Positions 1-63,948 are shown, numbered from the whole stretch's first letter. The stretch: DNA of 63,948 nucleotides, filler included, from Kipferlia bialata (GCA_003568945.1; 5 parts of 5 records of this genome joined end to end with filler, not necessarily neighbours in it); one strand, 5' to 3'. Notes: generated by a model from the sequence alone, not told the origin. Numbers and translations: made by a program.

Positions 1-48
<48 letters not shown>

Positions 49-97
49 GAGAGTAGTTTACTTCACACCAACTCACCGCCTTGCTATCCACGGACAG

Positions 98-858
98 GGT
101 GGAAGAGAGCCGCCGCATCTTCATCTCTATCTTACGTGTGAGCTCCCAGAGCACCTGGATATCAGAGCACACTTGGACACTAGGCTTGGGATGATATATA
201 CGTGACTTTTGGAAACATAGTAACTGGGCACCTTGGCTCCCTTTCTGGCATCGTGGTTGATTGCCCCTAGCAGTCTGCCCCTTGTGAGGCCCCTGGGCTG
301 TCTGGGGTGGAGGGGCCTCCCATCTGCGGCCACACCCCTCTTCAACCCCACACCCACGGTGCCTATTGTAGAGGACACAGAGGCCCTGTGGTAAGGGAGT
401 GCGGGCACAGAGAGGTATAAGATGGCAAGCAAGAAGATATGGACCTATAACTGAAAGTGACATGCAGTCTGCAGCCAAACACCCGACCTGCGACTTACAG
501 TGGTGCCCCGGGGTAGACCAACCCTGGCACTAGGGACCTGGACATTTCTAGCTGGGGTGAATATCTCCATACAGACTCTATAAGTAATTATATGACCACA
601 TAAACACACCCCTCTCACCCTGTGTCCCCATAGACGTTGGAAGCAGTTTTGGTAGGGAAGGAAGCGCTGAGGCGGTCCGGGGATCTGGGGGTGGCGCGTG
701 GTGCTTGTGGTTCTGTGGTCAGGCTGAGAGACATGCACGCTGGATATATGTACGCCGGACTCACCCTCTGCATAACACATGGGGGAAACCTCAGCTGGAA
801 GGAGAGCGCCCTATCCTGTCCTGACATCAGCATCACAGACTGTGCAACCCCCATCTAG
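98..858 (+). CDS. 3' part of a spliced hypothetical protein (contig edge; exon structure uncertain)
   Basis: Acceptor-like CCCTAG (~270) and CCCATAG (~633) are followed by open frames, with donors GTAAG/GTGAA. Last frame ends at TAG 856-858. No recognisable domain. Confidence 0.25.
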
Positions 859-1394
859 TAGACATCATACACACACACCTTTAACCTGACCGACGCTAAA
901 GAAGCTGTTGCTCTCCCTGTACTGGTCCTGTTCAGTGAGACTGGGTGTTTCACATAAGACAAAGAACAAAAGAGTGGTTCACTCACCTTGCAACTTGTCT
1001 TGGCAAACGAAACACATTCAGGCCGATGTGGCTGCAGACACCGCCTCTGCATCCCAGGCTCCACTCAGCACACCACTGCTCTAGAAAAGAGAGTGGCAGA
1101 TCACTGGCCAGACACTGGAATATTTGAGTGAACCCCTTATTTGCCAACCTTCTCTTTTGCCTAAGAAGGCAAACTAAATGGTGCCCAGATCCTGAGAATG
1201 GTCAGCACATGGTCAGGCAATTGATATCGACACCAGATGAGGTACCCCCTTACAAGGAAGTGTGTTTCTCCCCCAAGGAAGAGTCCATTCAATAGAGTGA
1301 AAAACTATACTCATAGCAGAGGGTCCATAGAAAATCCGAAAGCTTACCGACAACCGTACTCTATATCTGACTCTATCACACTGTTGTTTTGAGC

Positions 1395-1913
1395 ATGGCT
1401 ATTCGGACGTATGAGTGTCAGAAGTGCGGCGATGAGGAGGAGAGTAATGACCCGGAGTGTGAGTGGCCTGTGAAGGTCTTTTGGCTCTGTCAGAAGTGCC
1501 GTCCAGCCCAGAAGAGACGCCCATCCATTGGCGTGGAAGGCGTTGTCGAGAGCCTCAAGGGTGCCAAGAGGGTTCCTCATACTCCTCAGATGACGCCCGA
1601 TAAGTCATCCAATGGCCCCAAGAGCCGTCCACTGATGAAGCGGGACATCGCCGAGTTCAGGAGGATGCTGGCCCGCTACCATAACGCAGACAAGGGGCGC
1701 CGTGATTATCTGTTTCCTGTTCCTCTTTTAAACAACAGCGACGTACCTGACTTCCCATTTTCCCTGGCTGTAGTAGAGGCCATGTCCCTCGAGGAGGTTC
1801 GTGCTCTTCTGGAGAGGTGTGAGGTGGTAGTACCCAAGTCTGAGGAGGGCGCCAGTGACCGGGAGAAGAAGGAGATGTATGTAAGGCTCTTCTCGGACCA
1901 CGTGAGATTATAA
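1395..1913 (+). CDS. intronless hypothetical protein with N-terminal CxxC...CxxC (CQKC twice) putative zinc ribbon
   Basis: Clean ORF from ATG 1395 (MAIRTYECQKCG...WLCQKCRP) with coding-like composition. It converges on the POLA1 3' end. Confidence 0.6.
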   Translation: MAIRTYECQKCGDEEESNDPECEWPVKVFWLCQKCRPAQKRRPSIGVEGVVESLKGAKRVPHTPQMTPDKSSNGPKSRPLMKRDIAEFRRMLARYHNADKGRRDYLFPVPLLNNSDVPDFPFSLAVVEAMSLEEVRALLERCEVVVPKSEEGASDREKKEMYVRLFSDHVRL

Positions 1914-2260
1914 CCGAGATATGTGGGAAGCCTTGTCTGTGATATCTAGTATCTAGATCTGGCCACGCTGATCATTTCTGTATTGTCTATCATCCTCCTA
2001 GATCTACAAGTTGTAGACTACAACCTCAGCACTGTCTCTATGTAACTCACTCCACTATAGAGTCCAGCACAGTGACATCCTACATCATGAATAGAACAGA
2101 ATGTATATGACAATGACCTAAAGAACAGAACTAGCTGTCAATGGACTCTTCTATTGGAGGCCACGAGACACTCGCATCGAACAAAACATGAAACAGTACA
2201 ATATGGCAAACAGTAACACAACATCATCATACAGAAAGAGCACACATGAAACCACCCGGC

Positions 2261-5200
2261 CTAGTTCTCTGTCTTGACATCAATGGCATCGAACTGGTAG
2301 GCCTCGAAGACCTTGGAGAGGTCGACATAGAGGAAGTCGTTGTCCTCAATGGCCTCCAGCACAGGCTCCAGGATGGCCTGGGCCACCTGCTTCACATCAT
2401 GGGTCATGCGCTGCTTCCCATCCAGCAAGGCCGAGGAGGGGGTCAGCGTGTCACGGAGGTAGAGCAGCTGGTCGCGCATGGCCTCGGGAGAGTATATGCT
2501 GGACCGCTCCCCCAGACAGTCCGGCATGGGGCACTTCCCGTTCTCCAGGAGGTCTCCACCCACAAGAGACCCCCTGTACTGGGCCAGACCCCGCATCAGG
2601 TCCTGGTACTGCCTGTGCGAGGCAGTGATCAGACTGTTCCGCTTGTAGTCCTCCACATAGAAAGAGCAGGAGGCATCATTGCAGGACGGGACACAGGCGT
2701 GGTAGAGGCTCTGCAGTCTGTGGACTAGCTTGAATGCGGCAGTCGCCCCCTCCACAGGAGTGATGGCTCTGTTACACACATTGCAACACAGCATGTCCTT
2801 GGAGACGGTCAGGGGGGCACTGGGCAGACCTGGGGTGGGGAACACGAACATAAATACAAGACCCCAAGAGTTACGAAAGTACATATCCTAACTGCAAGCC
2901 CTACCTCTGTCGACCCCCGGTGGCCACTGGATGCACCCCGAGCACTCCTCCTGGGCATTGCCGCAGGGTATGCGCAGGGGGACACACCGGGCAAAGCGAG
3001 TCTGCAGGTCTTGGGACAGAGAGGTGTCACCGTACACAGGCTCGGAGAAGCCCATTCCGGCATTCTGCTGGTGCTCCTAAACGTAAGTAAAGGTGAGAGG
3101 CTACACACAGAAACAGTGACACACATAACATACCCTGCTGAGACCGAGAGACCTGGCCAGGTCAACCGGGGATATGGTGTCAATGACAGCACACAGACGC
3201 GACACAGGGGGCAGGACCTGGTTGCTGAGGTACCACTCCAGATCGAGCTCTCTGCCCACCAATCCAAATATCGACACCGGCTCTGGCTTGCACCCTGGGG
3301 GCCCGTCGCCCTTGGCCATGAAGTATGTCACGACGCTGCCTGCGGTGGTGGACACGTTCCTGCCCTCCTTACGCATAGTAAGGGCCACCTGCACGTGGGG
3401 CAGGGCCTGAGGTGAGAGGAACACAGACATGCATAGGGCCTTTGACATCTGTATCACAGAGACACATACACATACCTTCACATCTGCATAGCCACTGGGA
3501 TCTCTGCTCAGCTGCTTCGAGATGCCGTAGATGCCGAGGTAGGACGGCAGCCGCTGCGTCTCCGGGTCTGGCTGTATGACTCCACTTGCCTGTTTCCTGA
3601 CCTTTTCCGACACAGTGTTGAGGGTGCGGTAGACCTACTGTTAGACAGGGTAGAAAGGGTACAAGTATACTCAGGGCCCCAACCCCTTGCCATACACATA
3701 TTGTGGACCCACCTCCATGGCGATGTCGACGTTGCTGGTCTCCCCCTCCGCGTCACTGCGCTGCAGAATGATGTTGAGCACCATCTTACCGGCACTCTTC
3801 GACAGCTTGCACCAGTCACGCCTGGATGAGCCTCAGAGAGGGAATACAAATGTGAGACAATACATAGATACAAGGAACAATAATTACCAAAGCCACTGCA
3901 CTGACACCCACCTGACGAGGTCGAGCCCCTTCATCTCCACCACCTTGTGGAGGGTCTGCCTCCCCTCGGCATTCAGCCGGTAGTCCACCTTGACAGCGGC
4001 GTACTTCTTCTTCCTAATAGTGAGACAATGTACATTAACCAATCCCTAAATAGAATGACCGGTCATATGGGCGAGACTACAGCATAGCATAGCGTACTTG
4101 AGCAGCAGGAACCGTGCAAAGATGTAGTCGAGGCCCAGCTCTAGCACGTTGTGTGTGTCCTTGACCGAGGCCGACACATCATGGCAGATCTTGTCGATGG
4201 CGGCCTTGTTGGCCACAGTCACAGGCATGCCCACATTCACCATGATACTGTCGGTGTCTCCGTACACAACAGTGTGCCCCATCTCAATAGCTGTCCGCCG
4301 CACGGCCTCCAGCTCCTCTCTGCCGGCCTTGGTGGTCAGGGCAGCCAGGTGGGGGGCATAGAACCGAGCCCTGTGGGTGAGACACTGCCACCGAGATGAA
4401 TACAAAATGTATATCTAACAATGTACATCTCTGTCACAACACGGAGGATGTCCCATACCTCGTGTATCCGAGGGAACCATACATGGCATTGGCACAAATC
4501 TTGAGGGCCAGCTGCTGGATGTCTCTCCTGGCGGCCTGGGCGGTGTCGTTAGACTTGATGGCCTGGGGTCAGAACACAGACACACCATGAAAAGAAGGGG
4601 GACGGGTAAGAGAGGTGGGGAAAATCACAATAGACCTCTCAACGTGTGATGCAATACACACAATATCACCTGCTTCAGCTGCTTCTTGACCTCTCCTCTC
4701 CTGTTGACAAGACCAGCGAGGAGCTGGGGAAGGATGCCTGGAGTGAGCCAATAGCCATAAGGGGCGGAACAGGACAGAAATCATAAATTGTATCGTATCG
4801 TCAACCTCCGCCAGACCCTTGGATACCTGTGAGTTCGTCCTGGGCGCCCTCGTCAGACGGGACGGGACACTCGTCGGAGGCAGGGGGGATGGAGGTGAAG
4901 CAGAGGTTGCGCTCCCTGATGAGCGAGGGGTACAGAGAGTTGAAGTCCAGCACGACCACGCCATCGGTGTACAGGCCTGGGACCGGCTCCAGCACAAGAC
5001 CTCCCTTGTACTGGGGGCCCTTGGCATCGGCCCCCTTCTCGCCCTTCTTCCTCTCGACCGGCTTGTCGGGACAAATGTACCCACGCCTGACAGTAAGGGA
5101 GAAGGGGAGGAAAGTAGACACACCCATGCCCATATACTATTTGTCTATACACTATCTCCCCCTCTGCAATGAATACACATTCATATACATATTCATATTC

Positions 5201-7759
5201 ATATACATATACACATTCACATTCATATTCATATACATATACCTTGTGAATGTGTGCAGCAGCATGGACTCCAGCCTCTCAGCACGTCCAGAGGTCAGGA
5301 CGCGCTGCCAGTGGTGCCCAGTGAGACAGGCAATCTCCCTAGAGGGTCAGACAAGTGTATATACGTGTCTGTGTAGCAGAGAATAGGCAGTATACATAAC
5401 CAAGATATGAATAGAGGTGTCCTGTCTTTCCCAGCATCCTTGCCCTACCTAGTGAGTGGGAGGACGGACAGGGAGTGAGCGATGTCCAGGGTGGCATATG
5501 TAGCCGACACAGCCTCGGCCATCAGTCTCTGCACGGACTGAGAGTTGACCAGCAGGGTCTGGATCTGGTAGTCGTCTGTCAGCAGCAGCCTCTGCTTCAG
5601 AAGGGCAGACGTCAGGGCAGGCAGCGTGTACTGGGGCTGCACCCTAGCATCAATAGAGTCATGACATGGGAAGAGATAAAACAACAGGCGGTCAGGACAT
5701 CCAAAAACACACTCCTGACTGAGAACCCATACTCCACCACCCACCTGAACTCCTCGGTGGCATGGGCTGCGGACACGAGAAGCCGGCCAAAGGTGCCTAT
5801 GCTAGCCAGCAGGGGCGCTCTGTTCTCCACAAACAGATCCGGCGACGGGATGTTCCCCCTGAGCCTGCCCAGCATCCAGCCCCAGCTCGGGAGGTGGGTC
5901 CGCTTGGACCCCTTCTTGTCGCTGTCCCTGACGCCCCAGGTGGCAAGGACCCTGTCGTGAGATGGGATGATACGTGACATGGAGGGTATGGCAGAGACGA
6001 TGCCCCTTACCTCTTGTAGAACGTGAGGATTGTCTTGGGGGCGTCGTGCATGATTAGCACATCGGGGTTCAGAGAGTCGATGTAGCTGGTCAGGCTCTTG
6101 AGCAGGTTCTTCTCCGAGTCGAGGAGGTAGTAGCCAACGCCATGGTAGCTCCTCTTGATGGGGGGTCCCAGGGCCTCTGCGTCGTGGAGGCCCTCTGTCT
6201 GTGCCCCCTCCTCCCTCCTGATGTCTGGCAGGGGGGTCGACAGGATGCACTTGGCTCTGCCCCGCCTGGTGCCCTTGGCCGTGTCGGGGTCGGGGGTGGT
6301 GGTGCCCAGGACACCGCCCAGGAACACAGACACGTCGTCAGACCTGCACAGTCAGGGGGGAGAGTGGGAACATGTACTGAGTCTGACACTGATACTGGAA
6401 AAGGCATAATATGGCATTTCCCCCTACAGGCACACATCCCATGTGCCTGTATGCTACACCTGGTACATATATATACACACTATACCTGGTCTTGACACTG
6501 GGGGGCTCGGCGGGGGATGCATCTGTGTGGTACTCCCTGCTGTACACGGTGGTGATACCCACGATACTGCGCTCGAACGCCGGGGAGGCTGCCTTCCCCT
6601 ATATATCAGTATCAGTATTGGACATGAATCAGGTACTGTCATATATACATGTGTGTGTACATCCACATGGACCCACCTTCTTGGTCCTTTGTACGCAGGG
6701 CGTGAAAGCAGAGGTGAAGTGGATGGTGAGGGCAGAGAGGGGCGGGGGGGGCAGGGGGAGGTCAGAACGTAGGGGGTGGAGCGTGGAGTTGTCTCCGAGC
6801 AGGAATGTGTGAGAGGCCTGGGTGAGAGATGGATAACATGATAAACAGCAAATCCCAATTACTACCCTCTAGATGTGTTCCCCACATCTGTTGACATGGC
6901 ACACCCACCTTGACGCTGAGGCCTGCCTTGGTGACCTCTCCCGCACTGACCCAGCCTGGTCCTCTGAGTCCCTGCCTCACGAGGTAGTTGTCGACAGGGG
7001 CTGTGGTGTGGCCTAGGACGTGGGAGAACATGCCGCTGCCAGATACCGTCAGCCCCCCCTGGTTGGCCCTGCCCCTGGCCGAGTAGGTGACCCGGATGTA
7101 GGGGCACCACTGCCTCGGGAGGGTGGGGTCGTGGAACACATACTGGCCCCACACAACCCTGACGTTGAGGGCGGCCCGCTCGCCTGGGTGAGAGGTTAGA
7201 GGCAAGAGAGCATGGGATAGCTGGAAAGGATGAGGATAGTATCCCACGGTGGGTACACAAGGTGACCCTACCTCTGTTGGCCCTGCTGATTATGTTGGAG
7301 GCCTCATCTGCCAGTTTGGCCAGGACCTGGACGTCGAGGAGCTTGCTACTAACAATGAAGTCCCGCTCATACACTGACTCGTCCTGGCCACCCTGGCATG
7401 TCAGTAAACATGTATACCAGTACATATGTATACCAGTATATACATGTAGATAACGGTATCAGTATACCCACGTACTACAGGGGTGAACACCACAGGTTGT
7501 ACTGATACCTTGATCTTGGCAGTATCACTATCAGGATGGCAGTATCAGTATCAGTATCATACCTTGGTCATGGCAATGGCCGGGTTGTCCACTGAGCGCA
7601 GCTTGGTGGGCTCATACTGGGCCATCTTCTCGAGCTGGGCAGCCTCCCCTCCCTCCAAAAAGAGGCAGTCTCTGTACTCAGGGGTGGGCAGGAAGTGCAT
7701 CTGCCACTGGAGACCCTCCACACGCATGGCCACGGACTCGTATCTGGGTATCAGGACAT

Positions 7760-7793
<34 letters not shown>

Positions 7794-9483
7794 CAGTGCA
7801 CACACCACTCATACACGGGACAGATGGGGGAGGTCTATCAGTACCAGTACTGTCAATATATGTATATGTATTTGTATATGTATCAAGAGGACTCGCAGAG
7901 TAGTCATAAGAGGTGGGGAATATACATATGGACATATGGACATATGGACATGGTGTGCAGAGTACTAGCAGGGTACATGCGTAAGGACCAGCCCACCTTC
8001 CGCTCTCCCCCTTGGCCTTTCCAAAGACATATGCAGAGGAAGGGTCGTTGCGCACTGCCCAGCATCCCGTCATGTAGAGGTTCATGCCGCCATCCGCCCT
8101 CATGACACCAGTTGCCAGGCCGTGGGACTCCGTCTGACATGAGACATACACATAAAGGCCACGAACAGAGATAGGACAATGGGGGAGAGTCAATACAATG
8201 GACAGATCTCAAGATGGGTCACAACATATTGGCAAATAGTATATATACGTGGATCATTCGCATTTGTTACGACAAGGTAAACGGAAGAAAGACTGGACAT
8301 CCGACCGTAGTTGTTAACAACAACAAGTTCCCTTCCAATGTTAATAGAACCACTGAGGGAGGATACCTGACTGCCCTTGATGCCCAGGGGGGAGGGAGAA
8401 CGGGCCAGACGCTCTGTTTGGGAGACAGGGGCGTCGACAAGGTCATAGCTCTGACATGAGAGGGATTATGCTGATGGAAAGGTAACCCACAACCACCAGA
8501 CGAAGATACAACACTGACGCACCATAGTAAAGCCTGCTGGGGCTGGGAAAGAGGGCATGCTGGCCTTGGGGGGAGACATTGGGGCACGGGGGGGTGACTG
8601 ACTGGAGACAGGGGATGAGACAGTATCAGGCCGGGAGGGCTCCGGCTTGGTCTCTACTGCGGGCACAGGGGCCGCTGGTCTAGAAGGGACCTCAGCCTTA
8701 GCGACACGGGCAACGGGCTTGGCCTTGGGCTTGTAGGTGCTGACTGCCACAGCCTCTCCCCCAAGGCTGCTGAGCATCGCATTGTCATAGGCAAGTAGCG
8801 GGTTCTCGGTATCAACCTCGGGCGCAGGGGCAGGGGCCACCTTCAGAACCGCCCTCTTCCGCCTGCGAGGCTTACTAGCAATCTGATGTAAGAATTGGGG
8901 AAGGAACTAGTAAATAGCGCAAAGCCACCACATCCACCGTACCTTCTGAGAGAACTGCTCCATGATGCTGGAGGCCACAGCCTTCTGCACCTCGACCTCC
9001 CTGCCTGACCTCTTGTGCACGGCACTGCCCCCAGACGAGGCCCGAAGGAAGGATGTGGCAATGGCTCTCTCGGGTTCAACATGGGCTTCCTTCTCGGCCT
9101 CATCCTCATCCACATCCAGACCTCCAGCTGATATGAGAGGTTGAGTATAATAGCTAGTCCTATACCCAGCTCTCAACGTACCTGCCATGTCCGCATCATA
9201 CTCCTGCCTCTCTATGGCACGGTCCATCTCATACTGGGCATGCAGCTCTGGAGTCAGACACACAGCTACATACTAAATGTTCTATCTCACCTGCATCGGG
9301 TCTGTCGGACTCCTCACTCTCGCTGAAGTCATAGTCCTCGTTCCTGCCTCTGGTGTGAGTCGGTATCAATACAAGCACAGCTGATTTCTACGACGATACA
9401 TACACATACGGTAAAACACGAGGGCTGATGCAAAGGCTGTTGCACCACTACTGAAACTGTGCAAGAGAGGCTTACCTCCCCAT
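2261..9483 (-). CDS. POLA1: DNA polymerase alpha catalytic subunit (family B), multi-exon
   Basis: Motifs across exons: YKGGLVLEP..LDFNSLYPSLI (region II), QLALKICANAMYG (III), YGDTDSIMV (I), KKKYAA, KGLDLVRRDWC, ALPHVQVA, YLSNQVLPPVSRLC, and C-terminal Cys clusters (CNDASC, CPMPDC). First exon ATG GGG AG splices in frame to A GGC AGG AAC GAG GAC TAT. Confidence 0.95.
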
Positions 9484-10753
9484 ATTGATGTGGCGGCAAA
9501 CAGGCCGACTGAGGACTGAGAGAAGGAAACAGACCTGAGTGCTGTTTCTTATGATAAGGGTGTAGTAACTAAGGGTCCAATGCTTCAGAAGTCAAAAATT
9601 ATACTCAAAAACGCGTAACGATAATGAGTGAGAGACACAGTTACAGTTGTATTTGTGGAGATGCAAACAGATCTCTTCAGGACCTTTGTATGGGGTTGTG
9701 TTGGAGGAGGGGCAATGGATTCCTTTGGGGTTGTACAAATAGATAATCAGATATAGGAATACCCTTCACATCACGTCAGGTATCATATGGGCCATCGTGG
9801 GAGGTCATTGCAGCCTTCCCTTGATGTGCTAGAAGTACTACACACACGCTCCCTCTTGATACTCTTGATAGCAATTCAGTATAGTCTATCCGGTCGGCAG
9901 TCCCTGGAATTACTACTAATAGTGACCATTGTGGTGGTGTCTTGTCGTGTGTACCTCTGTGACTGTACCCATTCTACACCATCTAGGGGGGGGGGCTATC
10001 TATACCTCAGTACTATATACTATGAGTTCAGAGAGATAAATATGGACCGTGTATACCTGAGAAATAGTGTAAGAAACAATACATATTCCCGTGGATCCAG
10101 TATGCTGTGTGGTACTATGTTCTGGAAGAGTTGTCATACTCAAAGGTACCTGGTGATCCATACTACCTCCATATAGGCAACGTTGACCGTTTAGATCCAT
10201 GTTCTCAAACAATTCACCGCGAAGAGACATCCCAAGTGCCAGATCAATGCATATATATGTTAGGTAGTTAGTTAGGTGCAGAGAATCGACAGTTGGGAGA
10301 TTCTATTGCCTGTTGCACATCTGGGACCAACCTACACAATCCTACGTAGTCTTCAGCCTTGAATCAAGGTCCAACTATACAGTTCCCTATGATGGAGTCT
10401 GTGTGGCTGATTATAGCTGAAAGAGAGAGAGTCATGTGGTATTTACGTATACGTTTGGAAACGGCAGATAGGCTCGTTTGACAGTCTACAGTGCCACACA
10501 CGACTGCTACGAACTCCACAGCCACAGTACAGCGGTGATTTCAACTTCCTACACAGGGAACAAGATATCTTCTCCAATGGTTGCCCGATGCTCCTCCTGG
10601 GTGTCCTAGTCCCCATCGGATACTGAGGCAACTACTGTGAATAAAGGGTCTAGCAAGTTGACACAAAAATAGCAAGACAACAATTTTGGTCACCCTCCTT
10701 CAACACAGTGTAGTGTAGCGAGTGGGTTATCACTTTGTCTCTGGCAACCCAGC

Positions 10754-13700
10754 ATGAGTGGGTATCCCCCACCACATGGAGGGGACTACCCAGCCTTTGT
10801 GTGAGTACCACTACACTACATCATTTGCTCGCCGATGCTCCTCTACTGGCGGAGTGTACATGACCATTCATACACAACTATATGTCTTTCCCGTTGTCGC
10901 CGCTCACTCTCAGGTCGCAGGTTATGGAGCTGACTAATCAGCTACAGACCCGAGATGACTACTTGAGGCAGCTACAGGTAGCCTGTCACAGAAGTACACA
11001 CTCTTTCCCGCTTCACAGTGTCTGCTACATATCATATGATTACTGACTTCAGGCTGAGTATGAACATGTCCATGAGGCAGTGGGCGAGAGGGATCGGGTA
11101 TGATACCAACCTTTGGAGTGCATCTCTCTTCTATTACCACACTTCCCATGGTATTTTCCAGTATCCCTCCCCCTCACCTATGCACTCTCAGTGGCCCATG
11201 GTGACATAGAACGGCTGACATTGAGTGAGGCCGCTCTGAAGGAGAGAGTGGGAGACCTGACAAATACCATCACCGTGAATGAGGTATAGTCGGTGGCGCT
11301 CACATATGCATCAGTTCCACTCTTGTCTCTGTTCTCAAACCCAGGCGTCCCTAAACCAGTGCAAGATAGAACTGGTGACCACCCAGGCTGCAGTGGCGGC
11401 TCTTGAGACCGAGCGGGACAGATTACTGGCAGAGAGAGACAAGGTATGCTTCGTCTGCTTCTTGTATATCCGAGCATGTATGGCGAAGATTGTTATGTGG
11501 ATGCCCTATTCTTACGCATGTATTATGTTGATCTTGCGTGCTGAAATGGGATGGAGCATGGTGTAGCATGTCCCTCTACTGGGTATGAGTTCAATCCCCT
11601 TGTGCATCAGAACGCTATCCTTACCTGAAACCCAATGCACTTTCATACATGGACCTTCACTTCTCTATACATACCTTGCTGATAGTGCTCTTTAAGAGTA
11701 CCAAGTCTGTAGTAATGCTGGTATATTGGTCACTTATAGTAATATGTAATTGTTCTATCATACCACAGTATTGGGTGCACTGAGCGTGCTTCATAGAGGC
11801 TGTATATGACACTATTGTCTCTTTTCCCATGTATCTCCTACCCCTCTGAATCCAACATATATGTATATCTTCATACCCTGACCCCAGGCACAGGCTGCCT
11901 CTATCACAGAGGTCAGGGGCAGGGAACGGGCCCTTCTGGAGTGTCAGAAACAGTTGCAGGTCCAACACTATAGTAGTCAATGTGTATTGTATATAGGTGT
12001 ATTCGATTACTATATACAGCTACTATGAGGTCTGGTACAACAGTAAGACAAGCCATAGTATTACTTTGTTCGCCAGACGACTTTTGCGACTACTGAGCTA
12101 GTACTCATTGGTAATATACATATATAGAGTGTTGTACTCCAAGAAATCACTACATAATATATACACTGTGTCCCTCATTCTGATACTCCAGGCCGAAACT
12201 GCCGTGCGGCGACGGTTGGAGGCCTCTATTCTAGAGTCTGAACGGGAGAGAGACCTGAGTGATAGGGAGAGAGAGAGAGCGGCGGAGAAGAGAGAGAGAG
12301 AGGAAGCAGACAGACTCCGGGACATGGAGCGTGAGCTACAAGAGACCACCATAAGGAGGGGTCAGCTGGAGGATGAGGTCGAGGTGTGTGGATGTGCAAT
12401 GGTTGTATATGTGTCATCCCAGTACTACTTCTACCATTTACCGTGTATCTACTCATATCATAATATTGACGATCATCTATGGTCTCTTGACACTGCTCCT
12501 GACTCCTCACTGTCTAGGATGCCAACAGGGTGTGCAACGGACTGAGGAAGGACCTCCAGGCCCTGGCAGCACAGCTCGAGGCCAAGGGTGAGTCTGTCTG
12601 TCTGTGCACGGTCCCTATCTCTCCCTCTCTCTCTCTCCCTCTCTCTTCCTGTCTCTGTCTCTCCCTGTATCTCTCTCTCCCTCTCTCCTCCTGTCCCTCT
12701 CTCTTCCTCTCTCTCCCTGTCTCCCTCTCTCTGTCTCCCTCTCTCTGTCTCCCTCTCTCTGTCTCACTGTCTAGAGCGGCAGAGGCAGCAGGATGCGGCC
12801 ACCCACGCAGAGAGAGAGGCCGAGCACGCACAGGCCGAGAAGGGTTACAGGAAGGAGGCCAGACAGCGGGACCAGGCCATAGACGCAGCGCAGAGAGACA
12901 GTGCATCGTGCAGGGCACAGCTCGACAGGCTCAAGGTGGGGGTGGCTCTCGTTGGAGTTCCATTATGATCAGTGGCATTTGTAAGATCCATGGAATATGT
13001 GTCAAATACATTTGTTCTACTACCTAGATCATCATACACCATCTAACATCTTCAATACCATACATGGTATTGCAGACCCCCTAATGCCCATATGTCTGCA
13101 TGCTCTAATGCCCAGGAGGAGCTGAGGAGAGAGAGAGACCGGGAGCAGGAGAGGCTACACGCTGTGGAGGGTGTGGTTAAGGACAAGGCGGCAGCCCAGA
13201 GTGTGCTGGACGGGGTCAGGTACTAGTCAGGGTGTCGGTATACATATATATATATATACACTATGTAGCCCGCAGTGGTAGAAGGCTACCATGCATAATC
13301 ATGTACTCACCTATCCAGAAAGCAGGAGCGTCAGTTGAAACACCAGTTGGAGCAGGCCTTGCTAGAGGGAGAGAGACAGGTGCAGCAGGTGGGAAGGGTG
13401 TTCAGAGAGAGAGATATATACGTGCACTCGTAGCTGTTCCCACACACATTGTGCTACACATTGTGATACACATTGTGATTATACACATTATGATTATACA
13501 CATTATGATTATCTCTATACATATCCCTGTGCTGTTGCCCCCTCTGACCCCTCTGACCCCTCTGACCCCAGACTGTGTCTCAGTACGAGGCCAAGCTCCA
13601 CAAGACCAGGGCCTCACTGGAGAAGGCACGCCTCGCAGGTACAGAGTAGATTAGTATATGAGTAGTACATGAGTAGTATATGGTATCTAGTGCTGTTTGA

Positions 13701-16274
13701 GAAGGCACGCCTCGCAGGTACAGAGTATAATTAGACACCTGCTACTTGTAAATTGGTACATGATTACATGACCTCTACCATGGCCTCCTCTCTCTGACCC
13801 CCTCTGACCCCCTCTGACCCCCTCTGACCCCCTCTGACCCCCTCTGACCCCAGGCCAGGTGTCGTCTGACGAGCTGAGTGCCTCCACCCAGCAGGTCGAC
13901 ATGCTCCGCCAGCAGCTGGGCAGGATGAGTGCGGCCCTGGCCCTCGAGAAGAAGGTAGGGGTGGATGGTATAGGGGGAGGCATGTATATGTGGGTAGTAG
14001 TATGCATAGGAGTTCTGGAGTACCTGTAGTGTAGTATATGTATTTGTATGCATACCTGCCCAAGGAACGAGTAACATTTCATGTTTCGGTAAGCATTTAC
14101 TCCCTGAGTATAAAGGAGAAGTATGTATATATGTATGAAGAGAGACAGAGACTGGCACAGTAGGATATCCCGCCCTCTGACTGTGAAGGAGACATGTCAC
14201 TGTGTATCCTCTCTATATGTCCCTACTTTGTGTATGTGCATGTGCGTGTGTGTATGTGTCTCCCTCCCTCTGACTGTGCAGGAGGTTGACAGGCTGAGGC
14301 AGGAGACCGTGTCCCTAGTCGATCAGGTCCAGGCAGCAGACAAGATGCGCATGGTGATACAGGTACGCATCGGTTGGTTGGATAGACAGACATAGGGATA
14401 GGGATAGATGGACATAGGTATATGGATAGATGGATGCGCATAGTGACATAGATACAGGATCATATTTGTACATGAACATATTTGTGTTTTCTAATGAGGC
14501 ACTATACTATGTTATACACTGATACTATGATATTGTACTTTCTTCTAGGTATATACTTATATATATATATGTATATCCTGATACCAGGATATGAAGCACC
14601 ACCTCCAGGCCTCGACCGAAGACCTCCAGGTACATCGTGGTTATGTGTGTGTTTGATGTTTGATTTCCTCGGATATTTGCAGTCAGATATGGGCATATGA
14701 CAACTATGTGTATATTCCACCCATGTCTGTCCCTCCTGACCCACAGACCTGTGAGCAGGCCCGGGCCCAGTGTCTGATAGAGTTGGAACAGGCCCGGGAG
14801 AGTGAGACCGAAGCCAGACGGACAGCCCAGGTACATGGTGCATAGTGGATAGTGCATGGGAGACATGAGTGGTACTGTCAGTGTCCATGGCGTAGTGTGT
14901 GCATACACGTATATGCCTGGTCTCTCCCCATCTGTCCCTGTCTATAGCTGTCTGACCCGGCAGGAGTGGGAGAGAAAGGCAGCCCAGGAGCAGGTCACGT
15001 CGTCCAACGCAGTACAAGTACTGCACAGGTGGGGTGGATATACTCAGTATCAGTATGGATATACTCAGTATATATACATTGTAGAGTCTACATATACGTA
15101 TGTGCATGTATACTGTATACCCCTTTAGTGCAGGTGCTGCACGGGTGGGGGGTGTATATACTCAGTACACGAATGGGTACTCTATATATACATATCTGTC
15201 TGTATGTACTACATTGTGAGTGAAGTGTGGAATCCACACTGTGGGTATTCCTTATCCCGCCTCCCATTGCATTGACTGGCCCTCTGACCCCTCTATATGA
15301 CACTGACCCCTCTGACCCCTAGGGCCCAGCAGCGCATGGAGCAGCTCAACACAGACGCAGACCTCAGGTAGGGGGAGGGGGTATATGGATAGGGTCTATG
15401 TGCATTGATACTTCTATATACCTATATGTCCATACCCATATGTACGTCTGCCCCTACCTGACCCCAGGGTGTCGATGGTGGAGAGGAAGTGCCAGGACAG
15501 GGTGTCAAAGGCAGAGCAGGAGACAAACAGACTCAGGTACATGGCACTGTACCAGATAGTAGTGTGATGTATATGTATATGTATGGGGTGTGCCACGGCC
15601 ACTGCTGTTCATGTACACATATGCATGTATATATGAGTATTCCTATATATATATATCAGCCATATATCGCACTACCTCCACTGACACCCCCTCAGGGTGG
15701 ACAGATACGAGGGACTGCCTTCCCATAGTCAAGTCACAGTTCCCCTCCTATGTACTATGTACTATGTGCTATGCCTATTCTCATTCCAGGATGGAGCTGC
15801 ACTCCTACCGATCCGCAGAGGCACGGGCCAAGGTGGGTGGGCTTGTGTATACAGGATATGTATACTATGAGTATTGTATTATGTACATACTATTGTGTAT
15901 ATATGTATGTATGTGTTGACCAACCGCAGGACTCCCAGCGCGTGGCCCTTGCTGTGCGGGTGGGTACGGCTGGGCTCAGAGGCAGGGAGGATCACAAGAG
16001 AGAGAGAGAGAGAGACGGCTATCATGCCCCCTCTCGCTCACTGTCTGTGTCGGCCGAGCCCTACAGAGGGAGGGAGAGAGAGAGAGAGATGGCAGCAGAG
16101 AGGCAGCCCAGCGACTTCGACCGGTTGACATCCAAGTGAGTGAGGGTATTGTATATACACTGTCAGTCCACTTCTCTCTGTTATATATCTACTCTCTGTT
16201 TACACACAATGACACTGACCCTGACCCCTAGGCTAAGAGAGGCAGGAGACGAGATCCGCCGCAATATGCGATAG
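10754..16274 (+). CDS. long coiled-coil protein, multi-exon, function unknown
   Basis: ATG 10754 (MSGYPPPHGGDYPAF) splices into VSQVMELTNQLQTRDDYLRQLQ. Many short E/Q/R/L-rich heptad exons follow. Ends EIRRNMR-TAG 16272-16274. Confidence 0.75.
13792..13853 (+). repeat. 6 x 10-bp tandem (CCTCTGACCC) repeat of the branch-point motif, ending in the 3' splice site
   Basis: Read directly. A 3 x 9-bp version lies at 13541-13571. Confidence 0.9.
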
Positions 16275-16845
16275 GATCCATGTGTGGCTGCTGCTCACAT
16301 ACAGTGCTTACTCCATCCTTACTGCACTATTGTGGTATATGGGTTAATGGCCTTTGTATCAGTATTTCTTTACTATTAGTTCCATTATTTCGGTTAATGT
16401 ACACTGATTTGATCTATACTTCTTTAGGCTACTGAGTATCTGTTTCATAGAGATAGAGATACGAGTGAATCTGAAAGTTCGTTAGACGTTGACTCAGATC
16501 GGAAGGCCCCCGTCGTGTAATACGTTGTAGTACTTGACCAAACCAATGCGTAGTACCTGCAAAAATCCTCATATATAATGGGAACACATTCAATGCCGGA
16601 GCAGGCGTAGGTCTACTACAGGGCCAGTCTGTGTCAGAACCCATGTCCGTATAGGTTATGAGTCCTCAGGCACTTCCACATATTCCACCTAGTGTCATTG
16701 CTGGTCCAAGACAGTGTGTGACAAGCTGGCAACTTGAAGCAGCCTTGACAGGCTTGACTCAAAAAAGCAGAAGGGTTTTGTCCCCAATCTATTTTGAAAT
16801 TTGGGTATCCCCGTAGATCTAGTGCTCTCCTCTCTCAGCCATGCC

Positions 16846-18263
16846 ATGACGGGCACCACACACGGCATGCAGTATGGACCCCCTGGGGGTACCCCTCCGT
16901 CCCCCCCTCTCACTGTGCAGGGTGCGGGGTCTGGGCCCTCCCCCCCTTTGGACACTGACCCATGGGCCGCGTGGGACGGGCTGCCTCTGCAGATACCTCC
17001 AGCACCCATCTATGACGACACCGGAATCGCCCCAGCCAGCTTCCAGTCCCTGGTCCCGCTCAGCGTCAAGGGGCCTCAGATGGCTGTGCAGCACTGGACA
17101 GCCCTCAACACCCCCCTCCTGAGACACGATGAGGGCCTGATGCTGGGGGACAGCGGGTTTGAGCCTGTGTCCCAGGTCATCCGGCAGCTGTCCCAGTACC
17201 CGCCTCCCCCCATATGCCCTGTGTCTCATACTGAGGCACAGCCCCAGGTGCCTGGGGTTGCCTCTCCCAGTGCTGGTGATACCCCCCCTCTGGAGTCTGT
17301 TGTCAATAGCCATGTGTCACACAGTGTGGGGCAGGACAGGGGGGACCAGGCTGGGTCACAGTGTCCGGACTACCCCAGCAGCAGAGGGGCCCCAGCCATC
17401 GGGTCTCTGCTGCGGGTGAGGCACTCAGCCGCCGTGCGCCGCACCCTGCCCCTGTCCTTCTCCCTCACACCCCCCGCGGACCAGCTCTGGCTGCCTCAGG
17501 TATATAGGGTGGATATATGTGTGTACGTGGTATATGTACTCATACGATACAGCCTCAGATATCTAGATGTTATATATAGTTATGTTCTTCCTGTGTTGTG
17601 TAAGGAATGGGGTCCCTTGTGAAAGGTGTGACTCCCGACCGCCAGCCTCTCTCTCTCTCTTCTTCCTTACCCTCCCCCCCCCCTTCCTCTCTCTCCCTAG
17701 GTGTCTGCCAAGCCACATGCCCACACTCTTGGTGTCTATTATTACTATTATATGCATAGTAGTATATAAGAGTGTTCATTCCAGGTGTCTGCCAAGCCCC
17801 ATGCCCTGACCCCCCTGTCCCCCTCCCTCCACATCAAGACTGTGTGTGAGGGTGCCCCCCCTGCATTGAGTGAGGGGCACCCCTACATCAAGACACCCCA
17901 CCTCTACGCAGCAGAGATCCAGGTGGGATCACTCGTAGTGCATTCCCCGCAGTATAGGCTGACAAATGTAGTAGTTTCTTCTTGAGCTACACATACTTTT
18001 ACATACCCCTCCCTTGTAACATGCATTACACTATGTGTCAGTGTGTGTGGCTGACCCCAGGCCCTGTCCAGCCAGGGCATTCCCGCCAATGTCACAGAGC
18101 CCCTGGGCCTCAGAAGGTCAGGGGTGTAGTGTGGTTGGCGCCCTGTTGGGGCATTTAGAAATATATATATATTCATTCGCCTAGTTGGGACAGTGTTCAC
18201 CAATCAATCAAGAATATCCCAGAAGGTGATTCTCTCCACCGATCTATAGATATACCTCCCCCC

Positions 18264-18298
<35 letters not shown>

Positions 18299-18892
18299 GC
18301 GGGGGGGGCCCCCCCCCCCCCCCGGTTTTCCCCCCCCCCCCCCCCCTTTCTCCTCCCTACCCCCAGGCTGACCCCCTCCAACAAGGCAGAGGCAGAGGGA
18401 GAGCCAGAGATGACATCAGCACATGTGTTCGACAAGGTGTGTACATCCAACCCTTGTATGCATTATATGTGTGAGTATGTGTGTTGATGCTGATACCCAG
18501 GTGCGCAATGTGGTTGAGAACCTAGCCCCTGCGACCCCCGCTGCCATGTCACCCGAGGGGAGGGATATGTTCAACACAAACACATACGCAGCCATGAGGT
18601 AGGGATAGTATATGTATATATATATATAGATGAGATATATGAGAGGGAGTGTTCGACCCCCCCCCCCACACACACACACTCTCTCTCTTTAACTCCCTTT
18701 GTTTCTAATCCTGTAACTCGGTAGTGCCCCTGTCTGAGACCAATACTTCTCTCTCCCACTATGTATATATGGAATCACTCACTCTCCAGACCTGGCCAGT
18801 ACACCAGTCTGAGGCGCAAGAACACCAGGGGGCCTAGGACACCAGGGTCCAACCCAATAGGAGCAGGGGGGAACACCCGCCAGGAGCTATAG
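16846..18892 (+). CDS. proline-rich hypothetical protein, multi-exon
   Basis: Large first exon from ATG 16846 to donor ~17500. Further exons (VSAKPHALTP..., ALSSQGIPA..., VRNVVENLA...) end GNTRQEL-TAG. Confidence 0.6.
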
Positions 18893-19304
18893 GCACTATA
18901 TACACTCTAAGGACTGTATATGACAGGAATTGTAATTGAATTCTATATTGTTTTGTGTGGCGACACATCCCTCGTGAGCATGGGATGTGGATTAGGGGGT
19001 ACATGTCGAGTAATAGATGTACACTGCGACTAGCACACCAGCATGGTCAGTGATGATATATCTATAACTACTGGGTATCTGTCGTCAGTCGATACATCGC
19101 AATCTGGTGTACCAGACAGGTAGTGAAGGGGAACAAAAACACAAAAGGGTGTGGAGACAGTTTGGTGCACGGCCACCGATATTCAAAGGCTGTGCCGTGC
19201 TACAGGCCAGGGACATCAGAGAGCCTTTGCAAGCCTTGTAACTGCTTCCTGGAGCCTGTTTTACCCTTCTTGGCGACCCCTAGATTGTGTATTAGCGGCT
19301 AGGG

Positions 19305-22300
19305 ATGCCGAATACCGGGTCTGACCTGCGTCTGACCTCTCAGTCACTGGGGCCCATCCTCAGGACAGGCAACCTGAGGGCCGTGGTGACTGCCCAGCCC
19401 CCTGTGACGCGGCTGTCTCTCTCCCACAATGAGATTGTGAGCATAGATGTACCACAGGTGAGAGTGCACCACAATGTGTATTACTATTGCTCCTTGTCAT
19501 TCCATCCCATTCTGATCCCTAGCGCTTCCCCCACCTGCGGAGCCTTGACCTGAGCTACAACAGACTTAGTGGGGTGTTCAGCCTCGGTCTGCCACTCTTT
19601 GTCAACCTGACAAGGTGGGTATGCATGTATAGTGTCTGAGTCGGTACCGGTACCACATTCATAGTAACACACCAAAGCTGTACCAATGTGTATCTATACA
19701 CATTGAATGACTTCAGCCTCCCTCTATCTGACTCTCTAGATTCTAGGTTTTCTCTCAGAGGGAATGCCATCAGACTACAATCTGTCTCTCTCTCTCTCTT
19801 ACTCTGACATCTAGGCTGTCTCTTCGTGGGAATGCCATCAGACGTCTGGTTGGCATTGAGAAGCTCATATACCTGGAGACACTGGTGCTGGACAACACTC
19901 AGATCAAGCACATCAGGTATAGAAGGATGTGTATTGTTGTATAGACTCACAGACACATGTTCATATAAATAGCCCCAGGGATGTCCTCCCCCAGAGGCCG
20001 TCTATATATTGTGGAGGGGGAGCCTATATTTTGTATGTATATACTAAGAGTATATGTGTAGTATGCACATCCAACCCCAGGGATGTCCTCCCCCAGAGGG
20101 GCAGGGGCCACCGTGCCCTTCGCTCTCTGTCCATGAGGGGGTGTCCACTGTCAACACCACACGATCTGGTTCTATTGAGAGGTATGTGTATAGTACATAG
20201 AGGGTGTATCAGTACATAGAGGGAGAGGGGGAGGGAAGGTATGTGTATGGTTATGTCTGTATGGTCGTCACTGGTATCCCACGTGTCCCCTAGTCTATAT
20301 TATACACCTTCTTGTTCTCTCTCTCTCCCCCCCTCCCCCCCCCCTCTCTCTTCTATCACGTATATCCTCACCCACCGGCTGCCAGTCCCTGAGTGGAATC
20401 TCTCTCTCTCTCTCTCTCCCCCCCCCACTCTCTCTATATATACCATAGGTGTATCTCTTACCCCAGGCTGTCCCTCCCTGCAGTCCCTGAGTGTCACTGT
20501 GCTGGTGGACAGAGAGTTGCCCCAGAGTAGAGTCAAGAGGTATCATTGCAGTGTATAGTAATTGGGTTATATACTATATATTATTTATTATACTGCACTG
20601 TGCTGGTGGACAGAGAGCTGCCCCAGAGTAGAGTGAAGAGGTACTATATTGCAATTGTATTGATTATAGTGTACTAATTGCATCCCTCACCTTAGGGAAG
20701 AGAAACTAGTGCGTTCCTTCTGCGCCGCCACCTTCAAGCTGCGTAAGCTGAGTGTGGAGGTGCTAGGGGGCGCTGAGATGGAGAGAGAGACGGAGAGAGA
20801 GAGACTGAGGGAGTCCCAGAGGGAGCAGGAGAGAGAGGAGAGGGAGAGAGAGAGGGAGGAGAGTGTGGAGCAGCCCCCCTCTCCTACTATTGTGTCATGC
20901 ATAGCCCATGGGGCAGAGAGGGAGGGGCAGAGGATAGGGGGGAGCTCCTTCTTTGCCCAGCAGACACCGATGTCCCATGTACAAAGGGTGCAGGAGAGTG
21001 AGAGGGAGAGAGAGGAGGCAGAGAGGGACATCCAGGTACGGTGGCATCATATATACACATATAGTATAGTAGTATATTGAAGAGTTAGTGAGTATAGAGT
21101 ATATTTATATATAGATGTATATGTATATATTATATATGTATATATAGTACATATATATACTAATATGTTTATACCCCTCGTCTAACATGCAGGTAGAGGA
21201 GGAGAGACCCGTGGAGTATGGCCTGACACCCTCAGTCCATGTACCAGTCCCACACCCCACACACACACACACCTTCATGGAGCCCCAGGGAGAGAGAGAG
21301 GGAGAGAGAGAGGGAGAGGAGGATGTCATTGAGGTCGAGGAGGAGGGGGAGGGAGAGAGAGACCACCTTGGGGCATCTGCCGGTATAGAGGAGGAGAGAG
21401 AGAGGATACGGGGAGAGGTGGACGGCAACCTGCAGAGCCAGATCCTGGACGCCTTCCTCGGGTCGGTTAGGTATGGGTATAAGTGCATATATATATATGG
21501 ATTTCTTTTGAATATATTATATTATATATAGGTGATTGATATGGGTATTGATGTATACATGACCCTTCTCATTCCAGGTACCAGGAGATTGAGCCTGAGC
21601 ACGCTGAGACCTCACCTGTGATAGAGACAGAGAGGGAGCCAGAGCGGCATGTAGACACTGACCTCTACGCCAGCCTGGAGAGAGAGAGACAGGTGGAGGC
21701 AGAGGCAGAGAGGGCTATTGAGAGAGAGAGAGAGCTATCGATGCAGAGGGAGAGGGAGAGAGAGGAGGCCCGGCAGAGAGAGCTGGAGGCAGAGGCAGAG
21801 AGGGAGAGAGAGGCCTACGAGAGAGAGGTGCAGATGCGACTCGACCGGGAGAGGGAGATGGAGAGAGAGAGAGAGAGAGAGCATAGGGAGGCCAGTCTGG
21901 AGTATGGGGCACCCCAGCCCCAGCACGAGGAGGAGATCAGCGAGGAGGTATGGTTGTACACTCATATATATGTATATATATATGTGTGTGTGTGTGTATG
22001 TGTGTGTGTCTTTGCTGTGATTACCCCCAGGTGTCCATTGACATTGAGGTTGAGATGTATATGTATGTGTGTGTGTGTGTCTATATGTGCTTACATCTAT
22101 TATATTCATGTGTCTATATGTGTCTTACTCCAGGTGTCCATTGACATTGAGGTTGAGATGTCCAGTGAGGAGGAGAGAGAGCTCGAGAGGCAGTCCATGC
22201 TGGAGATACAGGTACACAAACAGTAATATAGTTTATAATGAAGACGAAGAGTAATATATATATATATTCCATGTTGTACTATCTGTATGCTATTTTTGAC

Positions 22301-24436
22301 TATCTAGGCCTCCTCCAATGTGACCCTGAGTGCCCTGTCCCTGGAGGCAGACCCACACACAAGGTATATAACAGTATATATACACACCGCATATATAGGT
22401 ATATAATGGGGAAGAGAGAGAGAGGAATACTGAGTGCCCTGGAGGCAGACCCACACACAAGGTATGTACACATCGGTATTACTATATATTTTTCACGGTA
22501 TATATGATACATGTTCTGATACTGATACCCCAGGACGAGTGGCCTTGCCTACTCCCCCTACCACGGTGCCAGGGCATTAATGCCAGAGCAGACATGGGAC
22601 AGGGAGAGGGAGATGGAGAGAGAGAGAGAGAGCAGTGAGAGGCTGGTGGATGCCATGCTGGAGAGAGGGAGAGACAGGGAGAGAGAGAGGGAACGCAGCG
22701 CCTCCCGTGCTAGGGCACCCCTAGTGCTACCCGATGTACACTCCACTCTAGCCATGCACTCACCCCCTATTAACACCATGAGAAGGAGTGTGTCGGGGGC
22801 ATCCATAGACGAGGGAGAGAGGGAGAGGGAGAGGGAACAGCAGACTCAAGAGTTCCTCCCCCACTCCCCCCCTCTCCCCCCTCCCCTTGCCCTCCCCCCC
22901 TCCATGACCTCTGGTGCAGTGCCCCCCAAGACACCGGTGCCTACTATGCCACAGCCAGCACTCTCACTGGGTACGGTGTGTATATAGTATGTATATATAC
23001 GTGTGTGTGTGTTATATTACTATGTAGTGCCATACTCACCCACCCCAGGCATGTCCCCCGGTGAGTATGGCCTGTACCCCAAGGCACTGCTGAGGAGGGT
23101 GGCTGTGTCAGTGGACGCCATACTCACAGGGCAGGAGGGGGAGGAGAGAGAGAGAGAGGTGGAGAGGGTGGCTGAGGGAGAGAGAGAGCCCATGGCGGTC
23201 AGGGAGAGACACCAGGGCGTGGGCTCCCTAGAGCTAGACCTGATATCCCCTGTAGTTGCCATACCTGCCCAGAAGAGCAGGGAGAGAGAGAGAGAGGCCC
23301 CCCGAGAGGGTGTGTCTTCCTCCCTGTACCATGTAGACATGATGGCGTCGGATGAGGTCATATTGGGTGGAGAGAGAGAGATTGAGAGAGAGGTGACACT
23401 GGCATCAACGGCAGGGGTCACGGCCAGACAGGATGAGGGAGACAGAGAGAGTATCTACAGTGCAGTGGGTGCCCCTGTGCCCCTCTCTGACGTTGTTGTA
23501 CCCCCCATGCCTGACATGTCACCAGCTGGGGTCTCTACCAACATTGGCCTACCCCCTACCTCCAGTGCCAGTGCTAGTGCAGCAGAGACTAGTGTACCTA
23601 CTGCACCCGAGGGTGACACTACCACATCTACCGCCACTACATCTACTTCTCTAGGTGTGGGTGTACCCCCTGGGAGACTAGGGAGGGAGATGTCTGTGGA
23701 GAGTGTGCGTCGTGCCTCCAGACTGTCTCAGATGACCACAGTCATACCCCTTGCATCAGACAACGATGCATACCTAGGGGTGTCAGACAGTGAGAGCAGT
23801 GAGAGCAGTGAGAAGGAGGAGGAGGAGGAGGAGGAGAGAGACACCACCCCCGAGGCCGTTGTAGAGAGTGAGGGGGAGAGAGAGGACTCTGAGGTCTCCC
23901 TCAATGACTCCCTGGTCATACCCCCCATGCCTGAGGATGACCTGGACACCCCTATCACACTCAAGGCAGGGGGGGGCAAGAGAGAGAGAGAGAGGAGGGA
24001 GAGGAGGCCTCTGCTGGCTGATGACATCCCCCCCATGCCTGGGTCAAGGTCACCCTCGCCCTCACCCTCGCCCTCCCCCACCCCTACTCCCAAGGCTCTC
24101 ACCTCTGTGGACCTTGAGGACCAGGACGAGATCACTCCCATCCCAGACCGCTTCACACCCGTACCCGCCTCCCTGTCTCTACAGCCCATGACCCCATTCA
24201 CAGGGGCAGTGGGAGAGGGAGAGGGAGAGGGGGAGAGAGACATGGAGAGGGTGCGCCCCCACCCCATTGTGCTCCCTGTCTCAGATACTGAGGGGTCTGT
24301 GCCACCGGGTATGCCGTCCATATACCCTGCCACATCCAGTGTGCCAGCGCTGGTGCCCGCTATGGTCCCTGCCATGGTCCCTGCTGCCTCACCCGCTGGC
24401 AGTGGCAAGCCCCATCCTCTGCCTCCCATGCCTGTG

Positions 24437-24470
<34 letters not shown>

Positions 24471-25092
24471 GAGAGAGAGACTCTGCCCCCGCCCAGCCCA
24501 GGAAGGTCATGGCCCCACCCCCCAAGCCGAGTGACAAGTTCAGTGCGCTGCTGTCCTCCATACAGGTGATGACATCTCATATAGATATATCTAGAGTGTT
24601 GGTATATATTGTATTCGTATCCAGACTGACCCCAGGCCCTCTCCAGCCAGGCACACTCCACTCCTCCCTCTAGTGTTCCTGCACCTGCTGCCTCTGTCCA
24701 TGCCCCTGTCGCTACTGCTGCACCTGCTCAGACAGAGACAGCCCAGGAGAGAGTCGCTAGGTGGGTCTATTAGTGTCCGGATCTATGTTCATATCTCTCT
24801 CTGTATATATATGTATTTTTGGTATGTGGACCGTGTGCTTACCTGCAGGTTCCAGTCGATGCTGAGAGGTGTCTCCACCGTGGGTGGGGGAAGGGAGAAG
24901 GAGAGAGAGAGAGAGAGAGCTCGGGCGGCAGCTGCTTCCGAACGCCAGTCCCACTCTTATGCTGCTCAGCCGTCTCCTGCGGCACTTCCCGCCCCATCTA
25001 CCTCTACCGCTGTATCTAGCAGTGCCGCCCCTCTGGGCAGGGCGCAGAAAATGGCGGAGATGATGGCGATTCTCAGCAGGAACAAGAGGTAG
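19305..25092 (+). CDS. leucine-rich repeat protein with very long Glu/Arg- and Pro-rich disordered C-terminus
   Basis: N-terminal exons give LxxLxLxxNxI repeats: VTRLSLSHNEI, LRSLDLSYNRL, LTRLSLRGNAI, LETLVLDNTQI, LRSLSMRGCPL. ERERE-rich exons follow, ending MMAILSRNKR-TAG. Confidence 0.8.
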
Positions 25093-25578
25093 AGGGGGAG
25101 AGCATATTTGTAGTGTTGTGGATGTGAGTCTAGTTCGGGTATGTGTCTTTAGTGTTGTTGTGTCTCAGCGGGTTAAAAGTGGCGGATTATGTCTGCCTAT
25201 AATGTCCTCTTTGCGTGTTTGCCGGTAGTTATATGTATCATATGGTGTTGAATAGAGTGAAATGAGAGAGAGGACACTTGAAGTTCAAGTTGAACGAGTC
25301 ACCTGATGCCAATGTGCAATATGGTAAATCACGATAACAGTGTATGAGTGCCTCTACACTCCTTGTGTTTCATTTACTACAAAGACACATGGATGTGCTC
25401 CTAGGCCTACTCTCACACTTCAATTCCTATTTCTGAAGTCAATTTCCTCCAGTATCCCAATAATAGTACTTAGAGCTAAGTTAGACCTCTCTGTAACAGT
25501 CTGCGTCCAGTACCCCTGGTAACACATCCACCAGAAGTGCCTTTCTATCACCAACAACCAGAGCTGTGGTGGGGTTGA

Positions 25579-25678
25579 NNNNNNNNNNNNNNNNNNNNNN
25601 NNNNNNNNNNNNNNNNNNNNNNTTAATTAATTAANNNNNNNNNNNNNNNNNNNNNNNNNNNNNNNNNNNNNNNNNNNN
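25579..25678. other. artificial contig linker (N-run/TTAATTAATTAA/N-run)
   Basis: 100-nt spacer with stop codons in all six frames. Confidence 0.99.
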
Positions 25679-25813
25679 CGGCCCCTGTCCCCTCTGTGGC
25701 CCCCCCCCCCCCCTCCTCGTCACTCCCAGTTCTCTCTCCTCGAGGCAGAGCTCTATATCTCTCTCTCTTCCCTAACTCCAAGTCCTCTCTCCTCGAGGCC
25801 CTGTTTTCGGTAG

Positions 25814-25844
<31 letters not shown>

Positions 25845-28800
25845 GTCCCTCACTCCCAGTCCTCTCTCCTCGAGGCCCTCCTCTCGGTAGTCTCTCTCTC
25901 TCTCTCTCCCCCCCTCACTTCCAGTCCTCTCTCCTCGAGGCCCTCTTCCTCGTCCTCTCTCTCTCTCTCTCTCTTCTGATATCAGTCCTCTCTCCTTGAG
26001 GCCCTCTTCCTTGTCCTCTCCGCCTCCCCTGCACCCGATGTGTCTGTACTCAGAAGGAACAGCAGTGGAGATGTGGCATCAACTGCAGAGGTATATATGT
26101 ATATATATATCATCATCTATATATGTGTGTATGTGTGTATGCGTTTGTATATGAAACATTGTAGACGTCACATAAACCGCTGTCTCCTTCCTCACCGCTC
26201 TCCCTCTCCAATCTGGATCGGTGTTACCCCACTCCTGCCGCCTATTTATATCTCCCTCTCCCTGACTGAGTGACTCTCTTTCTCGTGTATCCCTTTCTTT
26301 CTCTATCCCTGACCCTAGATAGTGTCACCTTGGTTGGCAATGACCTCTCCCTCCCTCCCTCCATCTCTCTCCCCCCCCCTCTCTCTCTTCATAAATATAT
26401 ATTTGTCTCACCCCAGATCAGTGTCACTCTTGTAGGCAATGCCCGGTACATGTTTGACCCCTCGTCCACCCTGGTCATATCACTCACGCTGGTATGTCAT
26501 GTATATATACTATATATATAGTGTATATATATATATATTCGCATTGTGTTAATAATACGACCCCTCATCCACCCTGGTCATATCACTCACGCTGGTATGT
26601 TACATATACAGTTGCATACACACATATATGTGTATGTTGTGTGTCTGATACATGTTTGACCCCTTGTCCACACTGGTCATATCACTCACGCTGGTATGTG
26701 TATAGGTCATTCAATATGGCTAGTATGTATGTCTCTTCAATGTTTGACCCCTCATCCACCCCCACATCATACTGACTCTGCGTGTGCATCAGTATGTTGT
26801 ATATGTGTCTCACCCCCCAGATCTGGTCAGGGTCAGGCCTCAATGCAGTGTATATACATATGAACAGTATCTATATATTCCTATATATATGTATATAGTG
26901 TTTATGAACAGTATCTATATATTCCTATATATCAGTATGGTGTCTATATTGTATCTCACATTCCAGATCCGGTCAGGCACAGGCCTCAACGCAGTGTACA
27001 GACTCAACGGGAAGAGAACACCCTCGGCATCTGTGCGGTGAGTACACTTATTAATGTTTGATATTCATATATTGCAATCATATAGCAAGATGTACTTCTT
27101 CTCTCTAACCCCAGGTCCTTCCTCCATGCCAACAGTGCGCTGCTCACATTCCCAGCATCGTACATCAGGCAGAACACAGGTATATGTTTACAATACTAGT
27201 TTAGAATATGATATGTATATGTATAGGTAGCATCATACATCAGGCAGAACACAGGTACACTTGTTAGCATATACAATGCTTTATGCATTAGTCATACAGA
27301 GGATGTGTTTATATTATGATAGATATATACTATACTATAATAGTTATCTCTCTCTCTCTTTGTCTGTCTCTGTATGTATACATTACTCACCCTAGTCTCC
27401 GAGCTGTTTGGCACCGGGGGCACTGGCTCTAACACTTGAATATTCACTCTATAGATAATATATATACTATGTGTGTGCATGTATTGTATCACATATATCA
27501 CTCACCCAAGTCTCTGAGCTGTTTGGCACACATATATATACATATGATGTTTCATATATATATATATATTCATCACTCACCTAAGTCTCTGAGCTGTTTG
27601 GCACCGGGGGCACTGGCTCTAACACTTGAATATTCACTATATATATATTATGTATACTATGTATGCATGTATTGTATCGTATTTATCACTCATATCAGTC
27701 TCCGAGCTGTTTGGCACACACATATATGCATGTATTGAGTCATATTTATACAATTATCATTCATATCAGTCTCTGAGCTGTTTGGCACCGACACATATTC
27801 ACATGATGTTTCATATATATACATATACTTAATGCTCACCCTAGTCTCTGAGCTGTTTGGCACCGGGGGCACTGGGTCCAGTGCAGTCAGTGACACAGTC
27901 AGCACAGTCAGGGTGCTGCAGGTATGGTTATGCATATATGGATATGGGTATAGTTTTATATAATCGGAGGGAAAGAGTGATATGTGAGTGACACAGTCAG
28001 CACTGAGGGTGCTGCATGTAAGCTATTGCTATATTCTCTGGATTATTTGTATTGCTTCTAGTATATACATCTACTCTCGTCTATCCCCGGGCCGTCACTG
28101 GTCGGTCTGATGACTCTGCCGAGAGAGAGACACAACTCTATGTACTGTTATATATATGTATGTGTATATGTGTGTAGATTATATACATAGTGACTCACCC
28201 CAGGCCGTGACTGGTGGGTCTGATGACTCTGCCGAGAGAGATTCAACTCTATATACTATTATATATATATATGTGTATGTGTGTGTAGAGCATATAGACC
28301 TACTTATCCCCAGGCCGTGACTGGTGGGTCCGATGACTCTGCCGAGAGAGAGACACTACTCTATATATACTACTATATATATGTGTGTGTATATGTGTAC
28401 ATAGTATATACACCTACTTACCCCCAGGCCGTGACTGGTGGGTCCGATGACTCAGCCGAGAAGGGCATCAGAGAGAAGCTGGACAGGACTCTGGTTGCAC
28501 AGAGGTCTACCAAGGTAAATATGAATATGTGTGTAGTATATACATTGATACATGTGTTTATAAGGGTATGTTCAGAGAGAAGCTCGATAGGACTCCAATA
28601 GTACAGAGGTCAACTAAGGTACATTGACAGTGATATTAGTGTCTATGAGTGTATATGGCAATATAACACTATCAGTATACGTTGTACCAGTGCCAATGTC
28701 AGTGATGTGGATATCCACAATATATGCGTTTAACCCCAGGTCAGCATCGATGCCATGGAGGCCAGGATAGAGGCACAGCGCAGGTATTAACAATATGTAT

Positions 28801-29461
28801 AGTAATATATATAAATGTATGAGTTCTATAATGGTAAAATGGAGGGGTTGATAGTGATACTGATCCCAGGACAAGGCAGCTGAGGCAGACCATAGACAGA
28901 CTGGAGACTGCCATCCAGGCAGAGAGGGAGAGGCTGACAGCTGGGGCTGTACTGGAGATAGGGGCTGCCCTGTTTAGAAGGTAATACATGGAGTGTGCAT
29001 ATAATATATATATTGATATTGATATAAAGAATTATAGAGAGAGTGGGGGGGGGTGAGAGAGGCTGACGAGCACTGTACTCGAGATTGTGGCAGAATTATT
29101 CAGGAGGTAATGCATAGTGTTTGTATATAGTATATGTATACGTATATATATTCAGGTAGAGAGGGGGATGCTGCTCGCTAGTGTGCAGTGCTATATATTT
29201 GATCTGCCATATTTAGACAGTAAGATATATGTCTATCTATATCTACATGTAGTATACGTGTACGGCTGTGGTAGTGTAATTGCGTATCAGAGTGTGTTCT
29301 CCTCATATACAGAGAGGGCCAGATCTGTGCCATCCAACATTCCCTGAGTGACTGATATATCATTGAATAGGACTATAGTATGTACAGTTGTGTATCTAAT
29401 AATCACGAGAGGGCCAGATCTGTGCCATCCAGCATGCCCTGACTGTGGCAGAGGGAGAGAG

Positions 29462-29498
<37 letters not shown>

Positions 29499-29621
29499 CT
29501 ATCTATGTGTCTGATAGACAGAGAAGGTCAGATCTGTGCCATCCAGCATGCATTGACTGTGGCAGAGGGAGAGAGGGAGAGGGCACAGGAGACAGTAGAG
29601 GGATTGGCTGCTAGAGTGGAG
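25679..29621 (+). CDS. 5'-truncated hypothetical protein: Ser/Pro-rich region, beta-rich segment, then coiled coil
   Basis: Exons ISVTLVGNARYMFDPSSTLVISLTL, IRSGTGLNAVYRLNGK, EKGIREKLDRTLVAQR, RQLRQTIDRLETAIQAERERL, ETVEGLAARVE. No stop found before the BPI exons, and the exon chain near 29150-29520 is unresolved. Confidence 0.65.
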
Positions 29622-30061
29622 GTATGTTGAGTATATATATATACATATACACATACATATGGTGAGAGAGAGAGAGAGGGCACAGGCACAGGAGAAGGTG
29701 GAGGGACTGGCAGCCAGGGTAGAGGTACATTGAGTATATATCTATTTATATAGGGAGAGAGAGATAGTGGGAGAGAGGGCACAGGCACAGGAGACAGTGG
29801 AGGGACTGGCTGCTAGAGTGGAGGTAGGATATATACACACACACACACACATATATATATATAGAGAGAGAGAGGGCACCGGAGACAGTGGAGGGGCTGG
29901 CTTCTAGAGTGGAGGTATTGTAAGTAAGTCTGTGTATATATATAGAGAGAGGGGTGGGGGGGGGGGGGCAGAGAGGGATGATGTGCTGCCACATCATACG
30001 TGTCATATGAGGAGTGGATTGCCACATACACTCCCCCCCCCCCCCCCTTCCTCACCCCCAG

Positions 30062-30994
30062 GATGCCATTGAGGACTCCCTCCCCGATGCCATCCTGGAT
30101 GTGTCTCAGGATGAGCTGGCCACCATGGACTATCTAGTGCCCATCGACGACCACGAGTTCGTGTCCTTCTACCTCACAGGGGACCCAGTGGTCACCTCAG
30201 ACGCCCTCTCTCTCTACTGCGAGGGCAAGTTTGGCCAGTATGACGACCCCTCCTGGGACTACCCCCTGACCATTGTGCCACACACCCTGTCCAACGGGGA
30301 CTTCACCACTATGCAGGTGGGTGTGGATATGTGTATTTATGTGTGTGTGCGTATATATCTATATGTGTTGAATAGTACCCCCTCACCCTCAGCTTGTGAT
30401 CACGGAGGACGTCCCCAACTCCATCCTCGCCCTATCAACTGACAGAGGCAACCTCAGCTACAACATCACAAATGCAGACGTCGGATCAGACTTTGTACGT
30501 GACTGTGTAATCAAATCATACTATTATCTATTCTCTCCCTCTTCTCACCACAGGAGAAGTGGTGGCCCCTAACCATCCGGTCACTGGCTGTGTTCATGCC
30601 AGGCCTCAGGGACATCTTCCCAGACCAGGACATGGAGTTCTACATGCAGGTACACAGTAGTGATAGCAGTTGTGTATGTTTGTTGCAAATGAATTCTTTA
30701 CCAGAACATGGAGTTTTACATACCAATGGGTAGTGGTACTATCAGTATACACATGTTCTATATGTGTACTAGTGGCACTGTCTGACCCCCAGCTTGAGCC
30801 CAGCATGTACCCGACCGTGTCCTTCTCCGATGCTGACGGTATGGCCCTGTCAGCTGATGCCACCATATCCGCCATAGCCTGTGACGGGTACCAGACAGAC
30901 ATCTTCGACCTCGACCTCCACCTCGCCCTCTCCCTCGAGCCCATGCTGTTCTCCAACGCCACAGACGTGTACATCTCTGCCACCATCGGCTTCG

Positions 30995-31032
<38 letters not shown>

Positions 31033-31455
31033 ATGACCCATCCCAGGACATGTACCTCGACAGAGTCTATGAATGTATAGATATAGTATATATGTAGTAT
31101 CTATAGTACTCTTAAGCACCCTATGTTAGTGTACTCATACCCAGGACATGGACCTTGACACAGTCTACACCATCACAGACTCCATTGATCTGTCTGGTAT
31201 TGGGGATGTCATCGATGTACTCTTTGAGTATGTGCTGATACCACTCTGGAACGACCTGTTTGAGGTGGGTAGTGCCAATGTCGCATATTGCTTATGTATA
31301 TATATATGTGTGTGTGTATGTATAATATACACTGACCCCAGGTGATTGGCGGCATTCCCCTCCCCATGGTGCCTGGTGTGCAGTTTGTCAACTCCTCCTT
31401 CCTATACGGGGACAGGCTCTTCCAGATAGCAACGGACTTTGCATTCACCATATAG
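30062..31455 (+). CDS. BPI/LBP/CETP (TULIP) family lipid-binding protein, C-terminal half
   Basis: Spliced product ends LIPLWNDLFE-VIGGIPLPMVPGVQFVNSSFLYGDRLFQIATDFAFTI, the typical BPI C-domain end (GIPLP...N......D...I.TD). It also contains SFYLTGDPVVTSDALSLYCEGKF and FMPGLRDIFPDQDM. Confidence 0.8.
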
Positions 31456-31459
31456 GTGC

Positions 31460-31491
<32 letters not shown>

Positions 31492-31694
31492 TAATTGGTA
31501 GAATTTAGAATTTGAGTTTCAGGTTTCACTATCGAGGCCATTTGTCCTCTAGGATACATGTGTCATCGAATAGAGTATGATTATATGTAGGGTGTGTATT
31601 GTATAGATATGCCTAACAAATGATGTTTATTGAATGGTTTGGCTGCCTTCACAGAGACACACCACATACACCACACACACATGTAGCCAACCCC

Positions 31695-32983
31695 TCATGT
31701 TCCAAACCCAGTGGCGGCTGGTTCCTCCTCCTTGTCCAGCTGGTGCAGGTCCTGTCTGGTGAAGAACCGGGGCAGCAGCTTCTCCCTCAGTGGGATGAGA
31801 CAGGGGATGAACAGCGGGAAGATGATACCTGGGGGGAGGGGGGTATAGATAGTCAGGGTAGTCCTGTCACAGTCACAACAATCACTCGATACATACTATA
31901 CTATCAACTCCACCAGCACGTACCGTATGAGGAGTGCTCTACCGCGAAGAAGAATATGAGGATGCCGGCCTGCACTATGGTGAATGCCACGAGTGCCCTC
32001 TTCCTGACATGCCTGACATAGTGCTGCGGGGGGTACAGGTTGGGGGACATGAACAGGATCTGGATGCGCTCCCACAGCTGCACCTGGGAGAGGGTGGTGT
32101 ATCCAATGAAGACAAACAGACCCCAGTACACGGGCATGGGTATCATCTCGAGGTAGTCACTGATGAGCAGGGAGCAGAGGAGGAGGGCAGCGATCATGGC
32201 GCCACTCAGCCTGTTCTCAGCACACCTCACACACCTGGACTGCACTGCCTTCGTGTGGGGGTCGACTGTTGTCTCGACCACGCCCATGCTCAGGACATGC
32301 ATGATGCTCTGCACCGTGCTGCCTACCACAATGGGCCACCCAAACAGACCTGACACGATGGTGCCCACGCCAATCACACACAGGTCGAGGTGGTAGGCAG
32401 CGCCCTTGTTCACCTAGGGTGGGAAGAGAGAGAGAAAGGCAGTACTAATAACCACACGCCAGGTCATAGTCACACCAATAGAGCCACCCCCCTCTCCTTG
32501 TACTTGTGTGGACACTGATATACACTTAGAGTCACTGTATCTATATATATATGATGTCTGATACCTTGTACTTGTGTGGGTTGTTGATATATACATACAG
32601 TCACACCCTGCATATGTATGTATCTATGTATATATATATCTATGTATACGTCTGATACCTTGTACTTGTGTGGGTTGTTGATGAGCCTGGCCGTGCACCC
32701 CTCGTCAATGAATAGCAGGATGGCGCCAAAGACCCCTGGGAACACACACAGCAGAGGCATGTACCACGGCATGTCCCCCGGCATAAGGTCCACCACACTC
32801 CAGATGGACGTGCTCTCCCCACTCTCAGAGTCGCTGTGCCCAAGCTCTAGGGCCTCTAGCTCCACAGAGGGGAACACATACCGCAGCCCCACCCCTGCCA
32901 ATACGGCTATGGGCATGGCAAACTCTGAGGCAAAGTTCCTGGCCCTGGCAGACAGGAACCTAGGGGGAGGGGGGGGGGGGAGG

Positions 32984-33027
<44 letters not shown>

Positions 33028-34351
33028 AGTTCCAGACATAGCAGAGAGGAATCCCACCTAGAGTCCCTAGCCCTGTGCAGCTGGGATGCCAGCCAGGCCA
33101 CCACGATAGTGATGAGGATGGAGAATATGACAGAGTCGGTGTGGACGTCCTCCCCACTGGCGTAGTGGGTCAGCTCCTCGAAGGCATCGTATAGGAAGAT
33201 GAGGGAGACTAGGGCGGCATGGATCTCGTCGATGAAGCGTGTGAAGCGTCTGATGAGGACCGACCACTCCAGCCCAGCCATCAGGATGCATGCCACGCCC
33301 ATCCAGATGCAGGACCAGGCGTAGAAGGGCAGGAAGAGAGCGTCGTCCCCAAACACCCAGAGACACTGGGCATAGAGGGCTGCTATGAAGACCATAACCA
33401 GACCAGTGGGTCCCACCAGGATCATGGGCTGTCCGGCACATGCAGACCAGAGCAGACCCATGACACCACTGGCTATCAGGGCCTCGTTCACTCCTGGGGG
33501 GTGAGGTGGGGGGGGGGGGATGAGTATGGTAGTCTATGACACATCCCTACCTAGCAGGTGGTTGGTTGTGTTGGCTCCGAACACACCGAATGCGATGGTG
33601 GGTGTCAGAACAGCCAGGAACAGGGTGAAGACAGTACTCAGTGTCTTCTTGAAGGACACGAACCCTTCAACCCAGTCGTGCACGTACCACTACGGTTAGC
33701 CAGAGAGACAGATGGAGGGAGTGAACAGAGAAATACACATACACTAAGACATACTGGGTCAATAGATACCTTGCTCCGCCTGCACACATCTGCCTTGACC
33801 CCCCCAAAGAACTTGCCACTCTTGGCCAAGGGGTCCAGGTGGAACCTGTGTCTGCCCCTCTCATTGGCCTGCTGCTCTGCCTTTGTGGGTGTGTGGCAGG
33901 GGGACACATTGCGGCTGTAGGTGGTGGCGGCATTGAATGATGCTCCGTGCATCCTGCCAGTGGGTAGTCCCAGCATGGAGGGCTCTCTCCACCGACCATG
34001 TCCCGACTTGGGGGTGTCTCTACCACTCAAAGTACCACCCTTAGCACCCTGTGCCTGTGTCTGGTTGCCCCCTGCCTTACTCTCCTTACCCTTGGGACCC
34101 GATGGTATGGGTGCCCTAGGCCTTGACAGCAGGTTGAGGTTGGACCCGCTCTGTCTGGCCGATGCCATCTGCAGGGCTATGCTGTCCTTGAGCTCTAGAG
34201 GGAGGGGTCTCTTGGCTGCCAGACTGTTGGACCTGGGCCTCATATCAGGCAGGGGCACTGCCTCTACCGCATTGGCCATCTTAGTCATGGGGGCACCCTC
34301 CACAGCTATGTCCAGAAGGCCCATGGTGGTGCATGGGGTGAGGGGGGGGGG

Positions 34352-34386
<35 letters not shown>

Positions 34387-36247
34387 GTCAGTGTACTAAC
34401 TGTGCATACCTGGGACCCCCCTGCCCTGCGAGGCTGCCCTGTCTCTCCGTCTAGTCTCCCTGGCAGTTGGCTCCTCCTCATCCGCTGGTGTTCTGAACAC
34501 ATCCTCTGCTATGGTGGCTATGGTCCGGAGGGTGTGGCAGAAGTCGCCCATGGTCTTGGCGGTCAGGGCAGAGTCGTGGATGCGGTGGAACAGGATGAGG
34601 GAGGTCAGCAGTCGGCAGAGGGCAACGACGTCCAGGTACTCAGACTCCGACCCGTATATGAAGAAGACAAACTCTGTGGGCTGGAGGTCTGGGGCGTCGA
34701 AGTTGGTGGGCCTCTTGAGCCGGGCAAAGGTGACCTCCAGCTTGCCTGTGAAGCCCTTGGAGGGGGGCACCATGCCGATGAGGATGTCTATGCCGTGGCC
34801 TAGGGCCCTGGGGTGAGGGGGAGAGGACTGGATTAGAGATGCTATAACTCAAGGCTCTATGGTATGTACTATACACGATACCTTGGCTCTGAGTCACACA
34901 GGTCCAGCATGGAGGCACAGATGCCATCGGCCTCTCTCTTGCCTAGGGGTGAGGGGGGGGGGAGTTATGCTAGACGAAGAGAGAAGAGTTTCAGATATAC
35001 CGGTACCTAGCACCCTCTGCTCGTGCACCATCCACTTGCCAAAGGCCTCCACAATACCCTCGTGGGAGTATGCATCGATGGTGGGGACGATGGGGATCTT
35101 GTCCATCTTGGACAATAGGCCTCGCAGGGCCTGGCGGGTGCTGGGGTGAGCCACGAGTAGGCAGACGAGACATGGGAGAGAGAAGGAGAGATAGAGAGGA
35201 GGGAGGAGGGGGGGGGGGGTAGGGGCAGATGTGACTATTGTGACTTATTAGTTAGACATGTATAACAGCGGCCCCCCACCTGTTGTATCTGCATGGTGCT
35301 ATCTCCACCCCCGTTGGGAACACCGAGTACAGCTTGGACTGCAGACCCGAGGCCAGGGAGTGGTACTGCTTCTGGATGTGGGTGCGGTACCTGGCCCTGA
35401 CCTCATCAATGTCAGGCAGGTCACCTGGCAGTGAGAGAGGGGGAGAGAGAGAGAGAGAGAGAGAGACATACATGCACACACACTAGGACCCCCCCACCTG
35501 TGATTGACTCTGACTCCTCGTCTGCCACAGCTGCCAGCTCACACAGGTCGTTGAAGGACCCCGCCCTGCTGAGCATGGGTGTATGGGGCATGGTGCCCTG
35601 CACAGAGTGGGAGAGGGAGTGGGGGTGGGACGGGTTGGCAGACCGGGCGGAGAAGGCCAGGGCGGGTGAGACGTGTCCAAGGTTCTGAGATGTGGGGTCC
35701 TGCATGGTCAGGGGTCACACACGTATATAGCCTATTTACAGTAGATCCAGTAGGGCATATGTACATACCGTATTTGTAACTATAGTCTTACAGACCAACA
35801 GTAGACATGAGGGTCAAATTGGGACCATGGAATAGACACTCCTACTACGCCATATTAGGATAATCAACATTGCGACACACCCATTAACTGCCATACTATC
35901 CCAAACAGATATATAGAGAAGACACTACTCAATCCACACAACTTCAAAGTCGCGGAGTCAATGACAAGATCAACATGAATCACGTAAATCCAGGCTACAC
36001 ATGTTCATACTACTACTGCACCATATCAGTACCAGACACACCAACATACCTGTGCAAACACGTCGATGGAGAGCTGGGGCATTGACTTCTCTCTGCCGCC
36101 CATACCCCCAACTGAGGATGCCCTAGAGCGAGACATGGACGCCCTCAGCGCCCTCACGTCAATGGCCACATCGTCCGAGGAGGGGTCTGCGTCGGTGTCA
36201 GTGTCAACTGACAGATGGCATAGGTCCACAGATAGGTGAGGATCCAT
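31695..36247 (-). CDS. SLC4 family (band 3 / bicarbonate / borate) anion transporter with N-terminal cytoplasmic domain
   Basis: Motifs: FFGGVKADV.RR..WYVHDW, LTPTIAFG, AGQPMILVGPTG, RFTRFIDEI, LLFIDEGCT, KGAAYHLDL, ENRLSG, IPMPVYWGLFVFIG, QLWERI, YPPQHYVRHV. Cytoplasmic-domain motif FARLKRP...PTEFVFFIYG. Confidence 0.93.
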
Positions 36248-36462
36248 CGTGAAGAGAGAGAGGTGATGCGTGAGTAAATCGCTCCGTTTGAGTCAGAAAC
36301 GGCTAGACCCTTTCTGACCGGTTTACGCGTCTGTTAGATACGCTTCTACACCAGAGCCATTCTGCTTGCACGTCTGTCGTTTGGACTCATCTCCTCCACA
36401 GTATATCGATTAATGATGAGTTGCCGGAGAGCTCACTATGACAGACTAATTTGGCTGCATAT

Positions 36463-39400
36463 TCAATTAGTCCAGGCAGTTCCAACTACACCTGCCTCTG
36501 CACCGATATCCGTTGACCCATATCTGATAGGACCACCGCAGAACAACAAATGACAAGCATCTATTTCAGGATACACACGAGTATACACACACAGTGTCAT
36601 GGCTGTCTGCCGTACTTGAGTATCAGGGCGTCCCTCTCCTGTCTGGAGAGGGTGGACTCTAATGGATCCTCCTTGAGGGACACTGTCTGGGACACAAGAG
36701 ACACGGCAACAGCAGAGTTGGAGGTACCAACAGAGACAGCACCCTTCTTCCTCCCCCTCCCCTCCATCCTTCTGTCCATACAGCATAGGGGGTCAGCCTC
36801 GGGGTCGAAGGGTCCCATCAGACCCTCCACATGTGCCACTATGCCAGGGATCATGGGGGCATAGTCACTCTGGAGGATGTCCACCACACTCCCTGTCTCT
36901 CTCTGCAGGGCATGAGCTGTTCTGGGTACGTAGTAGGGGTCCTCTACAGGCCTCATGATCCGGGTCAGGTCGTCATCGTTGAAGTGTCGCCTGGGGGTAG
37001 GAGAGTGTAGGCAGTGAGGGAGATGGAGACAGATATTCACACACTAGGGTAGTACCCACTCACTTTGTGTCTGTGACCTTCTGTACAGAGGCCTCTATCA
37101 GCCCACTCTTGAATATCTGCCTCACAAACCGGTGCTCCTCAATGGTAGACACCGTCACCAGTCTATACACCACCACCGGTCTCTTCTGGCCCAGCCTGTA
37201 GGCCCTGTCAATGGCCTGATTCTCAACGGAGGGGTTCCATGCTGAGGGTTATTGTACGTAAGGAGGTCAGAATATATAGTGTGAGACAGATATTACAAGC
37301 ACCCCACCTGGGTCGTACAGGAGCACTCTGTCTGCCCCAGTTATGTTGAGGCCCATGCCCCCCACCCCCACAGTCAGCAGACACACAGCGGTAGGGGAGG
37401 AGGGTCTGTTGAAGGCGTCCACCATGGCCTGTCTCTCACCAACCTTCATGCTGCTCTTGATCCTGCACAGCCTGACCCCCCTCCCTCTGAGCCCTGCCTC
37501 TATGACATCCAGGGTGGAGGTGTGCTGCGAGAAGACGAGGGTCTTGTGTTGAGGGTGCCTCCTATCAGGGCCACATAACTGATCACACAACTTGAGGGTG
37601 AACATGAGCTTGGAAGACCGTTGCTCCTGGGTGAGTCTGGCCAGGGTGCGCTGAATCTCCTGCCTCTGCTCCAATGGCCACCTAGACATATCTTGTGCAC
37701 TCAGTATGTCTGGGGTATCACAGATCTGGGGGTGAGGGGATGTGGATACTGGAGGAAGGGATTGACAAGTCTATCGTGTAGCCACCATATATACCCACCT
37801 TGGACAGTAATGACATGAGAGGCAGTCTCCCCTGCATGGCGTGGGTCTTGGCCTCTCCCTTCATACCCAGCCCCTTCAGCATGCTCTTGACACCCTCAGT
37901 CCCCACCAGACCGTTGTACAGGTCTAGCTGCAGTCTGGACAGGGGTATCCACACAACCATGTCCAGCTTGGGAGGAAGAGTGCTAGTAAGGCCAGACACT
38001 CTTGGAGGGGTATCCATGGGGGAGGGTATCGATGCATGGCCTGCTGCACTAGGACCCCCAGCCAGTGACTGCGCCACCCCCAACACCTCCTCCTTGCTCC
38101 TTCTCAGCATGAGGGGGTCCGTCAGGGCGTTGAGCTTGGTCTGGGCAGCAAGGCCCACGTACCTGGGGTGGGGAAGGGAGACTGCTGCAGAGAGAATATG
38201 GATAGAACAGCCTTGTACCACTGTCTCATAGTACATACCCCCACCCACCTACTCTCCTTGGACGCATCCTTCTTCCTGCTCTCGATGATGGGTCTGTCGA
38301 AGGTCTGGCAGAAGGCATCGAGACCACCTAGTACACTGCCCTTGGTCACCCAGTCAACTATGCACCACAGCTCCTGGGGTGGGGGTGGGGGCGGTCGCAT
38401 ACATAAACAATACAGCAGACAATCATCACCGTACCTCACCGTAGTATCTGATACAACCAACCGTATACATAGATACAGTACCTGCAGGTTGTTCTGGACG
38501 GGTGTGCCTGACAGCGCCACCCTGAGCCTGGCCTTGAGCATCCTAATAGCCACACTGGCCAGGGCAGAGTGTGCCTTGATGCGGGTGGCCTCATCGCATA
38601 TGACCACACCCCACTCATAGGCATCCCTGGGGGGCATGGCTGCCTCCTCGTCCTGTCTAGAGGGGTGTACAGTGGGGATGGCAGAGCCTGTGTCCTGTCT
38701 ATGGGCACGGTGGTCAGAGGGGTCAGGGGGGAGGCCCTCCTTCTTGCGCTTGGCCATCCTGTTGTGTCTGTTGAGCCTCTCCCACTTGGGCAGGGTCTGT
38801 GTACTAGTATGGTGGTGGGGTAGGACAAGCCTAGGCAGGTGGGTCACCAGGTGGCCGTAGGAGGTGAGGACAATTCCCTGGGACATTAGGAGATATGGGG
38901 TATGGATAAAGAAAGAGAGGTGTACATACTGACACTGCCATCAGTCCATTGATGCTACTTCAGCACCCACCTGTGCCTTCACCATTGCCGTTGATATGTC
39001 GACATCCCTATTGGTCCCATGGAACATACAGACAGGTATACCGGGGCACCACTTACGCAGCTCCGACTCCCAGTTGTGCAACAGACTGGAGGGCACGACA
39101 ATGAGGGCGTGGGACACGGCAGAGAGGGAGAAGAGAGAGCGCAGCAGGTATGATATCTGTACTGTCTTGCCCAGCCCCATGTCATGTGCCAGCACACCCC
39201 CAGGCAGCCCCTGCCGCCACAGGTTGTACATCCACTGCACACCCTCCTTCTGGTGCTCGAAGAGGCCGTTGTAGGCACGGAGCAGCCTACCCTGGCTGGG
39301 TATGGCGTCAGGTGCCCCCCTCCTGATGGCATCTGGGTCTAGACTGGTGGATACCCCCAGCAGGGCAGACTTACGCTGCAGGGACTCCCATTGGTCCACA

Positions 39401-40264
39401 GGCTTGGGGGGTGCGGGGCGACGCTTGGAAGAGGGGGAGGGAGGGGATGGAGAGAGGGAGAGAGAGAGGCCTGCGTGTCGCGGGCGTCTGTGGGACACAG
39501 ATGAGCCTTGGGGTGGGTCAGGGGAGGAGGAGGACTCAAGCAGATGTCCGGTGGGGTACTTGCGTCTATGCTCTGGGGTTAATACCGGTATAAGATGGAC
39601 AGGAGACAATAGAGATGGTCACAATCAAGTGAGTAACTATCTGGGTGAAGAATAGCACAGAGACTGAATCAACGCGACTATCGATACACACAGAACGCAA
39701 CAGAAGATGAACAGAAATAATGAGCGATATGCAGGGTATCAAGACACTCAGGATCATGATGAGACTTAGTGCTACTATGTACAAAACAGATAGATCCACC
39801 GTACCCTGCTGACCCTGCCCTGGCTGTCCCCCTCTGATATGGGTCTGTCTGACACCCACTCCCCTGTCAGCAGAGGACACACCCTGCGATGGATGTCTGG
39901 GACCATAGAGAGTGGAGATGGGCCTGGGAGGGGTGGGAACCAATCCATATGACAGGGAGCCATATGTGCCACCCTGTGACGGGCCCTGACTCTGACTCTG
40001 ACTGCGGTACCCCTGCGATATGGTGCCAGGCCTCACATACTGACGCGCCATTGGGGGAGGGGGGGAGGGGCTGGATACATCGCTGCAGTCTGAGAGAGAG
40101 AAGGTACCCTCAGTCCTAAGTTGGCCACTGGTAGGCCTCGCTCCAACTCCTGATACCCTGGGGCGAGAGGACGAGAATTTGTCAGAATAGGGTGGTAATT
40201 GGTTATATCCGCCCATGATACATCCCTTCCATAGAGAGAGGAAGACAGCTGCAAGTCGATCCAT
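36463..40264 (-). CDS. SNF2-family ATPase, ERCC6L/PICH (plant CHR24)-like
   Basis: Motifs: [133 protein letters not shown]. The stop is either 36597 (unspliced) or 36463 (one more intron). Confidence 0.9.
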
Positions 40265-40507
40265 CTATTTTTGACCTACCCTTCCTATTAATAGCAGTGT
40301 GTATAAGTTCATATATATCACCCTCCACTGATGCACTACCTCCGTGTTACTCACTAATACTACACCATACTACTAATACCACCGGAAAAAACAACCACCA
40401 ACCATCACTCTGAACATCAATACGCCTGTCATTCTATTCGTACAACACACGGACACAAGTATCTGATAATGAATGTGGACACTACACACTATCCCCGCCG
40501 CTTGGTG

Positions 40508-40607
40508 NNNNNNNNNNNNNNNNNNNNNNNNNNNNNNNNNNNNNNNNNNNNTTAATTAATTAANNNNNNNNNNNNNNNNNNNNNNNNNNNNNNNNNNNNN
40601 NNNNNNN
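40508..40607. other. artificial contig linker
   Basis: N-run/TTAATTAATTAA/N-run. Confidence 0.99.
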
Positions 40608-40696
40608 CCATCCCCCCCCTGCCCCCCCCCCCCCCCCCCCCCACCTTCACCTTAACAATCATTCCATCTCTCTCTCTCTCTCCCTCATCCCTGTAG

Positions 40697-43139
40697 GTCC
40701 CCCCCACCTTCACCCTCGATGCATTCACACGCATCAGATACGGGCTGGAACTGAGGTGAGTATCATATACTTGTTCTCATATTGCGTACCCAGTTGTCTC
40801 ATATACATTCTTATCTTATCTACTAGGCTGGAGAGGCCTGGCCTTGGTCCCCTACTCTTCATCAGAGAGGTGGAGGTGCATCCATACTACAGGTATACGA
40901 CCTGTAGTATGAGTGTATACATAAGTATGTTTGCGTATATTCAAAAGCGTATCTATACATTTCATCAGAGAGGTGGAGGTGCACCCATACTACAGGTATA
41001 GTGTGTATGGACATATGAATTATTGTTTATCTCACACATTCGTAACCAGTTGGCTGCATGGTGACTCCTCTCTCTCCCGGCATTCAATCATAATCACATA
41101 CACATATATACTATGTATTCGGTATTTCCCCCAGGTGGCTGTATGGTATACTGTATATGTATCCTCACCCCCATCATTCCAATTATATATATATATATAT
41201 CTTGTGCACATTGTAATACTCTTTACCCCCAGCTGGCTCCATGGAGACTCCTCCCTGTCCCAGTCCCAGTCGGTGTCAGAGGCAAAGCACCTGTCATTTG
41301 GGAAGGTATGGATGTGTTGTGTGTGTATCCATTCTCCTTTGCATTGCTATATATATTGCATTCTCTGCTAACCAGGGTTGCTTTACCCATAGGGCACTGT
41401 GGCAGTACATATATAGTAATGATAACCGATTCATATATATATGTATGGTATTGCAGTGCTATATACTCCACCACTGTATTCTATTTCTTACCACTAGGGC
41501 ACTGTGCCAGTCACTCTCCATATAATACAGATATTAATATTTATAGACTATAGTATATGTATCAGTGTTCTCCTCATGACACTGTTCTATTACCCATTGC
41601 CGTTGCTTACCCATAGGGCACTGTGGCTGTGACCCTCTCCACCCCCAGGGGCATAGTGGCACCAGCGGAGAGGTATGGACAGTATAAGTAGGATACATAC
41701 ATATATATATGTGGAGACATGACGATGGGTGTGTATATAGTTGTATACACCCAGGGGCATAGTGGTATCAGCGAAGAAGTGAGTGTTATCGTATAATCTT
41801 ATGTTTTAGAATGTAATCACGCATATGTATGTTTTTGTACATGGTCATGATTACAAACATGTACGCGTATCCATAGTCTAACTCCTTTGGCTTGACTTTG
41901 CCGTATCCATTGTCAACACTCAGACACAAGTATATATAGTACTTATGCAAGGGTCCATCCCAGTTCAGACTCTGTACAAGGATATTGTATATATAGTCAT
42001 TCTTTGACTTACCTTAGACTTGACTTTGCAGTCTCCATTGTCAACACGTCCAAGGCCAGCATATCCAAGGTCAAGGTGTCACTCCACAGAAAGGTACATG
42101 CAGTATATATGTTATATATATATAGCTAAGTATGAATATATACTATATACACTATGTATACTATGTATATGTCCAAGGCCAGCATATCCAAGGGCAAGGT
42201 GTCACTCCACAGAAAGGTATGGACAAAAATGTATATCATAGTGGGAACATCCATTAGTGTATGTGCGTGTGCATGTGTATGGATCTATATCTGACTACTC
42301 AGGTCTGCATCAAGACTGGGCACAGTGTGGTGACCATCACATGAATCTCTCTCCATATGAATATATGTATCTGTATCTATATACATATATATATGTATAT
42401 ATATGTGTGTATACTAAATATATATACCAAGTACCCTATCCTTCAGTTCTGCATCAAGACTTTGTGTTGTATGTATGTCTACATCTCATATCCAGGTCTG
42501 CATCAAGACTGGACATAGTGTGGTGACCAGGACCGATGACCTGTACAAGGAGACAGTCACCAAGGGGACAGGGGGGAAACTCAAGATTGAAGTGAGTCTA
42601 ATGACGGTAGTAGAATATATATATGTATATGTATATATGTATCATTGTGTATATATATGATGACCTGTACAAGGAGACAGTCAACAAGGGAACAGGGGGG
42701 AAACTCAAGATTGAGGTATTGAGTACCATATATATACATATATACATATATGTATAAGGAGACATTCGCCATGTATATACATACATATGTATTGATATAT
42801 GTACAAGGAGACAGTCAACAAGGGGACGGGGGGGAAGCTGAAGGTGGAGGTAGGTTATCCCTCATGTGAGAATCTCTCCCTCTCTCTATGTCATACAATT
42901 ATCTATCTCTCTTGGTCATATCTGGGATTTCCTCTCTCTCTCTTCCTCCTCCTCCACACCCTGATTCCCAGGCCGGCCACTCCTGGACCGGATTTCCTCT
43001 CTCTCTCCCCCTGTCTCTCTCTCTATACCCTTAACCACAGGCCGGCCACTCCTGGACCGGGTCCATCCCCCTGGACCTATCACACATACTGCCTAGTGGC
43101 AGTGTCAGTCTGCCTAGCAGGTATAGTATGCACTAGTTA

Positions 43140-43195
<56 letters not shown>

Positions 43196-44292
43196 CTCCC
43201 TAGCGGCAGTGTCAGTCTGCCCAGCAGGTATAGTGTTACATGAATATGTATCCCATTGATACTATTGGATATTCACAAATGCATTTAAATACCATCTAAC
43301 CCCCTAGCGACTACTCCAAGTGGCGCACCACCGCCCCAGGCCTGGTGTCCCAGCTCATAACCACAGACTATGTAGTCAGGCTCATGGTATGTAGCTATAC
43401 ATATATATATATATATACTTGGATATATATATACTTGTATATATTGTACATAGGGAACATGTCTGGTGTCCCAGCTCATCACAACAGACTATGTAGTTAG
43501 ACTGATGGTGTGTGGTGTATTTGTGTTGTTATTGTGTATTCAATGTATATATAGTACTTTCATCTATTCTCATCACAACAGACTATGTGGTCAGACTCAT
43601 GGTGTGTAGTATATTTGTATATGTATACATGTGCATCATCTCTCTGAATTTGCCATGATTACCCCTGATCCCAGGCCACTCGACCGTAAGTGTTCTCTTC
43701 CTATGTATACACTTACATGTGTAGATCAAAAATATTACTCCCACCAACCCAGGTCCAGATCCCAGGCCACTCTGCCATCAAGCCCCCCCCACCCACCCCC
43801 TCTCTCTATCTATTGCTAGTAAGTAACATATGATATATATATATATATTGATTAAGTATATATATTGACTCTAGGTCCAGATACCCGGCCACTCTGCCAT
43901 CAAGGCCAAGCTGCCCATCATAATTATGCCAAGCACAGGTAGATATACAGTACTATACACTATATATACTCAATATACTATGCGTGTATGATTGGTATAC
44001 AGACCAATCATAATATTGCCCAGCACAGGTAGTAAGGCATATATGTGTATGGTTTAGTACAGAGTGTGTATCATACTCTCCATGCTCACGATTCCGACAG
44101 GATGCCTCTTTCTTCATCTCCCTCCCTCTCTTTAACCCTTCAGAAGCCCTGTCTGAGCGTCCCCATGCCGATGCTGTGAGTATATGTCTCTCCTTCTCTC
44201 CCTCTCTCTCTCTCTCTCTATATATATACATATATATATATATGTCCTCTAACACCTAGAGGCCCTGTCTGAGCGTCTGCATGCCGATGCTG

Positions 44293-44330
<38 letters not shown>

Positions 44331-44999
44331 AGTACATGCTATAAGGCTAATCCTTCAGAAGCCCTGTCTGAGCGTCTCCATGCCGATGCTGTGCGTAGGG
44401 GTGTGACCAGCATCAGACACCTGTCTGTGTCACAGGACAGGGAGCAGACAGTTAGTCAGGGGGTACAGGAGGTGGGTATATACGCATACACACATATATA
44501 TATATAGACAGAGAGAGAGAGAAACACAGAGTCTGTCTGGGTCACAGGGATTTGTGTTTATATAGACTCTCTCTCAATATGTGTATCATGTGTGTGTATC
44601 TTATGTCTAACCCCAGTTCAGTGCCGCCCTGTCTGTCCCTCACTGTGTCTCTCTCTCTCACAATACATATATCTATCTTCTCATACTTATGTGTATACCT
44701 TACTTCAGTTCAGTGCCGCCCTGTCTGTGCCCCAGGTCAAGCAGCGGATGGACATTGTCGAGATGACAGGTACGAAAGTATACAGATGTTGTGGTTATCC
44801 AAGTATGGGTATACCATATATACCTTATATAGTTCTATGTATATATTCATATATCATTGTCTAACCCCCAGGCTACATGCAGGGTGACGACAGGGGCAGC
44901 AGTCTGGAGAGTGACGAGGAGAGAGAGCTGGACGAGGAGAGAGAGAGAGAGGGAGAGAGGGCACTGGCGGGGGAGACTGAGGTGCCACACGATCTATAG
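40697..44999 (+). CDS. arrestin-domain (alpha-arrestin-like) protein, 5'-truncated
   Basis: End of the N-domain: VPPTF...IRYGLELRLERPG...FIREVEV. C-domain: GTVAVTLSTPRGIVAPAE-LDFAVSIVNTSKASISKVKVSL...SQLITTDYVVRLMVQIPGHSAIKAKLPIII. Ends VPHDL-TAG. Confidence 0.8.
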
Positions 45000-45327
45000 G
45001 GGGGTGACATGACTTCGCGAGATAGCGAGAGGGTGATTTCACCCACACAGGATACGTGTTTGGGGAAGAGTATAAGAATAGATGAGAGTGAGGGCGATTC
45101 TAGATAAGAACAGACATTTCCTACCCTAAGACCACCTACTAAACACATAACCATCACAATAACAACAATAAACATTCTATTCGCATTGAGACGGCGTGGC
45201 GGAAGAGGAGAGGTGTATGGGTGGAATACTACTATCCCTACATCACAACATATTGGTGTGAGTGGGTTGTCCTCACTTCACTCCCCTCTCTCTCACCCCA
45301 CTGACATCCCCCTCACTGACATCCATC

Positions 45328-45992
45328 TTACTTGGTGAAGAGGTGCAGGGCAAGGACAGCGCCGATGAACACAAAGGACACAGTCACAAGGGTGCCGGGC
45401 TGGCTGGGGGTGAGAGATGGAGGAAGGTATAAGTGGGTGTGGAAGGAGGGGGGTGAGGGGGTGGAGAGAGGATACTGGGATATGGAGGGGGGTATTAGTA
45501 AACACGAACGATCCCTGTAGGTGAGATAAATATCTGTCCCAGAGGTGGGCATAGAGGATGGAGTCAAATACATACAGAGCTATACAGTCAACATGAATGA
45601 CGTCAGCAGGACACATAGATCGAATGTAATCGAGCAACACTCACTCCCTGTGCCCAATCAAGAACAAAAATACCCCTATGTGATAATCATACGTTGAATA
45701 TAGACAATTGACTGAGTCGGTACCGGTACCGGTACCGACAAGTGTTGACATATACAATTGGACATAAAGAACATAAATCGCTCCGTATAGCCCTATATAC
45801 TATGAAAAACAACACCAATGGTACATAGAACCGCCCATAGACAGGATATGAATCGAAAAAGAGTCAACAATACAGATATCCCAACTGGGGGCATAAGAAC
45901 ACAAATACGTACATCTCGTTGCCAGCAGACACCACGGAGGAGCCCTTGGCGGCAGTCTTGGTGGCGGTCTTCCTCTGTCTAGTCTCAACCAT
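45328..45992 (-). CDS. SEC61B: protein translocon subunit Sec61 beta (2 exons: 45913-45992, 45328-45403; 51 aa)
   Basis: MVETRQRKTATKTAAKGSSVVSAGNEI-QPGTLVTVSFVFIGAVLALHLFTK has a basic RQRK N-terminus and a single C-terminal TM with the P...V.S..FI..V..LH signature. Splice phases match. Confidence 0.82.
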
Positions 45993-46136
45993 CTTCTAAT
46001 AGTCCGAAAGGAGCTGACTCGTCATCCTCTGCGTAACTGACCCCTTTTGTCTTTTTGACTGACAGCCAAAAAAATTGTAGCGAATAAGGGTGCCGTCTGG
46101 GTTTTGGCATGTTAGGCGCTCCTCACACCGGAAGAA
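45993..46136. promoter_or_regulatory. probable compact bidirectional promoter between Sec61-beta and p28
   Basis: Two ATGs lie head-to-head 144 bp apart. The spacer has short T/A tracts and no microsatellite. Confidence 0.5.
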
Positions 46137-47308
46137 ATGTCGAATTCCCTGGTCAAGTTTGAGCCTCCCGTGCTCGTGGGTGAGGACAAGGGCCGTGTTG
46201 CCCAGTCTGGCACCAACCTGGCCACTGAGGACATCCTGAACTCCATTCTGCCTCCACGCGAGTTTGAGCAGGGTGAGTCTCCTCCTCTAGGGGCCTATAG
46301 CCATTCTCAGTGCATGATATCACGTATATGTGCTGTTTGTGGTGTCTTCTTACCTCAGGTGGCCAGACGTGGCGCCAGGCTGTGTCCACGACCCCTGCCA
46401 CCAGGCTTGATGTGATCAACCTGCAGGAGAGGCTGGACAGAGAGCTCAAGAGGAGGCAGGCCAGGTATACCGCTTAGTGATAGGGTGGGGGGGTTGTGTG
46501 GAGTGAGGTCATGTGAGATATTGGATGGAGCGTCATCGGCAAGTATTTGTATTGTACTGTGCTGTGTGAGTGTCCCCCTCCTGTCTCTAACCCTTCAGAG
46601 AGGTTGGCCTGTGCCCCATCAGAGAGGAGATGTACAGCCAGACATTCGACGAGATCATCAGACAGGTACTTGTATGCATACTCTATTAATATATAGATAC
46701 ATCTGTGCACTCTCTACATCTGTATATGCTCTATCTGTACATATTATTCGGGTATATAATGGGGGATCGGCCAGGTGGGTGTGTACCTCTCACTATCTTC
46801 ATCAAATCTTAGCTAGTGTTTGATCTCCCCTCAGAGAATGGGGGGGGGGGGGGCACATCTTGACATATTTCTAGTCAACATTTCTGTGTATATATCTGTT
46901 TAGGTTTATGCTTCAATCATTAACCCAGGTCACCATCAACTGTGCCGAGAGGGGTGTGCTTCTGATGAGGGTCAGAGATGAGCTCAGGATGACAATCCAG
47001 GTATAGATAGATAGACTAATGTATATAGATATATAATTATACACTCCCTCTCTACCAAGGGACGAGCTCAGGATGACAATTCAGGTACGGTGTGTGTGCT
47101 ATATTTACCTATATGTGGATATTCAACTCTCTTTCTCTACCAAGGGATGTGACCATCCAGGTATATGACCGTTGGGATGGGTACAATAGTCTCTCTTGCC
47201 CTTCATAAGCGCAAGTTTCTCTCTCTCTCTACTCAGAATACCCACCCCAGGCCTACCAGACCCTCTATGAGTCTGGCGTTGCATTCGGAGTCAGGAAGGC
47301 TCTCTCAG
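46137..47308 (+). CDS. DNALI1: axonemal inner-arm dynein light chain p28 (DNALI1/IDA4), C-terminal exons missing
   Basis: SLVKFEPPVLV, TEDILNSILPPREF, VSTTPATRLDVINLQERLD, QAREVGLCPIREEMYSQTFDEIIRQVTINCAERGVLLMRVRDELRMTIQAYQTLYESGVAFGVRKAL. Confidence 0.93.
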
Positions 47309-47427
47309 GTGTGTGACCTATTGCCATTTTTCAAGTTCACCCAACATTTCACTATCGCTCTTCTATCTTTTATCATCAATGGGATCTCCGACAGGTGTAT
47401 AGTACCTGCCTATCCCTTTCTTTCCCA

Positions 47428-47466
<39 letters not shown>

Positions 47467-47483
47467 CCCCCCGCCCCCCCCTC

Positions 47484-47516
<33 letters not shown>

Positions 47517-47903
47517 CTCCCTCCGTCATATTCTCTAGCATTTCCAATGCATTCAATACCAACCCTCACCCTCTCTCTCTCTCTCTCTCTCTCTTCCTTG
47601 TACAGATATACCCATATCCCAGTACCAGATTAGATGGGTCCTATCTCTACGTATATATACAATATATGTGTATTCATGCATACATACCTTTATCCCCAGT
47701 GCCTCTAACCGCTCAGAGGATTCTCTCTCTCTCTCTCTCTCTCTCCCTCTCTCGCTCTCTCTCTCTATATATATATATCCTATCTATACCCTTTCCATCA
47801 GTGCCTCTGCTGACTCCTCAGAGGTGACGCTTTCTCTTTCTATCTCTCTCCCTGTATCTCTCTCTCTCTATGTATACACATATTTGGGTATGTCTTACCC
47901 CAG

Positions 47904-48422
47904 TACCTCTGACGAGTCGTCAGAGGAGATGGGTCTGGAGGAGCTGAGGGAGGAGGTGAGACACACCATATACACATCAATATGTATATGGTTAAATATA
48001 TATACGTATTTATATATATGATTACATATGTACATTGTTCACTGGGTCTGGAGGAGCTGAGGGGGGAGGTGAGACATGTATATTTATAAATTTCTCTGTA
48101 TATATAGTGATGTATGTATATATAGTTTGATGTGCACACATTCATCCACTACGTTAATACACATACAGTCTCACATATACGTAACCCCTAGGTCCTGTCC
48201 GACCTGTCTAAGGGTAGATACAGACAGGCGGCAGAGAGTCTAGATGCTATGGCTAGGTATAAGATAGTGCATAGTTGGAATCCTATACATTCATGTGTGT
48301 ATAGTTTTATGTAAGTAGCTATATACCCAGTGTGCAGCTGATAGCCTCAATGATATGGCTAGGTACACCATAGAATATTGTATGAGGTCATTTTACGTAA
48401 AAATAGAGTGATTGTATTCTCT

Positions 48423-48455
<33 letters not shown>

Positions 48456-48758
48456 GACACCACTGCACTGTGATAGAGTGTACACAGAGGTACACTTATG
48501 GATGTATCTGCCCTATTACAATGTAGAATTCATATATAATTAACCCCACAGAATCCACCTCTCCTCTGGTGATCTAGAACAGGCCCTGGACCATCACTCG
48601 ATGGACATGAGGTACTGGTGTAATAATGCATACATAATAATTGTGCATTTATAGTAGTAACGCATTTATAGTACTCAATGGACATATATACAGTTTGTGC
48701 ATATTTCATGTCCACTCCCTAACCCACAACTGACACCCTCCCCTCATTGTCAGGTGCT

Positions 48759-48789
<31 letters not shown>

Positions 48790-49596
48790 CCCCTCATTGT
48801 CAGGTGTTCCTTCGTTGCTGAGGCTGACAGCTACTCTAAGACAGGTATGATGGGTAATACCCATACGCTGCATACGTTGTATGTATGAATGTACATTCAT
48901 ACTCATCTATCCCTGTGCTTTCAGACTGCTCTCATCAACTGTGCTAGTGCTGATACCACATAGACTATATTCTCTATATGTATGTGTATAATGTCTCACC
49001 CATGCCTCCTGACTGCCCTCCTCAACTGTGCCAGTATCATGTATATTAACATATTACTCTCTCTCTCTCTCTCTACACTAATGTCAACGTAAATTTCTAT
49101 TTCTTAATCTAACCCCCATGTCTTCTGACTGCCCTCCTCAACTGTGCCGGTGTGTGGTCTGACATGGGCAATGCAGAGTGTGCACTGTGGATGTACCAGG
49201 TTCTCTCTCTCTCTCTCTCTCTCTCTCTATACTCTATACTATATAATAATACGTGTAGTTAGTATCTGTTCGGATCTCCTTTTACCCCCTAGGAGACCTT
49301 CCGTACACTCCAAAGATGTATTCGTACCTAGTTTAGTGCAGTCAGTTTGGTATATACTTCGTTCCTTTCTATTTCCATTTATCTTAAACCTAGGAGACCT
49401 TCCGTACACTCCAAAGGGCAGTGGTAGCTGGCGGTATATACAAGGGAGTGCCACCGGCGTCGAGGCGAGTGTTGTATGTATGTATATATATATATATATA
49501 TATACACACACATATATATATACAGATATATATATATATTTGTGTATATACTCCTATACTAACTACCAGACCCCAGTACAGCAGGGGTACACGACT

Positions 49597-49646
<50 letters not shown>

Positions 49647-52600
49647 CCGTATATATGTATATACACACTAACTACCGACCCCAGTACAGCAGGGGTACAC
49701 GACTATTCATATATATGTATATATATGTATATATATATATACATGTATATATATGCATATATATATATTCCTAACTAACCCCCAGACCCCAGTACAGCAG
49801 GGGTACATGACTATACATATATATGTATATATATGTATACATGTATATATATATATAATATACACTAACTAACCCCCAGACCCCAGTACAGCAGGGGTGC
49901 AGTTCGAATGGTGTCCTGTCTATACCAGTCAGTTACTGAGGGGTCTCTACCATACTCACCTGCCTATCTCGTACAGGATGCATACAGAAGGTATAGATAC
50001 TATGTATACTATGTATACGGTGTATAATCTGTGTACGCCCATAGTTGATGTGTGAATATCTCTCTAACCCCAAGGGTCTCTGTCTCCATAGGGTTTGGCT
50101 CTCTCTCCCTCTCTAGACGGGGTGAGCTCTTACTGTCCCTGCTTAGACTTTCTCTGTTGATGGGGGGTGATAGACAGAGAGGAGCATGGGGGGTTATGGG
50201 TCAGTATACGCAGACACTGACTAGAGTGTTGGAGAAAGAGGGTGTTGAGGGGAAAGAGAGAGAGAGAGAGACCGAGGAGGAGGAGAGAGATGCATTGGTG
50301 TCCTTGAGAGCAGAGATGGCCACTCTACACGCCAGTTCACTAGGTGGGTGTATAGTGTGTATACATATAGAATTATATGTATGGTGTATGGTGATGCACC
50401 TAACCACAGGGCTAGCAGGCTATCTAGCCGAGGGTGCTGCAGTGTACAGAACCATATCACAGTGGCCCACCACACCCTCTGAGGATAAGGGGCATGCTCT
50501 GATGGCATGTGCGAGACTGATGCTCCAGTTGGGGAGGTGAGTAGTGTGTATGTGTACTAGAGTGAATGAATATGTTCTTTGAATGCCTATATACCGTGTC
50601 CAGATCCAGTTATGGACCAGCTGGAGGTGGATGATACTAGATACATGCGTACTATGAATGGTATGCTGACCCACACACACACTCTCTCTCTCTGACCCCT
50701 CCAGCTACGAGGATGCAGCGTCTACCCTGGATGAGTGTGCATCCCTTGAGTGGTCAGGTGCCGTACCTGGTTTCAGGGAGGCCTGTCAGGCATCGGTTCA
50801 GGAAATGGTTCAGTCAGATAGGTTTGTGGCAGTAACCATTGTGACACACACAGATACAGTACCATTGGTATGTGGTAATGATGGTATGGTTAATTACACT
50901 GACACCCCAGCTCCCTTGACACCTCCGTGCATTCTGCTCTGTTCAACCCATCCGATATATCAACTGCACTGGATACACTAGATGCACATCTCAAGGGCGG
51001 AGTGTCAGGGGCTCCACGGGTGTTCACCCACCTCATGATCTTGACTGAGTTGCTGGAGACTGTTATTCAGGATGGATACACGGGTACATACTTGAGATGT
51101 CGCCTTTCTGCAGTGTATGCAAGAGTGGCTGAGATCACTGACAGTCTGAGGTATGATGTGTGTGTGTGTCATGTATATAGGTACATGTATATAGTTACGA
51201 TCACGTCTAGAGTATGTCCTCTTTCACCCTTCAGTCAAAACTCTAGGTGCCTGATTGGTTCCCCTAAGGAATCATTAGATATCATCGTTGAGTGTGAGAA
51301 GCAGGCAGTCGCCCACTACGATAGTCTTCCCAGTGTCGGAAAGGTGTGGCAGGCTTACATCTTATTCCGACTGTCTCTCTTCAGTTGTTGGTCCTCGTCT
51401 CACGCTCAGGCATCCTCTCTCGATAGTGTTCTAAGGTGCCTGAGGCATTGTCTAGTGGCCAGACTGAGAGATGGTCAGTCAGCTGCTAGAGACCCTTCCC
51501 AGTCAACTACCACCACTGGTGCGTCCACTGCTGTGCATCCCTATAGGATATATAGGGTTGTATCATGCAGGGACCATATGGTGCTAGACCGGTTGGGTAG
51601 CATAGAGTACAGGAGCAAGGGAGGGAAGAGGAGGGCCAAGAGCCAGGGGTCTCTGCCTGATGCCCATACAGTGTACAGTGACACTGCCTATCTGCTGGGG
51701 TCTACTAGCTCATCTACACCCAAGATATTAGGGGTGGGGGTGGTTGACATAGACTACACCTCTATCCTGAGGTATGCCAAACACATGTTTGTACTATATC
51801 AACGTGTCTGTTGCTTCTCATCTCATCCCAGTATATACTCAGACACCCTGTCTCAACTTGAGCACCTTCAGAGTGCCGGTGACATAGATGCCACTGCTCC
51901 CTCAGTCAAGGCCGTACTTGTATACAGAAGGGGAGAGGGGGAGGGAGAGGATGCAGACACCAACTGGTGGTATCATGCACTCAGGTATTGTAGATTCGTT
52001 GTGTTGGTCGTTATTGTAAACACATACAAGATCGCATAGTTTCAGCGATTTGCCACCTCCTTTTGTTCTACTATAATATACGTACTCAAGATACTATCCC
52101 TGCAGGACTATGCGTTCCGATATATATATGTGTACATATTCATATACAATAACCAATAACCATCGAACCAGTCTAACCCTGTAGGACTATGCGTTCAGAT
52201 CTCATCCATGCCCTTAGTCTGTGTCAGCCGAAGGGGGAGACTGATGATGCCGTAGAGCCTTGGCTGCAGACCCTAGCCAAGGATGACTCAGCCATGAGGA
52301 CACAGATACTACACATGCTCAACAGGTGGGTGGATAATGTGTCTATGTGTCTCTAGTCTCTAGTGTAGGATCAACACCCGCCGATGACACTTCAGTATAC
52401 GATGTGTAGTAGACGCAATGAATATACTTTCTATGCTAATGTATCTAATACTCAATATATATATATATGTGCCCTTACGCTCAGGATCAACACCCTCCAG
52501 CCCATGGCCACCCTATTAACAGAGGGTGCATCAGACATTACTTTGGGCAGTATGGCACCGGAGTACATGGTGGGGAGGGTATTGGGGTCAAAGGGTCACA

Positions 52601-54917
52601 AGTACGTGTATATCATATAGCAGTGTAGTGTTAGCAACCACGTTACGTCAAGAACACTATATATTATTGAGTGTATGTACATTACTGCTCTAACGAGGCT
52701 AGACATGGTTGACTGATGTACATTATTACCCTTCTGACTCTAGACTAGACATGTCCACTCTTGACTTTGGCTTTGTATCCACAGTACAGGCAATCAAGAG
52801 ACGAGGTTGGGTGCCGTCTCAGTCCATGGAGCACTATACAGTGACACCTAGACCCCAACCTGTGCCTATTATAGGGGATGGGCATGCCCCTTCAGTGATA
52901 GGCACAATTGGGACACCCACATCCCCTGCAGTATCAGTGGGAGAGGAGAGAGAGTCTCCGTCCCAACAGCCGTCCTCGCCCTCTATCTCTCCCTCCCCCG
53001 CAGCTCCCTCTCCCTCTCCCCCACCCCTACCTAAAGAGGGTGTGTCATCTACTGATGGTGAGAGTGATACTCAGGTACACTCAGTGGCCAGACAGACACC
53101 TCCAGATGTGGAGATGGCCAGTGATTCACACACTGGCTCCCCTAGCCTACTACCACATCAATCTCCAGCAGTAACTGACCCTGGCAGTACTGGATCTGAC
53201 GCTACAATGAGAATCAGTAGCAGTGCATGTACGGTTGGTGCCACTGACATTAGCAGCGTGCATACTGATCCTGAGAGTGACACTGTCTATAAGGACACTG
53301 AGAGTGGGGATGTAGTGGCACAGGTTGGTGGGGCTACATTCCTTCTGTCTAGTAGTGATTGTGACAGGTTGGCGGGTACAGAAGCCAGCACAATCGACAC
53401 AATTGACCGTGGCAGTCCTGTTGTGGATGCCATTCCTAGCTCTGTAGTGCCAGGGTCCTCAGAGGTGTCAGAGGCTGAGGGTGGGTCAGAGAGGGAGAGT
53501 GAGGATAATGACCCTGACCCTGAGCTGTCCATGGTACAGGCCACCCAGTCAGAGGGTGAGACACATGGAGAGATGGTGGCAGTTGGGGGGGAAGGAGGGG
53601 ATGGAGATGCTGAGAAGTCCCACCCATCTGTCTCTGAGGCGCAGGGAGCTGTCAGTGATGCTGTTAGTGATGTTATGCCACCACCTGTGAAGAGGGGTAT
53701 GGTGGAGACAGAGAGGGAGAGAGAGGGAGAGGGAGAGGGAGAGGGAGAGCTGGTGAGCACCGCCAATCCAGTTACAGATCACTTGCCCTCGGTCGATGCC
53801 AGTACCCACATGTCTGGTATGTGCACACATGTATATATTTGTTTCGCATCTGTTCTGTATTCTTCTCCCACACCACCTACCACATGCCCCTCAGTTCACT
53901 CCAGATGATGAAGGTGACAATGCGTCTCAGACTGGAGTCACAACCAACACCGTGCCTGGGCCTGTCTCCCTATCCCTCTCATCCTGTATCCACACGTTGG
54001 ACAGTGCTTTCTACGCGAAGCTGCACGATATGGGGGTGACATGTCTCAAGATTACACACTGCAGCCTCTCGGTCAGGTATCACATATTGAATTATATATA
54101 TATGGATATCCTATATATATTCTTTGTATATTTGTGTATGATATGTATATGAGAGTTTGTACATAACAATTTCTTTATATACCCCTCTCCCCTACCAGCT
54201 TAATAGGCGGTATCCCTTGCTAAAGTGATTTGTATATATATATCATTATGATATACCCCTCCCCACTCATCATCAGGATAGCCCCCCTCCCCCCCACCCT
54301 GACCAGACTGGAGGTATCGCAGTGTGGCCTAGACATGAGGGATATCAGCACTCTCATACTGTGTGCACCGCCTACCCTGTCAGAGCTGGTACTAGAGGGT
54401 GTGGCGGCATCAACCCCCTCCCTAGCTGACCCCTTGCCCCTGACCTACTCTGGTATCAAAGAGCTGCCGTATCCCTCAACGTGCCTAAGGCTCTCTGTGC
54501 TGTGCCTGGACGATTCACTCTTGGGTATGGCACAAACAACCATTATACATTAGTATCCACGTGTACAATTACATAACGATACTATCTGGGCACTTTCTCT
54601 GTCATTCGTATATATGTCCTCTACCCCCAGGTCCCCTCTCCGCCGTTGCCCTCAGACGCCTCGTCTCCATCGAGCATCTGTCCATGCAGCGGTGCACCCA
54701 CTCGCTGAGGGTCCTCTCTCACTTGCTGCCCAACTCTGTCACCTCGACCTGTGATCTAACACTCTCTGAAGAGAGTGATCTAGCCTATTTCTGGTCCACG
54801 ACAGAGGGGAGAGAGAAGCTTATCAATTTGGAACAGTCACGGCTGGACAGAGTCAGGGATGTGCGGAGAGCACACTTCCTGAGGGAGATTGATGGATGTG
54901 ATGGGTTGGGTGAGTGA
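47904..54917 (+). CDS. large 5'-truncated protein: helical/TPR-like N-part, acidic disordered linker, C-terminal LRRs
   Basis: TPR-like exons ([50 protein letters not shown]). S/E/P-rich exon ~52744-53816. LRR-like [46 protein letters not shown]. Stop TGA 54915-54917. Confidence 0.65.
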
Positions 54918-55634
54918 CAGTAGTATATATCTCACCTGTATGTATCCAAGTGGATGTGTATGGGTTGCGTCTGACTATCAGGTAAGTGTACAGTGGTGCA
55001 CTCTGCTCCCAACAATGACCATGTGGCTGCTGGTATAGCTGCCTCTCCCACTAATGCCAGTGGTATAGCCGCTGCTTCCGCTGCTACTCCAACCCACCCA
55101 TACACTAACCAGAGTACCCCAGTCAAGGGGAAGAGTTGAAGAAAGCAAACTCAAATGACATAATGTATACTACAGTACTACCGTACCATTGTGTAATAGA
55201 CCATTCTTATCTGAAGACTGTCAAAGTGGGGCATGGGGTGATGTAGCGGGTAGACTGACTCCGTCACTGAGGGACTTATCGGCGAACACAATAGATACAG
55301 AAGTATTTATATATCGGAACACTGACGGAGGGTAAGAGAAAAGGGGTGGAACCTGCATGTGTGGACACTGACTGCCAGGACATGCTGTTTGGTGGAGCAG
55401 TGTCATCATGAGTCAATTAACCCATTCTTGCCGCGATGGTCTAAGGGAAGACACTAGCGGCAGGGCACATTGTCACTGACACCACAGAAGGGAGCACCGG
55501 CGCTGTATACTCCATAGGCGGTGGAATGTGGTTGGAGGCAGAGTTCGACCTGCCGTTTGGGGTATAGTATATACCTTGAAGGCATGGTAAAAATAGGAGA
55601 CGGCTCCGGGATTTGCCTCCTGATCCGTAATATG

Positions 55635-55734
55635 NNNNNNNNNNNNNNNNNNNNNNNNNNNNNNNNNNNNNNNNNNNNTTAATTAATTAANNNNNNNNNN
55701 NNNNNNNNNNNNNNNNNNNNNNNNNNNNNNNNNN
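55635..55734. other. artificial contig linker
   Basis: N-run/TTAATTAATTAA/N-run. Confidence 0.99.
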
Positions 55735-55745
55735 GGTGGTGTGTA

Positions 55746-55779
<34 letters not shown>

Positions 55780-55888
55780 ATGATGGTACCACCAAGTGGT
55801 CATACAATCCGCCCAGAAGATAAAGTGGCCTGTAGCCACCAGTAAGGTCTATATACACACTTGCAGCACAGAGCACCCCAGTGCATAC

Positions 55889-55993
55889 CTGGTCGAAGTT
55901 CTCGTCTGTCACCAGCTGGTCCACAGGGTCCAGGGTCACATCCTCATCGGGAGAGGCAGTCCGGTACATGGTCTGTGACCGGTCAAACGACAT
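55889..55993 (-). CDS. early exon of a gene running off the contig edge
   Basis: MSFDRSQTMYRTASPDEDVTLDPVDQLVTDENFDQ followed by a GTATG donor. Confidence 0.45.
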
Positions 55994-56533
55994 GGTCCTA
56001 GGGGAAGGAGAGACGCTAGGTATAGAGAGTGGAGGCTCAGCGAAGTTCCGAATCACGAGTTGTGCTCTACACCCTTATGACTATTGCTATGACAAAAAGA
56101 ACAAATTGCCAATGACGACATGATAGAGAGTCTGACTCATCTCATACGATCGAGTATATGCTTCTTCCATCTATTGTATGGCACATAATGAAATATGAAA
56201 AAAGCCCCCAGACAAGTATATCTATATAGTTTGGTCTCTAGAAGAATCTTTCCAAAAGAGTCATTCGTCTACAATACTTCTCCCTTCAGGAATTCCCCTA
56301 CTGCCACACCCCATTGACCACTCTGTATGCCCCTGTATCATTGACCACAATGCCATTGATGCACTCTCTCTGGTAGACCTCCCCAATGATCATGTCTCCT
56401 CCCTCCTGGGGTAAGAGTGACCCACAACCTGAGTCTCACATAGCACTACTCTGACAGTAGGTGGCATTAGTGAATTTGTGACAGTACTGGTGCAGCACTA
56501 TACTGGTGTAATACAAGTAAGACAAGATGCATT

Positions 56534-58419
56534 TCAGTTGAATGGTCGAAGAATCATAGAACATGCCTGAATCACTGGCACTCCCGCTACGTCTTCGTAA
56601 TCTAGGGGATACACTACATCTCCATCGGGTGTGTCCAGGACTAGCCCTGTCTGGCAGGGTGTGAAGTGTGGTTGGGACAGGCATGTGAAGCCCAGACGGG
56701 TGGTCTCCTTTGTGGTATAGTTGACTCTCACCAGCTCATGATGGTGTGACACGTAGACACAGCCGTCTATGACAGGTGTCTTGGAAGACGCTTCCTGCGC
56801 CTCTCTGTTAGTGCCTGGATTTGGCGGATAGACATTAACCCGTCTCTGGTTAAGATCATCGCCAGAGATAACTATCTGAAGCATATCGTTTTCCTCACTG
56901 TAGAAACAGACCAGTGTATTACCACCCTTGGGACCGTATGACCCGTCAGACAGACGCTGATGCCACGGTTTGGGGTTTCCTTGCTCCACCGTCCTTGGGT
57001 GCTTTATCGGAGTCGTAGAACTGATATTCTCCTCAAGTACCGGAACGTTGCCCAATGGAGATAGATCCATTGACACTACATCCGTAGACCCCATACCAAA
57101 GTGGGGTTTACGACCTCCTGTCAATCCAATTAGTTTCCCCTCTGCTACACAAACAGAGTAGATGTTGGTGGCTAGAGTCAGCCACGTACCATTGGCAGTC
57201 CTGTACAGCAGGTAGTGGAGACTGGCGGAAGGTGTGTCTCTCTGAGAGAAGCTCTTTTCTTTGATGTGCACACACCCCCTGGGATGGATAAAGTAGAGAG
57301 ATCCCGCCCCGTCTCTCAGGTCGTACCGCATCACTCCCTCAGCCACTGTTGTCGGCGTGCTGGGGTCTGTGTGGCTGGTGGGGTGCGCAGCGTCCATTGG
57401 TACCCAGCGAAGACCGGTAGATACACCAGTCCCCTGACTATCTGGGTCTTGGGGGCCAAAGAGATGATATGTGGCTCCCGTGCTTGGCACTCGAAGAACA
57501 AAGGCCCCACCAGATGTCTCTATCGCTGTAGCTATCAATGTCGGTGACCTAGCTGCAGAGGGTTGCGGGTTGGTTCGGTGTGTGTACTCATCGCTCTCTT
57601 GCCGATAGCATCCACGCAGGTCTGATGGGATAGCAATAGGCACCAGCCTTGGTCTACCACACCCAATTGTCACAATGGAATCCCTCGTTGTGGTTATGAA
57701 GTTGTATATGTCTCCATTAACGAGACATGGAAGGTCGAGTCTCCGTCCGACAGAATGAATCCTTGACGAGATGTTCTCCAGATCATTACTCGACACTATC
57801 ACCCTAGGGAGCGGGACCTCACACTGCACCATTCGTGTGCCTGGGTCGGTGACGGCCTCGTACCGTGCCACTAATACAAGAGGTCCAAGTGTGTGTGTGT
57901 CGACAAAGACCCCGAGGAAGGCAAGGATAGTGGACGGGCTCAGTGACTTGATCTCACTGCCCACGGAGATGGAGAGACACCATCCAAAGCCTGAGGGGGA
58001 AATAGGTGGAGGTAAGGGCTGGGAGCTGTCAAAGTCATCACCATCGTCCAGCTGGGGAATGCACAACCTAATAGTGAGACAGTGTCAACACCTGTAAATA
58101 CTCTACAGCGAACTGAGTCTACGTTGAGAGAGGTTCTCTGAAAGACATACATAGCTATACTTCCAGAGTTGGAGTCCAACTTGGACACTCTAACACATGG
58201 GTACATGCGAGGAAAAGAACTGCCGATGATGTATTCGATAGCGTTGTAGTCGAACATACAAGAATACCAGGTGTACTGTACAACCTTTGTAACAACGCAC
58301 CTGTCTGTCAGATCTGCCACAGTGTGTGTCAGTGTCAGCCCAGTCTCTGTGTCTGGTAGTCTCACTCTCATGAGCTCCATCCCATCACCACATCTCTGTA
58401 CACTGATGTCAAGGTACAT
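56534..58419 (-). CDS. hypothetical beta-rich protein with a ~1.5-kb terminal exon; 5' end uncertain
   Basis: 510-codon open frame entered through a CCCCAG acceptor near 58052. Upstream open frame MYLDISVQRC...VVQYTW has a donor. Confidence 0.6.
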
Positions 58420-59191
58420 GGCGGACTGTGGAAGAGATAGTGGTGCTGGCCAGGTGAACTGGAGATCGTGTACAATGAGGGTATCTCTTCTCCAAATACA
58501 ATCCCAAGAGATGTGTCTATACAGCCTGTATTACAGGACACCATCAGTCAATCCGGCACAACTGCTTGAAGACATAAAGCAAAGGTACCCGTCATTAGCA
58601 GAAGGTACTGCCTCCCACACATCTAGAGTAAAGAATAACCACCATATTAGTCGAGAAGTAAATGTGCACTACACCCAAGGTCCATTCTAAATACGCTCGA
58701 CTACCGCCGCAAGTAGGGAGTCGTTTCTCCCTTTTCCTCTTACACTCATGTAAGTGTGTTATTGAGTGTCTACAGCACAGTAACCCCAGCACTAGCCTTC
58801 GACACCTCTTTCCACACTACTTCTCTTGGATTCTAACACTTCACTCTCTTCATATGTGCACCTGGTCTCATTGCTTCCACTTCTGACTCTCTCTCGGTTG
58901 GTGGCGAGTGTTGTCAAATCTGTCTGGAGCACATGAGAAGTGGGGAAGCATCTCAAAGATGGGTTAGAATAGTATCCGAGATTGAACATAGATCCATGCA
59001 TCAGTATGAATTGAGGAGTACATGCCACCATACCACGTGAGCACTGTGTTTGGACTATACATAGATTGGACATTAAACTGAACTAAGACTCGTATGAGGC
59101 TGCAGTGTACCCTACGGCCTTCAGGAGCATGTCCACTCACACAAGGAATACACACAAGGTATACACACAAGGTATACACACAAGGTATTAC

Positions 59192-60664
59192 CTATGGAGA
59201 GTGGTATGGCATCTTGCCCAGCCACTCTCTGTCCATGGCTGCAGAACCCATGAGGCCCATGTACCCATCATCACCCTGGGGTAAGTCAGACAGTTATATA
59301 CTAGACGGCTGAAGGGACAGCTGAATCATAATACTCAATGGATATTCCACCATTACCTCGCTGTCTTCCTCCCCTCTAGCCCACGCAGACATTGACCTTG
59401 CAAATCGTGCATGCCTGGGGTCACCGACTAATGGTACTAAGAAAGTGTGACGGAACGCAATTCGTGTATGTGTATGACCTAGAGGGTACAGAGAGAACAT
59501 ATGTCGTGTGCATGTCTGGTATCAGATATCACACCTGTCGTCACAGGTGGCCACTGCAGCGTATCTCTCCATGGTCTCAGCACAGCCCTCGGGGGAACTC
59601 GCCCTTCCAGTACCCTTGCCCCTGTAGGCTACAGCCTGCATATACAGGGCCTGGTGTAAGTCAATCATATCTGTATATAGATATATTGCGTAAGACACAC
59701 TAATTGCCTTCTTTTCTTGGGTTATGTACTGAACTAGAAGTGCTGAATGCATGTGTGAAGTGTAGAACACACCGAAAGTTATGATTGCATTTGAAGTGAT
59801 GGATACAACTGAAGTGATGGATACATTTGAAGTGATGAATGCACTTGAAGTGACAAATACACCTGAAGTGATGAATGCACTTGAAGTGATAATATAACTG
59901 AAGTGATGGATACACCTGAAGTGATAATATAACTGAAGTGATGGATACACTTGAAGTGATGGATGCACTTGAAGTTACAAATACACCTGAAGTGATGGAT
60001 ACAACTGAAGTGATGGTTACACCTGATGTCAGGAATACAACTGAAGTGCAGACAACACTTGGGCTAAGCAATGATTCTGGTACTGTGTCTGTAACCTGAA
60101 ACTTCTGCCACATTAAGATATGCATAGAGACAGAGAAGAACTATCTCCGATAGTACCTCTGGGAGGAAGCTCCCTGGCAGCTTCCCCGCCGCTATGTCGT
60201 GTAATATCTCTGTTGTAAAGATGACTGCCTTGGGGTGTGCCCCCAGGTCGAGGCATGCATAGGCCATGAACCACCGCACTGCCACCCTATCAGCCTCATC
60301 CGTCAGCACACTTCCACCGTTGTAGGCATCCATCACCTGGGGGGGTGGGGGGGGTTGGAGACGACAGAGAAAATGGAGATGTGCATAGGATTACATTCAC
60401 ATGCACTGCATACCTCATCCATGGCCATGGCCAGGGTCTTAGACGAGAGGGCACGCTGCAGCTTAAGGAAGCAGGAGACAATAGCTGGGGGCTGGATGTC
60501 ACGCAGCAGTCTGGGGGGAGGCACCACCAGCCTCAGGGTCACTATACAGGGACAAGTGCGTATGGCTGACACCAGTGCCGCGTATGGGTCTGTGGCCCGC
60601 CAGTTGTCAGTCTGCTGTGCCCTCTGGTGTGTGAGTCTGCTGTGCCCACTGATATGTATATATG

Positions 60665-60695
<31 letters not shown>

Positions 60696-61371
60696 TATAT
60701 ACCTGATGGGTCTGGACCAGCAGGTTGGCAAAGTAGTGGAAGGGGGGCGGGACTGTCAGTGAGTCTCTCACGGCATGCACCCTTGCCTCAAGCTCAGCAT
60801 ACTTGTTCTGCTGCCCCATCATGTGGCCTGACAGACACACATTCTGAGCCATGTTGATGTTGCCACTGTCTAGGAACGTCCACCCTACCATGACGGGGGT
60901 CTGGAAGGGTTTCAGGTCCTGGGGGGAGGGCCACGTCTCAACGACGTTGGTGTCTCGGACAGCCATGACCTGGGGGTCAGGATCATATGTGTTGCTTGAT
61001 GTCATACTGGGCGATACTACATACATATTGTATGTGTCATAATGCACCCACCTTCCCATCTGTCCCCTGCACCCTGACCTGCAGTCTGAACTGACCGTCT
61101 GGTCTGAGGAGAGGAGGGCCCAGGATCTTGGCCAGCCTGATATTGAGGTGGGAATGAGTTATCATTTCACTCTGTATCTGTACTGTACTCTATACATCTC
61201 TATACAAAAAATACATACATATTCATATATATAGTGGTATCTATCTTCATATATCTACACATATACAAGTATCACGCCCTACCTCCCGTTGAGCCGGGCC
61301 TGTGTCTTGAGACCCTTGAGTGACACAAAGGTGCTAGTTATGTAGACCTGGTTAAACATGGGCATGATAGC
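59192..61371 (-). CDS. hypothetical protein, 5'-truncated by the contig edge; 3' end uncertain (60064 or 59192)
   Basis: Exons with canonical splice sites: VMAVRDTNVVETWP..., RAQQTDNWRATDPY..., VMDAYNGGSVLTDEADRVAVRWFMAYACLDLGAHPKA. Further exon-like segments lie at 59192-59640. Confidence 0.55.
59756..60048. repeat. minisatellite, ~16 units of 18 bp (consensus TGAAGTGATGGATACAC[CT]); two units are 17 bp
   Basis: Read directly. Confidence 0.92.
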
Positions 61372-61421
61372 CTGGAGTCATATGATATGACTGTCATATC
61401 GAGAGGGGGCAAGGACTTGGG

Positions 61422-61453
<32 letters not shown>

Positions 61454-61457
61454 AGAC

Positions 61458-61557
61458 NNNNNNNNNNNNNNNNNNNNNNNNNNNNNNNNNNNNNNNNNNN
61501 NTTAATTAATTAANNNNNNNNNNNNNNNNNNNNNNNNNNNNNNNNNNNNNNNNNNNN
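61458..61557. other. artificial contig linker
   Basis: N-run/TTAATTAATTAA/N-run. Confidence 0.99.
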
Positions 61558-61607
<50 letters not shown>

Positions 61608-61772
61608 CACGAGGACGAGGAAATAGTCATGGTATGCCATATGCATGAACAATACACATCTATAAGAGTATGTACCTGTCCCTCAATGTCCATGTACATG
61701 GACTACTAGGGCATATGCATATATATATATATATATATATTACTATACTCGTATACACGTATAGATATGTAC

Positions 61773-62470
61773 CTGTCCCTCAATGTCCATGTATGCCTCG
61801 GGGATGATGTTGGGGCCGTCATCGATGGCCTTGCCGGATCCGTTGAAGGACCTGGGGGGTCAGTACTGAATATACTTCATTGATGTGTCCATGATATACT
61901 AACTGATCCCTTATATACCTTCCGAGGATGTCCTTGGACACTCCTTTACAACCACAAAGATAAAGGAATACATATTCATACATATATACCTTCCGAGCAT
62001 GTCCTTGGACACTCCAATGCGCATGATGTCTCCGCTGAACTCAATGCCTGAGATGAGACACACATTAGTAATACACACAGCCAAGATATACCATAACCCT
62101 GCTATGGGGGCAGGTACGTTCCCAACAGTAGTTGATATAGACAGGTAGATGTACATGAATGTAGACAGACTAACGTACGAGTGTCACGGGCATCAATGTC
62201 ACTGGTTCCCTCGAAGATCTGGACAACAGCCTTGTCTCCGTGCACCTCAAGCACCTTTCCGGTACGCTTGCTTCCATCACCAAGGGTGACGGACACAATC
62301 TCGGCGTACTTGGGCTGCTGAGGGTGAGAAAAGGACGTTAGAAGCTTGCTGCTCACAAAAGTGGATAAATCCCCCACCTTGACCTTCTCCAGAATGACTA
62401 GAGGTCCATTGACCGCAGACACAGTCTGGTACTGGATCTGGGGCTTGATTCCGGTGACACTGACGCTCAT
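61773..62470 (-). CDS. ATP6V1B: V-type H+-ATPase subunit B, N-terminal exons (3'-truncated at the contig edge)
   Basis: [61 protein letters not shown]...[42 protein letters not shown]. Confidence 0.96.
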
Positions 62471-62646
62471 CCTGCACTTGAAGAGCTCGGAGTCGAGCTC
62501 ATATCAGTTTTACTCCAAAACCGAAACGTATTTCGAAATCGACTCCAATTTAGCAAACCTAATTAAAACCGTCAATTGTGGTAACTAAGTTAGATTCAAC
62601 ACCATCAGTGGGGTAAGATACCAGAATGACACATTATCCCACGTGT

Positions 62647-63008
62647 CTATTTTCGCATCCTCTCTGTCAGCCTATCTATCGCCCTAACCACCTCCTGCAT
62701 GTCTGCCAGTCTGGCATCGGCAGCCTCCAGCTCCACCCTGTCTCTCTCGCTCTCCCTCCTACTCTCTCTCTCCCTCTCAGCCTTGCTCAGTGTCTCCGCC
62801 TGCAACGCTTCCTTATCCTCTGCATAGGATGTCTTGGACAGCATCTCGGCATATCTAGGGTGAGGAGTATATATATATATGTATATATATATATATTAAT
62901 ATATATATATAGAAAGAGAGAGAAAGAGAGAAAGAGAGTATTTCGTACCTATCTCGCAAGGACCTCATTTTGAGTGCCGTGCTGAGCATGTCCTTTCTGA
63001 CAGTGAGT

Positions 63009-63051
<43 letters not shown>

Positions 63052-63383
63052 ATATACACTATTAGTATATATACTCATATACATATATACTGATACATAT
63101 ATAAGAATGATGTGCTGAGCATGTCCTTTCTGAAGAGTGGTATATGTCCATGCATACTAAGAATCTTTCTACACAACCACCACAAAAACCAATAATTCTG
63201 GGGTAAAGTGATGGTGCTGGACCAATTCTTTGCCATAAATACTATTCATGTGTTAGCTATTAATTGAATAGCTATGTATATACCTCCCAGACACCAAGTC
63301 GTCCTTCAGTGCAGATATGCATGGACTCTGCCCACTGTGCAACAGAGACCAGGCAAGGCTAGGGTGAGTGGATATATACATAA

Positions 63384-63415
<32 letters not shown>

Positions 63416-63790
63416 TAAGATGTACTCTGACCACTGGGCAACAGAGACCAGGCAAGGCTGAGGTTGAGTATATATATATATAGAGAGAGGGGGGGGGAGG
63501 AGAGAGAGAGAGAGTAAGATGGGCTCTGCCCACTGTGCAACAGAGAACAGGGAAAGCTAGGGTGATTAGGTATGCATATATGTACACATATAGAGACAGT
63601 GCCAAGGTATATCATAGTATTATGGAGTAGCATTATACTATTATACTATTATACTATTATACTATTATACTATTATACTATTATACTAATATACTATTAT
63701 GACTACATACATACCTTCCCATACTGCCATCCACACTGGCCCTCTCCCTCTCCCTCCCGCCCTCGGTGGCAGGGCCACGGGGGGTGGTGC
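62647..63790 (-). CDS. 3' exons of a coiled-coil hypothetical protein
   Basis: Terminal exon ...EALQAETLSKAERERES...LADMQEVVRAIDRLTERMRK-TAG, plus upstream exons with CTCAC/CTGAC-fused acceptors. Confidence 0.6.
63632..63700. repeat. 8-bp tandem repeat (ATTATACT)n, ~8 copies, intronic
   Basis: Read directly. Confidence 0.9.
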
Positions 63791-63799
63791 CTATGGTCA

Positions 63800-63830
<31 letters not shown>

Positions 63831-63892
63831 GTGTCCTCGCCACGGGAGGTGGTGCCTGGGGTGAGTATAAATTCAAGTATATGTACGTAAAT

Positions 63893-63948
<56 letters not shown>

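Follow-up and report, generated by a model that had tools for sequence, protein, structure and literature searches.

Partial copies of an exon lying within the adjacent intron have been described on avian dot chromosomes as exon stuttering (Hron et al. 2026, PMC12954441), together with extensive within-species variation in intron length, and faulty meiotic strand invasion is a possible cause suggested by the authors. The same kind of structure occurs in the window, by which we mean the whole stretch of 63,948 nucleotides of Kipferlia bialata DNA analyzed here (GCA_003568945.1; five parts of five records joined with filler). Its introns carry partial duplicates of the neighbouring exon's edge together with its splice site, hereafter echoes, which are confirmed as genuine rather than chance matches. 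The original prediction knew of no named system like this and is corrected on that point, as the structure matches exon stuttering as described in birds (PMC12954441).

Exon-edge echoes in the window

The screen covered 133 curated introns with 266 edge probes of up to 60 nt, and a score cut-off of at least 13 returned 81 matches; the chance level was 0.36% of 3,913 probes taken from other genes, so that about one spurious match is expected. Removal of four matches in simple sequence (score 13 or 14) left 77 echoes at 53 exon edges, hosted by 42 of the 133 introns (32% of this curated set); 37 edges have a single copy, 10 have two, 5 have three, and 1 has five. A direct repeat at the exon edge is present at all 25 sites or ranges listed in the original prediction, whose estimates of one to five copies per edge and a spacing of ~70-140 bp agree with a measured median of 101.5 nt (10-90% range 71-124); the median of echo-free introns is 88 nt.

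Each echo copies 10-58 nt of a single exon edge, and none covers a whole exon with both splice sites within the reach of the 60-nt probes. The exon part, with a median of 26 nt, is identical to the live exon in 12 of the 77 echoes, and the splice site is included in 72, of which 65 retain the splice dinucleotide (GT/GC in 30/32 donor echoes, AG/AT in 35/40 acceptor echoes). Splice-site scores of echoes versus live sites are 5.2 versus 6.2 for donors and 4.5 versus 5.8 for acceptors, with decoys at -1.5 and -3.0, and the echoes contain 1 stop codon versus 3.0 expected. Only 19/72 echoes lie at a distance from the live site that is divisible by 3, and only nine would leave the frame open. AGGT is present in both copies in only 4/77 echoes. 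The intron-derived part is strongly diverged, as had been predicted: identity rises above background only within ~7 nt (donors) or ~14 nt (acceptors) of the splice site, and similarity to the live intron exceeds the null's 95th percentile in 12/72 echoes, the other 60 being no closer than unrelated introns. Because 9 of 11 echoes with an identical exon part lie at or below this percentile, the intron sides look like diverged working introns even beside identical exon parts.

Donor echoes lie ahead of acceptor echoes in all 10 introns holding both, 15/72 junctions coincide with an exon 4-mer of dinucleotide-like sequence (8.0 expected, P=0.01), and fillers shorter than 34 nt occur once in 72. 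Echoed exons are shorter than others (median 77 versus 139 nt), and in echo-rich genes the introns are TA-rich, including those without any echo. Tandem-repeat cover is found in 19/42 echo introns versus 9/91 others (P=6e-6) and is weaker than in birds, with a median cover of 0 at score 50. A few arrays are true tandem repeats (78-92% identity), and arrays hold at least three distinct versions.

The echoes are spread along the window (plus strand unless stated). In model A, a coiled-coil gene, one donor echo (13620..13727) repeats the live end 13620-13644 at 13699-13723 with an identical exon part, and another (15011..15150) has three synonymous differences and one non-synonymous; the acceptor echo of model B (17699..17806) has one synonymous difference. 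Model C, an LRR gene, holds two acceptor echoes within 19742..20099 (19742 with four synonymous differences and one non-synonymous, 19973 identical), a donor echo at 20495..20643 (two synonymous differences in 45 nt), and, within 22027..22465, an identical acceptor echo (22027) and a donor echo (22437) without a difference in its 25 aligned nt. Both donor echoes of model E, a bicarbonate-transporter gene on the minus strand (32496..32682), have identical exon parts, and those of model I, an axonemal dynein light chain gene (46974..47165), show four synonymous and no non-synonymous differences. Model J (47799..49901) carries echoes at 47799 (hold-out), 48043, 48334, 48748, 48911, 48999, and 49288 and a triple at 49566/49677/49780, followed by two short acceptor echoes of model J2 (52100 and 52367, within 52100..52498). 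On the minus strand, the acceptor echo of model L (60605..60651) is only 25 nt away from the live site, model M, a V-ATPase B-like gene (61670..62015), has donor echoes at 61944-61913 and 61696-61670 (the latter hold-out and identical), and model N (62972..63857) has acceptor echoes at 63133, 63459, 63562, and 63857 (hold-out).

Model D (25986..31455) carries 24/77 echoes. Upstream of it, four acceptor echoes of exon 25986-26090 (25727..26023) belong to the hold-out set. They are followed by acceptor 26313 (hold-out), donors 26559, 26642, and 26740, the last ending short of the splice site, and acceptor 26817 (26313..27003). Within 27154..27878, donor echo 27229 precedes five acceptor echoes (27390-27790) with mutually alike fillers, which point to secondary tandem amplification. 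Next come donor 27984 (decayed, with a 2-nt gap), acceptors 28085, 28198, and 28308, and donor 28572 with six synonymous and three non-synonymous differences (27886..28624), then donors 29057 (eight synonymous, two non-synonymous, a 3-nt gap) and 29158 and acceptors 29309 and 29407, together with seven synonymous and no non-synonymous differences (28921..29575). Among three donor echoes at 29564..29918, the nearest (29667) has synonymous changes where a farther echo has the live base. The C-terminal 299 aa of model D are 83% identical to the K. bialata LBP/BPI-family protein KIPB_001904, whereas the echo-rich N-terminal part is unrelated to it and gives no alignment; at the acceptor echo 31042..31167, the amino-acid changes of the echo are missing from KIPB_001904, which agrees with the live exon.

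Model G (40697..44999), which we take to be arrestin-like from its motifs, carries 22/77 echoes; a Pfam search with two of its single exons gave no match. One DNA contig (1,776 nt, depth 445, other single-copy contigs having 366-469) spans eight echoes (40996, 41050, 41393, 41498, 41779, 41890, 42217, and 42303; 40853..42336) without a difference or gap. Bins restricted to this gene's exons return one contig (depth 370-445), which shows that they contain no other haplotype or paralogue at least 85% alike. These eight echoes are absent from a spliced contig that joins exons 40827-40892, 41233-41305, 41617-41672, 42018-42093, 42496-42591, 43041-43120, and the start of 43308-43386, as are those at 42447, 42716, 42850, 42972, and 43228 and an internal fragment at 42751 (42444..43233). 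Farther on lie donors 43458, 43569, and 44004, acceptors 43751, 44138, 44258, and 44614, and an internal fragment at 44533 (43337..44734). The spliced contig joins the first donor to the last acceptor at 6/6 joints and holds no echo bases over these six introns, contigs being blind to rare isoforms. Nor do contigs, which drop rare variants, show mosaic cassette bases in the expressed copy. The contig test covered ~2.7 kb with a short-read set that is possibly the window's own source. Reading frames are those of our gene models, and the spliced contig confirms six introns of one gene only.

Codon signature of the differences

Unique differences between echo and exon fall at codon positions 1/2/3 in the ratio 38/26/103 (n=167). 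Synonymous changes make up 105/167, where a neutral copy would give 45 and a neutral copy of a constrained exon 69 (P<1e-5 for the latter). The latter is the fairer null: the dN/dS of ~1 that had been expected of a dead copy is too lenient, since comparison with a constrained exon gives ~0.5, a value that the pooled data beat (P<1e-5) but the genes outside models D and G do not. Pooled dN/dS is 0.15 (0.10-0.22), dS-2dN is 0.20 (0.12-0.29), and a synonymous-site weight of 5.0 (3.7-7.0) is needed where equal rates permit 2. The excess stems from models D and G (45/67 and 39/56 synonymous); the other genes have 21/44 versus 18.4 expected (P=0.25) with a dN/dS of 0.32 (0.13-0.73), which does not reject the null, and they differ from D and G in synonymous share (Fisher P=0.02). 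Nine main-set echoes of model J have five synonymous and nine non-synonymous differences, without synonymous excess, and the hold-out echoes have 8/17 synonymous. Of the predicted pattern, splice dinucleotides are mostly kept and pooled differences are mostly synonymous, but two genes drive the codon bias.

The excess is robust to the use of transitions alone, transversions alone, sites other than CpG, donors, acceptors, or one echo per edge, and it persists in contig-confirmed introns (24/36, P=0.0009). Where the nearest echo is changed and a farther echo has the live base, 20/30 changes are synonymous versus 8.1 expected (a single, partly GA-rich array contributes 11 of the 30; without it, 13/19 are synonymous), and the echo lineages themselves therefore appear to have been coding once. 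Of the 14 changes that only the live exon has, 13 are synonymous. The amino-acid changes resemble the products of neutral decay: conservative replacements are not favoured over random ones (BLOSUM -0.71 versus -0.57 expected, P=0.77), and there is a bias from GC to AT (35:14, versus 35:44 for synonymous changes, Fisher P=0.003). Overdispersion of synonymous divergence among echoes is not clear (P=0.08). Simulated dN/dS is 0.54-0.95 under conversion and 0.52-0.57 under collapse with an echo becoming live. Given these simulations, all above 0.5, the pooled dN/dS of 0.15, and the decay-like amino-acid changes, we infer that many echoes were formerly coding and are no longer so. Protein-level selection, proposed in the original prediction as present or past, can accordingly be upheld as past for the pooled set and the two genes; present selection is unsupported because every echo site is bypassed in the spliced contig and the amino-acid changes are non-conservative and AT-biased. 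Of the three models offered with it, conversion cassettes and expanding and collapsing arrays fail to reproduce the pattern in our simulations, and patches from divergent alleles fit best.

Origin of the echoes

In the single transcript examined, splicing passes over the echoes. Many of them probably started out as fragments of another working allele captured in faulty break repair, an explanation to which we give a probability of about 0.52. K. bialata lacks Ku70 and Rad51A and has Dmc1 paralogues and PolQ (PMC8516963), Dmc1-type residues help recombination at 20% divergence or more (PMC6719624), and aborted SDSA is described as finishing by ligase-4-independent end joining (PMC8951532). A break within a TA-rich intron would let one end invade the homologue at the closest exon, the only sequence that the two have in common, and copying would run through that allele's intron and 15-45 nt of its next exon. 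Annealing to the short, mismatched exon would then fail, and microhomology end joining to the other end would leave the gene's own exon, splice site, and half-intron and, behind them, the exon edge of the allele, complete with that allele's splice site and intron; the mirror-image event would yield acceptor echoes. Selection would act only as a filter, removing arrangements in which an acceptor echo precedes a donor echo and so forms a false exon, and the echo would afterwards decay neutrally, some units being re-amplified in tandem. Synonymous differences would thus mostly be allelic divergence predating capture (~0.2 per site) and amino-acid differences mostly decay after it, and a minority of echoes, perhaps most of those outside D and G, may be ordinary self-copies. 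An allelic synonymous divergence of 0.2-0.27 would be at the extreme of known diversity and counts against capture from alleles. No donor allele was found in the tested model G stretch, which is one haplotype, or in metagenome scans, which held no relative.

Further observations run against allele capture. The null is not rejected outside D and G, random break positions leave the scarcity of short fillers unexplained, and many events of differing age should spread dS, yet its overdispersion reaches only P=0.08.

It is rather unlikely that the echoes are self-copies, made by slippage or sister-templated stuttering, with TA-rich fillers quickly scrambled and the synonymous distance added later by overwriting of the live exon (short conversion tracts, other alleles) or by its faster silent evolution. 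The genes other than D and G fit such an origin without any extra step, and the true tandem arrays, the 12 identical exon parts, and the synonymous changes private to the live exon agree with it; however, it requires a roughly fivefold synonymous weight, and a live exon that switches allele and then back to account for the nearest-echo changes, and echoes with identical exon parts mostly have unrelated intron sides. An improbable alternative is that the donors were paralogues or homeologues, through hybridization or whole-gene duplication, or that echoes are stumps of once-alternative duplicated exons. This would account for the long coding divergence, the near-uniform dS, and a unit length of about one intron, and model D does have a relative at 83% amino-acid identity. 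Yet over the model G exons there is no second contig at least 85% alike, though most model G echoes are closer than that, KIPB_001904 sides with the live exon at 31042 and leaves the echo-rich part unaligned, arrays contain at least three versions, and no echo shows a whole exon with both sites in the span of the probes.

Current selection, on reserve exon ends made live by collapse or conversion, on diversification cassettes, or on rare alternative or stepwise splicing, has a small probability. Retained dinucleotides, near-live site scores, few stop codons, and intron-like spacing speak for it; the simulations (0.52-0.95), the non-conservative amino-acid changes, the scarcity of frame-preserving distances, echo ends that are poor acceptors, the rarity of paired AGGT, and the spliced contig all speak against it, and by algebra a turnover slow enough for a dS of 0.2 renders selection on collapse load ineffective. 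Concatenation of two haplotypes or strains in the assembly is very improbable: it would yield synonymous bias and unrelated introns, and the test was a ~2.7-kb one on short reads that may be the window's own source, but a separately built contig spans eight echo junctions without a difference at single-copy depth, exon bins give no second contig, and arrays of three to five versions with donor-first order in 10/10 introns are unexpected from a two-haplotype error.

If capture from alleles is the origin, a broader and more tentative picture, to which we lend somewhat less than even weight, is that a lineage without Ku and Rad51, using mismatch-tolerant Dmc1 and polymerase theta, routinely captures exon ends of long-diverged alleles. 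A third of its introns would then be a stacked archive of vanished haplotypes, and in this fornicate the genome would bear witness to cryptic genetic exchange and to hyperdiversity, with a synonymous divergence of ~0.2, exon stuttering being driven by recombination between homologues. A single genome would thereby serve as a record of its lineage's past diversity.

Comparison with known systems

The structure is thus already known from birds, and the two systems share repeat-rich introns and a strictly local origin. As described in PMC12954441, avian copies start at most one base from the exon border in >90% of cases, here 72/77 reach the border, and the exon part has a median of 36 bp in birds and 26 nt here. 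The avian phenomenon affects 190/5,572 dot-chromosome introns (3.4%), versus 42/133 (32%) here, and comprises 1-44 copies over a median of 1.75 kb, in contrast to 1-5 copies ~100 nt apart; its setting is GC-rich rather than TA-rich, and its fillers are tandem-like, whereas here they are mostly unrelated and tandem units occur in a few arrays. The synonymous bias seen here is not mentioned in the main text of PMC12954441, where the word 'synonymous' occurs 0 times.

Intron gain by tandem duplication of an AGGT-bearing segment, as presented in PMC3265369, likewise involves a short intragenic duplication across splice-like signals, but the duplicate creates a new intron from an exon, whereas here the copy lies inside an existing intron; model G has no such joint, and AGGT is rarely paired. 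Tandem exon duplications that give mutually exclusive exons (as covered in PMC9013439, PMC8373072) are likewise adjacent exon copies diverging under codon constraint, but they are whole, have both sites, and are used, while echoes copy one edge with one site and are skipped in the spliced contig, whose 6/6 joints carry live bases only. Recursive splicing or intrasplicing also finds no support: echo ends score -3.0 as acceptors versus 6.7 for true ones, and a GT start is found in 6/40 acceptor echoes versus 23/107 other exons. Silent gene-conversion cassettes (chicken pseudo-V, Neisseria pilS, trypanosome VSG) are unexpressed partial copies that can look constrained, and they supply a single variable locus, where amino-acid change is favoured. 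Echoes, by contrast, are found in genes with housekeeping roles, and most of their differences are silent. Finally, aborted SDSA with alternative end joining, in the account of PMC8951532, combines a templated copy with a non-homologous join into a local duplication with a template patch, the outcome also proposed here; it is known there from engineered breaks, whereas we propose it as a recurrent natural process that would use divergent alleles and leave its scars in a third of introns.

Exon-edge copies in the introns of K. bialata

The window, five contigs separated by spacers, is intron-rich eukaryotic DNA with short GT..AG introns that carry a branch motif near the acceptor, from a species whose genome is reported to have 49.4% GC, 124,912 introns and two k-mer peaks, interpreted as diploidy (PMC5874029). 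In total, 133 introns were curated by hand in 15 gene segments and the models were checked for open frames, the polymerase gene being the sole model made automatically; regions at about 1-2,200, 45,300-46,000 and 55,700-60,100 lie outside gene models, and all echo counts refer to 64 kb of sequence. Models from a self-trained gene finder were discarded, as they fused strands and called echoes as micro-exons; gene predictors may report echoes in this form, as the first automatic model of the window did.

Every exon edge was aligned to its own intron (266 probes), which yielded 81 matches with a score of at least 13. With probes from other genes, 0.36% of 3,913 trials reach this score, or about one chance match per 266 probes. 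After removal of four weak matches in simple sequence, the final set comprises 77 echoes, i.e. intronic partial copies of the adjoining exon edge and its splice site (donor or acceptor echoes, by edge), at 53 edges in 42 introns. The alignment recovered all sites listed in the original prediction, whose observation of intronic exon-edge copies is thus confirmed. The splice site is reached by 72 of the 77 echoes and its dinucleotide is kept in 65 of these; the exon part has a median of 26 nt, units are spaced by ~100 nt, and donor echoes precede acceptor echoes in all ten introns that bear both types. Echo-bearing introns are distributed unevenly, from 9/11 in model G (40697..44999, +) and 8/13 in model D (25986..31455, +) to 1/24 in the polymerase gene and 0/7 in the SNF2 gene. 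Exons with echoes are short, and the introns of echo-rich genes are TA-rich, including those in which no echo was detected. Eight introns of 230-444 nt with no detected echo may contain older, decayed echoes under the threshold. In addition, duplications at 14168-14284 and 26859-26932 (+) are mainly or wholly intronic sequence and resemble the "intronic stuttering" of birds.

On the intron side, an ungapped comparison shows echo and live (working) flanks to be more alike than the consensus explains over 7-14 nt, beyond which similarity drops to background. Among 11 echoes with an identical exon part of at least 15 nt, the intron side is at or below the null's 95th percentile in nine. Since intron sides are mostly unrelated despite identical exon parts, most units are apparently not plain tandem copies, although a few arrays are. 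A fixed unit length was rejected because the lengths of echoes and of fillers (the intron-derived stretches between copies) are uncorrelated. Fillers shorter than 34 nt are almost absent, which we guess reflects breaks near the middle of introns or else selection against competing sites nearby, and junctions fall at dinucleotide-like exon 4-mers in 15 of 72 cases, against 8.0 expected.

Pfam assigned names to 7 of 11 single exons, with DNA polymerase B, SNF2, bicarbonate transporter, dynein light chain and V-ATPase domains encoded in the window, and gave no name to the exons tested from models D, G and J (the last an echo-bearing gene near 47799..49901, +). When one model D exon was searched against proteins, a single match emerged among 75 candidates, K. 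bialata KIPB_001904 (83% identity across 299 aa). Model D comprises an echo-rich N-terminal part of ~207 aa and an LBP/BPI-type C-terminal part, to which the 83% identity applies, and the N-terminus of KIPB_001904 is unlike that of model D; the gene is a chimera, or else the model has merged two separate genes. Two introns, at 49118-49119 (+) and 34334-34333 (-), apparently end in AT rather than AG after a normal branch motif and are possibly GT..AT introns; with AT ends at these sites, the model J frame is open and the bicarbonate transporter is complete at 1,066 aa, and AT is also present in one of the echoes of the model J site. The model J frame also requires a GC donor at 49465-49466 (+). 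The last exon of the dynein light chain gene (46137-47308, +) is not evident, and the long poly-C run that follows at ~47,430-47,515 may mask an assembly gap. Stop-free frames with no apparent introns occur at 56537-58084 (-; 516 codons) and 1371-1910 (+; 180 codons) in an otherwise intron-dense genome, and a degenerate intergenic array, whose short units measure about 18 nt by eye, lies at 59756-60026.

Codon pattern of echo-exon differences

When each difference is counted once per edge under strict trimming, echoes and exons differ 38, 26 and 103 times at codon positions 1, 2 and 3, and 105 of 167 differences are synonymous (123 of 207 under loose trimming). A neutral copy would give 45 of 167, and the proper null, a neutral copy compared with an exon tolerating silent changes only, would give 69; both are rejected (P<1e-5), and the fitted synonymous weight is 5.0 (3.7-7.0) where the proper null permits 2. 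Mutation spectrum and CpG are ruled out as the source of this bias, as the zero-fold/four-fold ratio is 0.22 for transitions and transversions alike and 0.21 once CpG sites are removed; codon preference in echoes is likewise ruled out (54/105). The pooled dN/dS proposed as a check in the original prediction, run on the window, is 0.15 (0.10-0.22 by bootstrap over edges; corrected dS 0.28, dN 0.041) and thus not near 1, but the signal is carried by models D and G (0.11), whereas the remaining 31 echoes give 0.32 (0.13-0.73), with 21 of 44 differences synonymous (P=0.25). Eight hold-out echoes, outside the main set, show 8 of 17.

Where the echo closest to the live site differs but one farther away retains the live base, synonymous changes make up 20 of 30, against 8.1 expected (13 of 19 once the largest array is left out). 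Had these echoes descended as successive self-copies within a single lineage, the changes would be neutral; the echoes concerned therefore went through a coding history of their own. Changes from GC to AT and the reverse number 35:14 at non-synonymous and 35:44 at synonymous sites (P=0.003), and amino-acid changes in echoes are as little conservative as chance would make them, as neutral decay over older coding divergence would give. In simple models built for this analysis, birth divergence of 0.15-0.2 plus decay gave ratios of 0.20-0.26, echo-exon conversion 0.54-0.95, and collapse with an echo going live 0.52-0.57. Set against the 0.15 found, the simulated ratios of 0.52-0.95 led to the rejection of concerted evolution and collapse as the source of the pattern, which array turnover and conversion cassettes, both offered in the original prediction, do not reproduce in these models.

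Origin of the echoes

The origin we favour, with a probability of about 0.52, is capture from a divergent allele by aborted homologous repair followed by end joining. A break in a TA-rich intron would be repaired from the homologous chromosome, copying would extend across the intron of the other allele and on into the short exon that follows, annealing would fail and the end would be joined via microhomology; a single such event would leave a donor or acceptor echo carrying its own splice site and flank. The K. bialata inventory, in its available text, is without Ku70 and Rad51A and has four Dmc1 entries, PolQ, Msh2, Msh3, XPF and Rad10 (PMC8516963). In yeast, Dmc1-type residues assist recombination at 20% divergence or more (PMC6719624), and in flies aborted SDSA finishes through alternative end joining (PMC8951532). 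The donor allele was not found in contigs of the sample over 40,700-43,380 or in two metagenome scans, whose 224 and 332 pattern matches included no confirmed relative. Read support is limited to the same interval, which is present in two runs (X1 and X2) of one sample; exon-only bins there hold one contig, hence no second haplotype of at least 85% identity among X1 contigs (15 of 71 pieces listed). If allele capture is true, a single genome reveals allelic diversity and past genetic exchange in a group whose sex is poorly documented.

Self-copying, in which the live exon would later have been swapped for another allele's, is the strongest competitor, though an unlikely one. It is consistent with the few plain tandem arrays and with the genes beyond models D and G and the hold-out, whose synonymous counts fit the null, but it needs the fitted synonymous weight of 5.0, where equal rates permit 2, and conflicts with the synonymous excess in nearest-echo changes. 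Less probable again is that the donors were paralogues or that echoes are former alternative exons; KIPB_001904, the one relative found, was rejected as donor.

Present selection on the echoes is improbable. The protein-level selection of the original prediction is partly supported, as past coding constraint, but the amino-acid changes are AT-biased and not conservative, and uses in splicing are unsupported, as distances are a multiple of 3 in 19 of 72 cases, frame would be kept in 9, and regenerated sites score poorly by matrices whose training on live sites, before a few boundary corrections, somewhat inflates live scores. Recursive splicing was rejected because of these poor scores, and AGGT intron gain was also rejected. 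A 970-nt contig of X2, a run only guessed to be RNA (none of the listed runs is recorded as such) and chosen for its six GT..AG joints, connects first donor to last acceptor at 6/6 joints with live bases only, although contigs lose rare variants, so minor echo use could escape detection. Outermost splice sites appear to prevail over strong inner decoys in a short-intron organism. Finally, an assembly artefact is very improbable, as a 1,776-nt X1 contig crosses eight echoes in 40,700-42,351 with zero differences or gaps at a depth of 445, within the 366-469 of other single-copy contigs listed, a match that tests assembly rather than strain since X1 is possibly the window's own source.

Comparison with exon stuttering

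Exon stuttering was described in birds in 2026, with its mechanism unknown (PMC12954441). According to the available text of that report, the echoes have the structure of exon stuttering in the chicken dot chromosomes and show two of its defining features, intronic partial copies of the adjacent exon and repeat-rich introns, but depart from it in frequency, scale, base composition and synonymous bias. On a further feature, clusters of tandemly related whole units, the picture is mixed, with such clusters in a few arrays and intron sides elsewhere mostly unlike the live intron. As variation among individuals lies beyond one sample, the echoes would be a variant that works in the manner of exon stuttering, short of proven membership. 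No earlier report in protists or Kipferlia was found in the open-access literature, where the accessible part of PMC6679479 gives spliceosome background only. The occurrence in a distant protist, at roughly ten times the intron share of birds, suggests a general outcome of repair where short exons adjoin unstable introns. Moreover, the codon signature directly discriminates copies made from the other homologue from self-copies, and is applicable to existing chicken data.
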